Positions 1-64,000 of a stretch of 64,000 bases of DNA are shown here, piece after piece (positions within the stretch are counted from its first letter, which is position 1; each line of letters begins with the position of its first letter). Under the pieces are notes generated by a model that did no database searches, had not been told where the DNA came from, and was given only the letters and a program-made list of their open reading frames with translations. This stretch comes from Squalus acanthias (taxonomy: Eukaryota). The position numbers and the translations under genes are program-made. Where the stretch lies: positions 144,958,001-145,022,000 of the forward strand of contig CM059431.1 of NCBI GenBank assembly GCA_030390025.1, in the 5' to 3' direction.

Positions 1-464
1 AAATTATGTTTATCTAAATGTTCCGTTACTGTCTCCTTAATAATCGACTCCAAAATTTTACCCACCACAGATGTTAGACTAACTGGTCTATAATTTCCAT
101 CTTTCTGCCTACTACCCTTTTTAAATAAGGGTGTCACATTAGCAGTTTTCCAATCTGCCGGGACCTTTGCTGATTCCAGGGAATTTTGGAAAATTATTAC
201 CAAAGCATCCACAATCCCTATTGCCACTTCCCTCAAGACCCTAGGATGTAAGCCATCAGGTCCAGGGGATTTATCCGCCTTGAGTCCCATTATTTTACTG
301 AGTACCAATTCCTTAGTGATTTTAATCGTATTTAGCTCCTCCCCCCCTAGAGCCCCCTGTTTGTCCAGTGTTGGGATATTCTTAGTGTCCTCTACCGTAA
401 AGACTGAAACAAAATATTTGTTCAGCATTTTTGCCATCTCCATGTTTCCCACCATAATTTCTCA
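1..464 (-). mobile_element. CR1 LINE ORF2 fragment (runs off the window edge)
   Basis: The reverse strand encodes the ADKSPGPDGLHPRVLREVA and NYRPVSLTSVVGKILESII motifs of CR1 ORF2. Confidence 0.8.
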
Positions 465-1439
465 CCGTTTGTAGATGTGGAACCTTGTCCGCTGCTTTAT
501 TAAAATCCGACTGGGTCATTCCAACTGCGTTTCCCCTGCCCTACAGGCCAGTGATGTGTTTCAGAAACTCCAGCAGGTTAGTTAAAAATGACACACCGTC
601 CCTTCAAACGAGATAATTCCCTTTTACTTTGCTCCTTTCCCAGGTGCCCAGCCACTGGATCTCTCCTGGCCTTATTTTGAACACTGGGATTATTTCAGCC
701 ACTGTCGAGTCCTCAGGAAGCTTCTCTAATTGAGGAAACTTGCAGCAGTGTCAGTAACCGGTCACTCCTGTCAGTCCCCATTCCTTTATCTCGCGGTTTC
801 TGGGTCTCTGGATTTCTGAATCCAGAGTTGTGTGGTTGAAAACTGTAACTACATTTAAAAAAAACCTTGATCGTTGCCTCTCATACAAACCTTCAATGAT
901 GCACTTGTGATCCACTCCGAATATTTATCAAGCGGCCTTTGCTGATCTTTACTTTCTACCTACTGGATTCGTTGGATAATTAAAAAGCTTTTTCTTAATC
1001 CTTGATATTGCTCCTGAATAATGAATTGGACCCACGGTGCCTCCTATTGTCTTTTAAGTGAATAAATACATTAAAATTCCACACTCACTGACACTTTCTT
1101 AATTACTTTCCGCTTGTCTACTCCAGCGCTGGGATCTCCCAGAACTGCGCCACGGCCGGCGTCTCACTCGCACAGCTGGCGTTTTGTCGGAAAATTCTGG
1201 AAGCGCTTCCTCAGCTTTCATTCCATTCACATTAAAGGGCGGAAGATCGCGGGCAACACAAGCGGTAGAGATTCAGAAAGCACATAAGGAGGCCATTCGG
1301 CATCTCATGCCTCTCCCGGCTCTTTGAAATAGGAATCAAATTAGTCCAAATCCCCTGCTATTTCCCCACTGCCCAGCAACCATTTCCTTTTCAAGTATAT
1401 ATCCAATTCCTTTTTGAGATTTACTATTTTTATAAAAAT

Positions 1440-1630
1440 GTGAGCAGTGGCTCTGCGGCAGCATTCTCGTCTCTGCATCAGATGGCAATGGGTTAATGTC
1501 CAGCTACAGAGACTTGAACACAAAATATATGCTGACACCTCAATGCAGTACTGAGTGTGTGCTGCACTGTCGGAGGTGCGGTCTTTTGGATGGAACGTCA
1601 AACCGAGGCACCGTCTGCCCTCTCAGGAGG
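1440..1630 (+). mobile_element. tRNA-derived SINE 5' part (Deu-SINE/SacSINE1-like)
   Basis: tRNA-like head followed by GCAGTACTGAG..GCTGCACTGTCGGAGGTG..AAACCGAGG core. The same insertion point is seen at ~20990 (-) and ~63930 (+). Confidence 0.6.
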
Positions 1631-2260
1631 ACCCGGAACTTGCGGTCTGTCAAGAATTCTCTTTGCAGATTCTCCGCATCCCCGGGAAAAGGTCCTCCGA
1701 GGGGCCGAGAGTTGCGCTATTCACCGAACCTCCGCCCGCTACATGCCCGTGAAATTCTTACGCCTGGTAAAAGCAGGCAAAATGCTTCCCGTACCTTCCG
1801 GAACTCCAGGTAAATTCGGAGGCATCTGCCATAATGCCATCTTTTACCAGCATAAGAGTTATAACATAAGAAAAAAAAATGTTCTCATTTATACTTTAAA
1901 AACCCTGTCTAATAAGGTTAGTTTATTTTTAACCCTGTTAAAACATCTAATATACATTTTTTAAATTACATTTTTGTTTAAAATCTTTAATTAAATGGGA
2001 TTTTAATTAATTTTAAACATGTATTTTTGTTATTTCATTTGTTTCTGTAATTTTTAAGTGGTCCCCATTCATACTTATGGGAATTCTGTACGTAAGCAAC
2101 TCCCATAAGTATGAATTGGCGATCCCTTCTTTTATTGGTTGAGCCGGCCCACGTGATTCCCGGGGCGCTTGTTAACCGCATGCCCCCCTGGGATATGTGG
2201 GCCTCTACCCGCGCGGACCGGAGAGGCCCAGGATCGCAAAACTTCTGCTCTGTGCAGAAC
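1630..2260. mobile_element. Non-autonomous element fragment with GC-rich ends and AT-rich core, related to the element at 40825-41591
   Basis: CpG-rich flanks around an AT-rich middle. AAGGTTAGTTTATTTTTAAC resembles the reverse complement of ~41235-41260. Absent from the paralogous flank near 20270-20530. Confidence 0.4.
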
Positions 2261-4409
2261 CATCCCAGCACCCGTCCATGTCCAACATTTTCAGGTCTTT
2301 CACTTGCTGTGGGCGAGGGCCCGCCCCAGACCTCACATCCGGGACACTCCAGTCATAACTTGATCTCTTTCTTGCTCAGTTTAGAAGATTATTTTTTTAT
2401 GTATAATCAACAATTTAAGAATCAGCAAAGCATATTTTAAATATGTTAACAAATTCCCCTTTCAAAGGATCCAACATTTCCTTTAACAACGTTATCGAAT
2501 CGCTGTTAATATCAATTCACCGATCAGTGTTTAAACGCTGAAAACAAAATAAGATTGATATTTTATTAATGCAAATTGGAGCTGTCTCCGTCAGTTGATT
2601 TGTTCGACTCTTCCCGCTCTCCTTTTCATCATGGCCCCGCTCGCACACTCTGCCAGATTCCAGTCCCACGGGTTCCCGCACTCTGCCAGTTCCCGCTTTC
2701 CCCTTTGTTCGAGAAAGCCCCTCGAATATCAAAGGGATAGAGTTTCAATTAAATCTCTTATTGTTGTCACAAGAAATGTTGGGATTACCTCATTTAGACT
2801 GTGTGGACAATTCTGGCAACCTAAGCAAAAAATGGAAATTTCTGCACTGTATAGTTCACACGGCTCAGTCCCAGAAATTCCAGGGATTCACAATTCCAGT
2901 TTTGAAGAAATTATAGAAAATCCTGTTTTCTATCTTTAGAAAAGAGGAAACCTCCAGCTGATCTAATGTCAGTTTTAATGTTATGAGGCGAATGCACAAA
3001 TTACTCAAATGTGAAATTAAGTGTTAGACGGGAAGCCGGGCGGAACATTTCAGCTCACTGGGTAACTGTATTCTGTATGTTATTTACTGAATTACCAGGA
3101 GGGTCATTCGGCACAAACGTTTTTATCTGCTTCTGAAATTGAGAACTATTTTATCGAAAGTTTATCACATGACAAATATAACCTTCTCTAAACAAACTGC
3201 AAAATCCATGTGCTGCATAACACAGGCAAAGGGAAACTGATGAACTTCAATCTGAGGAGTTTAACAATTAAGATATACAACGAAGAAAGCAAGAAAATTA
3301 TCTTGAACGAAGGGAAGATTATCAAAATGTACACCTTTAAGTGGAATACTCCTGCAATTACATATAATGCAGTTTAGGAGGCAATATTATGAACTCTATT
3401 ATTTAACGTTATTTTGTTAAGTTGTCGAATTATCCTAATCATCCTCACAGTTGTTAATGGGATAATCTGCGGTGCCTGTACCTACTTTAACAAATCAAAA
3501 GCTGGCAACCCAATTATATGCACTATATTAAAGTAAACACAGAGGAATTTTGTCGGGTTGTGTTGAAGGGGCCCTGCACAGCATCACATGCACGGAATCT
3601 CCAATGTTGTGAATCCAAGTATTTCCCCACGTCCTGGAGATCCCATTGTTGGAAAGCTGGATTTTATTATCTTGAAATATATATGCTGAGGAAGAAGATG
3701 ATTCCTTCATTCACTCCTTTAAATTCTTACTGAGGAATTGGATTAATAGGAGTAGGAGCGGGGTTATGCTGCATTGCAAGATTGAGAGTTAAACGGACTG
3801 AGGTGCTCTACTACGCTGCTGCATTCTGGGTGTTGTAGTCCACCCGTGACAGTGACTCAAACTGAACTGGTGCATTATGGGAGACCGGTACTGGGCTGAG
3901 CTTCATGATTCTGAAAATTGAGCAAAGTGTAAGGATCCGGCTCCAGCAAGAGATGCACGGTTGGGGTAAAACTACAGGAGGCATTTCGCACAGATAATTG
4001 CTGATAAACTCCAAATGTTTAATCCCAATTCCAATTTTAAATGATTTTTTATTAATTTATTACGTTTACTAATGCTTGGCTATAGTGCGTGATGCGCTTC
4101 AATTGAACCACTAGCAATAATAAAAAACATTGTTATAGTTTTCTGATTAATTCAAATTTCTCTTAAAGGAAATGACCCTTCTTTAACTGTTAGTACTAAT
4201 TTGTGAGAAAGGCCTCGCGGAGGGTTCACGTGAATTTGTGTCTTTTTCTGCAGTCTGAGCTCTTCACTCTGAGCCCACATCTCCCAAAGTTAGTTCAAGA
4301 TTCCATATCTGCTCCCAAGAATCGGTATCTCCGCTTTCCTACTGCAGCATTTGTTAAATTTACATCCTACACTGCGACTGACTGCGAACAATGACACGGA
4401 AGATCGTAC

Positions 4410-5700
4410 AATCATAGAATCCACGAATTATACAGTACAGAAGGACGCAATTTGGCCCATTGTGCCTGTTCTGACTCTTTGAAAGAAATAATCAATTAGT
4501 CGCACTCCTCTGCTACTTATTTTATTTTCATTTATTTTTCCTCATGTCCCCGCTGTTTTTTGTGCCAATTACCTTAAATCTGTGTCCTCTGGTTACAGAG
4601 CAGTCTGCCCCTAGAAACAATTTCGTCGAATATCCTTTATCTAAACCATTCCTAATTTGAATTCAGTTTGGTGCTCCACTGAATTATTTACCTAACATTT
4701 ATCTTAAGCTTCCTTTTTTCTGTTTTCAATTATGAATTCAATTTTGGCTTCAATTTTGCTAACAGGTCTATCATGCAGTACTTTCTCAAATGCGCTTTGA
4801 AAGTCCATATACACAGCATCAACTGCACTACCCTCATCAACCCTCTCAGTCCCTTCATCAAAGGACTCGATCAACTTAGTAAAACATGATTCCCCAATAA
4901 AAAATCAGTGCTGGCTTTCATTGATTAACCCACATTTTCCAAGAGCCAATTAAGTTTTTTGTCGGATTATTGTCTCTAAATGTTTCCGTACGTCGTTAGG
5001 CTGACTGGCCTGTAGTTGCCAGGTTTATCACTCTCCCCTTTTTTGAATGGGGTGTAATGTTTGCAATCGACAACTACTGTGGCTGCTCTCCCATATCTAA
5101 GGAGGATTGGAAGATTTTTGACCCCAGAGTCTCTGCAATTTCAACCATTACTTCCCCCAGTAACCTCGGACACAGCCCATTTGGGCCGGGTGACATTTCT
5201 ATTTTGAGCGCTTCCAATCTTTTAAGTACCTTCTCTTTATTTATGTTTTTCCTCTCCAATTTCTCTACTATCGCCTCCTTTACTGTGACATTGACAGCAT
5301 CCTTTTCTTTAGTGAAGAAACATGCAAAATATTCATTCAATATCAAAACTATGCCCCTGCCTGCACAAGAAAATCTCATTTTTGGTCTGTAATCGGTCCC
5401 ATCCTTGAGAGTTCCACACTCCCGGAGGATCCCAGCACCACCTGCCGCTTCGCACCCTGCCCATGGCCACCAACTTACTATCCTCCTGAACTCACTGTGG
5501 ATGCGGGTTGTCCATCTCCTGGAATATGTGGTCGAGCAAATTCTCAGCCCTGCAGTGACTCCAGCCGCTCCTCAAGCTCAGAAATTCCAAGCAGATGGAG
5601 GCACATCATGGACACGTGATTATCCTGGCCAGTTGAAGTGCCCTGGAGGTCCAACATGTCGCAGGAATATCCACTGTTGTTATCAATGTAAATTGCAGCA
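4410..5700 (-). mobile_element. Decayed, internally deleted CR1 LINE (3' tail, RT fragments, ORF1 remnant)
   Basis: 3' tail ATCATAGAAT..GAAGGACGCAATTTGGCCC; ORF 5074-5379 with LNEYFA..SPGPNGLCPRLL; ORF1-like remnant at 5405-5670. Confidence 0.65.
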
Positions 5701-5754
5701 TCTAAATTCCATAGCGACAGAAATCACGATGGAAGCTTAAATTGATTTCGAAAA

Positions 5755-5855
5755 TAAAATAACATTAAATTAAATTAAACGAAATACATTAAATTAAATT
5801 AAATTGAAATAAATGAAATTCAATTAAAATACATACATTACTTTTAAATTAAATC
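5755..5855. repeat. AT-rich (ATTAA)n simple repeat
   Basis: Degenerate ATTAA pentamer run. Confidence 0.7.
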
Positions 5856-7475
5856 TAGTGTGTTATATGGCACTTGAGTCATTACATGGTTGTTGCCAGG
5901 AACAGAATTACTGTCCGATTTGCCCTGTCCAGTGATATTTGTTCCAATTCTCGTGTTGTTTGCTTGTGGAGTTGTAGAGTGAACTCATATCGTGGGGCTG
6001 ACGGGCTTGGTGTTTGGTTTTACTCCCCTAATTTGGTGGTCCGGCTGAATTCCGGGACTGGGGAAAATGACATCTGGTCACTGAGAAAGACCAAGCATTC
6101 TGACACAGACCCAGATCGGCGGCAACATTCCCTGTTCTCAGACAATCAGACTGTGACCTCACTTCCTGCGGCCCATCGTGCAGAGCGCCATAGTCTGCAG
6201 TACAGGGTTCCGACTGACGAGGGCGCGTTTCAAAGGTAAATCTGATTCGTCACAATTCTGACACTAACAGCCAATGGGTGCAGCGCTCAGCCGATTCTGT
6301 GACGTGCCACCAATTATGTTCAGTTGCTTCTGCATCTTTCACTCCTTGCAGTTTGTTTGTTCAGCAGTTTTACTTTACTTTCGTAGTTTAAGGATAACAA
6401 ATACATCACTAATATTTATGCTTACTTTTGTTTGCGATGATTAGACTTGTGGACATGAGCTCTGGGCATTGATTTAATTCCCTTTAATATAACGCAAAAT
6501 ATATTAAATTCCAGCTGAGATAAAGGTCCCATTACATTCTTCTAGCATTGAGTGGAACAAGAGGAATATCCCGATAGTAAGGGCGTCCGTCAGACTCAGG
6601 AGGGAACCGTGTAATCGTTCACTAACAGTCAACAACCACATAATTCTCTGCACTGTTATACAAGCACACCCAACGCGAGCATCGTGTTCCGACTTGTAGA
6701 TACACAATGGAGAAATTCGCGTGAGTTACAGGCCAAAAATTCCAGTCTTTCTTTCGTCACGATTATGCAATGCATTTGTATTGAACATTTAAATCTGTTA
6801 CTGCCTCTAGGAATTTATGAGAGACTGGTTTTCATCTACAAGAACTAAAAGCTGACCCACAATCCAAGTACTGCCACTGCCCAACTGACTCTGATAGTAC
6901 AGAGTCTTGAAACAATAGGCGGCTGCTTCATTAGTGTCGGTATTTTATCAATTAGTATTCGGAAATCAGGAAACAGGTCAATAATTCGGCGATTTGACTA
7001 AAATTTCCTCCATTTTAGTGAATTCTCCCTATTGAGAGTTGCATATTTTACACCCGCTCCAATTTCGTTTTCATTATAGTCACTGATAAGAGAAATTCGG
7101 CGGGGTGTATGACTGGCGGACTGTCCGCTCCAGCCAGATTTCCGCCCAGGCTGAAATGGAAAACGATCGGCGTTTCAGAATATTCAGATTCCACTGAACC
7201 CAAACGGACATAAATCCAACTTTTCAACTTATGTGTAAAACAGCTTAAATTGGGCACACTGAATTGCTCCTTACAACTAGTTCTGGAGATTTGGCTGGAA
7301 ATAATGAACTTGAGGTGAAATTGTCCACGTGCGGGTCGGGTAAACAGGCGGCGTGACTTAGATCACCTGTTACACACTCGGCCAGATATTCTGTTCCATT
7401 GAGCGCAATATTAGGCGGTACCTATAACAGGCGGCGATATGGTTTTCCACTACTGCCCAGACGAATTTCCAGCCA

Positions 7476-7905
7476 TTCGCATTTATATAGCGCCTTTCAA
7501 CCAAGTGTTTTTGACTTGAAGTCAATTTTGTAAAATTAGGCAATGCAAAAGTCAGTTTGTGCACAGCAAGGTCCCACACGTTGCAATGAGGTAAATGACA
7601 AGATAGAGTGAAATTGGGCATGGGCGGGTATCGGGAAATGGGTGCTCTCGCAGCGGTCGCCTGTTACACGCTTCGCCTGATATTCAGTTCCACTGACTTC
7701 AATAGAAGCGAATATTGGATGTGTGGTATGGCGGCCGATAAATGAGATTCTGCCTGTTTCGCATTCCCGCTCATGTCCAATGTCACCCCAATAATCCGTT
7801 GTAAACTCCCAATCTGCATGTATTTCTGCTCATTGATTAATAAATATTGACCAGGACACCCGGACAAATACTGAAACAGTCCTCTGACTTTCTTACACAT
7901 CCTGC
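7476..7905 (-). mobile_element. Deu-SINE-like 3' fragments, interrupted by an insertion at ~7607-7810
   Basis: CATTTATATAGCGCCTTTCA..TTTGTGCACAGCAAGGTCCCAC and ATAAATATTGACCAGGACAC match the SINE at 20535-20990. Confidence 0.55.
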
Positions 7906-7949
7906 AGTGTGAACAGTGGATTTAACCAGTTGAAGGGACAGCCTCTCCA

Positions 7950-10370
7950 CAACATCTAGCAATAATACTGCGGAGAATGAAATCCTGGAATGTGTACGAG
8001 ACGGTTTTTTAGACCAATACATTGAGGAGCCAACTAGGGAACAGGCTATCCTAGGTTGAGTATTTTGTAATGAGAAGGGGTTAATTAATAATCCTGTTGT
8101 GGGGGTTCTTTATGGAAAAGTGATCAAACATGATAAAATTCTTCATTAAGATGGAAAGTGAAATAGTCCAATCCGAAACTAGGGTCCTAAATCTAAACAA
8201 AGGAAACTACGAAGGTATGAGGATGAGTTGGCTATGATAGATTGGGGAGCTTCATTATAAGGCATGACGGTGGATAGGCAATGGCTAACATTTAAAGAAC
8301 GAATGCATGAATTGCAACAGTTATACATTTCTTTCTGGTGCAAAAAATGTAAAGGAAAAACGGTCCAACCATGGCTAACAAAAGAAATTTAGATCCAAAG
8401 ATGTGTCATATAAAGTTGCTAGAAAAAGAAGCAAGCCTGAGGATTGGGAACATTTTCGAATTCAGCAAAAAATCACCCAGAGATTGATTAAGAGGAGGAA
8501 AAGATTAAACTTGCAAGGGACATAAAAGCGGACTGTAAAAGCTCTACAAATATGTAAAAAGAAAAGGATTAGTGAAACGAAATGTAGGTGGCTTACAGTT
8601 AGAAACGGGAGAAATTATAAAGGGGAACAAGGAAATGGCTGAGAAATTAAACAAATATTTTGGTTCTGTCTTCTCAGAAGAGGACACAAATAACTTTCCA
8701 GAAATGCTAGGGAAACAAATGGTCAAGCGAGAAGGAGGAATTAAAGACAATTAGTATTTGTAAAACAATAGTGCTGGAGAAATTAATGGGACTGAAAGCC
8801 GATAAATCACCAGGGCCTGATAATCTGCATCCCAGAGTACAAAAAGATGTAGACATGGAAATAGTGGATGCATTGGTTGTTATCTTCCAAAATAATATAG
8901 ATTATGGAACAGTTCCTGTAGATTGGAGGGTGGCAAATGCAACTCCACTTGTTAAAAAGGAAGGGAGAGAAAACACAGGGAACCACAGCCTAACATCAGC
9001 AGTAGGGAAAATACTCGAGTCTATTATAAAGGATGTCATAACAGGACACTTAGAAAATATCAACGGGATTAGACAAAGTCAACATGAATTATGAAAGGGA
9101 AATCCTGTTTGTCAAACCTACTGGAGTTTTTTGAGGATGTAACTGTTAGAATAGATAAGGGAGAACCAGTGGTGCGTTGTATTTGGTATTTCAGACGGCC
9201 TTTGATGAAGTCCCAAATAAGAGGCTAGGGTGCAAAATTAAAGCACATGGGATTGGGGGTAATATACTGGCATGGATTGAAAATTGGTTAACAGACGTGA
9301 AACAAAGAGTAGGAATAAATGGGTATATTTCGGGGTGGCAGGTGGAGACGAGTGAGGTACCGCAGTGATCAGTGCTTGTTCCCCAGCTATTCACAATATA
9401 TATCAATGATTTGGATCAGCGAACCAAATGTAATATTTCCAAGTTTGCTGACGACACGAAATTGGTGAGATTGTGAGTTGTGAGGAGGATTCAAAGAGGC
9501 TTCAAGTCGATTTAGACAAGTTGAGTGAGTGGGCAAATAAACGGCAGATGCAGTATAACGTGCATAAATGTGAAGTTATCCACTTCGGTAGGAAAAGCAG
9601 AAAGGTAGAGTATTATTAAAATGCTGATAGATTGGGAAATGTTGATATACAAAGGGACCGGGGTGTCCTTGTACACCAGTCACTGGAAGCAAACATTCAG
9701 TTGCAGCAAGCAGTTAGGAAGGCAAATGGTATGTTGGCCTTCATTGCAAGAGGATTTGAGTACAGGGGCTAGCATGTCTTGCTACAGTTCTACACGGCCT
9801 TGCTGAGACCACACCTGGAGTACTGTGTGCAGTTTTGGTCTCCTTACCTAAGAAAGGATATACTTGCCATAGAGGGAGTGCAGCGAAGGTTCACCAGACT
9901 GATTCCTGGGATGAACTGTCGTATCAGGAGAGATTGCGTCGACTGGGCCTGCATTCACTAGAGTTTAGAAGAATGAGAGGTGATCTCATTGAAACGTATA
10001 AAATCCTGACAGGGCTAGACAGACTGGATGCAGGGAGGATGTTTCCCCTGGCTGGGGGGTTTAGAACGAGGGGTCACATTCTCAGGATACGGGGTAGGAC
10101 ATTTAGGACTGAGATGAGGCGAAATAGCTTCAATCAGAGGGTGGTGAACCTGTGGAATTCTCTACCACAGAAGGAGGCCAAGTCACTGAATTTATTTAAG
10201 AAGGAGATAGATAGATTTCTAGACACAAAAGGCATCAAGGGGTATGGGGAGAGAGCGGGAATATGGTATTAAGATAGATGGGCAGCCATGATCATATTGA
10301 ATGGCGGAGCAGACTCGAAGTGCCGAATAGCCTACTCCTGCTACTAGTTTTCTATGTTTCTATGTTTCTA
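7950..10370 (+). mobile_element. 5'-truncated CR1 LINE (ORF2, end of endonuclease through RT) with (TTTCTATG)n tail
   Basis: ORF fragments DKSPGPDNLHPRV, AFDEVPNKRL, KFADDT (~9440) and LYTALLRPHLEYCVQFWSPY; 8-bp tail repeats at 10348-10370; many frameshifts and stops. Confidence 0.92.
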
Positions 10371-11422
10371 TCTTCCATTCTGCAACCCATATCCTGCAGG
10401 ATAAATTGGTAAACAGCTTCTACCGAGGCACAGAAACTAGCGGGCGAACGAAATTCGATTAATTGGTTCAAATCCTCATTTGAAGCCATTGCACCGATCA
10501 ACACTCTCAAAATCAGGTCCCCAGTGGTGCCGGACGGAGCTCCGATTACACCGTCTTGCACTGGAGATACCCGGCCAACAACAGTTGGTAAAAGGGGATG
10601 GGGTATTACACGGCACTGTCTTTGCACCAACACACACAGCGGATTATTCGATATAAATATCTGAGAGTCCTGATTACTGATCCATGACTGAAAGGCCCCG
10701 ATTATAAATTCTTATTTCTTGCACTGTTTTACCCGGTTACAGGGTCGCTGATTCACATTAATAGCAGTCAGATTCCCCACGATATATTTAGTAACAGCAA
10801 GTAACAACTTTATTTAATGTTGCTGGGCGGCCTTCAACTATTTCTCATTACTTGAGACATCAGGAAAACAACAGGTAAAACGAGGCAACGCCAGTTAACA
10901 TTCAAAAAAATGGTAAAACATCGCAACACTGAGAAGGGGACAGCGGCACCGCTGCTTAATCCCAGGAGAAGGGGTGAAGCGGCCCTTGCAGCAGCAATCA
11001 GTCCAAGCAACATTTTCAGCAATCCTGCTAGAAAAGGTAAGAGACCGGAAGTTGTAAACGACGAAATCTTTCCCTAAAACAAGTGACTGATCCGGTCAAT
11101 ATATGATAGAATTGATTACAGTCCTCACAGGATCAGATATTAAACTCATTGATCAACTGTTATATACCACTGTTAAATTTCACTTCATCGCTGACATTTT
11201 TCATACTTAAGGGGGAATGACCTTGTTTGGGATGAGTCACTCGGCCAAAGAACTGCGGAAAACCACAGTCCTTACTGGCGTTAAATGCTAAAAAGACACC
11301 AAATATAATCGCGTACCTGTGAAATTTTACAAGAACGATCCTTATGTAGCGGTTAGCAGAGAGAACCTTAGTCTAAGCTGGAACACGAGCTAGAACGGAA
11401 TTCTAATATCCCAACCGAAGCT

Positions 11423-12834
11423 CTAGCTCGGCTTTCTTTCATGTTTAACCAATCTTAGAATCAGTGTCCAGGGAGATTTCAGCACCTTCTTCAGCTCTTC
11501 TCTGAATTTCCTCTGGGTAGCTACATACAGACACGTGTTCGGACAGGAACTCAAAAGCCTCAGCATGGCTCCGGTTTCAGTGGCGATATAGGCTGGGTTC
11601 GTGAGGTCGCCGCGGTAATAATTGGGGTTTGTCAGTCTGGTAATTACAAAACTCACAGCAGCTGTCAGCCATAGCAATATAAAACTGCCCGAGATAGCAA
11701 AGAGCAAAATTATGGATTTCCTGCGGCTCTCCATCTCGGGATCACACTGATTCTCACTGCACAGACACCGGAGTCCCCTGCGGGCTCTGCTGGCCATTAA
11801 AATACGTCTGATTGTCAAACAATTAAACAAGGCCATTAAGGTAAAGGGAAGCCAAACGAGCCATATTATGTGAAACCAGAGATACGCTACCCCTGGAGGT
11901 GCGGAAAAAAAAGCTACACTTGACCGGCAGCCCCACTGCACCTTGATAATTATTTGCTGAGATTCATATGCAAACAATACGGGGATGCCCTTTAAAAAGA
12001 CCAGGAACGTGAACGCTGTTATAACCGCGGCCGCAGTTCTCTCGGTGCAATACTTTACTTTAAACTTCTGGCAGCAGATAACTACAAATCGGTCAAATGT
12101 GAAGCAGACGGTGAACCAAACAGACAAATCGAAGGTGACAGCATTCATGTATAGATTGAACTTACACACCGGAGTGTGGGACAGGAATGAAAGTGGAAAG
12201 TGATAACTGAAAATATAATACGCCATTACATTGAAGATCATGACCAGTAGATCTGCTGTTGCCATGGCCACCATGTAGATAGAGATACACTTGGAAAGGC
12301 CGCAGTTTCCTCGGGAGAGAATCACGATTGTCACCAAGTTCGCTGTAAGAAACAGAGAGGAGAGAAATAATGTTCCAGTGTCTGATTGAAATATATATGG
12401 AGATCCTTGTTGAGGGCATTTTGCTCCATTCAGTGTGATTATCAACACGGAGCAGTGTGAGAACAGGATTAGTATTGGAGCCATTACTTGGGAAACCCAC
12501 CCACACATTGTAATGAGCTGCTGCGGCGCTCACTCTGCACGGGGTGACAAGACGGTTCGGAAATCCGCTAAAATCCTTGTGTTGGAGCTACAAAGAAGAT
12601 TGTAACATCAGCGATGTTATCATATCAAGGGCAACTGGGAAAGTGCAGACACGCGGTTCACAATGTCATGCTGACACCTGTAAAACTGTTACCTTATCCA
12701 ACATGCGACATGAACAGTGAGTCAGTTAACACCGATTTACAACAAACAGGTTACAATGGCTCACCCGGGACACCGAAAGCTGCGAGTATCGGGTAGTAAA
12801 TCTCTTTTATCAGCAGAAAAGCTGGTCGCCCCAT
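11423..12834 (-). CDS. GPCR copy A: GPR139/GPR142-like class A 7TM receptor, intact, 329 aa; join(exon1 12765-12834, exon2 11423-12342)
   Basis: Exon 1 reads MGRPAFLLIKEIYYPILAAFGVP plus G, then a GTGAG donor. The acceptor is TCTTACAG|CG AAC (phase 1, 422-bp intron) and gives GVP-ANLVTIVILS. Motifs: MATADLL (TM2), TM3 Cys, TFDRF, ECL2 Cys (WGC), SFILLW (TM6), NTCLY (NPxxY variant), KFREEL helix 8. The TM1 segment resembles GPR139 ([21 protein letters not shown], from memory). Confidence 0.9.
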
Positions 12835-12966
12835 TTCCAGTGAGATTGGATGAATTCTGTAGGAGATGAAAGACTCTGACTGGCGCACGGCTGAGTCAAT
12901 AGAGGGGAAGCTATATTTATCCACACATCAATCCGCCAGGGAGTTAATCAAATTAACTCATAATTG

Positions 12967-12991
12967 GCATTAGTTACAGTCATTTAACAAA
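12967..12991 (-). promoter_or_regulatory. Conserved upstream motif TTTGTTAAATGACTGTAACTAATGC of GPCR A
   Basis: Ends 133 nt upstream of the ATG. The same motif occurs at the same spacing in B, C and D, followed by a TATA-like GATAAATAT. Confidence 0.55.
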
Positions 12992-13362
12992 TAGACTGAG
13001 GTAAGTTGTTTTTTTTTGACTGATAATTCAGATTAAGAGAAATATGTGAAATTGTTATTGTACTGTTTCAAAAACACGCACAATACAAACATTCTTTAAA
13101 AATGGAAACTGGAATCACCCAACACTGGTGCTGAGCCTATTCCAGCAGGACTGGTGGAAGCTGCTCCCCTGGCAGCTATCGCCCTAACCCTGCCCTTCAC
13201 TGACTCCTAGTGCTCCAACACCTCCAGAACAGGCGGTGAAAGAAATCCTGCAATATCTGAAACAGTCCTGCAGCATTAGAGATGACCTTGTTCCTCTGGT
13301 AATAGTAGCTCCCAAAACATACACCAGATATGACACTACTCCTCTACTACTTGTGATAACCT

Positions 13363-16300
13363 ACATAGAAACATAGAAACTAAGATAAATAGGAGCAGAT
13401 TAGGCAATTCGGCACTTCGAGCCTGCTCCGCAATTCAATATGATCATGGCTGATCCTCTATCTCAAAACCATATTCCCGCTCTCTCCCCATACCCCTTGA
13501 TGCCTTTTGTGTCTACAAATCTATCTATCACCTTCTTAAACATGTACAGTGACTTGGCCTCCACAGCCATCTGTGGTAGAGAATTCCACAGGTTCACCAA
13601 TCTCTGAGTGAAGAAATTTCTCCTAATCTCAGTCCTAAATGTCCTACCCCTTATCCTTTGACTGTGAACCCTCGTTCCAAACTTCCCAGCCAGGGGAAAC
13701 ATCCTCCCTGCATCCAGTCTGTCTAGCCCTGTCAGAATTGTATACGTTTCAATGAGATTCCCTCTCATTCTTCTAAACTCTAGTGAATACAGGCCTAGTC
13801 GACCCAATCTCTCCTCATACGACAGTCCTGCCATCCCAGGAATCAGTCTGATGAACCTTCGCTGCGCTCCCTCTATGTCAAGTATATCCTTTCTTAGGTA
13901 AGGAGACCAAAACTGCAAACAGTACTCCAGATGTGGTCTCACCAAGGCCCTGTATAACTGTAGTAACACATCCTCGCCCCTGTCTCAAATCCTCTTGCAA
14001 TGAAGGCCAACATTCCATTTGCCTTTCTAACTGCTTGCTGCATTTGCATGTTTGCTTTCAGTGACTGTTGTACAAGGACACCCAGGTCCCTTTGTACATC
14101 AACATTCCCCAATCTATCAGCATTTTAATAATACTCTGCCTTTCTGTTTTTCCTACCGAAGTTTATCCACATTATACAGAATCTTGCCCACTCACTGATC
14201 CCTGCGATACCCCACTAGTCACCGCCTGCCACTCCGAAAAAGACCCATTTCTTCCTACTCTCTGTTTCCTATCTGTTAACCAATTTGCAATCCATGCCAG
14301 TATATTAACCCCAATCCCAGGTGCTTCAATTTTGCACACCAACCTCTTATGTGGGACTTTTTCAAAGGCCTTCTGAAAATCCAACTACACCACATCCACT
14401 GGTTCTCCCTTATATATTCTACCAGTTACATCCTCAAAAAAACTCCAGTAGGTTTGTCAAACACGATTTCCCTTTCATAAATCCATGTTGACTTTGTCTA
14501 ATCCCGTTGATATTTTCTAATTGTCCTGTTATCACATCCTTTATTATAGACTCTAGCATTTTCCCGACTACTGATGTTAGGCTAACCGGTCTGCAGTTCT
14601 GTGTTTTCTCTCTCCCTCCTTTTTTTAAATAGTGGGGTTACATTTGCCACCCTCCAATCTGCAGGAACTATTCCATAATCTATAGACTTTTGGAACATGA
14701 CAACCAATTCATCCACTATATCTATGTCTACCCCTTTTAGTACTCTGGGATGCAGATTTTCAGGCCCTGGGGATTTATCGGCTTTCAGTCCCATTAATTT
14801 CCCCAGCACTATTTTTTTACTAATTCTAATTTCCTTTAATTCCTCCTTCTCACAAGACACTTGATACCCTAGCATTTCTGGGAAGTTATTTGTGTCCTCT
14901 TCCGTGAAGATAGAACCAAATTATTTGTTTAATTGCTCAACCATTTCCTTGTTCCGCATTATAAATTCTCCCGTTTCTGACTGTAAGGGACCTACATTTG
15001 TCTTCACTAAGCTTTTTCTTTTTACATACTTGTAGAACCTTTAACAGTCCGCTTTTATGTTCCTTGCCAGTTTACTCTCATATTCTATTTTTCCCCTCTT
15101 AATCAATCTCTTGGTCCTTTTTTGCTGAACTCTAAACTGCTCCCAATCCTTACGCTTGCTATTTTTTCTGGGAACTTTATATGACTCCTCTTTGGAGCTA
15201 ATACTATCCTTAATTTCATTTGTTAGCCATGGTTGGGCCGGTTTTCCTATTGTGCTTTTGTGCCAGAAAGGAATGTATAACTGTTGCAATTCATGCATTC
15301 GTTCCTTAAATATCAGACATTGCCTATCCACCGTCATGCCTTTTAATGAAGCTCCCCAATCTTTCATAGCCAACTCCCTCCTCATACCTTCGTTTTTTTC
15401 CTTTCTTTAGATTTAGGACCCTACTTTAGGATTGGGCTACTTCACTTTCCATCTTAATGAAGAATTATATCATCTTATGGTTACTCTTCCCTAATGGACC
15501 CTGCTCAACAAGATTATTAATCAATGCCTTCTCACTGCACAATGCCCAATCTTTGATAGCCTGTTCCCTAGTTGACTCCTCAACGAACTGTTCTAAAAAA
15601 AACATCTCGCACACATTCCAGGAATTCATCCTCCACAGTATTATTGCTAATTTGGTTTGGCCAGTCTATATGTGGATTAAAGGCACCCATGATTACTGTA
15701 GTACGCTTGTTACATGCATCTCTAATTTCCTGTTTGATGCCGTCCCCTACATTTCCACTACTGTTTGGAGGACTATATTGAACTACCACCAAACAATTCA
15801 GCCCCTTGGTGCTTCTTACCTACACCCAGACTGATTCTACATCTTGATTTTCTATGCCAATATCCTTTCTCACCATTGCTCTGATTTCTTTTTTTACGAA
15901 CAAAGCCACCTCATCTCCTTTTCCTTTTTTGCCTTCCTTCCTAAATATCGAATATCCTTGGCTATTCAGCTCCCAGCCTTGGACTCCCTGCAGCCTTGTA
16001 TCCTTAATTGCAATTATATCATATCCGTTTTCAACTATTTGTGCTGTTAATTCATCTACCTTATTACGAATGCTGCATGCATGCAGATGCAGTGCCTTTA
16101 AACTTTTCTTTTTAATATTTTTAGACATCTTAACTTCTTTTGTACTATGGCCCTATTTGTCTTACCATTTTTTCCTGTCCGGACCCTATTTGCTAGTGCA
16201 CTCTTTTGTTGTACGCTCTGTCCCTTCCTGACACTATCTGATTATCCTTACACCAATCCAATTCCTGCACTCCTTCCTTGTCTTTCCTCCATAGCATTCT

Positions 16301-17440
16301 AGATTTCTCTCCACCGTGAAGCACCACCCCCCACCCTTAAATAGTTTAAAGCCCTCTATACCTCTCTAGTTATTCGATTCGCTAGAACTCTGGTCCCAGC
16401 ATGTTTCAGGTGTAATCAGTCCCAAAGCAACAGCGCTCTCTTTCCCCAGTACTGGTGCAAGTGCCCCACGAATCGAAACCCACTTCACCCACACCAAACT
16501 TTGACCACGCATTCATCTCCCTGATCCTATTGACCCTATGCCAATTTGCTCGTGGCTCAGTTAATAATCCAGAGATTATTACCTTTGTGGTTCTGCCTTA
16601 TAGTTTTGTCCCTAACTGCTCAAACTCTCTCATCAGAACCTCTTTCTTAGTCCTACCTCTGTCGTTAGTACCTACGTGGACCACGACAACTGGATCCTCC
16701 CCCTCCCCCTCCAAGTTATTGTCCAGCCCGGAGGAGATGTCCTTTTTTCCTGGCACCAGGTAGGCAACATACGTTCGGGACTCACGCTCCTGGCTGCAGA
16801 GAACAGTATCTATCCCCCTAACGATACTGTCGCCTACATAAACCACCTTCCTTTTTATTCACCCCACTTGAACGGCTTCCTGTACCATGGTGCCGTGATC
16901 AGTTTGCCCGTCCACCCGCAGTCACCACACTCGTCCACAAGGGTTGTAAGAACCTCGAATCTATTGGACAAGTGCAGGGACTGAGGCTCCTGCAATACTA
17001 CCTCCTGGGTCCCCGTACTTGCCTCACTCGCAGTCACACCGTTCTGTCGCTGACCACGTGTCAATTCTAAAGTATTTAATCTAAGGGGCGTGGCTGCGTC
17101 CTGGAGCAAAAGGTCCAGGTAACATTCTCCCTCCCTGATGTCTCGCAATGGCTGCAGCTCGGAGTCCAGCTCCTCAACTCGGAGCCGAAGTTCCTCGAGC
17201 CGCAGACACTTACTGCAGATGTAGTCGCCCTGGACAAAAATGTCCACAAGCTCCCACATATTGCACCAGCTACACTTCTCCTGTTCTCCCATTATTTAGT
17301 TTATTTATTCAATTAATTAGTTTAGTGGTAATCAAAATATTTACCTCGTTTAGTTTATTAAATTAAGTTTAAATTTAAATTTAGTTATATGCTATATTTT
17401 AACTTAAAAATTAGCCCACAGTCACTATCAATCACTTATA
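13363..17440 (-). mobile_element. Near full-length but defective CR1 LINE: ORF1 (Zn-finger, coiled coil, SGNH esterase) and ORF2 (APE endonuclease, RT)
   Basis: ORF1 pieces CSWCNMWE..ICSKC and VGDSIVRG..VHVGTND; APE SIRNKVDEL and MGAFN; RT pieces; (CATAGAAA)n tail at 13363. Confidence 0.92.
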
Positions 17441-17446
17441 CAATAT

Positions 17447-18986
17447 CAAAATACTGCGGATGATGGAAATCTGAAATAACAGCAGAAAACGCTGGAGAAA
17501 CTCAGCAGGCCAGGCAGCATCCGTGGAGAGAGAAACAGAGTTAACGTTTCTGGGACCCTTCTTCAGAACTGGAAAAAGCTGGAGATGTAACAGATATTAA
17601 GCAGGTGCAGAGACGTGGGGGGGGGGGGGGGGGGGGAGGGTGGGAGGGGAGGAAGGAATTGAAGGAACATACTGTGCGTTTGTAAGGGGCAGGAAAGAAA
17701 ACATTTTAAATTGGGAATGGCAAAATCATACAGCATTAAAAATGATGGCAGGGGTTATAGTTTGAAATTGTTGAACTCAATGTTGAGTCCAGAAGGCTGT
17801 AAAGGGCCTAATCGAAAGATAAGGTGCTGTTCCTCGAGCTTACGTTGAGCTACATTGGAACCAAGTAATAGGCCGAGGACAGAGAGATCAGAGTTGGAGT
17901 GAAGCGGTGAATTAAAGTGGCAGGCGACCAGAAGCTCAGGGCCACCCTTATTGACTGAACGGAGGTGTTCCGCAAAGCGATTTGGTCTCCCCAATGTAGA
18001 GGAGACCGCATCATGAGCAGCGAATACAGTATACTAAATTGCAAGAAGTACAAGAAAATCGCTGTTTCACCTGGAAGGGGCGTTTGGGGCCCTGGAGAGT
18101 GGGAAGGGAGGAGGTAAAAGGGTATTTGTTTCATCTCCGGTGCTTGCACGGGAAGGGGCCAGGCGAAGGGGAAGGGCTGTTCGGGGTGATTGAGGAGTGG
18201 ACCAGGGTGTTGCGGAGGAAGCGGTCCCTACGGAATGCTGAAAGGGGAGGTGAGGGGAATTTGCGTTTGGTGGTGGGATCACGTTGGAGGTGGCGGAAAT
18301 GGCAGAGGATGAACCGTTGCATGTGAAGGCTGGTGGGGTGAAAGGTGAGGACAAGGGGAACCCTATCATGGTTCTGGGAGGGAGGGGAAGGGGTGAGAGC
18401 AGAAGTGCGGGAAATGGACCATGACCCCACTAGCAAACATCAAGCCATTGTTTCCAAGATTGTCACTGACCTCATCTCCTCTGGAGATCTTCCCCCCACG
18501 ACTGCCAACCTCATACTCCCTCAACCCTGCACAGCTCGCTTCTAACTCCTTCCCAAGATCCACAAACAGGACTGCCCTGGTATACCCATCGTTTCAGCCT
18601 GTTCTTGCCCCACGGAACGTATCTCTTCCTATCTCGACTCTATTTTTCCTCCCCTCGTCCAGTCTCTTCCCACCTACATTCGTGACTCTTCCAACGCCCT
18701 CCGTCACTTTAACAGTTTCCAGTTTCCTGGCCCCAACCGTCTCCTTTTCACTATTGACGTCCAATCCCTCTACACCTCCATCCCCCACCAGGACGGCCTG
18801 AGGGCGCTCCGCTTCTTCCTTGACCAGAGGCAAAACGAGTCCCCATCCAACACCACCCTCCTCCGCCTGGCTGAAGTTGTTCTCACATTGAACAACTTCT
18901 CCTCTGACTCCACTCACTTCCTCCGAATTAAAGATGTTGCTATGGGAACCCACATGGGTCCTAGCTATGTCTGCCTTTTCATGGGA
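17447..18986 (-). mobile_element. Penelope-like element (GIY-YIG plus RT) with an inverted 5' segment (18416-18986 on +)
   Basis: Minus strand: RFAEHLRSV..VACHFNS..RKLEEQHLIFRLG..PSGLNIEF and RVPLVLTFHP. Plus strand: LLPKIHK..PIVSACSCPTE..DVQSLYTSIPH..VAMGTHMGPSY. Confidence 0.9.
17539..17566 (-). ncRNA. Degenerate minimal hammerhead-ribozyme motif in the Penelope 3' repeat
   Basis: CTGAAGA-AGGGTCCCA-GAAA-CGTTA; stem II appears collapsed. Confidence 0.45.
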
Positions 18987-20534
18987 CTATTTTCACTTAA
19001 AAACTGCCAGGATAAATATGGAACTGAACCAAATAATGTTAAACAATAGAGTTCTCATTCATGCCTGCTAAACTGCAGTATATGTAGTGAGAGGATTACT
19101 CCTTTTAAAAGTGTGTTTTTGATGCTCATCGCTACTTTCAAGAAAACTTGCTTGCTTTCTTCTTTATAAATGTTGATTGTCAAACTCCCAACATCGAACT
19201 TCCTCAGTTTAAATCCATGTTTGTCTTTGCTACGCAGCACCTGGAGATTGCAGTTTGTTTACAGCAGGGTAGGTTTCAAACGGCAATGTTTTTTCTGTGA
19301 CCAACTTTCGATAATATAATTTTCAACTTCACCGGCAGGTAAGTAGGTTAACTCTGAACGAACCTCCTGGTAATTCAATAAAAAAACATACAGAATACAG
19401 TTACCCAATGCGCTGAAATGATCCACCCGCCATCCCTCCTAACTCTTAATTTCACATTTTGAACTAATAGATCTTTATGATTGAACACCTTGGCACGATG
19501 AATAATTTGAGCAAAGAAATTCGTATATTCTCCTCATAAATTTAACCGGACATTAGATGGCTTGTAGGTATTCTCTTTTTCTGATGGTAGGAAGCACGAT
19601 TTCATACAAATTCTTCAAAGCTGGATTTGTGAATTCCTGTCATCTCTGCTGCTGAGCTGTGTGACCTATAATGTGCGGAAATATCCTTTCCTTGATTAGG
19701 TTCCCAGAAGTGAACACACCGTCGAAGCGGCGTGAGAACAATACTTCCTGTAACAACAATAATACATTTGATTTGAACTCTATACCTCTGATATTCAAGG
19801 AGCCATTCTCGAGCAAAGCGGAGATCTGGAACTGGCAGAGTGCGGGAAGTTGTGGGACTGGGATCTGGCAGAGTGTGAGATTCGATAGAAAGAAAATATA
19901 CCAGGGGAGCGGGGGCAATGATGGGAAGGAGAGCGGGAAGAGTCGAAAAAATCAATAGACGGAGACATCTCCACTTTTAATTCATAAAATATCAATTATA
20001 TTAGTTTTCAGCTTTTAAATACCGATCGGAGAAACAATATTACCCATTCGATAATATCGTTAAAGGAAGAGATTGGAGCCGTTTCAATGCTGAATAACAT
20101 ACCTAAAAAGTGTTTTGCTTAATATTGAACTGTTGATTATACATAAAAATTAAATAATAATCTTTTAAACTGAACATGAAATTGATCAAGTTCAAACTGA
20201 AGTTTCCCGTGTGAGGTCTTGGGCTGGGCCTCGACCACAGCGGGTGAATGACCAGAAAATTGCGACATGGCCAGAAGCTGGGAGAGTTCTCGATAGAGCA
20301 GAGAAGGCTAAGGGGAGATTTACTGGAGGTGTTCAAAGTTATGACTGGTTTGAGTACATGAGGAAACATTGCTTCCACTGGCAGTAGGGTCGGTAAACAG
20401 AGGATATAGAATTAAGGTAATCGGCAGAAGAATCGTGGGGAAATTAGGAGACTTTTTAACGCTGTGATTTGTTATGATCTGGAATGGACTGCCTAAAAGT
20501 TTGATGGAAACAGATTGAATAAAAAAGAAAGACA

Positions 20535-20992
20535 TTCGTTTATATAGAGCCTTTCACTAGCTCAGGCCACCCTAATTCGCATTACAGCCAATGAGATACT
20601 TTTGAAGTTGAGTCACTTTTGTAATGTTGGAAAGGCGGCAGTCAATTTGTGCACAGCAGGTCCCTTAAATAGCCATGTGATGAGGATCAGATTATCGGAC
20701 TTAGTGATGTTGGTTGAGGGATAAATATTGGCCAGGACACTGTGGGGAACTCCCCTGCCCGTCTTCGAAATAATGCCACAACATCTTTTACCTACACCAG
20801 CGAGGACAGAAGTGGCATCGGTCACGTCTCACACAAAAGCCGACACCTCCGACAGTGTAACACAACCTCAGTACTGCACTGGCGTGTCAGGATAGATTTT
20901 GGGTTCAAGTTTCTGGAGCGGGACTTTAACCACGCCCCTCCCGCCCGATCATTTGACTCAGAGAAAGTGCGACCACCGAGCCACTGCTGACA
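20535..20992 (-). mobile_element. tRNA-derived Deu-SINE/SacSINE1-like element
   Basis: tRNA-like head at ~20990, GCAGTACTGAGG..CACTGTCGGAGGTG core, and 3' tail ending AAAGGCTCTATATAAACG. Confidence 0.65.
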
Positions 20993-23884
20993 CCTTTGTA
21001 AAATAGTAACTTTCAAAAGCGAATAGGATTCATACTTGAAAAACCAAAAGTTTGTTCAGCCATAACCTCATTGAATAGCAGAACAGGCTCGAGGGGCCAA
21101 ATGGCCTCCTCCCGATCCTATGTCCCGATGTTTGAAGATCTATGGGGGAAGAGTAGGGGAGTTGGACTAATTGACTGCCTATTTCAAACAGCCGGCTGAA
21201 GCACAACAGGCCGAATGGCTTCTGTCTCTGCTCTATGATTCTACACATCTTGCATTGCCCGCGATCTTCCGCCCATTAATATCAAAGGAATGAAAGCTGA
21301 GGAAGGGCATCCGCAATTTGCTATAAGCCACCTTTGTGCGTGTGGGACTACGGCACTGGAGTGTGGAATTAAAATGTATTTATCCATTTAAAAAAGAATG
21401 AAAGGTCCCACAGGTCCAATAATTATATTGGGGTAATATTATGGATAAAGGCAAAGATATTTCAGAATATAAAGCATTAAGCACGTAGACTATAATGTTT
21501 AACTAAGACCGTTTAATTAGTGTCCCGAGTATAGCACAAGTGAATCATCGAAGGAGTGATTGTTGGAACGGCAGCGATAAGGCGATTTTCAAATGGAAAT
21601 TGTGAATCTGGAATCCAGGGACCAGACACGGTGAAAAAAAGGAAGGGGGACTGACAGGAGTGAAGCTTTACTGACACTGCTGCAAGTTTCCTCAATGAAA
21701 GAAGATTCCTGAAGATCCGACAGCGCCTGAAATAATCCCAGTGTTTAAAATAAGGCCAGGAGAGATCCAGTGGGTGAGCACCTGGGAGAGGAGCAATGTA
21801 AAAGGGAATTATATTGGTTTGATGGACGGTGAGTCATCTTTAACTAAGCTGCTGGAGTTTCTGAAACACATCACTGGCCTGTAGGGCAGGGGAGTTGCAG
21901 TGGGAATGACCCAGTCTGATTTTAGCGAAGCAGCGGACAAGGTTCCACATCTACAAATGGTGTGGAATTATGGGATGGGTGGGAGATCTGGCACTGCACA
22001 GACAGCTCATTACAAAATGAAACTAGATTATCGACAAATGGGAACCTGTAAGGGACGGGTGACTATGGAACCTCTGGGATCTTCCTTGGTAACAGTTTAT
22101 TTTTAATGTTTTCTTTCATAGAATCTCAACAGCGATGAGGGTAATTTAGAAACAAATACAATTAAAATGAAACCAAAATAGATAACACTGTAAACCATAG
22201 AAATTTACTTGGCGGGAGTAGGTTATGTGACCAATTCTATCTCTACTGAGTTCTTTGATACAGCAATCGAAAACTATCCGCATTGTCCTCCTCTCTCCAC
22301 GACTGTTTATTTTCCTCTGTTTCAAACACAATTCTAATTTTCCATTAACTATTCTCTGAAGCAAAACGTTCCAGCTCCAGCAACCCTTTGCACAAAGAAT
22401 TTTCTGCTAAACACTGCAGATTCCCTTTGTGACCATTTAAAATCGATCACCCTTTACCGTTCGCTCTCCAACTAGATGGAATAATCACTCCCTCTTCACT
22501 CTGTCGAAACTGTTGATAATTTATAAATCTTCTATTAAATCACCTCTTAGCTTTCACTGCTCCAGTGGTAATAGTCCCAATATCTTGCCCCTCATAACCA
22601 GTATAGTTCTGATCCATGGCACCATCCTGGTGTATCAACACTGCCCGCTCTCAGTGGATTTAATGGCCTTTCCAAAATGTGGGGGCGAAGCTGTACTGGT
22701 GTTCTAATGGTGGCCTCACTAGTATTGTGTAAAGATTCGTCATCACTTGTTTATTCTTCTGATCAATGTCCCTGTGTATAAAACAGTAATTTCTGTTGGT
22801 TTGCTTATGAACTTACTCGGAATTGAATATTTTGATCCCTATCGCTTGCTGTCCATTCATACCCTTCAGCTCCTTCCCATTGTTAGCCTGCTCCCATTCC
22901 TTGTCGTTTCTCGCACAATCGGGCGATTTACCGATGAACAATTTGTAACGGATTCAAAGTTACTGCGATTTTTCAATTATTATTTGAACAATGTGTATCC
23001 GCAGAATAAATCGGTAATTACCAAAGATTTTTTCTGACCGTCTGCAAATGTTCATTCAAACACAGAACACTTAATATTAGTTGTATTGTTTCTGAATTTC
23101 TGGCAGTGTTTTTAACAGATCACTTGCAACAATTGTAAGAATTAATTACTTTATGAAAAGTCATTCATTTTACATTCCTTTACACCTTTGTTTGAGAGAC
23201 TGATTGAGACAGAATATCAATAATGTTATCGACTGCACAAAACAAGCGCAGACTCCATCTTTGTGCTGAGCGAGAGACACCAGTCAGTGAACAATCGAGA
23301 TTTTAAGTCAGTATCTGGGACAAAAAGAGGTGAAAGGTCACATCGATGAGCCGAGTTCCGCCTGTTTCCTTCATTCGAACACTGATCACGTGACAAGAGC
23401 CCGCTCTATTTGTCAATGAGGAATGGAGTCCGATAGAGAGACCCGCGTCTGCAATATTCACACCAAAATTCCAGGAAAGTTCCCAATATCGGCGATCGCA
23501 AGACCTTTAATTGTTTCGGCTCCGAATGAAACGTTGTTGATGATTGGAAAGTGGCCGCGCCCGATCCCAGTATCTGCAGTGTGAGATGGATTCCTCTGTT
23601 GCTCACATGTCCGACTCCACTGCTGAACCACATCATTGTTATCTTTGATCCCTGAACTTGAAATGTGCTAAATTTGCAGGAATAGGATATGTTTACTCAA
23701 CGAAAGAAGCATGAAAAATTAAGCATTGCAGACATCAAACGCATGCTGCAAAATGGAAGAAATGTTTACACAAGTTCTCTCCCATTTTCACATTACCGGA
23801 AAGAAGGACGTTCTATTGTGAAAAAGGAGTTGAAATGGGGATTTAGTTACGAGGAAGCCTTCGTTTGATTGACTAATTTAATGC

Positions 23885-25247
23885 TCATTTTCTAACTAAT
23901 CTCAGAATGAGTGCCCAGGGGGATTTTGCCACCTTCTTCAGCTCTTCTCTGAATTTCCTTTCGGTCGCTACGTAAATACACGGGTTTTGAAAGCAACTCA
24001 AAAACTTCAACATTGTTCCGGTTTCAGTGGCGATATATCCAGGGTCTGTGCGGTCACCTCGATAATAAGTGATGTTTGCCAGTCTGGTAGTTACAAAACT
24101 CACGGCAGTTGTCAGCCACAACAATATAAAACTGCCCGTTATAGTGAAGAGTAAAATGATGGATTTCCTTCGTTTCTCCATCTCTGGATCGCTCTGATTA
24201 TCACTTCTGTGACCCCGGAGACCCCTGCGGGCTCTGCTGGCCACAAAAATACGTCGGACTGTCAAATAATTTAACAAGGCAATTAAAGTAAAAGGAAGCC
24301 AAACGCCCCAGGCGCTGTGAAACCAGATGTAGGCAACACCTGGAGGAGAGGAAACAAAAGTCACACTGTTCCGGAAGCCCCACTGCACATTGTTAATTAT
24401 TTGCTGTGGTTCAAATGCAAACACAATGGGGATGACCCTTACAAGGATTAGGACCGTGAATGCTGTTATAACCGCGGCCGCAGTTCTCTCGGTGCAATAC
24501 TTTGCTTTAAACTTCTGGCAGCAGATAACTACAAATCGATCAAATGTGAAGGAGACGGTGAACCAAACAGACAAATCGAGGTTGACAGCAGTCATATATA
24601 GAATGCACTTACACACGGGAGTCTGGGATAGGAATGAAAGTGGAAAGCGATAATTGAAAATATGACACACTATTACATTGACGGTCATGACCAGTAGATC
24701 TGCTGTTGCCATGGCCACCATGTAGACAGAGATACACTTGAAAAGGTCGCAGTTTCCTCGGGAGAGAATCACAATTGTCAGCAAGTTCGCTGTAAGAAAG
24801 AGAGCGGAGAGAAATAATGTCCCAGTGTCTGATTGAAATACATATGGAGATCCCTGTGGAGAGCATCTTAATCCATTCAGTGTGATTATCAATAGGGAGC
24901 AGTGTGAGAACAGGATTAGCTTTGGAACCTTTGCGTGAGAAAACGACCCAGACATTTTAATGAGCTGCTGCAGCGCTCACTCTGCACGGGGGGAAAAGAC
25001 GGTCCGGAAATCCGCTGAAATCCTTGTGTTGGAGCTTCAAAGTACATTGCAACATCAGTAAAGTTATCGGATTTGTATACTGCTGAAATCTGGAAAACTC
25101 GTTACCTTATCAAACAGGCTGTATGTACATGAATACAATTAACACCGATTAACAGCAAACAGGCTTCAATGGCTCACCGGGGACACCGACGGCCGCGAGA
25201 ATCGGGTAGTAAATCTCTGTGATCAGCAGAAAAGTTGTTCGCCCCAT
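23885..25247 (-). CDS. GPCR copy B: GPR139/GPR142-like receptor, open frame, 324 aa; join(exon1 25178-25247, exon2 23885-24789); ECL2 Cys replaced by Phe
   Basis: Exon 1 reads MGRTTFLLITEIYYPILAAVGVP plus G|GTGAG; acceptor TCTTACAG|CG; 388-bp intron. Same 7TM motifs as copy A, with NPCIY in TM7. Confidence 0.85.
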
Positions 25248-25379
25248 TTTCTGTGAGAATGGATGAATTCTGTAGGAGCTGAATGACTCTGACTGGCGCA
25301 CGGCTGGTGCAATGGAAGGGAACCGATATTTATACACACATCAATCCTCCAGCGAGTAAATCAGGTTAAATCATAATTA

Positions 25380-25404
25380 GCATTAGTTACAGTCATTTAA
25401 CAAA
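25380..25404 (-). promoter_or_regulatory. Conserved upstream motif of GPCR B
   Basis: TTTGTTAAATGACTGTAACTAATGC, 133 nt upstream of the ATG. Confidence 0.55.
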
Positions 25405-25689
25405 TAGACTCAGGTAAGTTGTTTTTTTATCTGATACGTCAGCTTAAGAGAAAAATGTGAAATTATTGTTGTACAATTACAAAAAAAATGCAGATTTAAA
25501 ACATTGTCTACGTGTATGAAGTGCATTCTCCAAGGACTATTTCTGACCCTATTCCTGCAGACCTTTTGAAGGCAACTTCCAGGCAATAATTGTCATGACC
25601 CTGCCCTTGATTCATTCCTAGTGCACCAACTCCTCCAGAATCACATCGTGCAATATTGGTGATGAACCCAGCCGGCAGCATTCGAGGTG

Positions 25690-26883
25690 ACAGTTCTCCT
25701 CCTGGGCTACTGGCACTGTACACTTACGCTAGATGTGTCCGTACTCATCAGGTACTAGTACCATGCCTACACTGGAGTTGAACGTGCTGCTATGGTAATA
25801 GTAGTAGCACTACACTCACACCACTATTGACAGAGCTCCTCCGGTACTAGTGGAAACCCCCCTCATACACTATATGAGCATGTGCTCCTCCTGTCCCAGT
25901 GTTACCCCTACACTGACACTAGATGTGACCGTGCCCCTCCTGTCCCAGTGTTACCCCTACACTTACACTAGATGTGACCCTGCCCCTCATGTCCCAGTGT
26001 TACCCCTACACTTACACTAGCTGTGATCGTGTCCCTCCTATCCCAGTGTTACCCCTACACTGAGACTAGATGTGACCGTGCCCCTCCTGTCCCAGTGTTA
26101 ATCCTACACTTACAATAGATGTGATCGTGCCCATCCTGTCCCAGTGCTAGCCCTACACTTACACTAGATTTGTGCAAGCTCCTCTGGTAATAGTGGTATC
26201 AGTAAAATTACACCAGTGGTGAAAATTGTCCTCCAGTACCAGTGGTAACCCTACACTTACACTAGATGTGACTGTGCTCCTCCGGTACTAGTGGTATCCC
26301 TATATTTACATTAAGTTTGACTGTGCTCCTTCGGTACTAGTGATACCCCTACACTAAGACCAGATTTAACCGTGCTCCTCCCATACTTGTGGTCCCCGAC
26401 ACGTACGCGTGCTGCTCAAAAAGCTGTGCTGGCACTTTATGTGACCTTGCTCGTCTGGTACTTGTTGTACATACACTTATACTACAGAGGAGCATTCACT
26501 CGTGGCATGCCTACACTTACACTTACAGTGACAGTCCTCCTCCGGTGCTCGTGGAATCACTACACTAACACTAGTGTTGACCGTGTTCTACCTACACTAG
26601 TGGTAACTTACACTTTACTAATGTCAATCGTGCTGCTCCTAAACTGGTCGTAACCTACACTAACACTAGTGTTGAACATGCTCATTCTACACTAGTGCTC
26701 ACCTACACTAACACTAGCGGTGACCGTGCTCCTCCGGTACAAGTAGTACCGCTACACTTAAACTAGGTGTGACCATGATGCTCTTGTATTAGTGGTACCC
26801 CTATAATTACACTGGAAATAACAGTGCTCCTCCGATACTAGTGATACTCCTACATTTACACTAGTAGTGACCGTGCTCCTTCA
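25690..26883 (-). repeat. Short array of the 48/49-bp satellite family upstream of GPCR B
   Basis: About 6 copies of the 49-mer (25880-26170), about 4 of the 48-mer (26555-26740), plus degenerate units. Confidence 0.8.
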
Positions 26884-28275
26884 AAGCGCTGGCCATCAAG
26901 CCCTGTATATTTAAATCTCATTTTCCAGCACTTGGACCGTAGCCTTGTATGCTATGGCGTTTCAAGTGCTCATCTAAATGCTTCTTGAATATTGTGAGGG
27001 TTCCTGCCTCTACCACCCTTTCAGGCAGTGAGTTCCAGATTCCAACCACCCTCTGGGTGAAAAAGTTTTTCCTCAAATCCACGCTAAACCTCCTGCTCCT
27101 TATCTTGAAACTATGCCCCCTGGTTATTGACCCCTCTACTAAGGGGACAAGTTCCTTTCTATCTACCCTATCTATGCCCCTCATAATTTTGTACACCTCA
27201 ATCAGGTCCCTCCTCTGCCTTCTTTTCTCCAAGGAAAACAATCCCAGCCTGTCCAGTCTCTCTTCATAGCTGAAGCGCTCCAGCCCAGGTAACATCCTGG
27301 TGAATCTCCTCTGCACCCTCTCCAATGCAATCACATCGTTCCTATAATGTGGCGAACAGAACTGCACACAGTATACCAGCCGTGACGTAACTAGCGTTTT
27401 GTACATATCTAAATCATTAATGTACACTACAAAATGCAATGTACCCAGCGCCGATCCCTGCGGTACACCACTGGACGCAGGCTTCCAGTCACAAAAACAA
27501 CCTTCGATCATCACCCTCAGCCTCCTGCCACTAAGTCAATTGTGGATCCAACATGCCAAATTGCCCTGAATCCCATGGACTGTTACCTTCTTGACCAGTC
27601 TCCCATGTGGGACTTTGTTAAATGCCTTACTGAATTCAATGTAGACTACATCAACTGCAGTACCCTAATCCACACACCTAGTCACCGACTCGAAAAATCC
27701 AATCAAATTGATCAGACATGATCTCCCCCTGGCAAAGCCATGCTTACTATCGCTGATTAATCCCTACCTCTCCAAGTGGAGACTAATTCTGTCCCTCAGA
27801 ATTGCTTCCAATAATTTCCCTACCACTGATGTTAGGGTCACTGACTAGTCATTCACTGGTTTATCCCCACTACCCTTCTTGAACCATTGTACGACGTTAG
27901 CTGTTCTCCATTCCTCTGGCACCTCCCCTGTGGCCAGAGAGGTTTTGAAAATTTGTGTCAGAGCCCCTGCAATCTCCTCCCTTGCCTCATAAAGCAGCCT
28001 GGGATACATCCCGTCAGGGCCTGTGGATTTATTCACTTTTAAGCCCGCTAAAACCGCTAGTACCTCCTCCCTCTCAATACTAATTTGTTCAAGTATATCA
28101 CAATCCCCCTGCCTGATTTCTATGCCTACATCACCCTTCTCCATAGTGAACACAGATGCAAAATATTCATTTAAAACCTCACCTACATCTTCTGGCTCTA
28201 CACACAGATTGCCACTTTGGTCCCTAATGGGCCCAACACTTTCCCTGGTTATCCTCTTGCTCTTAATATACTTAT
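26884..28275 (-). mobile_element. CR1 LINE ORF2 fragment (second subfamily), internally deleted at ~27405
   Basis: ORFs 27845-28153 (KSTGPDGMYPRLL) and 26918-27514 (SGVPQGS..YINDLD fused to MYKTLV). Confidence 0.88.
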
Positions 28276-28484
28276 TGATGTAAGAAAACTACTAGGCACT
28301 TGGTCTAAGTGTTAAACAAAGCTTTAATCAACTGGTTTTCAACATGGAGCTCTAGTTGTGTCCTTTGCTAGTTCCTGTTGAGGCATGTCCTAAGCAAGCT
28401 GGGCTCATGCCCGAGTATTTATACTCTCCCTCGACAGCGCCATCAGCAGGCCACCCAGTATTACTTCATACAAGATTCATGTCA
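28276..28484 (-). repeat. Gypsy 3' LTR (209 bp)
   Basis: TG..CA ends, TATAAATA, ATTAAA; preceded by a purine-rich GGCGGAAGAA (PPT). Confidence 0.9.
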
Positions 28485-30921
28485 TTCTTCCGCCTGAAAG
28501 TTTGCAAGTCCGGCGGCTTCCTTCTACCGAATTAGCCGGACTAAGATTAGACGCAGTCATTTGGATTTCCATTGGAGGCCGGAAGGCACGTCTCCTCGGA
28601 CTGTGTTTTGGTCGCTGGGTCACTTGGTTCGTACCGGCGGGCTGACAGAGCTCGTGTCGCCTCGATCGACCTGAGGGGGACTGGGGAGATCATTTCTCTG
28701 GGTGCGGGTCCCCACCAGTGCAGAACTGGCATCATCCTGCTCAGTAGCCGGTGATTGACCGGCGTCCTGGCTTCGGGTGGCCATCCAGCGGGGAGCGCTC
28801 TGTTCCCCGGGTTGATCCAGCAAAGTAGCTGGTAGATCCCTTGATGTCCCGGGTAGGGCGTCATTCTCGGAGGAGCGCGGAGTATCGGCGTCGTTAATAC
28901 GGATCTCTCTATTGATTGGGTCCGTCGGACCGGTTGGGCAGGGAGCCAGATCCCGAAGTGAAACTGTGGACTCCCGGCCATCAGGGTACCGCACGTATGC
29001 ATATCTAGGATTGACATCCGTTAGTTCCACCTTATCGACGAGGGGATCCCTCACGGAGCCAGGAGCTGCCAACCATGATGGTAGGGACGTCCCATGAGTG
29101 GAGCGACGCTGGAACCCGAATAATCGTTCGTGAGGAGTAACATTGGTGGATGTAGAAAGAGGAGACCTGATGGAATGCAACGCATCAGGGAGCATAGTTT
29201 CCCACTGCTGGTCTGGTAGATTGCGTGACCTCAGTGCAAGATGAACAGTGTTCCAAATGACAGCATTGTATCTCTCAACCTGTCCGTTTCCAACAGGATG
29301 ATACGGTGTCCATTCACTTGTGGCGATTCTGCGTTGGGAAAGATAACTTTTGAGTTCACTTGACATGAAGGAGAGACCCCGATCAGAGTGGATGAAATTG
29401 GCCATACCGCAAAGGGAAAAGACCTGATCGAGGCATTTGATCACTGTGGAAGTAAGCATATTGGGACAGGGGAAAGCAAAGGGAAAGCGTGAATATTCAT
29501 CCACCATAGTAAGCAAGTAGGTGTTTCACGTTGAGGAAGGCAATGGCCCTTTAAAGTCAATGCTGAGTCGCTGCATAGGCTGTGTAGCGTGTATGAGTGA
29601 GCCATCCGACGGACGAAAGAATTGCCGTTTTAATACCGATCAAATTCTACAAGTGGATCATGTTCTTTCTATGTCTTCCGTAGAAAATCTGAGATTTTTA
29701 GATCGCACAAAGTGCAACATACGGGTAACGCCAGGATGGCATAAGTCAGTATGAAGATCCGCAAGAGTCGAAGTTGATATGGAAGAGCAGAATACAAGCA
29801 TGAGGGTATCCGGGGCCACATTCACTTGCCGGGTCGATATTGTATGGTGTAGCCAAAAGCGGCCAATTCCATCCTCCAGAGCTGTATTTTGTTATTCTTG
29901 ATTTTAGTGCATTTCCGGTTATCCAGCATAAAGGCCACCGAGCACTGATCGGTTATGAGCGTGAAATGGCGACGGGCAGGAAAATGACTCCATTTTCATA
30001 GTGCCTCAATGATAGCCACAGACTCCTTCTCGACAGGAGGGTAATGGAGGTCGCTACCCTGCAAAGTTCTAGACAGAAAGGCAACGGGTCGACCGCCTTG
30101 ATTCAAGGTAGCCGAGATCGCCACCTCCGATGCATTGCACTCGACCACGAAAGGGAAACTTTCATCGATGGAATGAAGAGCGGCTTTTTCCAGTTGTTGC
30201 TTGAGGAGGTCGAAAGCTGATCTAGCCCTCGCCGCCAACGGAAATTACTTTGCGTGAAGCAGGGGCTGGATGTTGTCAGAAAAGTGAGGTATCCACTTCG
30301 CATAATAGGCGAACATGTCGAGGGCCCGACGAAGAGAGCTGAGATTCGTAGGAGGAGGGAGCTCCTGAAGCGGACGAAGTCACTCCGGATCCGGTTTGAT
30401 GACACCATTGCCCACCCAGTAGCCAAGGATGTTGACTGATGGTACTGATTTCACAGATTTGAACTCATTTAAGGTTAAGTTGCGACGACGGAGAACGTCA
30501 AGAAATTTCTGGAGGTTGGCATCATGCTCCTTCTGATCATGAGCAGCAATGGTTATATTACCAAGATATGGAAAAGTGTCTGTTAAGTTCTCCTGTTTGA
30601 CTAGGCTATCCAATGCCCGTTGAAAGACGGCCACCCCATTGGTGACCCCGAATGGAAGGCGATGAAACTGGTAAAGCAGACCATTGGCCTCTAAAGCCGT
30701 ATACCTTTCATCAGAGTCCTTTACCGGTACTTGATGGTATGCGCTCTGTAAGTCAAAAGTTGAAAATACCTTGTAGTTAACAAGGTTATTGACCATGTCA
30801 TCGATGCGTGCTAGTGGGTAGGCATCCAGGTCGGTATACTGGTAAATATTTTGCGAGTAGTCGATGCAAAGACGTTTCTTGCGTTACTTCAGAGAATTAT
30901 TAACAACGACGACTTGAGCCC

Positions 30922-31309
30922 TTCGAAACATAGAAACATAGAAGATAGGAGCAGGAGTAGGCCTTTCGGCCCCTCGAGCCTGCTCCGCCATTCAATGAGA
31001 TCATGGCTGATCATCCAAATTCAGTACCCGGTCCCTGCCTTTTCCCCATATCACTTGATCCCTTTAGCCTTAAGAAATATATCTAACTCCTTCTTGAATA
31101 TATTTAATGAATTGGCCTCCACTGCCTTATGTGGTAGAGAATTCCACAGGTTCACCACTCTCTGGGTGAAGAAATTCCTCCTCATCTCTGTCCTAAATGG
31201 CTTACCCCTTATCTTTAGACAGTGACCCCTGGTTATGGGCTCCCCGACCATCGGGAACATCCTTCCTGCATCTAGTCTGTCTAGTCCTGTTAGAATTTTA
31301 TGAGTTTCA
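30922..31309 (-). mobile_element. 5'-truncated CR1 3' end inserted into the Gypsy RT
   Basis: GAAACATA tail repeats; ORF 31051-31341; TTGAGCCC duplicated at 30914-30921 and 31310-31317. Confidence 0.88.
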
Positions 31310-32853
31310 TTGAGCCCGCCAGGAAGATGAACATTGCCCAATGATACCGTCAGCTAGAAGGCGAGAGATCTCTGCCTCGATAAAGGAAAGGTCATCTTGG
31401 CTGAAACGTCGTGATTTAGTGGCTATGTGCTTACATCGGGGGGAAAGATTGGCAAACAAGGAGGACTCGTCGAGTGAAGCCGCCGAAAGTGCACAAAACG
31501 GTACTTTGGAAATAGTAAGCTCCGGCTTTGATCCTCCAAACTCGAAAGTGAGTCTTTCGTGTTGTTTCTGGTAATCCTGTCACAGGAGCACATCACTGCA
31601 TAGGTTTTTGAGCACCCCGAGCCGGGTAGAGAAATAAGTGCGGCCATTAAGAATAAGGTCGACAAGACAAAAGCCGGCTGAGTTAGTAGTCAGTGTCGTC
31701 AGTGCCATTGCAATTTCCCTGTCCGAGGCGTAAATACGCAGTTTTAACTTACTGACAGCCTGCTCACTGATGAAGCTGTCAGAGCTGCATGAGTCGAATA
31801 ATGCACTCAAAATGTGTCCATTTACCGAAACCTTTGTGGCTGCATGGGACAGGCTTTGGGGAAAACAGCTGTGATAGGAGATGGGGCAGTTTTATCCTTG
31901 ACAGCTGTAACATTAGTAGTGGCTCTAGGGGGAGGAGAAGCTTTATAGATGACAGCTGTAACATTAGTCGTGCCTCTTGACTGACATACTTTCGAGAAGT
32001 GGCGTCTCTTACTGCAATGATTGCAGATTGCATTACGAGCAGGACAAAATTTCCTATAATGAAATGCAACTCCACAGAAGAAACACTTACTTATAGATTG
32101 CCAAGATGCCGCTAGGGTAGGGTCGTCATCAGCTAGGATAGAATCGTCATCAGTGAGGGCTTCCACCTGAGGCTTATCGAAGGTGTCACTAAAAGTGATA
32201 GCAGCAGCCCGTGCATGTGGTAAAAGAAAGGCATCTGCATTTTTTTTTGCCCAAGTATTGAGAATATGCCTGGTCATAGGCAGCTTGTAACTCGAGGGTT
32301 TTATTCTCCAGCAGACGCTGGCATATGAAGGGAGACTCAATTCCATTAATAAAAGAATCACGAATTAACTCCTCCTGGTACTGCTCAGCTGAGACAGCAT
32401 TGAGATTACAATCTTTGCTGAGCCAGCGATGCTTTTGAAGGAATTCGTCAAGTGATACCCCGGGTTGTTGTCGAGTTGTGGCCAGTAGGTGGGGAGCAAA
32501 AATTTCGTTTGGGGCCTTAACATATAGTTGCTGTAGTATTCGCATAGCGGAGTCATAGTTTACACACTCTTCGATATAGTCAAACACATAAGGGGATACA
32601 TAACTGGCAAGTATCTCTAACTTATCAGGAACATTCTCACCACATGCCCTGAGGTAGTTGCTGAAGGTACAATACCAGTGTTTCCATACGTTAGCAGTTG
32701 TAGGTGAATTCGGGCCCAGGTCAAGACGAGCGGGTCGGAGTAGTTTCTCCATGATGGATTGATTACTATCTCTGATTCCCTTCTACAGTTTGAGTCCTAG
32801 CTGTCTGTTCCCAAAACTACTCAGAGCGTGGAGCAGGTTTCAGTTGATTAAAT

Positions 32854-33071
32854 TGATGTACGAAAACTACTAGGCACTTGGTCTAAGAGTTAAACAAATC
32901 TGTAATCAACTGTTTTTCAACATGGAGATCTAGTTGTGTCCTTTTCTAGTTTCTGTTGAGGGATGTCCTTAGCAAGCTGGGCCCATGACCGAGTATTTAT
33001 ACTCTCCCTGGAGAGCGCCATCAGCAGGCCGCCCAGTATTACTTCATACATGAATGACAAGATTCATGACA
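32854..33071 (-). repeat. Gypsy 5' LTR (218 bp)
   Basis: Direct repeat of 28276-28484 with about 16 substitutions (hand count) and one 9-bp indel. Confidence 0.9.
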
Positions 33072-36000
33072 GTTAGTATAGGGTCACCATCTGTAATGTT
33101 AGAGTAGGGTCACCACCTGTAATGATAAAGTACGGTTACCACCAGTAATGATAATGTAGGGTCACCACCAGTAATGATAGAGTTGGGTTTCCACCAGTAA
33201 TGTTAGAGTAGGGTCACCAGAATAATATTAGTATAGGGTCATCCCGCATTAATGTTAGTCTAGGGTCACCACCACTTATGATAGAGTAGAGTCACCACCA
33301 ATAATGGTAGTGTAGGGTCACCACTAGTAATGTTAGAGTAGGGTCACCACCAATAATGTTAATGTTGGGTCACCACCTGTAATGTTTCAGTAGGGTCACC
33401 ACCAGTAGTGTTAGTGTAGGGTCAGCACCAGTAATGATATAGCAGATTCACCACCAGTAATGTTAGGGCAGCGTCACCAGCAGTAATGTAAGAGTAGGGT
33501 AACCACATGTACTGTTAGAGTAGGATCACTTCCAGAAATATTGGAGAAAGGTCACCACCACTAATGTTAGATTCGGGACACCATCAGTCTTAGAGTAGAA
33601 TAAACACAAGTAATATTACAGCAGCGTTGCTGCCATTAACGTTTTAGTTGTGTCAACAGCAGTAAAATTAAAGTGGATTCACCCTCACTAATGTTAGTGC
33701 GGGTTACGTCTAATGATGTTAAATTAACATCAACACCAGTAATGTTAGATTAGGGTCACCACCAGTAACGATAGAATAGGGTAACCACCAGTAACGATAG
33801 TGTAGGCTCACCACCAGTAATGTTAGAGTTGGGTCAACAACATTAATGAAAGATTAGAGTCATCACCAATAATATTAGAGTAGGGTCATCATCAGTAATA
33901 TTCGAATAGAATCACAGCCAATAATGTTACAGTAGTCTCAACACCAGTAATGCTAGAAGAGGGTCAACTCGAGATATGTTAGAGTAGGGTCACCACTAGT
34001 AATGATACAGTAGAGTCACCACGAGATATGTTAGAGCAGAGTCACCACCAGTAATGTTAGAGTAGGGTCACCACGACATATGTTAGAGTAGGGTCACCAC
34101 CAGTAATGATAAAGTAGGGTCACCACCAGTAATTATAGAGTAGAGTCATCACCAGTAATATTAGAGTAGGGTCATCACTAGTAATATTCGAATAGAATCA
34201 CCGTCAATAATGTTAGAGTAGTCTCACCACCAGTAATGTTAGAGTAGAGTCACCACCAGTAATGGTAGAGTCGGGTCACCACGAGATATGTTAGAGTAGT
34301 CTCACCACCAGTAATATTAGATTAGGGTCAACACCAGTAATGGTAGAGTCGGGTCACCACGAGATATGTTAGAGTAGGGTCACCACCAGTAATGACAAAG
34401 TAGGGTCACCACCAGTAATGATAGAGTAGGGTCACCACGAGATATGTTAGTTTAGGGTCACCACCAGTAATGACAAAGTAGGGTCATCACCAGTAATATT
34501 AGAGTAGGGTCATCACTATTAATATTCGGATAGAATCACCGCCTATAATGTTGGAGTAGTCTCACCACCAGTAATGTTAGAGTAGGGTCACCACGAGATC
34601 TGTTAGAGTAGATTAACCACCAGTAATGTTAATGTAGGGTCACCACGAGATATGTTAGAGTAGAGTAACCACCAGTAATGTTAGTGTAGGGTCACCACGA
34701 GATATGTTAGAGTAGAGTCACCACCAGTAATGTTAGAGTCGGATCACCACGAGATATGTTTGAGTAGGATCACCACCAGTAATGATAAAGTATAATCACC
34801 ACCAGTAATGATAGAGTAGAGTCATCACCAGTAATATTAGAGGCTCATCACCATTAATATTAGAATAGAATCATCGTCAATAATGTTAGAGTAGAATCAC
34901 CAGCAGTAATGTTAGAGAGGGGTGAACGCCAGTAATGTTAGAATAGCCTCACCGCCAGTAATGATAGTGTAGGGTCACCACCAGTAATGTTAGAGTAGGG
35001 TCACCACCAGTAATGTTAGAGTAGGTTCATCCCCAGAAATGTTAAAATAGGATCACCACCAGTAATGATAGAGTGGGGCCAGCATCAGTAATGTTAGATT
35101 AAGGTCATCACCATTAATGTTAGAGTAGGGTCACCATCATTGATGATAGAATAGGATCACCACCAGTAATGTTAGCGTAGGGTCATCACCAAAAATATTT
35201 GAATAGGATTAACGCCACTAATGATAGGATAGGGCCAACACCTTTAATGTTAGAGTATAGTTACCATCAGTAAAGTTAGAGTGGGTCGCCGCCAAATAGT
35301 TAGATTATTATCACCACCATGTTAGAATAGGATTAACTCTATTCATTTTAGAGTGCGATCACCAGCAGTAATGTTAGACTACAGTATTCATCAGTAACGT
35401 CAGAGTATGGATACCACATGTAAATTTAGAGCAGATGCTCCACCAATAATATTGGAGTAAGGACAACACCACTAATGTTAGATTCGGGTCACCATAAGTC
35501 TTAGAGTAGAATAAACACAATTAATATTACAGTAGCTTTGCCGACATTAACGTTTTAGTAGTGGCAGCAGCAGTAAAATTAGAGTTGTTTCACCATCACT
35601 AATATTAGTGCGGGGTCACGACTATTGATGTTAAATTAACATGAACACCAGTAATGTTAGAGTCGGGTCGCCACAAGTAATGTTAGATTAGTGTCACCGC
35701 CATTAATGTTAGAGTACGGTCACCACCAGTAACGATAGAGTAGGCTCACCACCAGTAATGTTAGAGTAGGGTCACCACCAGTAATGATAGAGTAGGGTCA
35801 CCACCAGTAATGATAGAGTAGGGTCATCACAGGTAAAATTAGAGTAGGGTCATCACCAGTAATATTAGAGTACGGTCATCACCAGTACTGTTAGAGTAGG
35901 GTCACCACCAGTAATGATAGAGTAGGGTCATCATAGGTTATATTCGAGCAGGGTCATCAACAGTAATGATAGAGTAGGGTCATCGCCAGTAATGTTAGAG

Positions 36001-38375
36001 TCGGGTCATCACCAGTAATATTAGAGAAGGGTCAAAACCAATAATGTTAGAGTCGGGTCCTCACCAGTAAATTTAGAGTAGGGTCACCACCAGAAATGTT
36101 AGAGTAGGGTCACCACCAGTAATGATAAAGTAGGGTCATCAGCAGTAATGTTATTGTTGGGTCACCACCAGTAATGTTAGAGTAGGGTCACCACCAGTAA
36201 TGTTAGAGTAGGGTCACCACCAGTAATGTTAGAGTAGCATCACCATCAGTAATTTTAGAGTAGAGGCACCACCAGTAATGATAGAGAAGGGTCTTCAACA
36301 GTAATATTAGAGTAGCGTCATCACCAGTAATATTAGAATAGAATCACCGCCAATAATGTTAGAGTAGAGACACCACCAGTAATGTTAGAGTCGGGTCATC
36401 CCCAGTAATGTAAACGTAGGGTCAGCGACAGTAATGTTACAGTAGGGTCACCACCAGTAATAATAGTGTGGGTTCACAACCAGTAATCTTAGAGTAGGGT
36501 CACCACCAATAAGGTTAGTGTAGGGTCACCACTAGTAATGTTGGAGTAGGGTCACCACCATTAATGTTTGAGTAGGGTCACCAAAAGTAATGATAGAGTA
36601 GGCTCGCCAGCAGTAATGTTAGAGTAGGATGACCACCAGTGATGATATAGTAGAGTCATCACCAGAAATGTTACTGTAGGGTCACCAATAGTAATGTTAG
36701 TATAGGGTCACCACTAATAATGTTAGATTAGGGTCACCAGCTGTAATGTTAGTGTAGGGTCAACACAATTATGTTAGTGCAGGGACACTACCAGTAATGT
36801 TGAAGTAGGGTCACCACCAGTAATGTTAGTGTAGGGTCAGCACCAGTAATGGTAGTGTCGAGTCACCACCAGTAATGTTAGGGTAGGGTCACCAACAGTA
36901 GTGTTAGATTAGGGTCACCACCAGTAAAGTTAGAGTAGGGTCATCACCAGAATGTTAGGATCGACTCACCACCAGTAATGATAGAGTAGGGCCACCATCA
37001 GTAATGTTAGATTCAGGTCATCACCATTAATGTTCGAGTAGGATCACCGCCATTAATATTAGTGTACTATCCCCAACTTAATGTTAGTGTAGGGTCAACA
37101 CCAATAATATTTGAATAGGATTACCGCCAGTAATGATAGGATAGGGCTAACACCATTAATGTTAGCGTATAGTTACCATCAGTAAAGTTAGAGTGGGTCG
37201 CCGCCAAATTGTTAGATTATTATCACCACCATGTTAGAATAGGATTAACACTATAAATTTTACAGTGCGATCACCAGCAGTAATGTTAGAGTACAGTACT
37301 CATCAGTAACATCAGAGTATGGAGACCACATGCAATGTTAGATTAGATGCACCACCAATAATATTGGAGTAATGTCACCACCACTAATGTTAGATTCGGG
37401 TCACCATCAGTCTAAGAGTAGAATAAACACAAGTAATATTACAGTACGATTGCTGCCATTAACGTGTTAGTAGTGTCAACATCAGTAAAATTAGAATAGA
37501 TTCACCATCACTAATGTTAGTGCGGGTCACGACTATTGATGTTAAATTAACATCAACACCAGAAATGTTAGAATAGAACCATCGCCAGTAATGTTAAAGT
37601 AGATTCACCACAGTAATGTTAGAGTAGGGTCTACACCAGAAATGTTACAGCAGGGTCACCCCCAGTTATGATAGTGTAAGTTCACCACCAGTAATGATAG
37701 AGTAGAGTCACCACCAGTAATGTTAGAGCTGGGTCTTCACCAGTAATGCTAGAGTAGGTTCACCCACCTGTAATGATAGAGTAGGGTCACCACCAGTAAT
37801 GATAGAGTTTTGTCACCACCAGTAATGTTAGAGTAGGGTCACCACTAGTAATGTTAGAGTAGTGTCACCACCAGTAAGGATAGATTGGGGCCACCATCAT
37901 TAATGATAGAGTAAGGTCATCAGCATTAATATTAGCGTAGGGTCACCACCAGTAATGTTTGAATAGGATCACCGCCAATAAATTCAGAGTAGTATCAACA
38001 CCAGTTATGTTAGTGTAGGGTCATCACCAATAATATTTGAATAGGATTACCGCCAATAATGTTACGACAGAGCCAACACAATTAATGTTAGCCTATAGCT
38101 ACCATCAGTGACGTTAAAGAGGTATCATCCATCAGTAATGTTAGAGTAGGGCATCACCAGTAATGTTCGAGTGTGGTCAGAATTTGTAATGCTAGATTAA
38201 TGTCACCACCGGTAATGTTAGAGTAGCGTCCCCACTGCTAATGTTGGAGTAGATTCACCACCAGTAATGTTAGAATAACATCACCACCATGAATGTTAGA
38301 ATATGATCATTATTGTTAGTGTTAAAGTAGGATCATCACCAGCCATGTTCGAGCTAAGTCACCACTAGTAATCAT
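33072..38375 (+). repeat. 26-bp tandem satellite array (~5.3 kb, ~200 units), consensus AGTAGGGTCACCACCAGTAATGTTAG
   Basis: Period read directly (e.g. 36181 to 36207). Ends ~400 bp upstream of the GPCR C ATG. Confidence 0.95.
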
Positions 38376-38620
38376 TACAGTACATAACAAATTTAATTTA
38401 TGCAATGAATGACTGATGTTTTCAGAGAATTAAAATGAGGTCACAAGAACTAACGCGGTGTCCGGGAGGGATGTTCCCTTCAGCGTTCAGGGGGTATGCA
38501 CAGAAAACATTCTCTCTGGGATTACTTTCCGCTCAATAATTTTAATGAATGAGTTTCATGGACTGAGCTTTACAATTTCCCCAGTGGTGGCCCGGGCGCA
38601 CTAAAGTGGAAAATCGCTCG

Positions 38621-38645
38621 TTTGTTAAGTGACTGTAACTAACGC
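38621..38645 (+). promoter_or_regulatory. Conserved upstream motif of GPCR C
   Basis: TTTGTTAAGTGACTGTAACTAACGC, 130 nt upstream of the ATG, in a flank otherwise poorly alignable to A/B/D. A TATAAAT follows at ~38691. Confidence 0.55.
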
Positions 38646-38774
38646 CACTTATTGTGTCACCTTATTTCCTCACCGGGGCAATGATTTTTGTATAAATTGG
38701 GAGCATTTAGGGATCTCAGATAAACTCCAGTCGGAACCGTAAAGCGGGACAGAATTCACACATTCTTCAAAAAA

Positions 38775-40458
38775 ATGATACGGCCAATAATTCTACAGAT
38801 AAGGGACATTTACTACCATATGCTCGCAGCCTTCGGTGTTCCCGGTAAGTCAATGTATCCTGCTGTCTAATAGTTGTTGACTATCTCAGTGTTAATGTAT
38901 CAGATTCCGAGAATGTCCTCATTGCAGAATCATTGATCCACCGGGATCAGTCGGTGAATATCAGTGGGAATCTTGCCACACCGCGCGGCCGCTGAGGCGC
39001 TGTTCTGGTCGCTAGATCGTGGGCACCGGGCGCTCAACTGTCTTCCCTATACTGTGGGAGGGCAAGGCGGATTCCCCGGCCCCTCCTACAGTACATAGAT
39101 CACTGAAGACGGTGTTGCTCATTGCCCATAGTAATCATCTGATTCGTACCTTTGTCCTCTGTCTATTTTAAGTTGATAATTCCTGGCACTTCGCCACCTC
39201 CACCCAAGACTGGACTTTGAAAGGTAATTTGAGAAATAATTGTTGCTCGGGGAGCTGCTCCCCTCCTCTCGGCAGCGTTTCGAATTCAATTGAACTGTTT
39301 TCTCTCAGTTGAATGTTTTATTTGAATTATATCTTTCCATGAATTGCCGTGGAATTATATTTAATACTTGACTGAAGTTTGCTGGAAGGACGGCGGTTTT
39401 CAATCCCTCGGTATTGAATTATCAATGATTACATTTCTTTAAATAAAGTGTCTTTATCCGCGCTTATATTAATGTTAAAAAATCTATGCGCATAACGCTG
39501 AATAGGGACAGTAACGAACATTTCCCCACAATAAGCTGTGAGACGTATCCGACTGCCTCCGTTACTGACCTCTTCCACCTCTTTCTCACAGCGAACCTAC
39601 TGACAATCCTGATTCTCTCCAGAGGAAACTGCGGCCTTTCCAAATGTATCTCTGTCTGCATGGTGGCCATGGCAACAGCAGATCTACTGGTAATGATCAT
39701 CAATATATTAGTGAACCGCATTATCAGTCATCACTTTCCACATTCCTTCCTGTCCTACACTTCCGTCTGTAAAAGCATTATATACATGCAATGTGTCACC
39801 CTGTATGTGTCGGTGTGTTTTACAGTCTCGTTCACATTTGACCGATTTGTAGCTATATGTTTTGAGAAGTTTAAAACAAAGTATTGCACAGTGAGAACGG
39901 TCTCTCCTGATCTGTTTACAGAGCCTCCCTTTTTGGTTTGCATATGAAACTGAGAGAATAATTAACAATGTTCACTGGGGTTGCCGCGCCAGAGTGGAGT
40001 TTTTTTCATCGCCTGCAGGTGCAGCATACTCCTGGTTGGAAAGTATTTTCATTGCTTGGCTTGCTTTTGCTTTGATATTACTATTTAATTGTTTGACAAT
40101 CAGACGCATTTTAGTGGCCAGTAGAGCCTGCAGGGGACTCCGGGGTCACAGCACTGAGAATCAGAGCGATCCAGAGATGGGGAACCGAAGGAAATGCATT
40201 ATTTTACTGTTCAGTGTATCGGGCAGTTTTATATTGTTGTTGCTAACAGCTATCGTTAGTTTTTTAACTACCAGACTGACAAACACCGCGCAATATCGAG
40301 GTGATTATGCAGCTCCTGCCTATATTGCCACTGAAACCGGATATATGCTCATGTATTTGAGTTCCTGTACAAACACATGTATTTATGCAGCTACCCAAAG
40401 TAAATTCAGGGAAGAGCTGAAGAATGTGGTGAAATGGCCTTGCACATTTTTTGGTTAA
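38775..40458 (+). pseudogene. GPCR copy C: divergent GPR139/GPR142-like paralogue, frameshifted; exon1 38775-38844, exon2 from 39592
   Basis: Exon 1 reads MIRPIILQIRDIYYHMLAAFGVP plus G|GTAAGT; acceptor TCTCACAG|CG. A net 23-nt deletion relative to copy D at ~39896-39906 (start of TM4) shifts the frame. The remainder (ECL2 to TM7) is in the frame of ORF 39994-40458. Confidence 0.85.
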
Positions 40459-40824
40459 AATATAAAAAAGTTATCTAAAGCATCATGTTCTAACTAGAAT
40501 TAAATTACAGCAGGTGTTCCATTTTAGAATAGCCGTCTGTCCTTTAAGAAGGAAATGGGTTGTTGTTGTTAAAATAAACAGGTATCAGAGAACATTTCTT
40601 CCACTTTGTGCCGTGTGTTTGATGTCTATCGCTTTCCCCGGGCGAACAGAATCGATTAAGCTAAAACAGCGCGCTTCCCGCTCAAGATCCAAAGAGAACA
40701 GTCATGACTGAGCTTTAGCAGTGGAGTGGAACATGTGGGCGTCAGCGATAACTACCTCACAACGCAGGTACTGCAATGAGACGCTCCAGTTTAATAAATA
40801 TATACAGTTTCCGTTAATGTAGAA

Positions 40825-41591
40825 ACATTGGCCCAGAAATTGGAGTTCGATGTTTGCCGCGGGGCTAAGGATCCCCCGCGATATCGCACTCCGCGCCTAC
40901 CTTTATGGTTTTGGCCCACACGAACTTCAGTTCCTGGGCCTCTCCCTGGTGCCGACGCGCAGTGTGTGCGTGTCTCAGAGGCGCAGTTAGTGCGATGCGA
41001 CCTCTGGGATCACGTGGGCCAGTTCGAGCCAATGGCAGCACACCATCTTTCATTCATAGTTTTGACAGCAAGTGCTGTCAACACTATGAATACAACAAGC
41101 CCCCAAAAAAACAGCTAAACCTCAATTAAATTTTTTTTAAAAAGCCATCACATTAATAAAATAACTATAGTTAAATAAATTAACCACTTTAAACAAAAAT
41201 GTAAATTTTGGAAAAAATGTTAATTCTTTTTAAAAGTTATAAAAATAAACTTACCTTTGTTTAAAGTCTCTAAAAAAGATAAACCTGTTGAAATTTTTTT
41301 TAAATAATACTTAATTAACTACTTACCTTGTTAAAAGGGGGTCTTACGCCTGCTTTCTTTATGTGTAAAATCTTACCTGCGCGTTCAAACCTGAAAAAAA
41401 AACTGAGTGCGCTGCGTGCCCACAAACTGTAGCGCACACGTGGTTCACTTCGGAACCGCCCCCTTCGCAATACCCGGTGCCGGTTTCCCGCGCATTCGCA
41501 GTGCATGCAGGAAACCGGCACTTCGGGACCTAATACGCGAGAGTACACAGTGCGTACTCTCCCGCATTAGTTCTAATTTTCGGGCCAATGT
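40825..41591. mobile_element. MITE-like non-autonomous element with terminal inverted repeats
   Basis: ACATTGGCCCAGAAATT at 40825 and AATTTTCGGGCCAATGT ending at 41591; CpG-rich arms, AT-rich core, no coding capacity. Confidence 0.6.
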
Positions 41592-43959
41592 GTTACAATG
41601 GTGGTTATTCGTAATTCTGTAATCTCGGTGTGAATGTTGCAGGCGCTGGTCTCCCCATCAGACTCCGCCCCCCATTGTCTCATGGACCAATAGAACGGGG
41701 CCTGTCTCCTATCAGTGTCGAATGATGGAGACAGTAGGAACTTGACTCGTCAATGTGACAATAGACATCTTTGTTCACAGATATTTACTTAAAATTTCAA
41801 CGGGTCATCAACATGTTGGAATGCTACGACAGGGGAGCAGGCTGCTCGACCGAACCAATCCTAGCCGGCGATTACCCTCCACCCTAACAATTACTTCCAA
41901 TCTCTGTACCCGCTCTTTCTCAACATCCCTTCAATATTTTTGTATTCACCATCTGTGCAATTGAATACTGATATAATTTCTGCCTCCGTTAAATCCTAAG
42001 TTTCTCAACTTTCCATGTAAAGAGGTGTCACCTACCCTCAGTTCTAAATTTCTTACGGTTATTATTTAATCAATGGCCATTTTTTACAGATCGCTCAATT
42101 AATGGAAGCAGTCTGTTACTAACTATCAGTACCCGTCCCTGTATTACTTAAATCACCTGAGTAACCTGATATTAACAGACAATATAGTAAAAGTCAGGAA
42201 AGTGTAGTTACAATGGCCAATTGATAGCTTCCTGAGGGAAATGGTTGTGTCCTTGTTTGTACTGAACAATTAGGAGAATGTATTGGTTAGCTTTTCACTA
42301 TCTGTAACATCGGGACATGCAGGGAGAGATTCTAATGAAACACCTCCGGACACCCGATCCATTGATAGATTTCCAGAAAGGGCAGGAGTGTCTTGTATCG
42401 GATATCTTGTGCTGGGTGATCTTGGGATATCGCTGTGTGAGCAGAAATGTTGTGAAGCAACCAGCATGCGGAACATTTGATGAAGTTGCGCAGAAGAACG
42501 GGTCCATGACATGGTTAGTCACGCTGATAACACCACTGTGTAAAATGGTTAATTCGTCTCTAGAGAATGAAAACATGTGTAAAACCAACGGTAGAGATCT
42601 GCGCAAATGAGTCGGTCGAGATACATATTTGGTGCTGATGAGATATTGTTTAGTGATGGCTTTAAATACTCTAACACCAGCAGAGGGGGCACTATGAGCA
42701 TAGGGTTAATCACACTGTCCTGAACTCTGTTAATGTTATATTGTATTGGCTTCTCTTTATATTGTAGTCATTTCAATCTTTAGCCCTTGCGTGTTAAGTA
42801 GGGAAGTAGAAGTCAGTCTAAATAAGATTGCTCTGGCTGATGGGCCAGGGCTGACCCTGCAGCAATGGCCAGTTTCAGGATGAAGTAATCAGATATGTAA
42901 TTACAGACATGCCATCCCAAAGTGATTCATAATGTTTTAGAGAACTTTAATCATTTGATAACGTGTGAGAAAGTGTTACTTCTGCAAAGGAATTCGTCTG
43001 GACATACATCATCATTTTTAATTGACATCAGTGATACAGAAACAAAGCAAAACTTATCATTCAATATTTCACTTGGTAGAATTGTAATTATACGGATCAA
43101 GGGTGAAACTATCGATTATATAAAGAACTCAGGTGAAAATAAATATTAGCCCAATGGAGAAACACAGCTTGTTTAGTAAGCAAAGCTATCGTGATTGATG
43201 AATATATGTAAATTAATTCACCGTATATATTGAGTTGAATTTTAACTATTATATATTTATGTAATACAAAATTGGGTGGATTTCGAAGTAGAGGGAGTGA
43301 GCGAAATATATAAAAACGAGCTGCTTGTAATGAGTATTTGAAACACATTTTGAATTCCCAACCAACCATCATCAGATGCGTCTTTATTGTGTGCCTTTTA
43401 AGTGTGTTTAATAATACTGCATGTACTGCATGCTCAATAAACCGATGACACCGCACTACAATGTTCAATAACCTTATTGAAACCCTTACTCTAACAATAG
43501 CCTCAGTTGTTTAAATGTGAATGGGCTTTTTTAATTAATTCTGATTAAGCGTCCCCTTTAGCCATCACTTTTTAACGTCTCGCGTCATCCTGAGGTTCAA
43601 AAAGCCAAACGCCACCTGGTTTCATTTCCCGTGTATTCCAGGCTCTGCCAATCCTGCTGGCATCCAGCTTCTTTGGGAAGTGATAGAGAATTGCGGGCAG
43701 TTTTTGTTGTAATCGCCACATTCTCATTTAACTGGATTCAGACGGCCAACTGTATTTAAGGCAGGATTCAGGAACCAGACAGAGGTTTTAATTCTATCAG
43801 TCAGCGATGTATCTGCAACCAGTTACAATCGTGAGACGGCGATGTGTAATCAACCACATCATCTAATATCAGCAAGTAAAATAGAGAGCAAAGGCATGAA
43901 CAATTTACCCTTAACATTACCGTGTCAAATCGAGTCCCATTTGGTTGTGATTCTCCTGT

Positions 43960-45130
43960 CCCTGTTTCTAATTATTCAGTTGGTGTGTTTCCTTTGGTTT
44001 CTCTGTTTCTAATTAAACAGATACTGTGGTTCCATGGCATTCCGTGCATGCTATTTGTTATTAAACAGTAACTATGTTCCCCTGTGTCCTCCATCTATAT
44101 ACATGTTCCACGAGGCCAATTTCTAATTCAACCGGTACTGTGTTCTCCTAAATTTCCTGTTCTCTATTGATAATAAAATAGATATTTTTTCCCTAACTCC
44201 CCGTTCTCTGTTCCTAATCCCCGTGTTCCCCATTTTTAATTAAACCGTTACGATTTTCACCTATACCCTCCTACTTCCCATTAATAATTATACTGTTACT
44301 GTGCTCCACTACATTTAACTTTATTCTATTCCTAATTAAAGAGTTACTGTGTTCCATTACATTCAACTTTATTCTTATTCTTATTCTAATTAAACAATTA
44401 CTGTGTTCACCTAAATCCCCCTATTCCCCGTTTATAATTAAGCAAGTGCTAAGTGGCAACACGGTGGCATAGTGGTTAGCACTGTTACCTCACAGCGCCA
44501 GGGACCCGGGTTCGAATCTGGCGTTGGGTAACGGTCTTTGTGGAGTTTGCACATTCTCCCTAGTCTGCGTGAGTTTCCTCCGGGTGCTCTGGTTTCCTCC
44601 CACATTCCAAAGATATGTGGGTTAGGTTGATTTGGCTATGATAAATTGACCCTTAGTGTTAGGGGGATTAAATACACGGGGATAGGGTGGGATATGTGTC
44701 GGTGCAGGCTCGATGGGCCGAAATGGCCTCTATCTGCACTGTGGGGATTCTGTGATTCCCCTATAATATCCTATTCACCATTTAAAATTAAACAATTAAT
44801 CTGTTCCCCTAATCCACCGTGCCCCATTTATAACTAAACAGTTACTGTGCATCCCCATTCCCCATTTATAATTAAACAGTTACTGTGTTCCCCTATATAC
44901 ACCGTTCCACATTTATAGTTAAACAGTTACTTTGTTCATCTATATACACCGTTACACATTTATATTTGGAGAGTTACTGTATTCTCCTAAGTTTCACTGT
45001 ACTTTATTTGTAATATAACAATGACTGTTTTCCACTAAAGTCACCTTTATTCTACTTCTAATTAACAGTTGGCGTAAATTCGCCTGCTCTGTATGTGGAA
45101 TTAAAGAGTTACTGTATTATCGGGAATTCC
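43960..45130 (+). repeat. Degenerate ~47-bp tandem repeat (AATTAAACAGTTACTGTGTTCCCC...) interrupted by a SINE
   Basis: The AAACAG anchor recurs at 44015/44063 and 44874/44921. Confidence 0.7.
44454..44757 (+). mobile_element. HE1/V-SINE-like tRNA-derived SINE
   Basis: A box TGGCATAGTGG, B box GGTTCGAATC, V-domain TGTGGAGTTTGCACATTCTCCC..GGTTTCCTCCCAC, and a CR1-like 3' tail ATGGGCCGAAATGGCCTC. Confidence 0.85.
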
Positions 45131-45179
45131 CCTTTGTTCCCTATTTCCCGTTGTGTCCTCTCCGAGCTCATTTTGACCA

Positions 45180-46735
45180 CGAGCCCCACCTCGTGCTCTC
45201 CCGACCCTATTCCCGCTAAACTGCAGATCACCTAGCTTCCCTTTCTAAATCTCATGCTAGCTGATGTTATGAACGATTCCGTCAGCTCAAGCACTTTCCG
45301 CACCCTTTGAAATCTGCCGTCATCGCCCCGACCTAACAAATCCACAATTGACCCCTCTGTCTTTGCAAACACCGCCCCATATCCAACCTCCTATTCTTCT
45401 CCTTGAAGTTATAGCCGTCTCCCAGATCTTTCTGGCAGCTCCATGTTTGAATTTTTCCAGTCAGGTTTCTGCCCTTGTCACTGCATTGAAACCGTCCTTA
45501 TTGAAGTCACAAATTATATTCTTATGGGACTGTAACCATGGTGCATTTTGCATTCTCATTCTTCCCGGCTTTGACACGATTGACGACACCATCCTTCTCC
45601 AACGCCACTCCTCCATTTTCCAGCTGAGTGAACTGCAGTCACCTGGTTCCACTCCTCCCTCTGCAGTCACAGCCAGAGAATATCCTGCAATGCCTTATAT
45701 TCGAGCTTTCGCACCGTTACATCTGGAGTCCCCGAATGTTATATTCTTTTGCCCTCCTATCTATATTCTGCCCCTTAGCAACGTCATCCGGAAATACAAC
45801 GTCAGATTCCATATATACACTGACGACGCATCTGTCTACCTCACCAACAGTTCTCTCCACACCTCCCTGTTTCTGAGATATCAAAGTATTTGACTGACAT
45901 GCGGTCCTGGAAGAGTCAACATTTCCTTCAATTAAACATTGGGCAGACTGAATCCATTGACCTTGGTCCCAGCGACAAACTCCGTTCTCTAGCCACCGGT
46001 TCCATCTCCCTCCCTGGCCAATGTCTCAGGCTCAAGCAGATTGTTCACATTCTCGGTCTCCCTTTTGACCATCCATCTGACCTTCTGACCCCAGATCGTC
46101 TCCATCACAAAGACCGTGCAACGTCACCCAGCTCCGCCCCTTCTGCCGCTAAGCCCCTCCAGGCTTTGCCGCCTCCAGACCTGGTTTATCCAATGCTATC
46201 CTGTCCCGACTCCCATCTTCCACCCTCCATAAACTGTGAAGCTCACCCGAAACTCTGCTGCCCAGAACCGAACTCGCACCAAGTCCCATTCACACATCAC
46301 CCTCTGTTCAGTGAACTACATCGGATCCTGTTCCAGCAACGGCTCGATTTTAAAATTCTCATTCTCCTGTTCAAATCCCTCCATGGCCTCGCTGCTCCCA
46401 GTCTGTGTAACCTCCTCCAGCCCTACAATCCTCCGAGAACTGTGCATTGCTCATTCTCTTACCTCTTGTGTATCCTCCATTTCCTTCACCCCATCACTGG
46501 AGGCCGGGCCTTTAGCTGTCTAGGCCCATAACTCTGGAATCCGCTCCCTAAGCTTCTCCATTTCTCTCCTTTAAGACTCTCCTTTGAACCTACCTCTGAT
46601 CACAATTTTGTTCACCTGTCCTCATGGCTCCTTCTTTCGTCCGCTATCCTATTTTGTCTGATTACGCTGATGTGACGTGTCTTGGGGTATTTTAATAATT
46701 TAAATGCGCTACATAATTAAACGTTGTTGTTGTCG
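45180..46735 (+). mobile_element. L2-type LINE, 5'-truncated and decayed
   Basis: FHIYTDD, FLQLNIGQTE, QRLDFKILILLFKSLHGLA, GGRAFS; ends in a (GTT)n tail. Confidence 0.85.
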
Positions 46736-48379
46736 TAATGAACATTCCATCCTGACCAGTTCCCTAACCCACACATATCTTGATTGTTCGGTCCATTTAC
46801 AATGATCAGTGGGGTTGGGCTGTTGTGACGATTAACTTGTCATAACCAGTCATCCTGGCCAATCCCGTCACTCACATGTATCTAGGTGGTTCGGTCCATT
46901 TACAATGATCCGTGGGGTTGGGTTGTACTGATTCCATCAGTGGGACTGAACCGCTGATCATCACACTCTCCTGGTTCAGTACAGGAAAGGACTCTGACCC
47001 CGATTCAATAAGCATTTATCTGCATCAGCACTGGGGCAGAGAGAATCACAGCTTAGTGACTGTTCTCAACTGATGGGCACTCAATTGCTCCCTACAGACT
47101 TCACCATGTCAAGCTGGACTCAATCTGCCCTGTACAGATGATGGAAAGTATTGGCTCCGAAAGGGGTTGCTGTAATGGTAAAAACGAAAGGGAGGAAGGT
47201 GACGCCTCACTTTAATGTTCCACTGTCAAGATTATCTACGAGCTGAGGGAGAATAAACCCTTGTTTTACCAACGGAGCAACGATATCCCTGACCATAAAC
47301 GGGAGCGTGAGGGGAAGGATACAGATGTGGAGAACACTCCACTCTTTGGATGGTGCCAGTTCCAGCTCGCGGTGTTATGTTGTATATCCGACTGTTCTAT
47401 ATGAAAAGCGCAAGCACTTCACCGGCCAGGGGGAAAGAATGAGTTTACACTGAAACCGCGCATGGTGGTTAGAAAACCGAGAGCCCCCGTTTATTGGTCA
47501 ATCACATGTAGTGATGTAACGGACCCAATACAGTCACCAGACCCCAGTCCACTTACACTGGATCCATAACAATCAGAGCAAAAAACCCTGAGGTCTCCGG
47601 CAATCCAAACAATAACATTAAATGGGCATTGAGGGGGCGGCCGTCGGGCTGGGAGGATGTGGTGAGTGGACTAAAGAAAGGCTCTCAACTACTAATCTTA
47701 CAATACATTGGCTACTGAAAGGCAGGCGATGATCAGTGACCTCCCCGGAGCAGTCAGGGTAACATGAGTCAGTGCCCCATGTAACAGTGCGCTATAATAA
47801 CCATGTTCACCTTTGCCAGTCCCCTGGCCTCATTGCATTGATCAGCAGAGAGCTGGATAGCAAAGTGCAGGAGGGGCCTTAATACCCTTCACCCCACCCC
47901 ATCCTTTCCCGACAGGCCTTCCTTCAATCAGACCGACATGTTGCAAACCAGTGGAAGACTCACATGACGCTTATTAGCTGCTTTCTGCCCGTTATCACTC
48001 TCATTAAGGACCGCTTTCTGGCCCCTGGGTTATATTCCAGATAAAGCCAAGCGGAGCGGCTTCCACACTCTGCACTTTCTTCTGAATGGGGAAAGAAACC
48101 AACACCGAATCTAAGGAAGTGCCGCATCAGTCACACAAGAAACGTGCAGAACAGCATCAGTCAATCAGGTCCCAACCGCCTGTTGCTGAAGGCCCACTGA
48201 GCAGAGGGGAGAGGCTGGGATGATAGGGCCTATAATTGTAGGAATCGGCAGGGGCACCGCGGGTTATCAAAAGACGAAAGCACACAGAATGGTTTCCTTT
48301 CATTTTTAGCTCTATTTGGATAATGTGAAATAATTTGGGCAAGGTGGGGTGTCCCGGCGAGATAGACGTATTAATAAAA

Positions 48380-48890
48380 CGATAGAGAGTCAGTGGAGAA
48401 GTTTCAACAAATAATTACAAGATTTAGACCAGAACCGAGAGGTTATGACTATCAGGAAAAATTGAACAGACTGGGGCTTCCTTCTGTAGAAAAGAGAAGG
48501 CTGATGGGTGACCTGATAGAAGTCTTTAAACTTATGAAGAGCTTTGATTGGTGAAATGTAGAGAAGATGTTTCAACTGGCTGGATTATCCTGAACTAGTG
48601 ACCATATTGGATCTTCACAAATACATCCAACAGGGAATTCAGGAGAAACTTCTTTACTCAGATAGTTGTGAGCATTTGGAACCCGCAACGATAGGAATAA
48701 TTGAGGCAAATAGCTTAGATGCATTTAAGGGGAAGCTAGATAAGTACATGAGGGAGAACGGAAAAAAATGATATGTTGATAGGTTTGCATGAAGAAGGGT
48801 GGGAGGAGGCACCTTTGGAACATAAATACCGGCCTGGATCATTTGGGCCGAATGAACTGTTTCTGTGCTGTAGATTCTATGTAATTGTTT
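48380..48890 (+). mobile_element. Old CR1 3' fragment
   Basis: AAAAGAGAAGGCTGA..GTGACCTGATAGAAGTCTTTAA and a tail TGGGCCGAATGAACTGTTTCTGTGCTGTAGATTCTATG. Confidence 0.7.
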
Positions 48891-49489
48891 GTAAAAAGAG
48901 AATCAGGATGTTTTCCGATGGGAGCCTCGGTAGTTGTGGAGGAGCGCTCCATGATAGCGGGACTAGTTTAATTTTCAGATGTCTCTGAGCTTAGTTCTGT
49001 TCCGATGCCGCCTCTGACCTGCAGTCACAGATATCTAACAGCGGGCACTGGGCTCTCCTGGGCGCCTTCGTCCTGAAGCGAATCTCCAGCTGCCTGCTTG
49101 CCCTGCTGCTCCTCATCATTTCCCTCTTCCTGCTCTACATAGAATCAGCTACAGGGGAAGGTTCAAGAAAACACTCAGCGCCGGTGGTGATGGAGAAACC
49201 GTTCGTGCGCTGGAGATAGTAAAACGCCAAAAACATGGAATTTTACCGAAGAAAGTTTCCCCAAGAACACAATAATAATAAAGTGGTTCCAATAGGAAAC
49301 GCTCCTGAAAACATCCGCCGAGCAACAAGCAGTATCTCTTTGGTGGGGGTTTGTGAGTCAGACTATGGACAGTAGAGGGGGAAATTCCAATAGTTTTAAC
49401 TCCCATTTTCATCCAGCGGCCAGAGCGAGTGCTGGAAATTTTGGTCCGTCGGAAAATCAGCGCCAGACATTTCCACCGCATGTCCTGCA

Positions 49490-50326
49490 CGGGTCACCTC
49501 TTGTGTAAGTGTCGTATATCACCAGTATTGGATGAGCGCGGTCACACCTCGAGTAAATGTATTGGAGCGGGTAATACCGGAGGAGCATTGTCACTTCTCA
49601 TGTAAGTGTAGGTGCCACGTTTACAGGAGGAGCTCGGCAACTTCTAGAATAGGTGTAGGGGCACCACTAGTGCAGGAGCAGCTCGGCAATCTGTCGTGTC
49701 AGTGTAGGGGTACCACTAGTACAGGAGGAGCTCGGCAATCTCCAGTATAGGTGTAGGGGCACCACTAGTACAGGAGGTGCTCGGCAAATACTCGTGTCAG
49801 TGTAGGGGCAACGCTAGTACAGGAGGGGCTCGTTCACCTCCAGTGTAAATGTAGGGGCACCACTAATACAGAAGGAGCACGGCAATCTCTACTGTAAGTG
49901 TAGATACCACTAGTACAGGAGGAGCACGGCAATCTCTACTGTAAGTGTAGAAACCACTAGTACAGGAGGAGCACGGCAATCTCTACTGTAAGTGTAGATA
50001 CCACTAGTACAGGAGGAGCACGGCAATCTCTACTGTAAGTGTAGATACCACTAGTACAGGAGGAGCACGGCAACCTCTACTGTAAATTTGGGGGTACCAC
50101 CAGTACCGGAGGGCCTCGGCCACCTCCAGTAAAAGTGTAGGATACCACCAGTACAGGAGCAGCTCGGTCACCTCCAGTGTAAGTGCAGGGGCACCACTAG
50201 TACAGAAGGAGCACGGCAATCTCTCGTGTAAGTGTAGCGGTACCACGAGTAACGGAGGAACTCAGTCACCTGCAGTGTAAGTGTAGGGTAACACCAGCAC
50301 AGGAGGACACGGTCACCTTTAATGTA
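49490..50326 (+). repeat. 47-49-bp satellite array (GTAAGTGTAG..TACCACTAGTACAGGAGGAGCACGGCAATCTCTACT)
   Basis: Period 47 at 49877/49924. The same family resumes at ~52870 after the Penelope and L2 insertions. Confidence 0.85.
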
Positions 50327-51687
50327 CATGATGCGGAGATGCCGGTGTTGGACTGGGGTGGACAAAAATGAGAAGTCGCACAACACCAGGTTATAGTCCA
50401 ACAGTTTTATTTGAAATCACAAGCTTTCGGAGCTGTTGCTCCTTCATCGGGTGAAGTAACGAGATACAGAATCGCCAAAGCATATATAGATAGAGAACAA
50501 TGCATGTGTACCTTACAATGGTAGACGACTAAATTTAATCATCCTCACTGTTTATCTGCCGAGGTGTGACAAAAGGCAATCAGGTCAGCCAGGAAGATCC
50601 CACATCAAAGACATAGCAAGATACAACTGAGACAATAAGGTGGAGTTACAGGGGGTCTAACGTGTCAAAAGCTGCAGTCAGTATGTAAAACGATAAACTT
50701 TAAAAAAAAATTACTTTTTTACTGGGAATCACATCTGTGAATAAGCCAACAACGACTCGAGTCTGGATCACGTCATGTATCGTGACATAAACCCAAGATC
50801 CCGGTTGAGACCGTCTTCATGAGTGCGGAACTTGGCTATCAGTTTCTGCTCGATGATTTTGCGTTGTCGTCTGTTTCTAAGGCCGCCTTGGAGAACGCTT
50901 ACCTGCAGATCCGAGGCTGAATGTCCTTGACTGCTGAAGTGTTCCCCGACTGGGAGGGAACACTCCTGCCTGGTGATTGTTGCGCGGTGTCCGTTCATAC
51001 GTTATCTCAGTGTCTGCATGGTACATCGGCGAGACCATGCAGACACTGAGACAACGTATGAACGGACACCGCACAACAATCACCAGGCAGGAGTGTTCCC
51101 TCCCAGTCGGGGAACACTTCAGCAGTCAAGGACATTCAGCCTCGGATCTGCAGGTAAGCGTTCTCCAAGGCGGCCTTAGAAACACACGATAACGCAAAAT
51201 CATCGAGCAGAAACTGATAGCCAAGTTCCGCACTCATGAGGACAGTCTCAACCGGGATCGTGGGTTTATGTCACGATACATGACATGATCCAGACTCGAG
51301 TCGTCGTTGGCTTGTTCACAGATGTGATTCCCAGTAAAAAAGTAATTTTTTAAAAAAGTTTATCGTTTTACATACTGACTGCAGCTTTTGACACGTTAGA
51401 CCCCCTGTAACTCCACCTCATTGTCTCAGTTGTATCTTGCTATGTCTTTGATGTGGGACCTTCCTGGCTGACCTGATTGCCTTTTGTCACACCTCGGCAG
51501 ATAAACAGTGAGGATGATTAAATTTAGTCGTCTACCATTGTAAGGTACACATGCATTGTTCTCTATCTATATATGCTTTGGCGATTCTGTATCTCGTTAC
51601 TTCACCCGATGAAGGAGCAACAGCTCCGAAAGCTTGTGATTTCAAATAAAACTGTTGGACTATAACCTGGTGTTGTGCGACTTCTCA
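50327..51687 (-). mobile_element. Penelope-like element 3' end (GIY-YIG) as a fold-back palindrome with TSD
   Basis: AWYIGETMQTLRQRMNGHR..LPVGEHF..EQKLIAKF..GLNRD. Arms 50369-51022 and 51034-51687. TCACCTTTAATGTA occurs at 50313-50326 and 51685-51698. Confidence 0.92.
51606..51637 (+). ncRNA. Hammerhead-like motif in the Penelope terminal repeat (mirror copy at ~50419-50450, minus strand)
   Basis: CCGATGA-A-GGAGC-AACA-GCTCC-GAAA-GCTT; the core differs from canonical CUGAUGA by one base. Confidence 0.5.
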
Positions 51688-51699
51688 CCTTTAATGTAG

Positions 51700-52868
51700 G
51701 GAGAGGGATGGAGTCGATGGCTAGGGAACGGAGTTCCTGGCGGGGACTGAAGACAATGGCTTCGGTCTTGCCAACATTTAGTTGGAGGAGAGTACTGCTC
51801 ATCCAGTGCTGGATGTCGGACAATCATTATGACAATTTAGAGACAGTAGAGCTGTCGGGAGATGTGCTGGTGAGGTACAGCTGAGGTCATGAGCGTACAT
51901 GAGCCCCATCCGAAATTACATCATCATTTTTCACATACACTCCTCTCCTGACCCCTCCTCCTTTCCTAAACTGTCACACTGCTTGTCCGACACCCATTAC
52001 TGGATGAGCAGAAATTTCCTCCAACTAAATATATGGAACACCAAAGTAATTTTCGTTGGTTCCTACCACCAAGACCGTTCCCTAGCACCGGACTCCATTC
52101 CTCACCCTGGCAAATATCTGAGGCAGCTCCAGACGGTTTGTAACCCTGGTGTCATATTTGACCCCAGCATGAGCTTCCGATCACATAACCGCGCCATCAC
52201 TAAGACCGCTATTTCCACCTCTAGAACATCCCCCGACAACGATCCTGTCTCAGCTCATCTCCGGCTGACACCCTCATCCAAGCACTTCTTACCTCTAGAC
52301 CTGTCTATTCCAACGCACCTGGCCGGTCTCCCACGTTCTACTTTCTGTTAACTTGATGCCATCCAAGACGCTGCTGCCCGTCTTTTAACTCGCACTAAGC
52401 CCTGATTATACATTATCCCTGTGCTCGCTGATCAACATTGGCTCCCGGTTAAGAAACGCCTCGATTTCAAAATTCTCATCCTTGTTCCCAAATCGCTACA
52501 AGCCCTAGCCCCTCCCTATATCTGCAATCTTCTGAACCCCAACAACCCTCCAAGATATCTGTGCTTCTCCAATTCCGGCCTATTGAGCTTCGCTGATTTT
52601 ATGCGCTCAAACATTGGCGGCCGTGCCTTCAGCTACCAAAGCCCTAAGATCTGGAATTCCCTTTAAAAACCTCTCCGCCGCTCTACTTCTCTTTCCTACT
52701 TTAAAACGCACGTTAAAGCCTGCCTCTTTGATCAAGATTTTTGTTATCTGAACTAACATCTCCCAATGTGGATTAGTGTCAATTCCTGTTTGATAACACT
52801 CCTGTGAAGCGTGTAGGGAAGTTTTACTATTTTAAAGGCACTATAAAAAATCAAGTTGTTTTTGGTGT
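51700..52868 (+). mobile_element. L2-type LINE 3' part with an inverted ~200-bp 5' segment (51700-51900 on -)
   Basis: Plus strand: HYWMSRNFLQLNI, HWLPVKKRLDFKIL, GGRAFSYQSPKIWNSL, GTT-like tail. Minus strand: DIQHWMSSTLLQLNVGKTEAIVF. Confidence 0.8.
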
Positions 52869-53154
52869 TAAATGTAAGGCTACCACAAGTACCGTAGATT
52901 CACCATAATCGCTGGTGTAATTGTAGGGAACCAGGAGCACAGGACGAGCTCGTTAACCACTAGTATAAGTGTAGGGGTAACACTGGTATCGGAGAGGCAG
53001 GTACACTTCTAGTGTATGGGTAGGGTCCCACAGGTACTGAAGGAGCAAGGTCACTACTAGTGTAAATGTAGGAGTATCACTTGTACCGAAGCAGCACTGT
53101 TAATTCCAGTGTAATTGAAGTGGTACCACTAATTCAAGAGCATCATGATCACAC

Positions 53155-54760
53155 CTAGTTTAAGTGTAGCCGTACTACTTGTACCGGAGGAGCACGGTCA
53201 CCGCTAGTGTAAGTGTAGGTTACCACTAGTGTAGGAGGAGCATGGTCAACATTAGTGTTAGTGCAGATTAACACTAGTGTAGGAGGAGCATGGTCAACAT
53301 TAGTGTTAGTGCAGATTACCACTAGTGTAGGAGGAGCACGGTCAGCACCAGTGTTAATGTAGATAACCACTAGTGTAGGAGGAGCACGGTCAACACTAGT
53401 GTAAGTGTAGGTCACCACTAGTGTAGGAGGAGCATGGTCAACATTAGTGTTAGTGTAGATTACCACTAGTGTAGGAGGAGCACGGTCAACACTAGTGCAA
53501 GTGTAGGTTACCACTAGTGTAGTAGGAGCACGGTCAACACTAGTGTAAGTGTTAGTTACCACTAGTGTAGGAGTAGCACGATCAACACTAGTGTTAGTGT
53601 AGGTTAGCGCCAGTGCAGGTGGAGCACGGTCAACACTAGTGTAAGTGCAGGTTACCACTAGTGTAGTAGGAGCCCGGTCAACATTAGTGTTAGTGTAGGT
53701 CACCACTAGTGTAGGAGTAGCAAGGTCAACACTAGTGTAAGTGTAGGTTACCACTAGTGTAGGATGAGCAAAGTCAACACTAGTGTGAGTGTATATTACC
53801 ACTAGTGTAGGTGGAGCACGGTCAACACTAGTGTTAGTGTAGGTTACCACTAGTGTAGGATGAGCATGGTCAACATTAGTGTTAGTGTTAATTACCACTA
53901 GTGTAGGAGGAGCACGGTCAACACTAGTGTTAATGTAAATTACCACTAGTGTAGGAGGAGCACGATCAACACTAGTGTAAGTGTAGGTTACCACTAGTGT
54001 AGGAGGAGCACGGTCAACACTAGTGTAAGTGTAGGTTACCACTAGTGTAGGAGGAGCACGGACAACACTAGTGTAAGTGTAGGTTACCACTAGTGTAGGA
54101 GGAGCACGGTCAACACGAGTGTAATTGTAGGTTACCATTAGTGTAGGAGGAGCACGGTCAACACTAGTGTTAGTGTAGCTTACCACTAGTGTAGGAGGAG
54201 CACGGTCAACACTAGTGTAAGTGTAGGTTACCACTAGTGTAGGAGGAGCACGATCAACATTAATCTTAGTGCAGGTTACCACTAGTGTAAGAGGAGCCCG
54301 GTCAGCACTAGTGTTAGTGCAGGTTACCAGTAGTGTAGTAGAAGCACGGTCAACACTAGTGTAAGTGTAGGTTACCATTAGTGTCGGAGGAGCACGGTCA
54401 ACACTAGTGTAAGTGCAGGTTACCACTAGTGTAGGAGGAGCACGGTCAACACTAGTGTAAGTGTAGGTTACCACTAGTGTAGGAGGAGCACGGACAACAC
54501 TTGTGTAAGTGTAGGTTACCACTCGTGTCGGAGGAGCACGGTCAACACTAGTGTAAGTGTAGGTTACCACTAGTGTAGGAGGAGCACGGACAAAACTAGT
54601 GTAAGTGTAGGTTACCACTAGTGTCGGAGGAGCACGGTCAACACGAGTGTAATTGTAGGTTACCATTAGTGTAGTAGGAGCACGGTCAACACTAGTGTTA
54701 GTGTAGTGATTCCACGAGCACCAGAGGAGGACGATCACTGTAAGTGTAAGTGTAGGCATG
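53155..54760 (+). repeat. 48-bp tandem array (~32 units), GTGTAGGAGGAGCACGGTCAACACTAGTGTAAGTGTAGGTTACCACTA
   Basis: Period 48; produces the 16-aa repeat ORF on the minus strand. Confidence 0.95.
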
Positions 54761-55064
54761 CAACTAGTGAAAGCTCATCTGTAGCATAAGTGTTTGTATA
54801 ACAAGTACCAGAGGAGCAAGGTCACATAAAGTGCAAGCATAGATTTTTGAGCAGCCCGTTCACAACAAGTGGACGTTTCGGGGACCTCAATTACGGGAGG
54901 AGCCCAGTCAAACTTAATGTAAATGTATGGGTACCAATAGAACCGGAGTAGCACAGTCACCTTTAGTGTAAGTGTAGGTGTCTCACTAGTACCGGAGGGC
55001 AGTTTTCAACAATGGTGTAATTTTAGTGATACCAATATTACCAGAGGAGCTTGCACAAATCGAG

Positions 55065-57150
55065 TGTAAGTGTAGGGGTAGCAGTGGGACAGGAGGGGCT
55101 CGGTCACATCTAGTGCCAGTGTAGGGGTAGCAGTGGGACAGGAGCGGTACGGTTACATCTAGTGTCAGTGTAGGGATAACACTGGGACAGGAGGGTCACG
55201 GTCACATCTAGTATCAGTGTAGGGATAACACTGGGACAGGAGGGTCACGGTCACATCTAGTGTCAGTGTAGGGGTAATACTGGGACAGGAGAGACACGGT
55301 CACATCTAGTGTCAATGTAGGGGTAACACTGGGACAGGAGGGGCACGGTCACATCTAGTGTCAATGTAGGGGTAACACTGGGACAGGAGGGTCACGGTCA
55401 CATCTAGTGTCAATGTAGGGGTAACACTGGGACAGGAGGGGCACCGTCACATCTTCTGTAAGTTTAGGGGTATCAGTGGGACAGAAGGGGCACGGTCACA
55501 TCTTGTGTAAATGTATGGGTAACACTGGGACAGGAGGGGCACGGTCACATCTAGTGCCAGTGTAGGGATAACACTTGGACAGGAGGGACACAGTCATATC
55601 TAGTATAAGTGTAGGGTTAACACTGGGACGGGAGGGGCACGGTCACATCTAGTGTAAGTGTAGGGTTAACACTGGGTCAGGAGGGGCACGGTCACATCTA
55701 GTGTCAGTGTAGGGTAACACTGGGACAGGAGGGGCACGGTCACATCTAGTGTAAGTGTAGGGGTAACACTGGACAGGAGGGGCACGGTCACATCTAGTGT
55801 CAGTGTAGGGGTAACACTGGGACAGGAGGGACACGGTCACATCTAGTGTCAGTGTAGGGGTAACACTGGGACAGGAGGGGCACGGTCACATCTAGTGTCA
55901 GTGTAGGTTTAACACTGGGACAGGAGGGGCACGGTCACATCTAGTGTCAGTGTAGGTGTGACACTGGGACAGGAGTGGCACGGTCACATCTAGTGTCAGT
56001 GTAGGGGTAACACCGAGACAGGAGGGGCACGGTCACATCTAGTGTAAGTTTAGGGGTAACACTGGGACAGGAGGGACACGGTCACATCTAGTGTCACTGT
56101 AGGGGTGGAACTGGGACAGGAGGGGCACGGTCACAGCTAGTGTCAATGTAGGGATAACACTGAGACAGGAGGGACACGGTCACATCTAGTGTCAGTGTAG
56201 GGGTAACACTGGGAAAGGAGGGACATGGTCACATCTATTTTCAGTGTAGGTGTAACACTGGGACAGGAGGGACACGGTCACATCTAGTGTCAGTGTAGCG
56301 GTAACACGGGGACTATAGGGGCACAGTCACATCTAGTGTAAGTGCAGGGGTAACACTGCTAGAGGAGGGGCACGGTCACATCTAGTGTCAGTGTAGGTGT
56401 AACACTGGGACAGGAGGGGCACGGTCACATCTAGTGTCAGTGTAGCGGTAACACGGGGACTGTAGGGGCACAGTCACATCTAGTGTAAGTGTAGGGGTAA
56501 CACTGGGACAGGAGGGGGACGGTCACATCTAGTGTCAGTGTAGGGGTAACACTGGGACAGGAGGGACACGGTCACATCTAGTGTCAGTGTAGGGGTAACA
56601 CTGGGACAGGAGGGACACGGTCACATCTAGTGTCAGTGTAGGTGTAACACTGGGACAGGAGGGACACGGTCACATCTAGTGTAAGTGTAGGGGTAACACT
56701 GGGACAGGAGGGACACGGTCACATCTAGTGTCAGTGTAGGGGTGACACTGGGACAGGAGGGACACGGTCACATCTATTTTCAGTGTAGGTGTAACACTGA
56801 GACAGGAGGGACACGGTCACATCTAGTGTCAGTGTAGGGGTAACACTGGGACAGGAGGGACACGGTCACATCAAGTGTCAGTGTAGGGGTGACACTGGGA
56901 CAGGAGGGACACGGTCACATATAGTGTCAGTGTAGGTGTAACACTGGGACAGGAGGGACACGGTCACATCCAGTGTCAGTGTAGGGGTGACACTGGGACA
57001 GGAGGGACACGGTCACATATAGTGTCAGTGTAGGGTTAACACTGGGACAGGAGGGACACGGTCACAATTAGTGTCAGTGTAGGGGTAACACTGGGACAGG
57101 AGGGGCACGGTCACATCTAATGTAAGTTTAGGGGTATCACTGGGACAGGC
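55065..57150 (+). repeat. 49-bp tandem array (~42 units), CAGTGTAGGGGTAACACTGGGACAGGAGGG(G/A)CACGGTCACATCTAGTGT
   Basis: Period 49 (55801 to 55850). Ends ~700 bp upstream of the GPCR D ATG. Confidence 0.95.
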
Positions 57151-57693
57151 GGAGAACATGCTCATCTAGTGTAGGAGCAGATATTCCACTAGTATCGGAG
57201 GCGCACTATCAATAGCAGTGTTAGTGTAGTGCTACCACTATTACCATAGCAGCACATTCAACTCCAGTGTATTCATTGTACTAGTGCCTGAGGAGTTCGG
57301 ACACATCTAGCGTAACTGTAATGTGCCATTAGTACAGGAGGAAAACTGTCCCTCTAACATAAATGTAGGGTACCACTAGTAAAGGAGGAGCACTGTCACC
57401 TCTTAAACTGCCAGACTGGGTTCATCACCAGTATTGCAGGATGCGATTCACTACCTGTTCTGCAGGAGTTGTTGCACTAGGAATGAATCAAAGGCAGGGT
57501 CATGATAATTTTTGTCTGGGGAGCTGCCTTCACCAGGCCTGTAGTAATAGGGTCAGCACCAGCACTGGGAGATTACACTTCATACACGTAGACACTGTTT
57601 AAAATCTGCACATTTTTGAAACTCTCCAATAACAATTTCACAATATTTCTCTTAATCTGACGTATCAGATAAAAAACAACTTACCTGAGTCCA

Positions 57694-57718
57694 TGTGTTC
57701 AATGACTGTAACTAATGC
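57694..57718 (+). promoter_or_regulatory. Conserved upstream motif of GPCR D
   Basis: TGTGTTCAATGACTGTAACTAATGC, 133 nt upstream of the ATG. Confidence 0.5.
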
Positions 57719-57850
57719 TAATTATGATTTAACCTGATTGACTCGCTGGAGGATTGTTGTGTGGATAAATATAGGTTCCCTTCCATTGCCTCAGCCGTGC
57801 GCCAGTCAGAGTCCTTTAGCTCCGACAGAATTCATCCATTCTCACTGAAA

Positions 57851-59213
57851 ATGGGGCGACCAACTATTCTGCTGTCCAAAGAGATTTACTACCCGATTCT
57901 CGCGGCCGTCGGTGTCCCTGGTGAGCCATTGTAACCTGTTTTTTTGTTAATCGGGGTTAATTGTATTCATGTACATACAGCCTGTTTTAATAAGGTATTG
58001 AGTTTTCAAAGGTCAACATTACACTTAATCGGATAGCCTTACTGATGTTACCATGTTGTTTGAAGCTCCAACACAAGGATTTTAGCGGATTTCTGGACCG
58101 TCTTGATCCCCCTGCAGAGTGAGCGCTGCAAAAGCTTATTAAAATGTGTGGATGGGTTTCCCAGGTAATGGCTTCAATACTAATCCTCTTCTCACAATGC
58201 TCCGTGCAGATAATCACACTGAATGGAATGAAATGATCTTAACAGGTATCTCCATATATATTTCAATCAGACATTGGAACATTATGTCTCTCCTCTCTCT
58301 TCTTACAGCGAACTTGCTGACAATTGTGATTCTCTCCCGAAGAAACTGCGGCTTTTCCAAGTGTATCTCTGTCTACATGGTGGCCATGGCAACAGCAGAT
58401 CTACTGGTCTTGATCTTCAATGTAATAGTGTATCATATTTTCAATTATCACTTTCCACTTTCATTCCTGTACCACACTCCCGTGTGTAAGTTCATTCAAT
58501 ACATGACTGCTGTCAACCTCGATTTTTCTGTTTGGTTCACCGTCTCCTTCACATTTGACCGATTTGTAGTTATCTGCTGCCAGAAGTTTAAAGCAAAGTA
58601 TTGCAACGAGAGAACTGCGGCCGCGGTTATAACAGCGTTCACGGTCCTAATCTTTTTAAGGGGCATCCCCATTTTGTTTGCATTTGAAGCTGAACAAATA
58701 ATTACCAAGGAGCAGTGGGGCTGCCGGAACAGTGTGACTTTTGTTTCCTCACCTCCAGGTGTTGCCTACATCTGGTTTCACAGCGCCTGGGGCGTTTGGC
58801 TTCCTTTTACTGTAATTGCCTTTTTAAATTATTTGACAGTCAGACGTATTTTAGTGGCCAGCAGAGCCCGCAGGGGACTCCGGGGTCACAGAAGTGAAAA
58901 TCTGAGAGATACAGAGATGGAGAACCGAAGGAAATCCATCATTTTACTGTTCACTATATCGGGCAGTTTTATATTGTTGTGGATGACAGCTGCCGTGAGT
59001 TTTGTAACTACCAGACTGACAAACACCACCTATTATCGAGGTGACCGCACAGACCCTGGATGTATCGCCATTGAAACTTGAACAATGTTGAAGTTTTTGA
59101 GTTGCTTTCAAAACTCCTGCATTTATGTAGCGACCCAGAGGAAATTCAGAGAAGAGCTGAAGAAGGTGGTTAAATCCCCCTGGACACTCATTCTGAGATT
59201 AGTTAGAAAATGA
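57851..59213 (+). pseudogene. GPCR copy D: close paralogue of copy B with a premature stop before TM7; exon1 57851-57920, exon2 58309-59213
   Basis: Exon 1 reads MGRPTILLSKEIYYPILAAVGVP plus G|GTGAG; acceptor TCTTACAG|CG. TGA at 59079-59081 stands where A, B and C have GGA (ETG). The frame continues cleanly to the ancestral stop at 59211-59213. Exon 2 is 905 nt, identical in length to B. Confidence 0.85.
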
Positions 59214-61882
59214 GAATAAAAAGAATCAGTCAAACGAAAGCTTCCTCTTAACTAAATCTCCATTTCAACTCCTTTTTCACCGTAGAACGTCCTTCTTTCT
59301 GGTAATGTGATGAGAACTTGTGTGAACATTTCTCCATTTTGCAGCATGCGTTTGATGTCTGCAATGCTTAATTGTTCATGCTTCTTCCGTTGACTAAACA
59401 TAACATATTCCTGCAAATTTAGCACATTTCAAATTCAGGGATCAACGATAGCAATGATGCGGTTCAGGAGCGGACATGTGGGGAACAGACCTTACACTGC
59501 AGATATTGGGATCTGGCGCGGCACTTTAAAATCATCACTAAAGATTCATTCGCTGCCAAAACAATCAAAGTTCTTGCGAGCGCCGATATTTGTAACTTTC
59601 CTGGAAGTTTGGTGTGAGTATTGCACGCGCGGGTCTCTCCATCGGACTCCATTCTCATTGACAAATAGCGCGTGCTCTTGTCCCGTGATCAGTGTTAGAA
59701 TGGAGGAAACAGTCGGAACCCGGCTCAGAGATGTGCCCTTTCACCTATTTGTCCTAAATACTGACTTAAAATCTCGATTGTTCACTGACTGGTGTCTCTC
59801 ACTCAGCACAAAGATGGAGTCTGCTCTTGTTTTGTGCTGTCGATAAAAGTTTCATGAGTAATATTATTGATATTCTGTCTCAATCAGTCTCCCAAACAAA
59901 GTTGTAAAGGAATGTAAAATGAATGACTTTTCATAAAGTTATTCATTATTACAATTGTTGCAACTGATCTGTTAAAAACACTGCCAGAAATTCAGATAAA
60001 ATTCAACTAATATTCAGTATTCTGCGTTTGGATGAACATTTGCAGACGGTCAGAAAGAATCTTTGTTAATTACCATCTTATTATGTGGTTACACATTGTT
60101 GAAAATAATAATTCAAAAATACCTAAACTTTGAATCAGTTACAAATTGTTCTTCGGTGATTTCGCCTGATTGTGGGAGAAATGCCAAGGAATGGGTGAAG
60201 AGTCTCAATGGGAAGGAGTTGAAGGGTGTGGATGGACAGCGAGAGATAGGGATCCAAATATTCAATTCCTAGAACGTCCCTGAGAAAACCAACAGGAATT
60301 TGTGTTTTATAGACAGGGACATTAATCACACGAATAAACAAGTGATGATGAATCTTTACAAAATGTTGGTGAGGCCACCTTTAGAACACCAGGTAAAGCT
60401 TCGCACCCTCATTGTGGAAAGGCCATTAAATCCACTGAGGGCGGGCAGTGTAGTCACACCAGGCTGGTGCCACGGATCAGAATTATACTGGTGATGAGGG
60501 TCAAGATATTGGGACTATTTGCACTGGAGCAGCGAAAGCTAAGATGAGATTTAATAGAGATTCTAAAAATTATCAACAGTTTCGTCAGAATAAAGATGGA
60601 GAGATTATTCCATCTAGTAGGGGAGCTAGCAATAAAGGGTGTTCGACTTAAAATGGTCACAAAGGGAATGAGCAGAGAGGTTAGAAGAAACTTCTTTATG
60701 CAAAGGGTGCTGGAGCATGAATGTTTTACCTCACGGAATAGTTAGGGAAAGTTAGGAGAATATTTGAAAACGAGAAAATAATTGTCTGTGGAGAGAGAGG
60801 AGAGTGCCGATAGTTTTTCATTGCTGTCTCAAAGAACCGAGTACAGATTTAATGGGGCAAATTAATTACTCCCGCCCAGTTAATTTCTATGGTTTTATAG
60901 TTTTATCTCTGTTGTTCTCATTTTCATTTTTTAAGATACCCTCATCCCCGTTGAGCTTCTACTGAACAAAAGATTATAAATAAACTGATACCAAGGAAGA
61001 TCCCAAAGGTTCAATAGTCACTTGTACCTTACAGGTTCACATTTTACGATAAGCTACTTTTATTTTGTAATGAGCTCTCTGTGCAGTGCGAGATCTCCCA
61101 CCCATCCCATAATTCCTCACCGTTTGTAGATGTGGAACCTTGTCCGCTGCTTCGTTAAAATCAGACTGGGTCATTCCCACTGCATTTCCCCTGCCCTACA
61201 GGCCAGTGATGTGTTTCAGAAACTCCAGCAGGTTAGTTAAAGATGACACATCGTCCCTTAAACCAATATAATTCGCTTTTACATTGCTCCACTCCCAGGT
61301 GTTTAACCACTGGATCTCTCCTGGCCTCATTTTAAACACTGGGATTATTTCAGCCGCTGTCGGATCCTCAGGAGTCTTCTCTAATTGAGGAAACTTGCAG
61401 CAGTGTCAGTAAACCGTCACTCCTATCAGTCCCCATTCCTTTATCTCGAGGTATCTGGGTCCCTGGATTCCAGATTCCCATTTGATGTGGTTGAACTCTG
61501 TAACTATATTTCAAAACCCGTTGCTCTCTGTCGCTCATACAAGCACTCCTTCAATGATTCTCTTGTGTTCTATTTCGAATATTTACCAAACAGTCTTGGT
61601 TACTCCGTACTATCTACCGGCTAGATGTTTGGATAATTATAAAGCTTTTAATTTATCCTTAATATTGCTCCCTGCATTATGAATTCTACCCACGGTGTCT
61701 CCTATTTTCTTTTAAATGGATAAATACATTTTAATTCCACACTCACTAACACTGTCTTAACTACTTTCCGCTTGTGTACTCCAGCGCTGGGACATCCCAG
61801 ACCTGCACCATGGCCGGAATCTCACACGGACAGCGGGCGGATTATCGGATAATTATGGAAGGGCTTCGTTAGCTTTCAATCC

Positions 61883-63712
61883 TAAGAACAATAGAACATA
61901 AGAAATAGGAGCAGGAGTAGGCCATTTAGCACTTCGAGCCTGCTTCGCCATTCAATAAGATCATGGCTGATCTTTTACCTCATCTCCACTTTCCTGAACT
62001 ATCTCCATCTCCCTTGATTCCCTTAATATTCAAAAATCTATCGATCTCTGTCTTGAATATACTCAACGACTGAGTCTCCACAGTCATCTGGGTAGAGAAT
62101 TCCAAAGATTCACCACCCTCTGAGTGAAGAAATTTCTCCTCATCTCAGTCCTAAATGGCCGACCCTTTATTCTGAGACTGTGACCCCTGGTTCTATACTC
62201 CCCAGCCAGGGGAAACATCCTCCCTGCATTTAACCTGTCAAGCCCTGAAGAATTTTGTATATTTCAATGAGATCACCTCTCATTCTTCTAAACTCTAGAG
62301 AATATAGGCCTAGTCTACTCAATCTGTCCTCATAGGACAATCCCCCCATCCCAGGAACCAGTCTGGTGAACCTTCGTTGCTCTCCCTCTATGGCAAATGT
62401 ATCCTTCCTTAGGTAAGGAGACCAAAACTGTACACAATACTCAGGTGTGGTCTCACCAGGGCCCTATATAATTGCAGGTTTACATCTTGATTCTTAAATG
62501 TCTTAGTCCTCTTTTGCTGAATTCTAAAATCCTCCCAATCCTCAGGCTTACTACTCTTCTTGGCAGCATTAAAAGCCTCTTCCTTTGACCTAATACTATC
62601 TTTAACTTCTCTTGTTAACCACGGTTGGACCACTTTTCATGTGGAGTTTCTGTGCCTTAAGGGAATGTATATTTGTTGTAAATTATGTATTAATTCTTTA
62701 AATGCTAGCCATTGCTCGTCCACTGTCATACCTTTTAATGTATTTTCCCAATCTACATTAGCCAAATCGCCCCTCATACCTCAGTAGTTTGCTTTGTTTA
62801 GATTTAAGACCCTAGTTTCGGATTTAAATAAGTCACTTTCAAACTCAATATAAAATTCTATAATAATATTGTCACTCTTTCCTAAGTGCCCCTTTACTAC
62901 GGGGTTATCATTTAACCCTTTCTCGTTGCACAATACTAGATCTAAGTTCCTGTTCCCTGGTTGGTTCCTCAACATACTGATCTAGAAAACTATCTTACAT
63001 ACATTCCATGATTTCGTCCTCCACGCTATGACTGCAAATTTGGTTTGCGCAGTCCATATGTAGATTAAAGTCCCCCATCATTACTGTATTACCCTTGCTT
63101 GATTCGCCTCTAATTTCCTGATTTATAATCTGCCCTACATTACAACTAATGTTTGGGGACCTATAAACAACTCCCACCAATGTTTTCTGCGCCTTTCTGT
63201 TTCTTAGCTCCACCCAAACTAATTCTCGTTCTTGATTTTCAGAGCTAAGATCCTTTCTCTCTAATGTCTGCATCCCATCCTTTATTATCAGGGCTACCCC
63301 TCCTCCTTTTTCATTTTGCCTCTCCCTTCTAAATTTATGTATCCTGGAATATTTATTTCCCAACCTTGGCCACTTTGCAACACGTCTCCGTTATGGCTAT
63401 TAGATTAAACCTTTTAACTTCTATCTGCGCTATTAATTGATCTATTTTGTCGCGAATGCTTCACGCATTTAGATATAATGCCTTTATCTTGGACTTATTT
63501 CCCTTTTTCCCTGCAGTCACCTTAGTCACTGATGCCTTATTACCTTTGTTACTCTCTCTGTCCCTTCCTGACCAACTCTGTTTATTTTTACCCAAAACTC
63601 TACTCTGTTCTAGTGACTTGACATTTCACTGCTTTTAAATGTACTCTTTCTGAACTCTCCCGCCCCCGCCCACCCCCCCCCCCCCCCCCCCACCCCTGCT
63701 CCTTCATTAGTT
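61883..63712 (-). mobile_element. CR1 LINE insertion specific to the D copy, with a large internal deletion of the RT
   Basis: Tail AGAACATAAG at 61885-61900; RIQQKRTK fused to LQLYRALVRPHL at ~62485; APE fragments 62781-63480. Absent at the paralogous sites near 1222 and 21290. Confidence 0.85.
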
Positions 63713-64000
63713 TAATTCCATTGACATTAATGGGCGGACAACGCAAGGGGCACAGAATCATAGAATCAGAAAGCACATAAGGAGACCATGCGGCCTATCG
63801 TGCCTCTCCCGGCTCTTTGAAATGGGTATCCAATTATTCCAACTACCCTGCTTTTTCCTCAAAGCCCAGCAAACCTTGCCTTTCAAAGTAAATATCCGGT
63901 TCTCTTTTAAAGTTGCTATTTGTATAAGGGTGTCAGCAGTGGCTCTGTGGTAGCACACTCGCCTCTGAATCAGATGGTAGTGGGTTTGAGTCCCGCTCCA

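What the first reader, a model, noticed from the sequence alone, without database searches (positions are those of the whole stretch)
11423..59213. Birth-and-death cluster of GPR139/GPR142-like receptors with almost no N-terminus: candidate lineage-expanded chemosensory receptor family
Seen: four paralogous two-exon GPCRs in 48 kb, in both orientations, with identical exon-1 length (70 nt) and intron phase. Each has only ~10 residues before TM1 and no N-glycosylation sequon there. Variation includes TM3, ECL2 and TM5, and two of the four are clearly pseudogenised. Established: mammalian GPR139 and GPR142 are single-copy receptors activated by aromatic amino acids (L-Trp, L-Phe); tandem clusters with rapid gain and loss are typical of OR/TAAR/V1R/T2R sensory families; cartilaginous fishes have few classical ORs. 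Inference: this may be part of an expanded, uncharacterised amino-acid or peptide sensing receptor family rather than the GPR139 orthologue.
Basis: partly seen in the sequence, partly recalled or inferred. Interest (0 to 1): 0.85.

Follow-up and report, generated by a model that had tools for sequence, protein, structure and literature searches.

The report
Thousand-gene shark orphan receptor family
The four genes belong to a family of over 2,300 receptor gene copies in this shark-type genome, auto-labelled GPR139 in databases but distinct from it, and they likely form a large overlooked set of chemical sensors, possibly the smell receptors that sharks were thought to lack.

Summary
Confirmed, and much larger than reported. 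The window holds four two-exon class A GPCR genes: two have open frames, two are broken. One TM3 motif occurs 2,313 times in this genome (control 0) and the exon-1 splice motif 1,584 times (control 3). Of 130 sampled loci, 73 have an intact main exon, so roughly 1,000 genes are likely intact. Members occur in many sharks and rays.

They are not GPR139 or GPR142. Each of those is single-copy elsewhere in the genome, and a tree test rejects grouping the family with them (AU p=0.0006). The sister is an apparently single-copy amphibian/sturgeon gene. The arginine that binds Trp/Phe in GPR139 is lost (2 of 71 keep it), pocket positions are hypervariable and signalling motifs are fixed. Promoters across subfamilies share forkhead-like, homeodomain-like, EBF-like and TATA elements, resembling olfactory-receptor promoters. 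Contigs of probable RNA runs of relatives skip the intron; the tissue is unknown.

Best reading: a chemosensory repertoire, probably olfactory (0.55). Rivals: immune sensing (NLR genes are interleaved), non-nasal sensing, passive amplification. Ten literature searches found no description. This scan noted the family earlier elsewhere in this genome (e1-7939187).

The parts
12765..12834 (-). Gene A coding exon 1 (70 nt, N-terminus and start of TM1)
   Evidence: intron skipped by contigs of relatives
11423..12342 (-). Gene A exon 2; spliced product 329 aa, open frame
12916..12993 (-). Gene A promoter block: forkhead-like 12993-12986, conserved 10-mer 12982-12973, homeodomain-like plus EBF-like 12943-12933, TATA-like 12921-12916 (factor names are resemblances)
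25178..25247 (-). Gene B coding exon 1
23885..24789 (-). Gene B exon 2; 324 aa open frame, ECL2 Cys replaced by Phe
25329..25406 (-). Gene B promoter block, same architecture
25866..26880 (.). 48/49-bp minisatellite upstream of B
33072..38372 (.). 26-bp minisatellite (about 205 copies) upstream of C
38620..38696 (+). Gene C promoter block (10-mer 38630-38639, EBF-like 38667-38678, TATA 38691-38696)
38775..38844 (+). Pseudogene C coding exon 1
39592..40458 (+). Pseudogene C exon 2, 23-nt deletion near 39901 (frameshift)
52939..57173 (.). 49-bp minisatellite (about 88 copies) upstream of D
57694..57769 (+). Gene D promoter block
57851..57920 (+). Pseudogene D coding exon 1
58309..59213 (+). Pseudogene D exon 2, premature TGA at 59079-59081

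Best explanation
The four genes are members of a shark-and-ray family of class A GPCRs with over 2,300 loci in this genome, descended from a relative of GPR139 rather than from GPR139 itself, and they likely work as a diversified repertoire of receptors for water-borne chemicals, probably in olfactory sensory neurons. Shown: copy number, clustering on several large contigs, birth and death, separation from GPR139/142, fixed signalling motifs, variable pocket positions, and a shared promoter layout. Inferred: an ancestral receptor with a fixed basic residue at 6.51 lost that anchor and was amplified by segmental duplication of a unit carrying promoter, both exons and often a minisatellite. Each paralog would bind a different set of polar ligands (peptides or small metabolites), would couple to a common G protein through the invariant intracellular face, and would be switched on by a shared forkhead/homeodomain/EBF/TATA promoter, perhaps one or a few genes per cell.
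For: Counts: 2,313 TM3-motif hits, control 0; 1,584 exon-1 hits, control 3; 73 of 130 sampled loci have an intact exon 2. Members in many sharks and rays. Pocket entropy 2.45 vs 1.09 bits at other TM positions, p 8e-10, while D2.50, N7.49 and Y7.53 are invariant in 71 of 71. Mean dN/dS 0.53-0.60; a class above 1 is supported in subfamily A (2dL 20.2, highest of 25 null simulations 6.6) and weakly in C (9.9); rates are higher in the outer half (0.72 vs 0.46). A forkhead-like motif recurs in 12 of 13 non-redundant promoters (score 65 vs at most 39 in shuffles). An element about 21 nt before the TATA box matches the EBF palindrome at 6.0 of 8 vs 4.55 +/- 0.23 shuffled (11 of 18 promoters analysed); its matrix scores the mouse OMP Ebf probe (p 0.004) and a Greek-island composite probe (0 of 2,000 shuffles). 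Lhx2 plus Ebf sites drive mouse OR expression (PMC5608512, passages). Sharks have large olfactory organs but very small known receptor repertoires (PMC10116579, passages). Contigs of probable RNA runs of two relatives skip the intron; 127 contigs laid from one run.
Against: No tissue data at all. A strict EBF palindrome was found in 0 of 48 promoters of the first set; the looser patterns were defined after seeing the sequences. A canonical TAATTR plus EBF-like pair occurs in only 5 of 65 promoters (27 of 65 with a relaxed pattern), and its spacer is 2 nt against 1 nt in the mouse probe, by my reading. EBF and forkhead factors also act in B cells and many neurons (own knowledge). The 50 most specific genes of a catshark brain-plus-olfactory library held no GPCR (PMC11979771, passage), though a family split over many genes could be missed that way. 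NLR genes are interleaved with the clusters. The positive class is mild (about 1.5), not significant in the C26 subfamily (2dL 5.6), includes intracellular sites, and the test is home-made and ignores gene conversion. Paralog pockets vary in any receptor family.
Confidence: 0.55

Rival explanations
1. The family is an innate-immune or barrier-cell sensor repertoire, like formyl-peptide receptors, that detects microbial or damage peptides on leukocytes or mucosal sentinel cells.
For: NACHT-domain genes lie among the GPCRs on C7 (138.9-146.8 and 157.7-159.6 Mb), on C29 and on many of the same small contigs. The wider superfamily binds aromatic-ended peptides (PMC8557429, passages). EBF and forkhead factors act in B cells (own knowledge).
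Against: ETS, C/EBP, RUNX and IRF motifs (recalled consensus) were not enriched in 48 promoters. No GPR139-named gene appears in the four supplements of a shark immune single-cell study, although its gene labels may differ. Mammalian OR clusters also mix with immune genes (own knowledge).
Confidence: 0.18
2. The family is sensory but not nasal: receptors of skin or gill solitary chemosensory cells, taste buds, gut endocrine cells or sensory ganglia, analogous to the rodent MRGPR expansion.
For: The pocket and promoter evidence does not name an organ. GPR142 is described as a glucose-metabolism receptor (PMC8807744, passage). The sister gene was found only in amphibians and sturgeon.
Against: Adjacent homeodomain-like and EBF-like sites are best known from olfactory receptor control. 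A repertoire near 1,000 genes is typical of smell, less so of these tissues (own knowledge).
Confidence: 0.15
3. The copy number is mostly passive: a small functional family sits in duplication-prone, repeat-rich regions and is amplified along with NLRs and minisatellites, with many copies on their way to decay.
For: 44% of sampled loci are broken. Near-identical recent copies exist (99.9% on C7). Mean dN/dS is high at 0.53-0.60. NLRs share the regions. Several clusters reach contig ends.
Against: About half of codons are under purifying selection. Subfamilies only 41-60% identical are shared by sharks and rays. Promoter motifs survive where flanking DNA no longer aligns. Change is concentrated at the pocket.
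Confidence: 0.12

Closest known systems
GPR139 / GPR142 (human GPR139, PDB 7VUG)
   Same: Best solved-structure match by profile (E 2.8e-17, next 8.8e-12). Same phase-1 intron just before N1.50 (seen in this genome's GPR139, and its GPR142-like gene). W6.48 kept; P7.50 mostly absent.
   Different: About 30% identity. Both genes exist separately as single copies. Family keeps C3.25 (68 of 71) and an ECL2 Cys (65 of 71), lacking in GPR139/142. It lacks P6.50 (0 of 71) and R6.51 (2 of 71). Grouping rejected.
Unnamed amphibian/sturgeon gene, auto-named 'probable GPR139' (e.g. XP_069092602.1)
   Same: Sister group at 100/100 support; short N-terminus, C3.25, TFDR motif.
   Different: About one cluster per species in frogs, salamanders, a caecilian and sturgeon; no amniote or teleost among 25 hits. 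Keeps a basic 6.51 (Lys) and P6.50.
Vertebrate olfactory receptor families (OR, TAAR, V1R/ORA, V2R/OlfC)
   Same: Works like them in genome organisation: large clusters, birth and death, variable pocket, short N-terminus; promoter resembles Lhx2/Ebf logic.
   Different: Different lineage: only Pfam 7tm_1 matched at E<=0.01, no olfactory-receptor or V1R model. Coding region has an intron. Olfactory expression not shown.
Nematode srw and Aplysia srw-like chemoreceptors
   Same: Chemoreceptor expansions out of peptide-receptor-like class A GPCRs (PMC3963977, passages). Srw/Srx-labelled clusters are near neighbours by language-model features.
   Different: Protostome expansions; no srw Pfam hit for the window proteins; their direct relation to this family was not tested in a tree.
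Automatic RefSeq/UniRef models 'probable G-protein coupled receptor 139' of sharks and rays
   Same: These are the same family: 1,938 and 2,101 clusters matched in two searches; all named rows among the 120 shown each time are elasmobranch. Models have the same spliced 324-329 aa form.
   Different: They carry only a borrowed name; no paper describing them was found.

Membership tests
Class A (rhodopsin-like) GPCR | 7tm_1 domain and seven-helix fold | tested here: met
   Pfam E 1e-18 to 1e-20; model pLDDT 75 with seven TM helices plus helix 8; Foldseek top hits are class A peptide receptors
Class A (rhodopsin-like) GPCR | Activation motifs D2.50, D/ERY, NPxxY | tested here: met
   D2.50, N7.49, Y7.53 in 71 of 71; DRF in all four window genes; P7.50 is mostly Thr, and GPR139 also lacks it
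GPR139/GPR142 orthology group | One clade with GPR139 and GPR142 | tested here: not met
   Careful tree separates them; AU p=0.0006; separate orthologues exist. GPR139 and GPR142 were each represented only by this genome's copy
GPR139/GPR142 orthology group | Arg6.51, reported as specific to GPR139/142 and critical for activation | tested here: not met
   PMC8807744 passages; Arg in 2 of 71 family representatives (one search count less the coelacanth row), Arg/Lys in 9 of 9 single-copy relatives
GPR139/GPR142 orthology group | Trp/Phe site residues F3.33, H187, W6.48, N271 | tested here: not met
   Abstract of PMC5430874. Family: F 16 of 71, H 26 of 71, W 67 of 71, Asn not among the six commonest residues
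GPR139/GPR142 orthology group | Activation by L-Trp or L-Phe | not testable with these tools
   needs a cell assay
Wider GPR139-related superfamily | Nearest named relative and shared intron position | tested here: met
OR / TAAR / V1R / V2R / T2R | Sequence membership of a known chemoreceptor family | tested here: not met
   only 7tm_1 matched in Pfam at E<=0.01; best solved-structure match is GPR139
Olfactory-type receptor repertoire (functional class) | Large clustered family with birth and death | tested here: met
Olfactory-type receptor repertoire (functional class) | Diversified ligand pocket, diversifying selection | tested here: inconclusive
   pocket variability strong; selection above 1 clear in one of three subfamilies, weak in one, absent in one
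Olfactory-type receptor repertoire (functional class) | Homeodomain plus O/E (EBF) promoter sites | tested here: inconclusive
   EBF-like element at a fixed place but strict palindrome 0 of 48 and spacer differs from mouse composite
Olfactory-type receptor repertoire (functional class) | Sparse expression in olfactory sensory neurons | not testable with these tools
   runs laid have no tissue label; catshark tissue tables unreadable

The most novel reading that the evidence does not exclude
Sharks and rays have a fifth vertebrate olfactory receptor family, unrelated to OR, TAAR, V1R and V2R: a GPR139-related orphan receptor expanded to about a thousand intact genes under the same homeodomain/EBF promoter logic as mammalian odorant receptors. 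It would be their main smell repertoire and would overturn the view that sharks smell with a few dozen V2Rs.
Probability: 0.45. Interest if true: 0.96.

Novelty: new variant of a known kind. Interest (0 to 1): 0.86.

Why it matters
Cartilaginous fishes are reported to have large olfactory organs yet only a few dozen olfactory receptors (PMC10116579). A family of roughly 1,000 likely intact GPCR genes, hidden under a borrowed database name, makes that puzzle directly testable: existing tissue RNA-seq can say at once whether it is olfactory. Whatever the tissue, it is among the largest GPCR expansions I know of outside odorant receptors (own knowledge). It also defines several unnamed GPR139-related lineages in aquatic vertebrates, and shows that the label 'GPR139' in shark annotations is mostly wrong.

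Tried and rejected
Expression in this species: no RNA holder listed; no evidence either way. The catshark multi-tissue supplement was too large to read. Supplement searches for GPR139 names found nothing in PMC11372145 (4 files), PMC11806052 (1 file), PMC13188829 (8 files) and the first 12 of 24 files of PMC8455134; gene labels there may not use that name.

Rejected: GPR139 orthologue. Rejected: count mainly due to haplotype duplicates. Only 2 of 11 small-contig loci among the 30 nearest to A were 99% or more identical to another of those 30, and four single-copy relatives each appeared once. Rejected: CpG decay as the sole source of the selection signal in subfamily A. The C-subfamily signal fell from about 23 to 9.9 after trimming the C-terminus and refining parameters. 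The position of amphioxus sequences differed between the quick and careful trees, so the age of the split from GPR139/142 is open. No chimaera protein appeared among the displayed hits, but only top rows are shown. Three shared-notes look-ups by words, one by sequence and one for relatives were empty.
Full report
Observation. The window carries four paralogous two-exon GPCR genes, two on each strand. A (329 aa) and B (324 aa) have open frames. C has a 23-nt frameshifting deletion near 39901, and D has a TGA at codon 281. All four have a 70-nt coding exon 1 and a phase-1 intron of 388-747 nt. B and D lie in a 5.6-kb inverted duplicated block. The exon-2 frames of A, B and D match Pfam 7tm_1 and nothing else. 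B has lost the ECL2 cysteine and may be impaired (inference). Public gene models of other sharks have the same spliced form. Contigs from probable RNA runs of two related organisms skip the intron: 422- and 432-nt joints in X1, 426 nt in X2. X1 laid 127 contigs and had no depth in seven bins inside the intron. These runs are only guessed to be RNA and carry no tissue label.

Size of the family. The window lies at C7:144.96-145.02 Mb of a 3.7-Gb genome. Protein A's exon 2 gave 129 scored matches at 72% identity or more, out of 4,634 candidates. An exact 20-mer occurs 284 times (control 0); 98 of the first 100 listed lie on C7 between 137 and 160 Mb. A degenerate TM3 pattern occurs 2,313 times (control 0), and it caught 41 of 45 loci found independently by protein search. 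An exon-1 pattern with its splice donor occurs 1,584 times (control 3). Clusters lie on C1, C3, C6, C7, C17, C18, C21, C26, C29, C30 and many small contigs.

How many are intact. I sampled 130 loci from the listed hits of three pattern searches; this is not a random sample. Of these, 73 have one open frame spanning exon 2 (56%, interval 47-65%). In one C7 sample, 16 of 18 such loci also had an intact exon 1. About two thirds of hits lie on small contigs (184 of 277), but only 2 of 11 small-contig loci among the 30 nearest to A were 99% or more identical to another of the 30. My estimate is therefore about 1,000 intact genes, and about 600 if every locus were assembled twice. The 115 intact proteins compared are 41-100% identical; 72 remain at a 90% cut.

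Range. Two homology searches matched 1,938 and 2,101 clusters. Every named row among the 120 shown each time is a shark, skate or ray, nearly all auto-named 'probable GPR139'. The taxon of this genome is inferred from these hits. No chimaera row was displayed, which proves nothing.

Relation to GPR139. Human GPR139 is the best solved-structure match (profile E 2.8e-17), but at about 30% identity. The true GPR139 is a single locus on C18 (E 1e-161 to PDB 7VUG). A second single locus on C24, 57% identical to it, is taken as GPR142 by similarity and a recalled motif. Two more single-copy relatives exist, on C17 (62% to a coelacanth protein) and C9. All share the phase-1 intron before N1.50. In the careful 36-sequence tree, the family joins an amphibian/sturgeon gene at 100/100, then the C17 and C9 lineages; GPR139/142 stand apart. 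Forcing the family with GPR139/142 is rejected (AU p=0.0006). Family monophyly itself has only 84/81. The amphioxus position changed between trees. The sister gene gave about one cluster per species in amphibians and one in sturgeon, with no amniote or teleost among 25 hits.

Ligand pocket. Arg6.51 is reported as critical in GPR139 and as the docked contact for Trp and Phe (PMC8807744, passages). It is Arg or Lys in 9 of 9 single-copy relatives but Arg in only 2 of 71 family representatives; the position takes a dozen residues (the tally also counted the coelacanth row). F3.33 and N271, named in the abstract of PMC5430874, are not conserved either. P6.50 is absent in 71 of 71. The family keeps C3.25 (68 of 71) and an ECL2 Cys (65 of 71), which GPR139/142 lack, and has a mostly fixed Asp3.37 (59 of 71). 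The 24 standard pocket positions (numbering recalled) average 2.45 bits against 1.09 at other TM positions, while D2.50, N7.49 and Y7.53 are invariant. So amino-acid sensing by the GPR139 mechanism is not supported; many different ligands and one signalling output is the natural inference. The AlphaFold model (pLDDT 75) is an ordinary class A fold; Foldseek does not single out GPR139.

Selection. A home-made codon mixture model on intact copies gave mean dN/dS 0.60, 0.60 and 0.53 in three subfamilies (26, 17, 15 sequences; three truncated loci left out), with about half or more of codons at 0.5 or below. A class above 1 improved the fit by 2dL 20.2 in A's subfamily (highest of 25 null simulations 6.6), 9.9 in C's and 5.6 in the C26 group. 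A CpG term did not remove the signal in A. High-rate sites are enriched in the outer half (14 of 124 vs 8 of 172, p 0.04). Gene conversion was not modelled, so this is suggestive.

Promoters. Among 65 upstream regions, 13 no longer align well with each other. De novo search recovered a forkhead-like 12-mer in 12 of 13, a second 12-mer about 13 nt behind it in 11 of 13, and a motif just before the ATG, scoring 65, 61 and 52 against at most 39 in three shuffled sets; a TATA motif scored within the shuffled range. An 18-mer form of the block occurs 294 times in the genome (control 3), nearly all listed hits inside family clusters. About 21 nt before the TATA box lies an element of consensus TCCCTGGAG, often preceded by TAATTG or TGATTA. 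It matches the recalled EBF palindrome at 6.0 of 8 against 4.55 in shuffles (11 of 18 promoters; 7 dropped because my anchoring pattern missed them). Its matrix from 13 of 14 promoters scores the published mouse OMP Ebf probe (p 0.004) and the Sfaktiria Lhx2/Ebf composite probe (0 of 2,000 shuffles). The combined pattern has 250 genome hits (control 5), but it was drawn from the same promoters. Against: a strict palindrome was found in 0 of 48 promoters, the canonical homeodomain pairing in 5 of 65, and the spacer is one base longer than in the mouse probe. No binding was tested.

What it likely does. Lhx2 and Ebf sites govern mouse odorant receptor expression (PMC5608512, passages and supplementary files 2 and 7). 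Sharks are reported to have very few OR, TAAR and ORA genes and 34 V2Rs in catshark despite well-developed olfactory organs (PMC10116579, passages). GPR139/142 are sister to protostome receptors for aromatic-ended peptides (PMC8557429 and PMC8514136, passages), and nematode and Aplysia srw-type chemoreceptors arose from peptide-receptor-like ancestors (PMC3963977, passages). Together these favour a chemosensory repertoire, probably olfactory (0.55). The immune rival (0.18) rests on NACHT genes interleaved with the clusters (95 of 481 candidates scored). Non-nasal sensing (0.15) and passive amplification (0.12) remain.

Novelty. Ten searches (listings and abstract starts) found no paper on the family. 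A GPR139 review had no passage on cartilaginous fishes or paralogs (PMC12208981, term search), and the catshark sensory-genome paper does not mention GPR139 in its main text (PMC11979771, term search). Its supplement, half of the whale-shark supplements, preprint supplements and subscription papers were not seen and could bear on both novelty and tissue. The proteins are in public databases under a borrowed name. Verdict: real, large, apparently undescribed; function inferred, not shown. Interest 0.86.

Noticed in passing
window 25866-26880, 33072-38372, 52939-57173; many loci L012-L180: Subfamily-specific minisatellites (26-bp and 48/49-bp, apparently related units) sit a few hundred bases upstream of exon 1; other subfamilies carry different arrays in the intron.
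   Followed up: partly
window 49601-50307: A 49-bp array of the B/D type with no promoter, exon 1 or exon 2 remnant beside it.
   Followed up: partly
G000 C7 138.9-146.8 and 157.7-159.6 Mb, C29, many small contigs: NACHT-domain (NLR) genes are interleaved with the receptor clusters.
   Followed up: partly
L062 (C17), L063 (C9), P0218 group: At least three unnamed low-copy GPR139-related lineages exist in aquatic vertebrates, all auto-named GPR139, all with a basic residue at 6.51.
   Followed up: partly
L078/L079, G000 C30 about 2.4-2.5 Mb: An early-branching, slower subfamily: 69-88% identical across sharks and rays, unlike the fast-turnover clusters.
   Followed up: partly
window about 13000-13007 (A); similar in B and D: A perfect splice-donor-like 8-mer on the opposite strand just upstream of the promoter block in 20 of 48 promoters, hinting at a divergent transcript.
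   Followed up: no
window 12770-12891: One low-depth contig of run X2 ends 30 nt downstream of the start of A's TATA-like box, where a transcript start would be expected; a weak hint only.
   Followed up: no
window about 28500-32800, minus strand: Broken frames resembling an LTR retrotransposon (reverse transcriptase, integrase), plus many LINE-like fragments across the window; names from recall, no family search.
   Followed up: no
promoters of most subfamilies: A conserved TCTCACAGA-like motif directly before the start codon.
   Followed up: no
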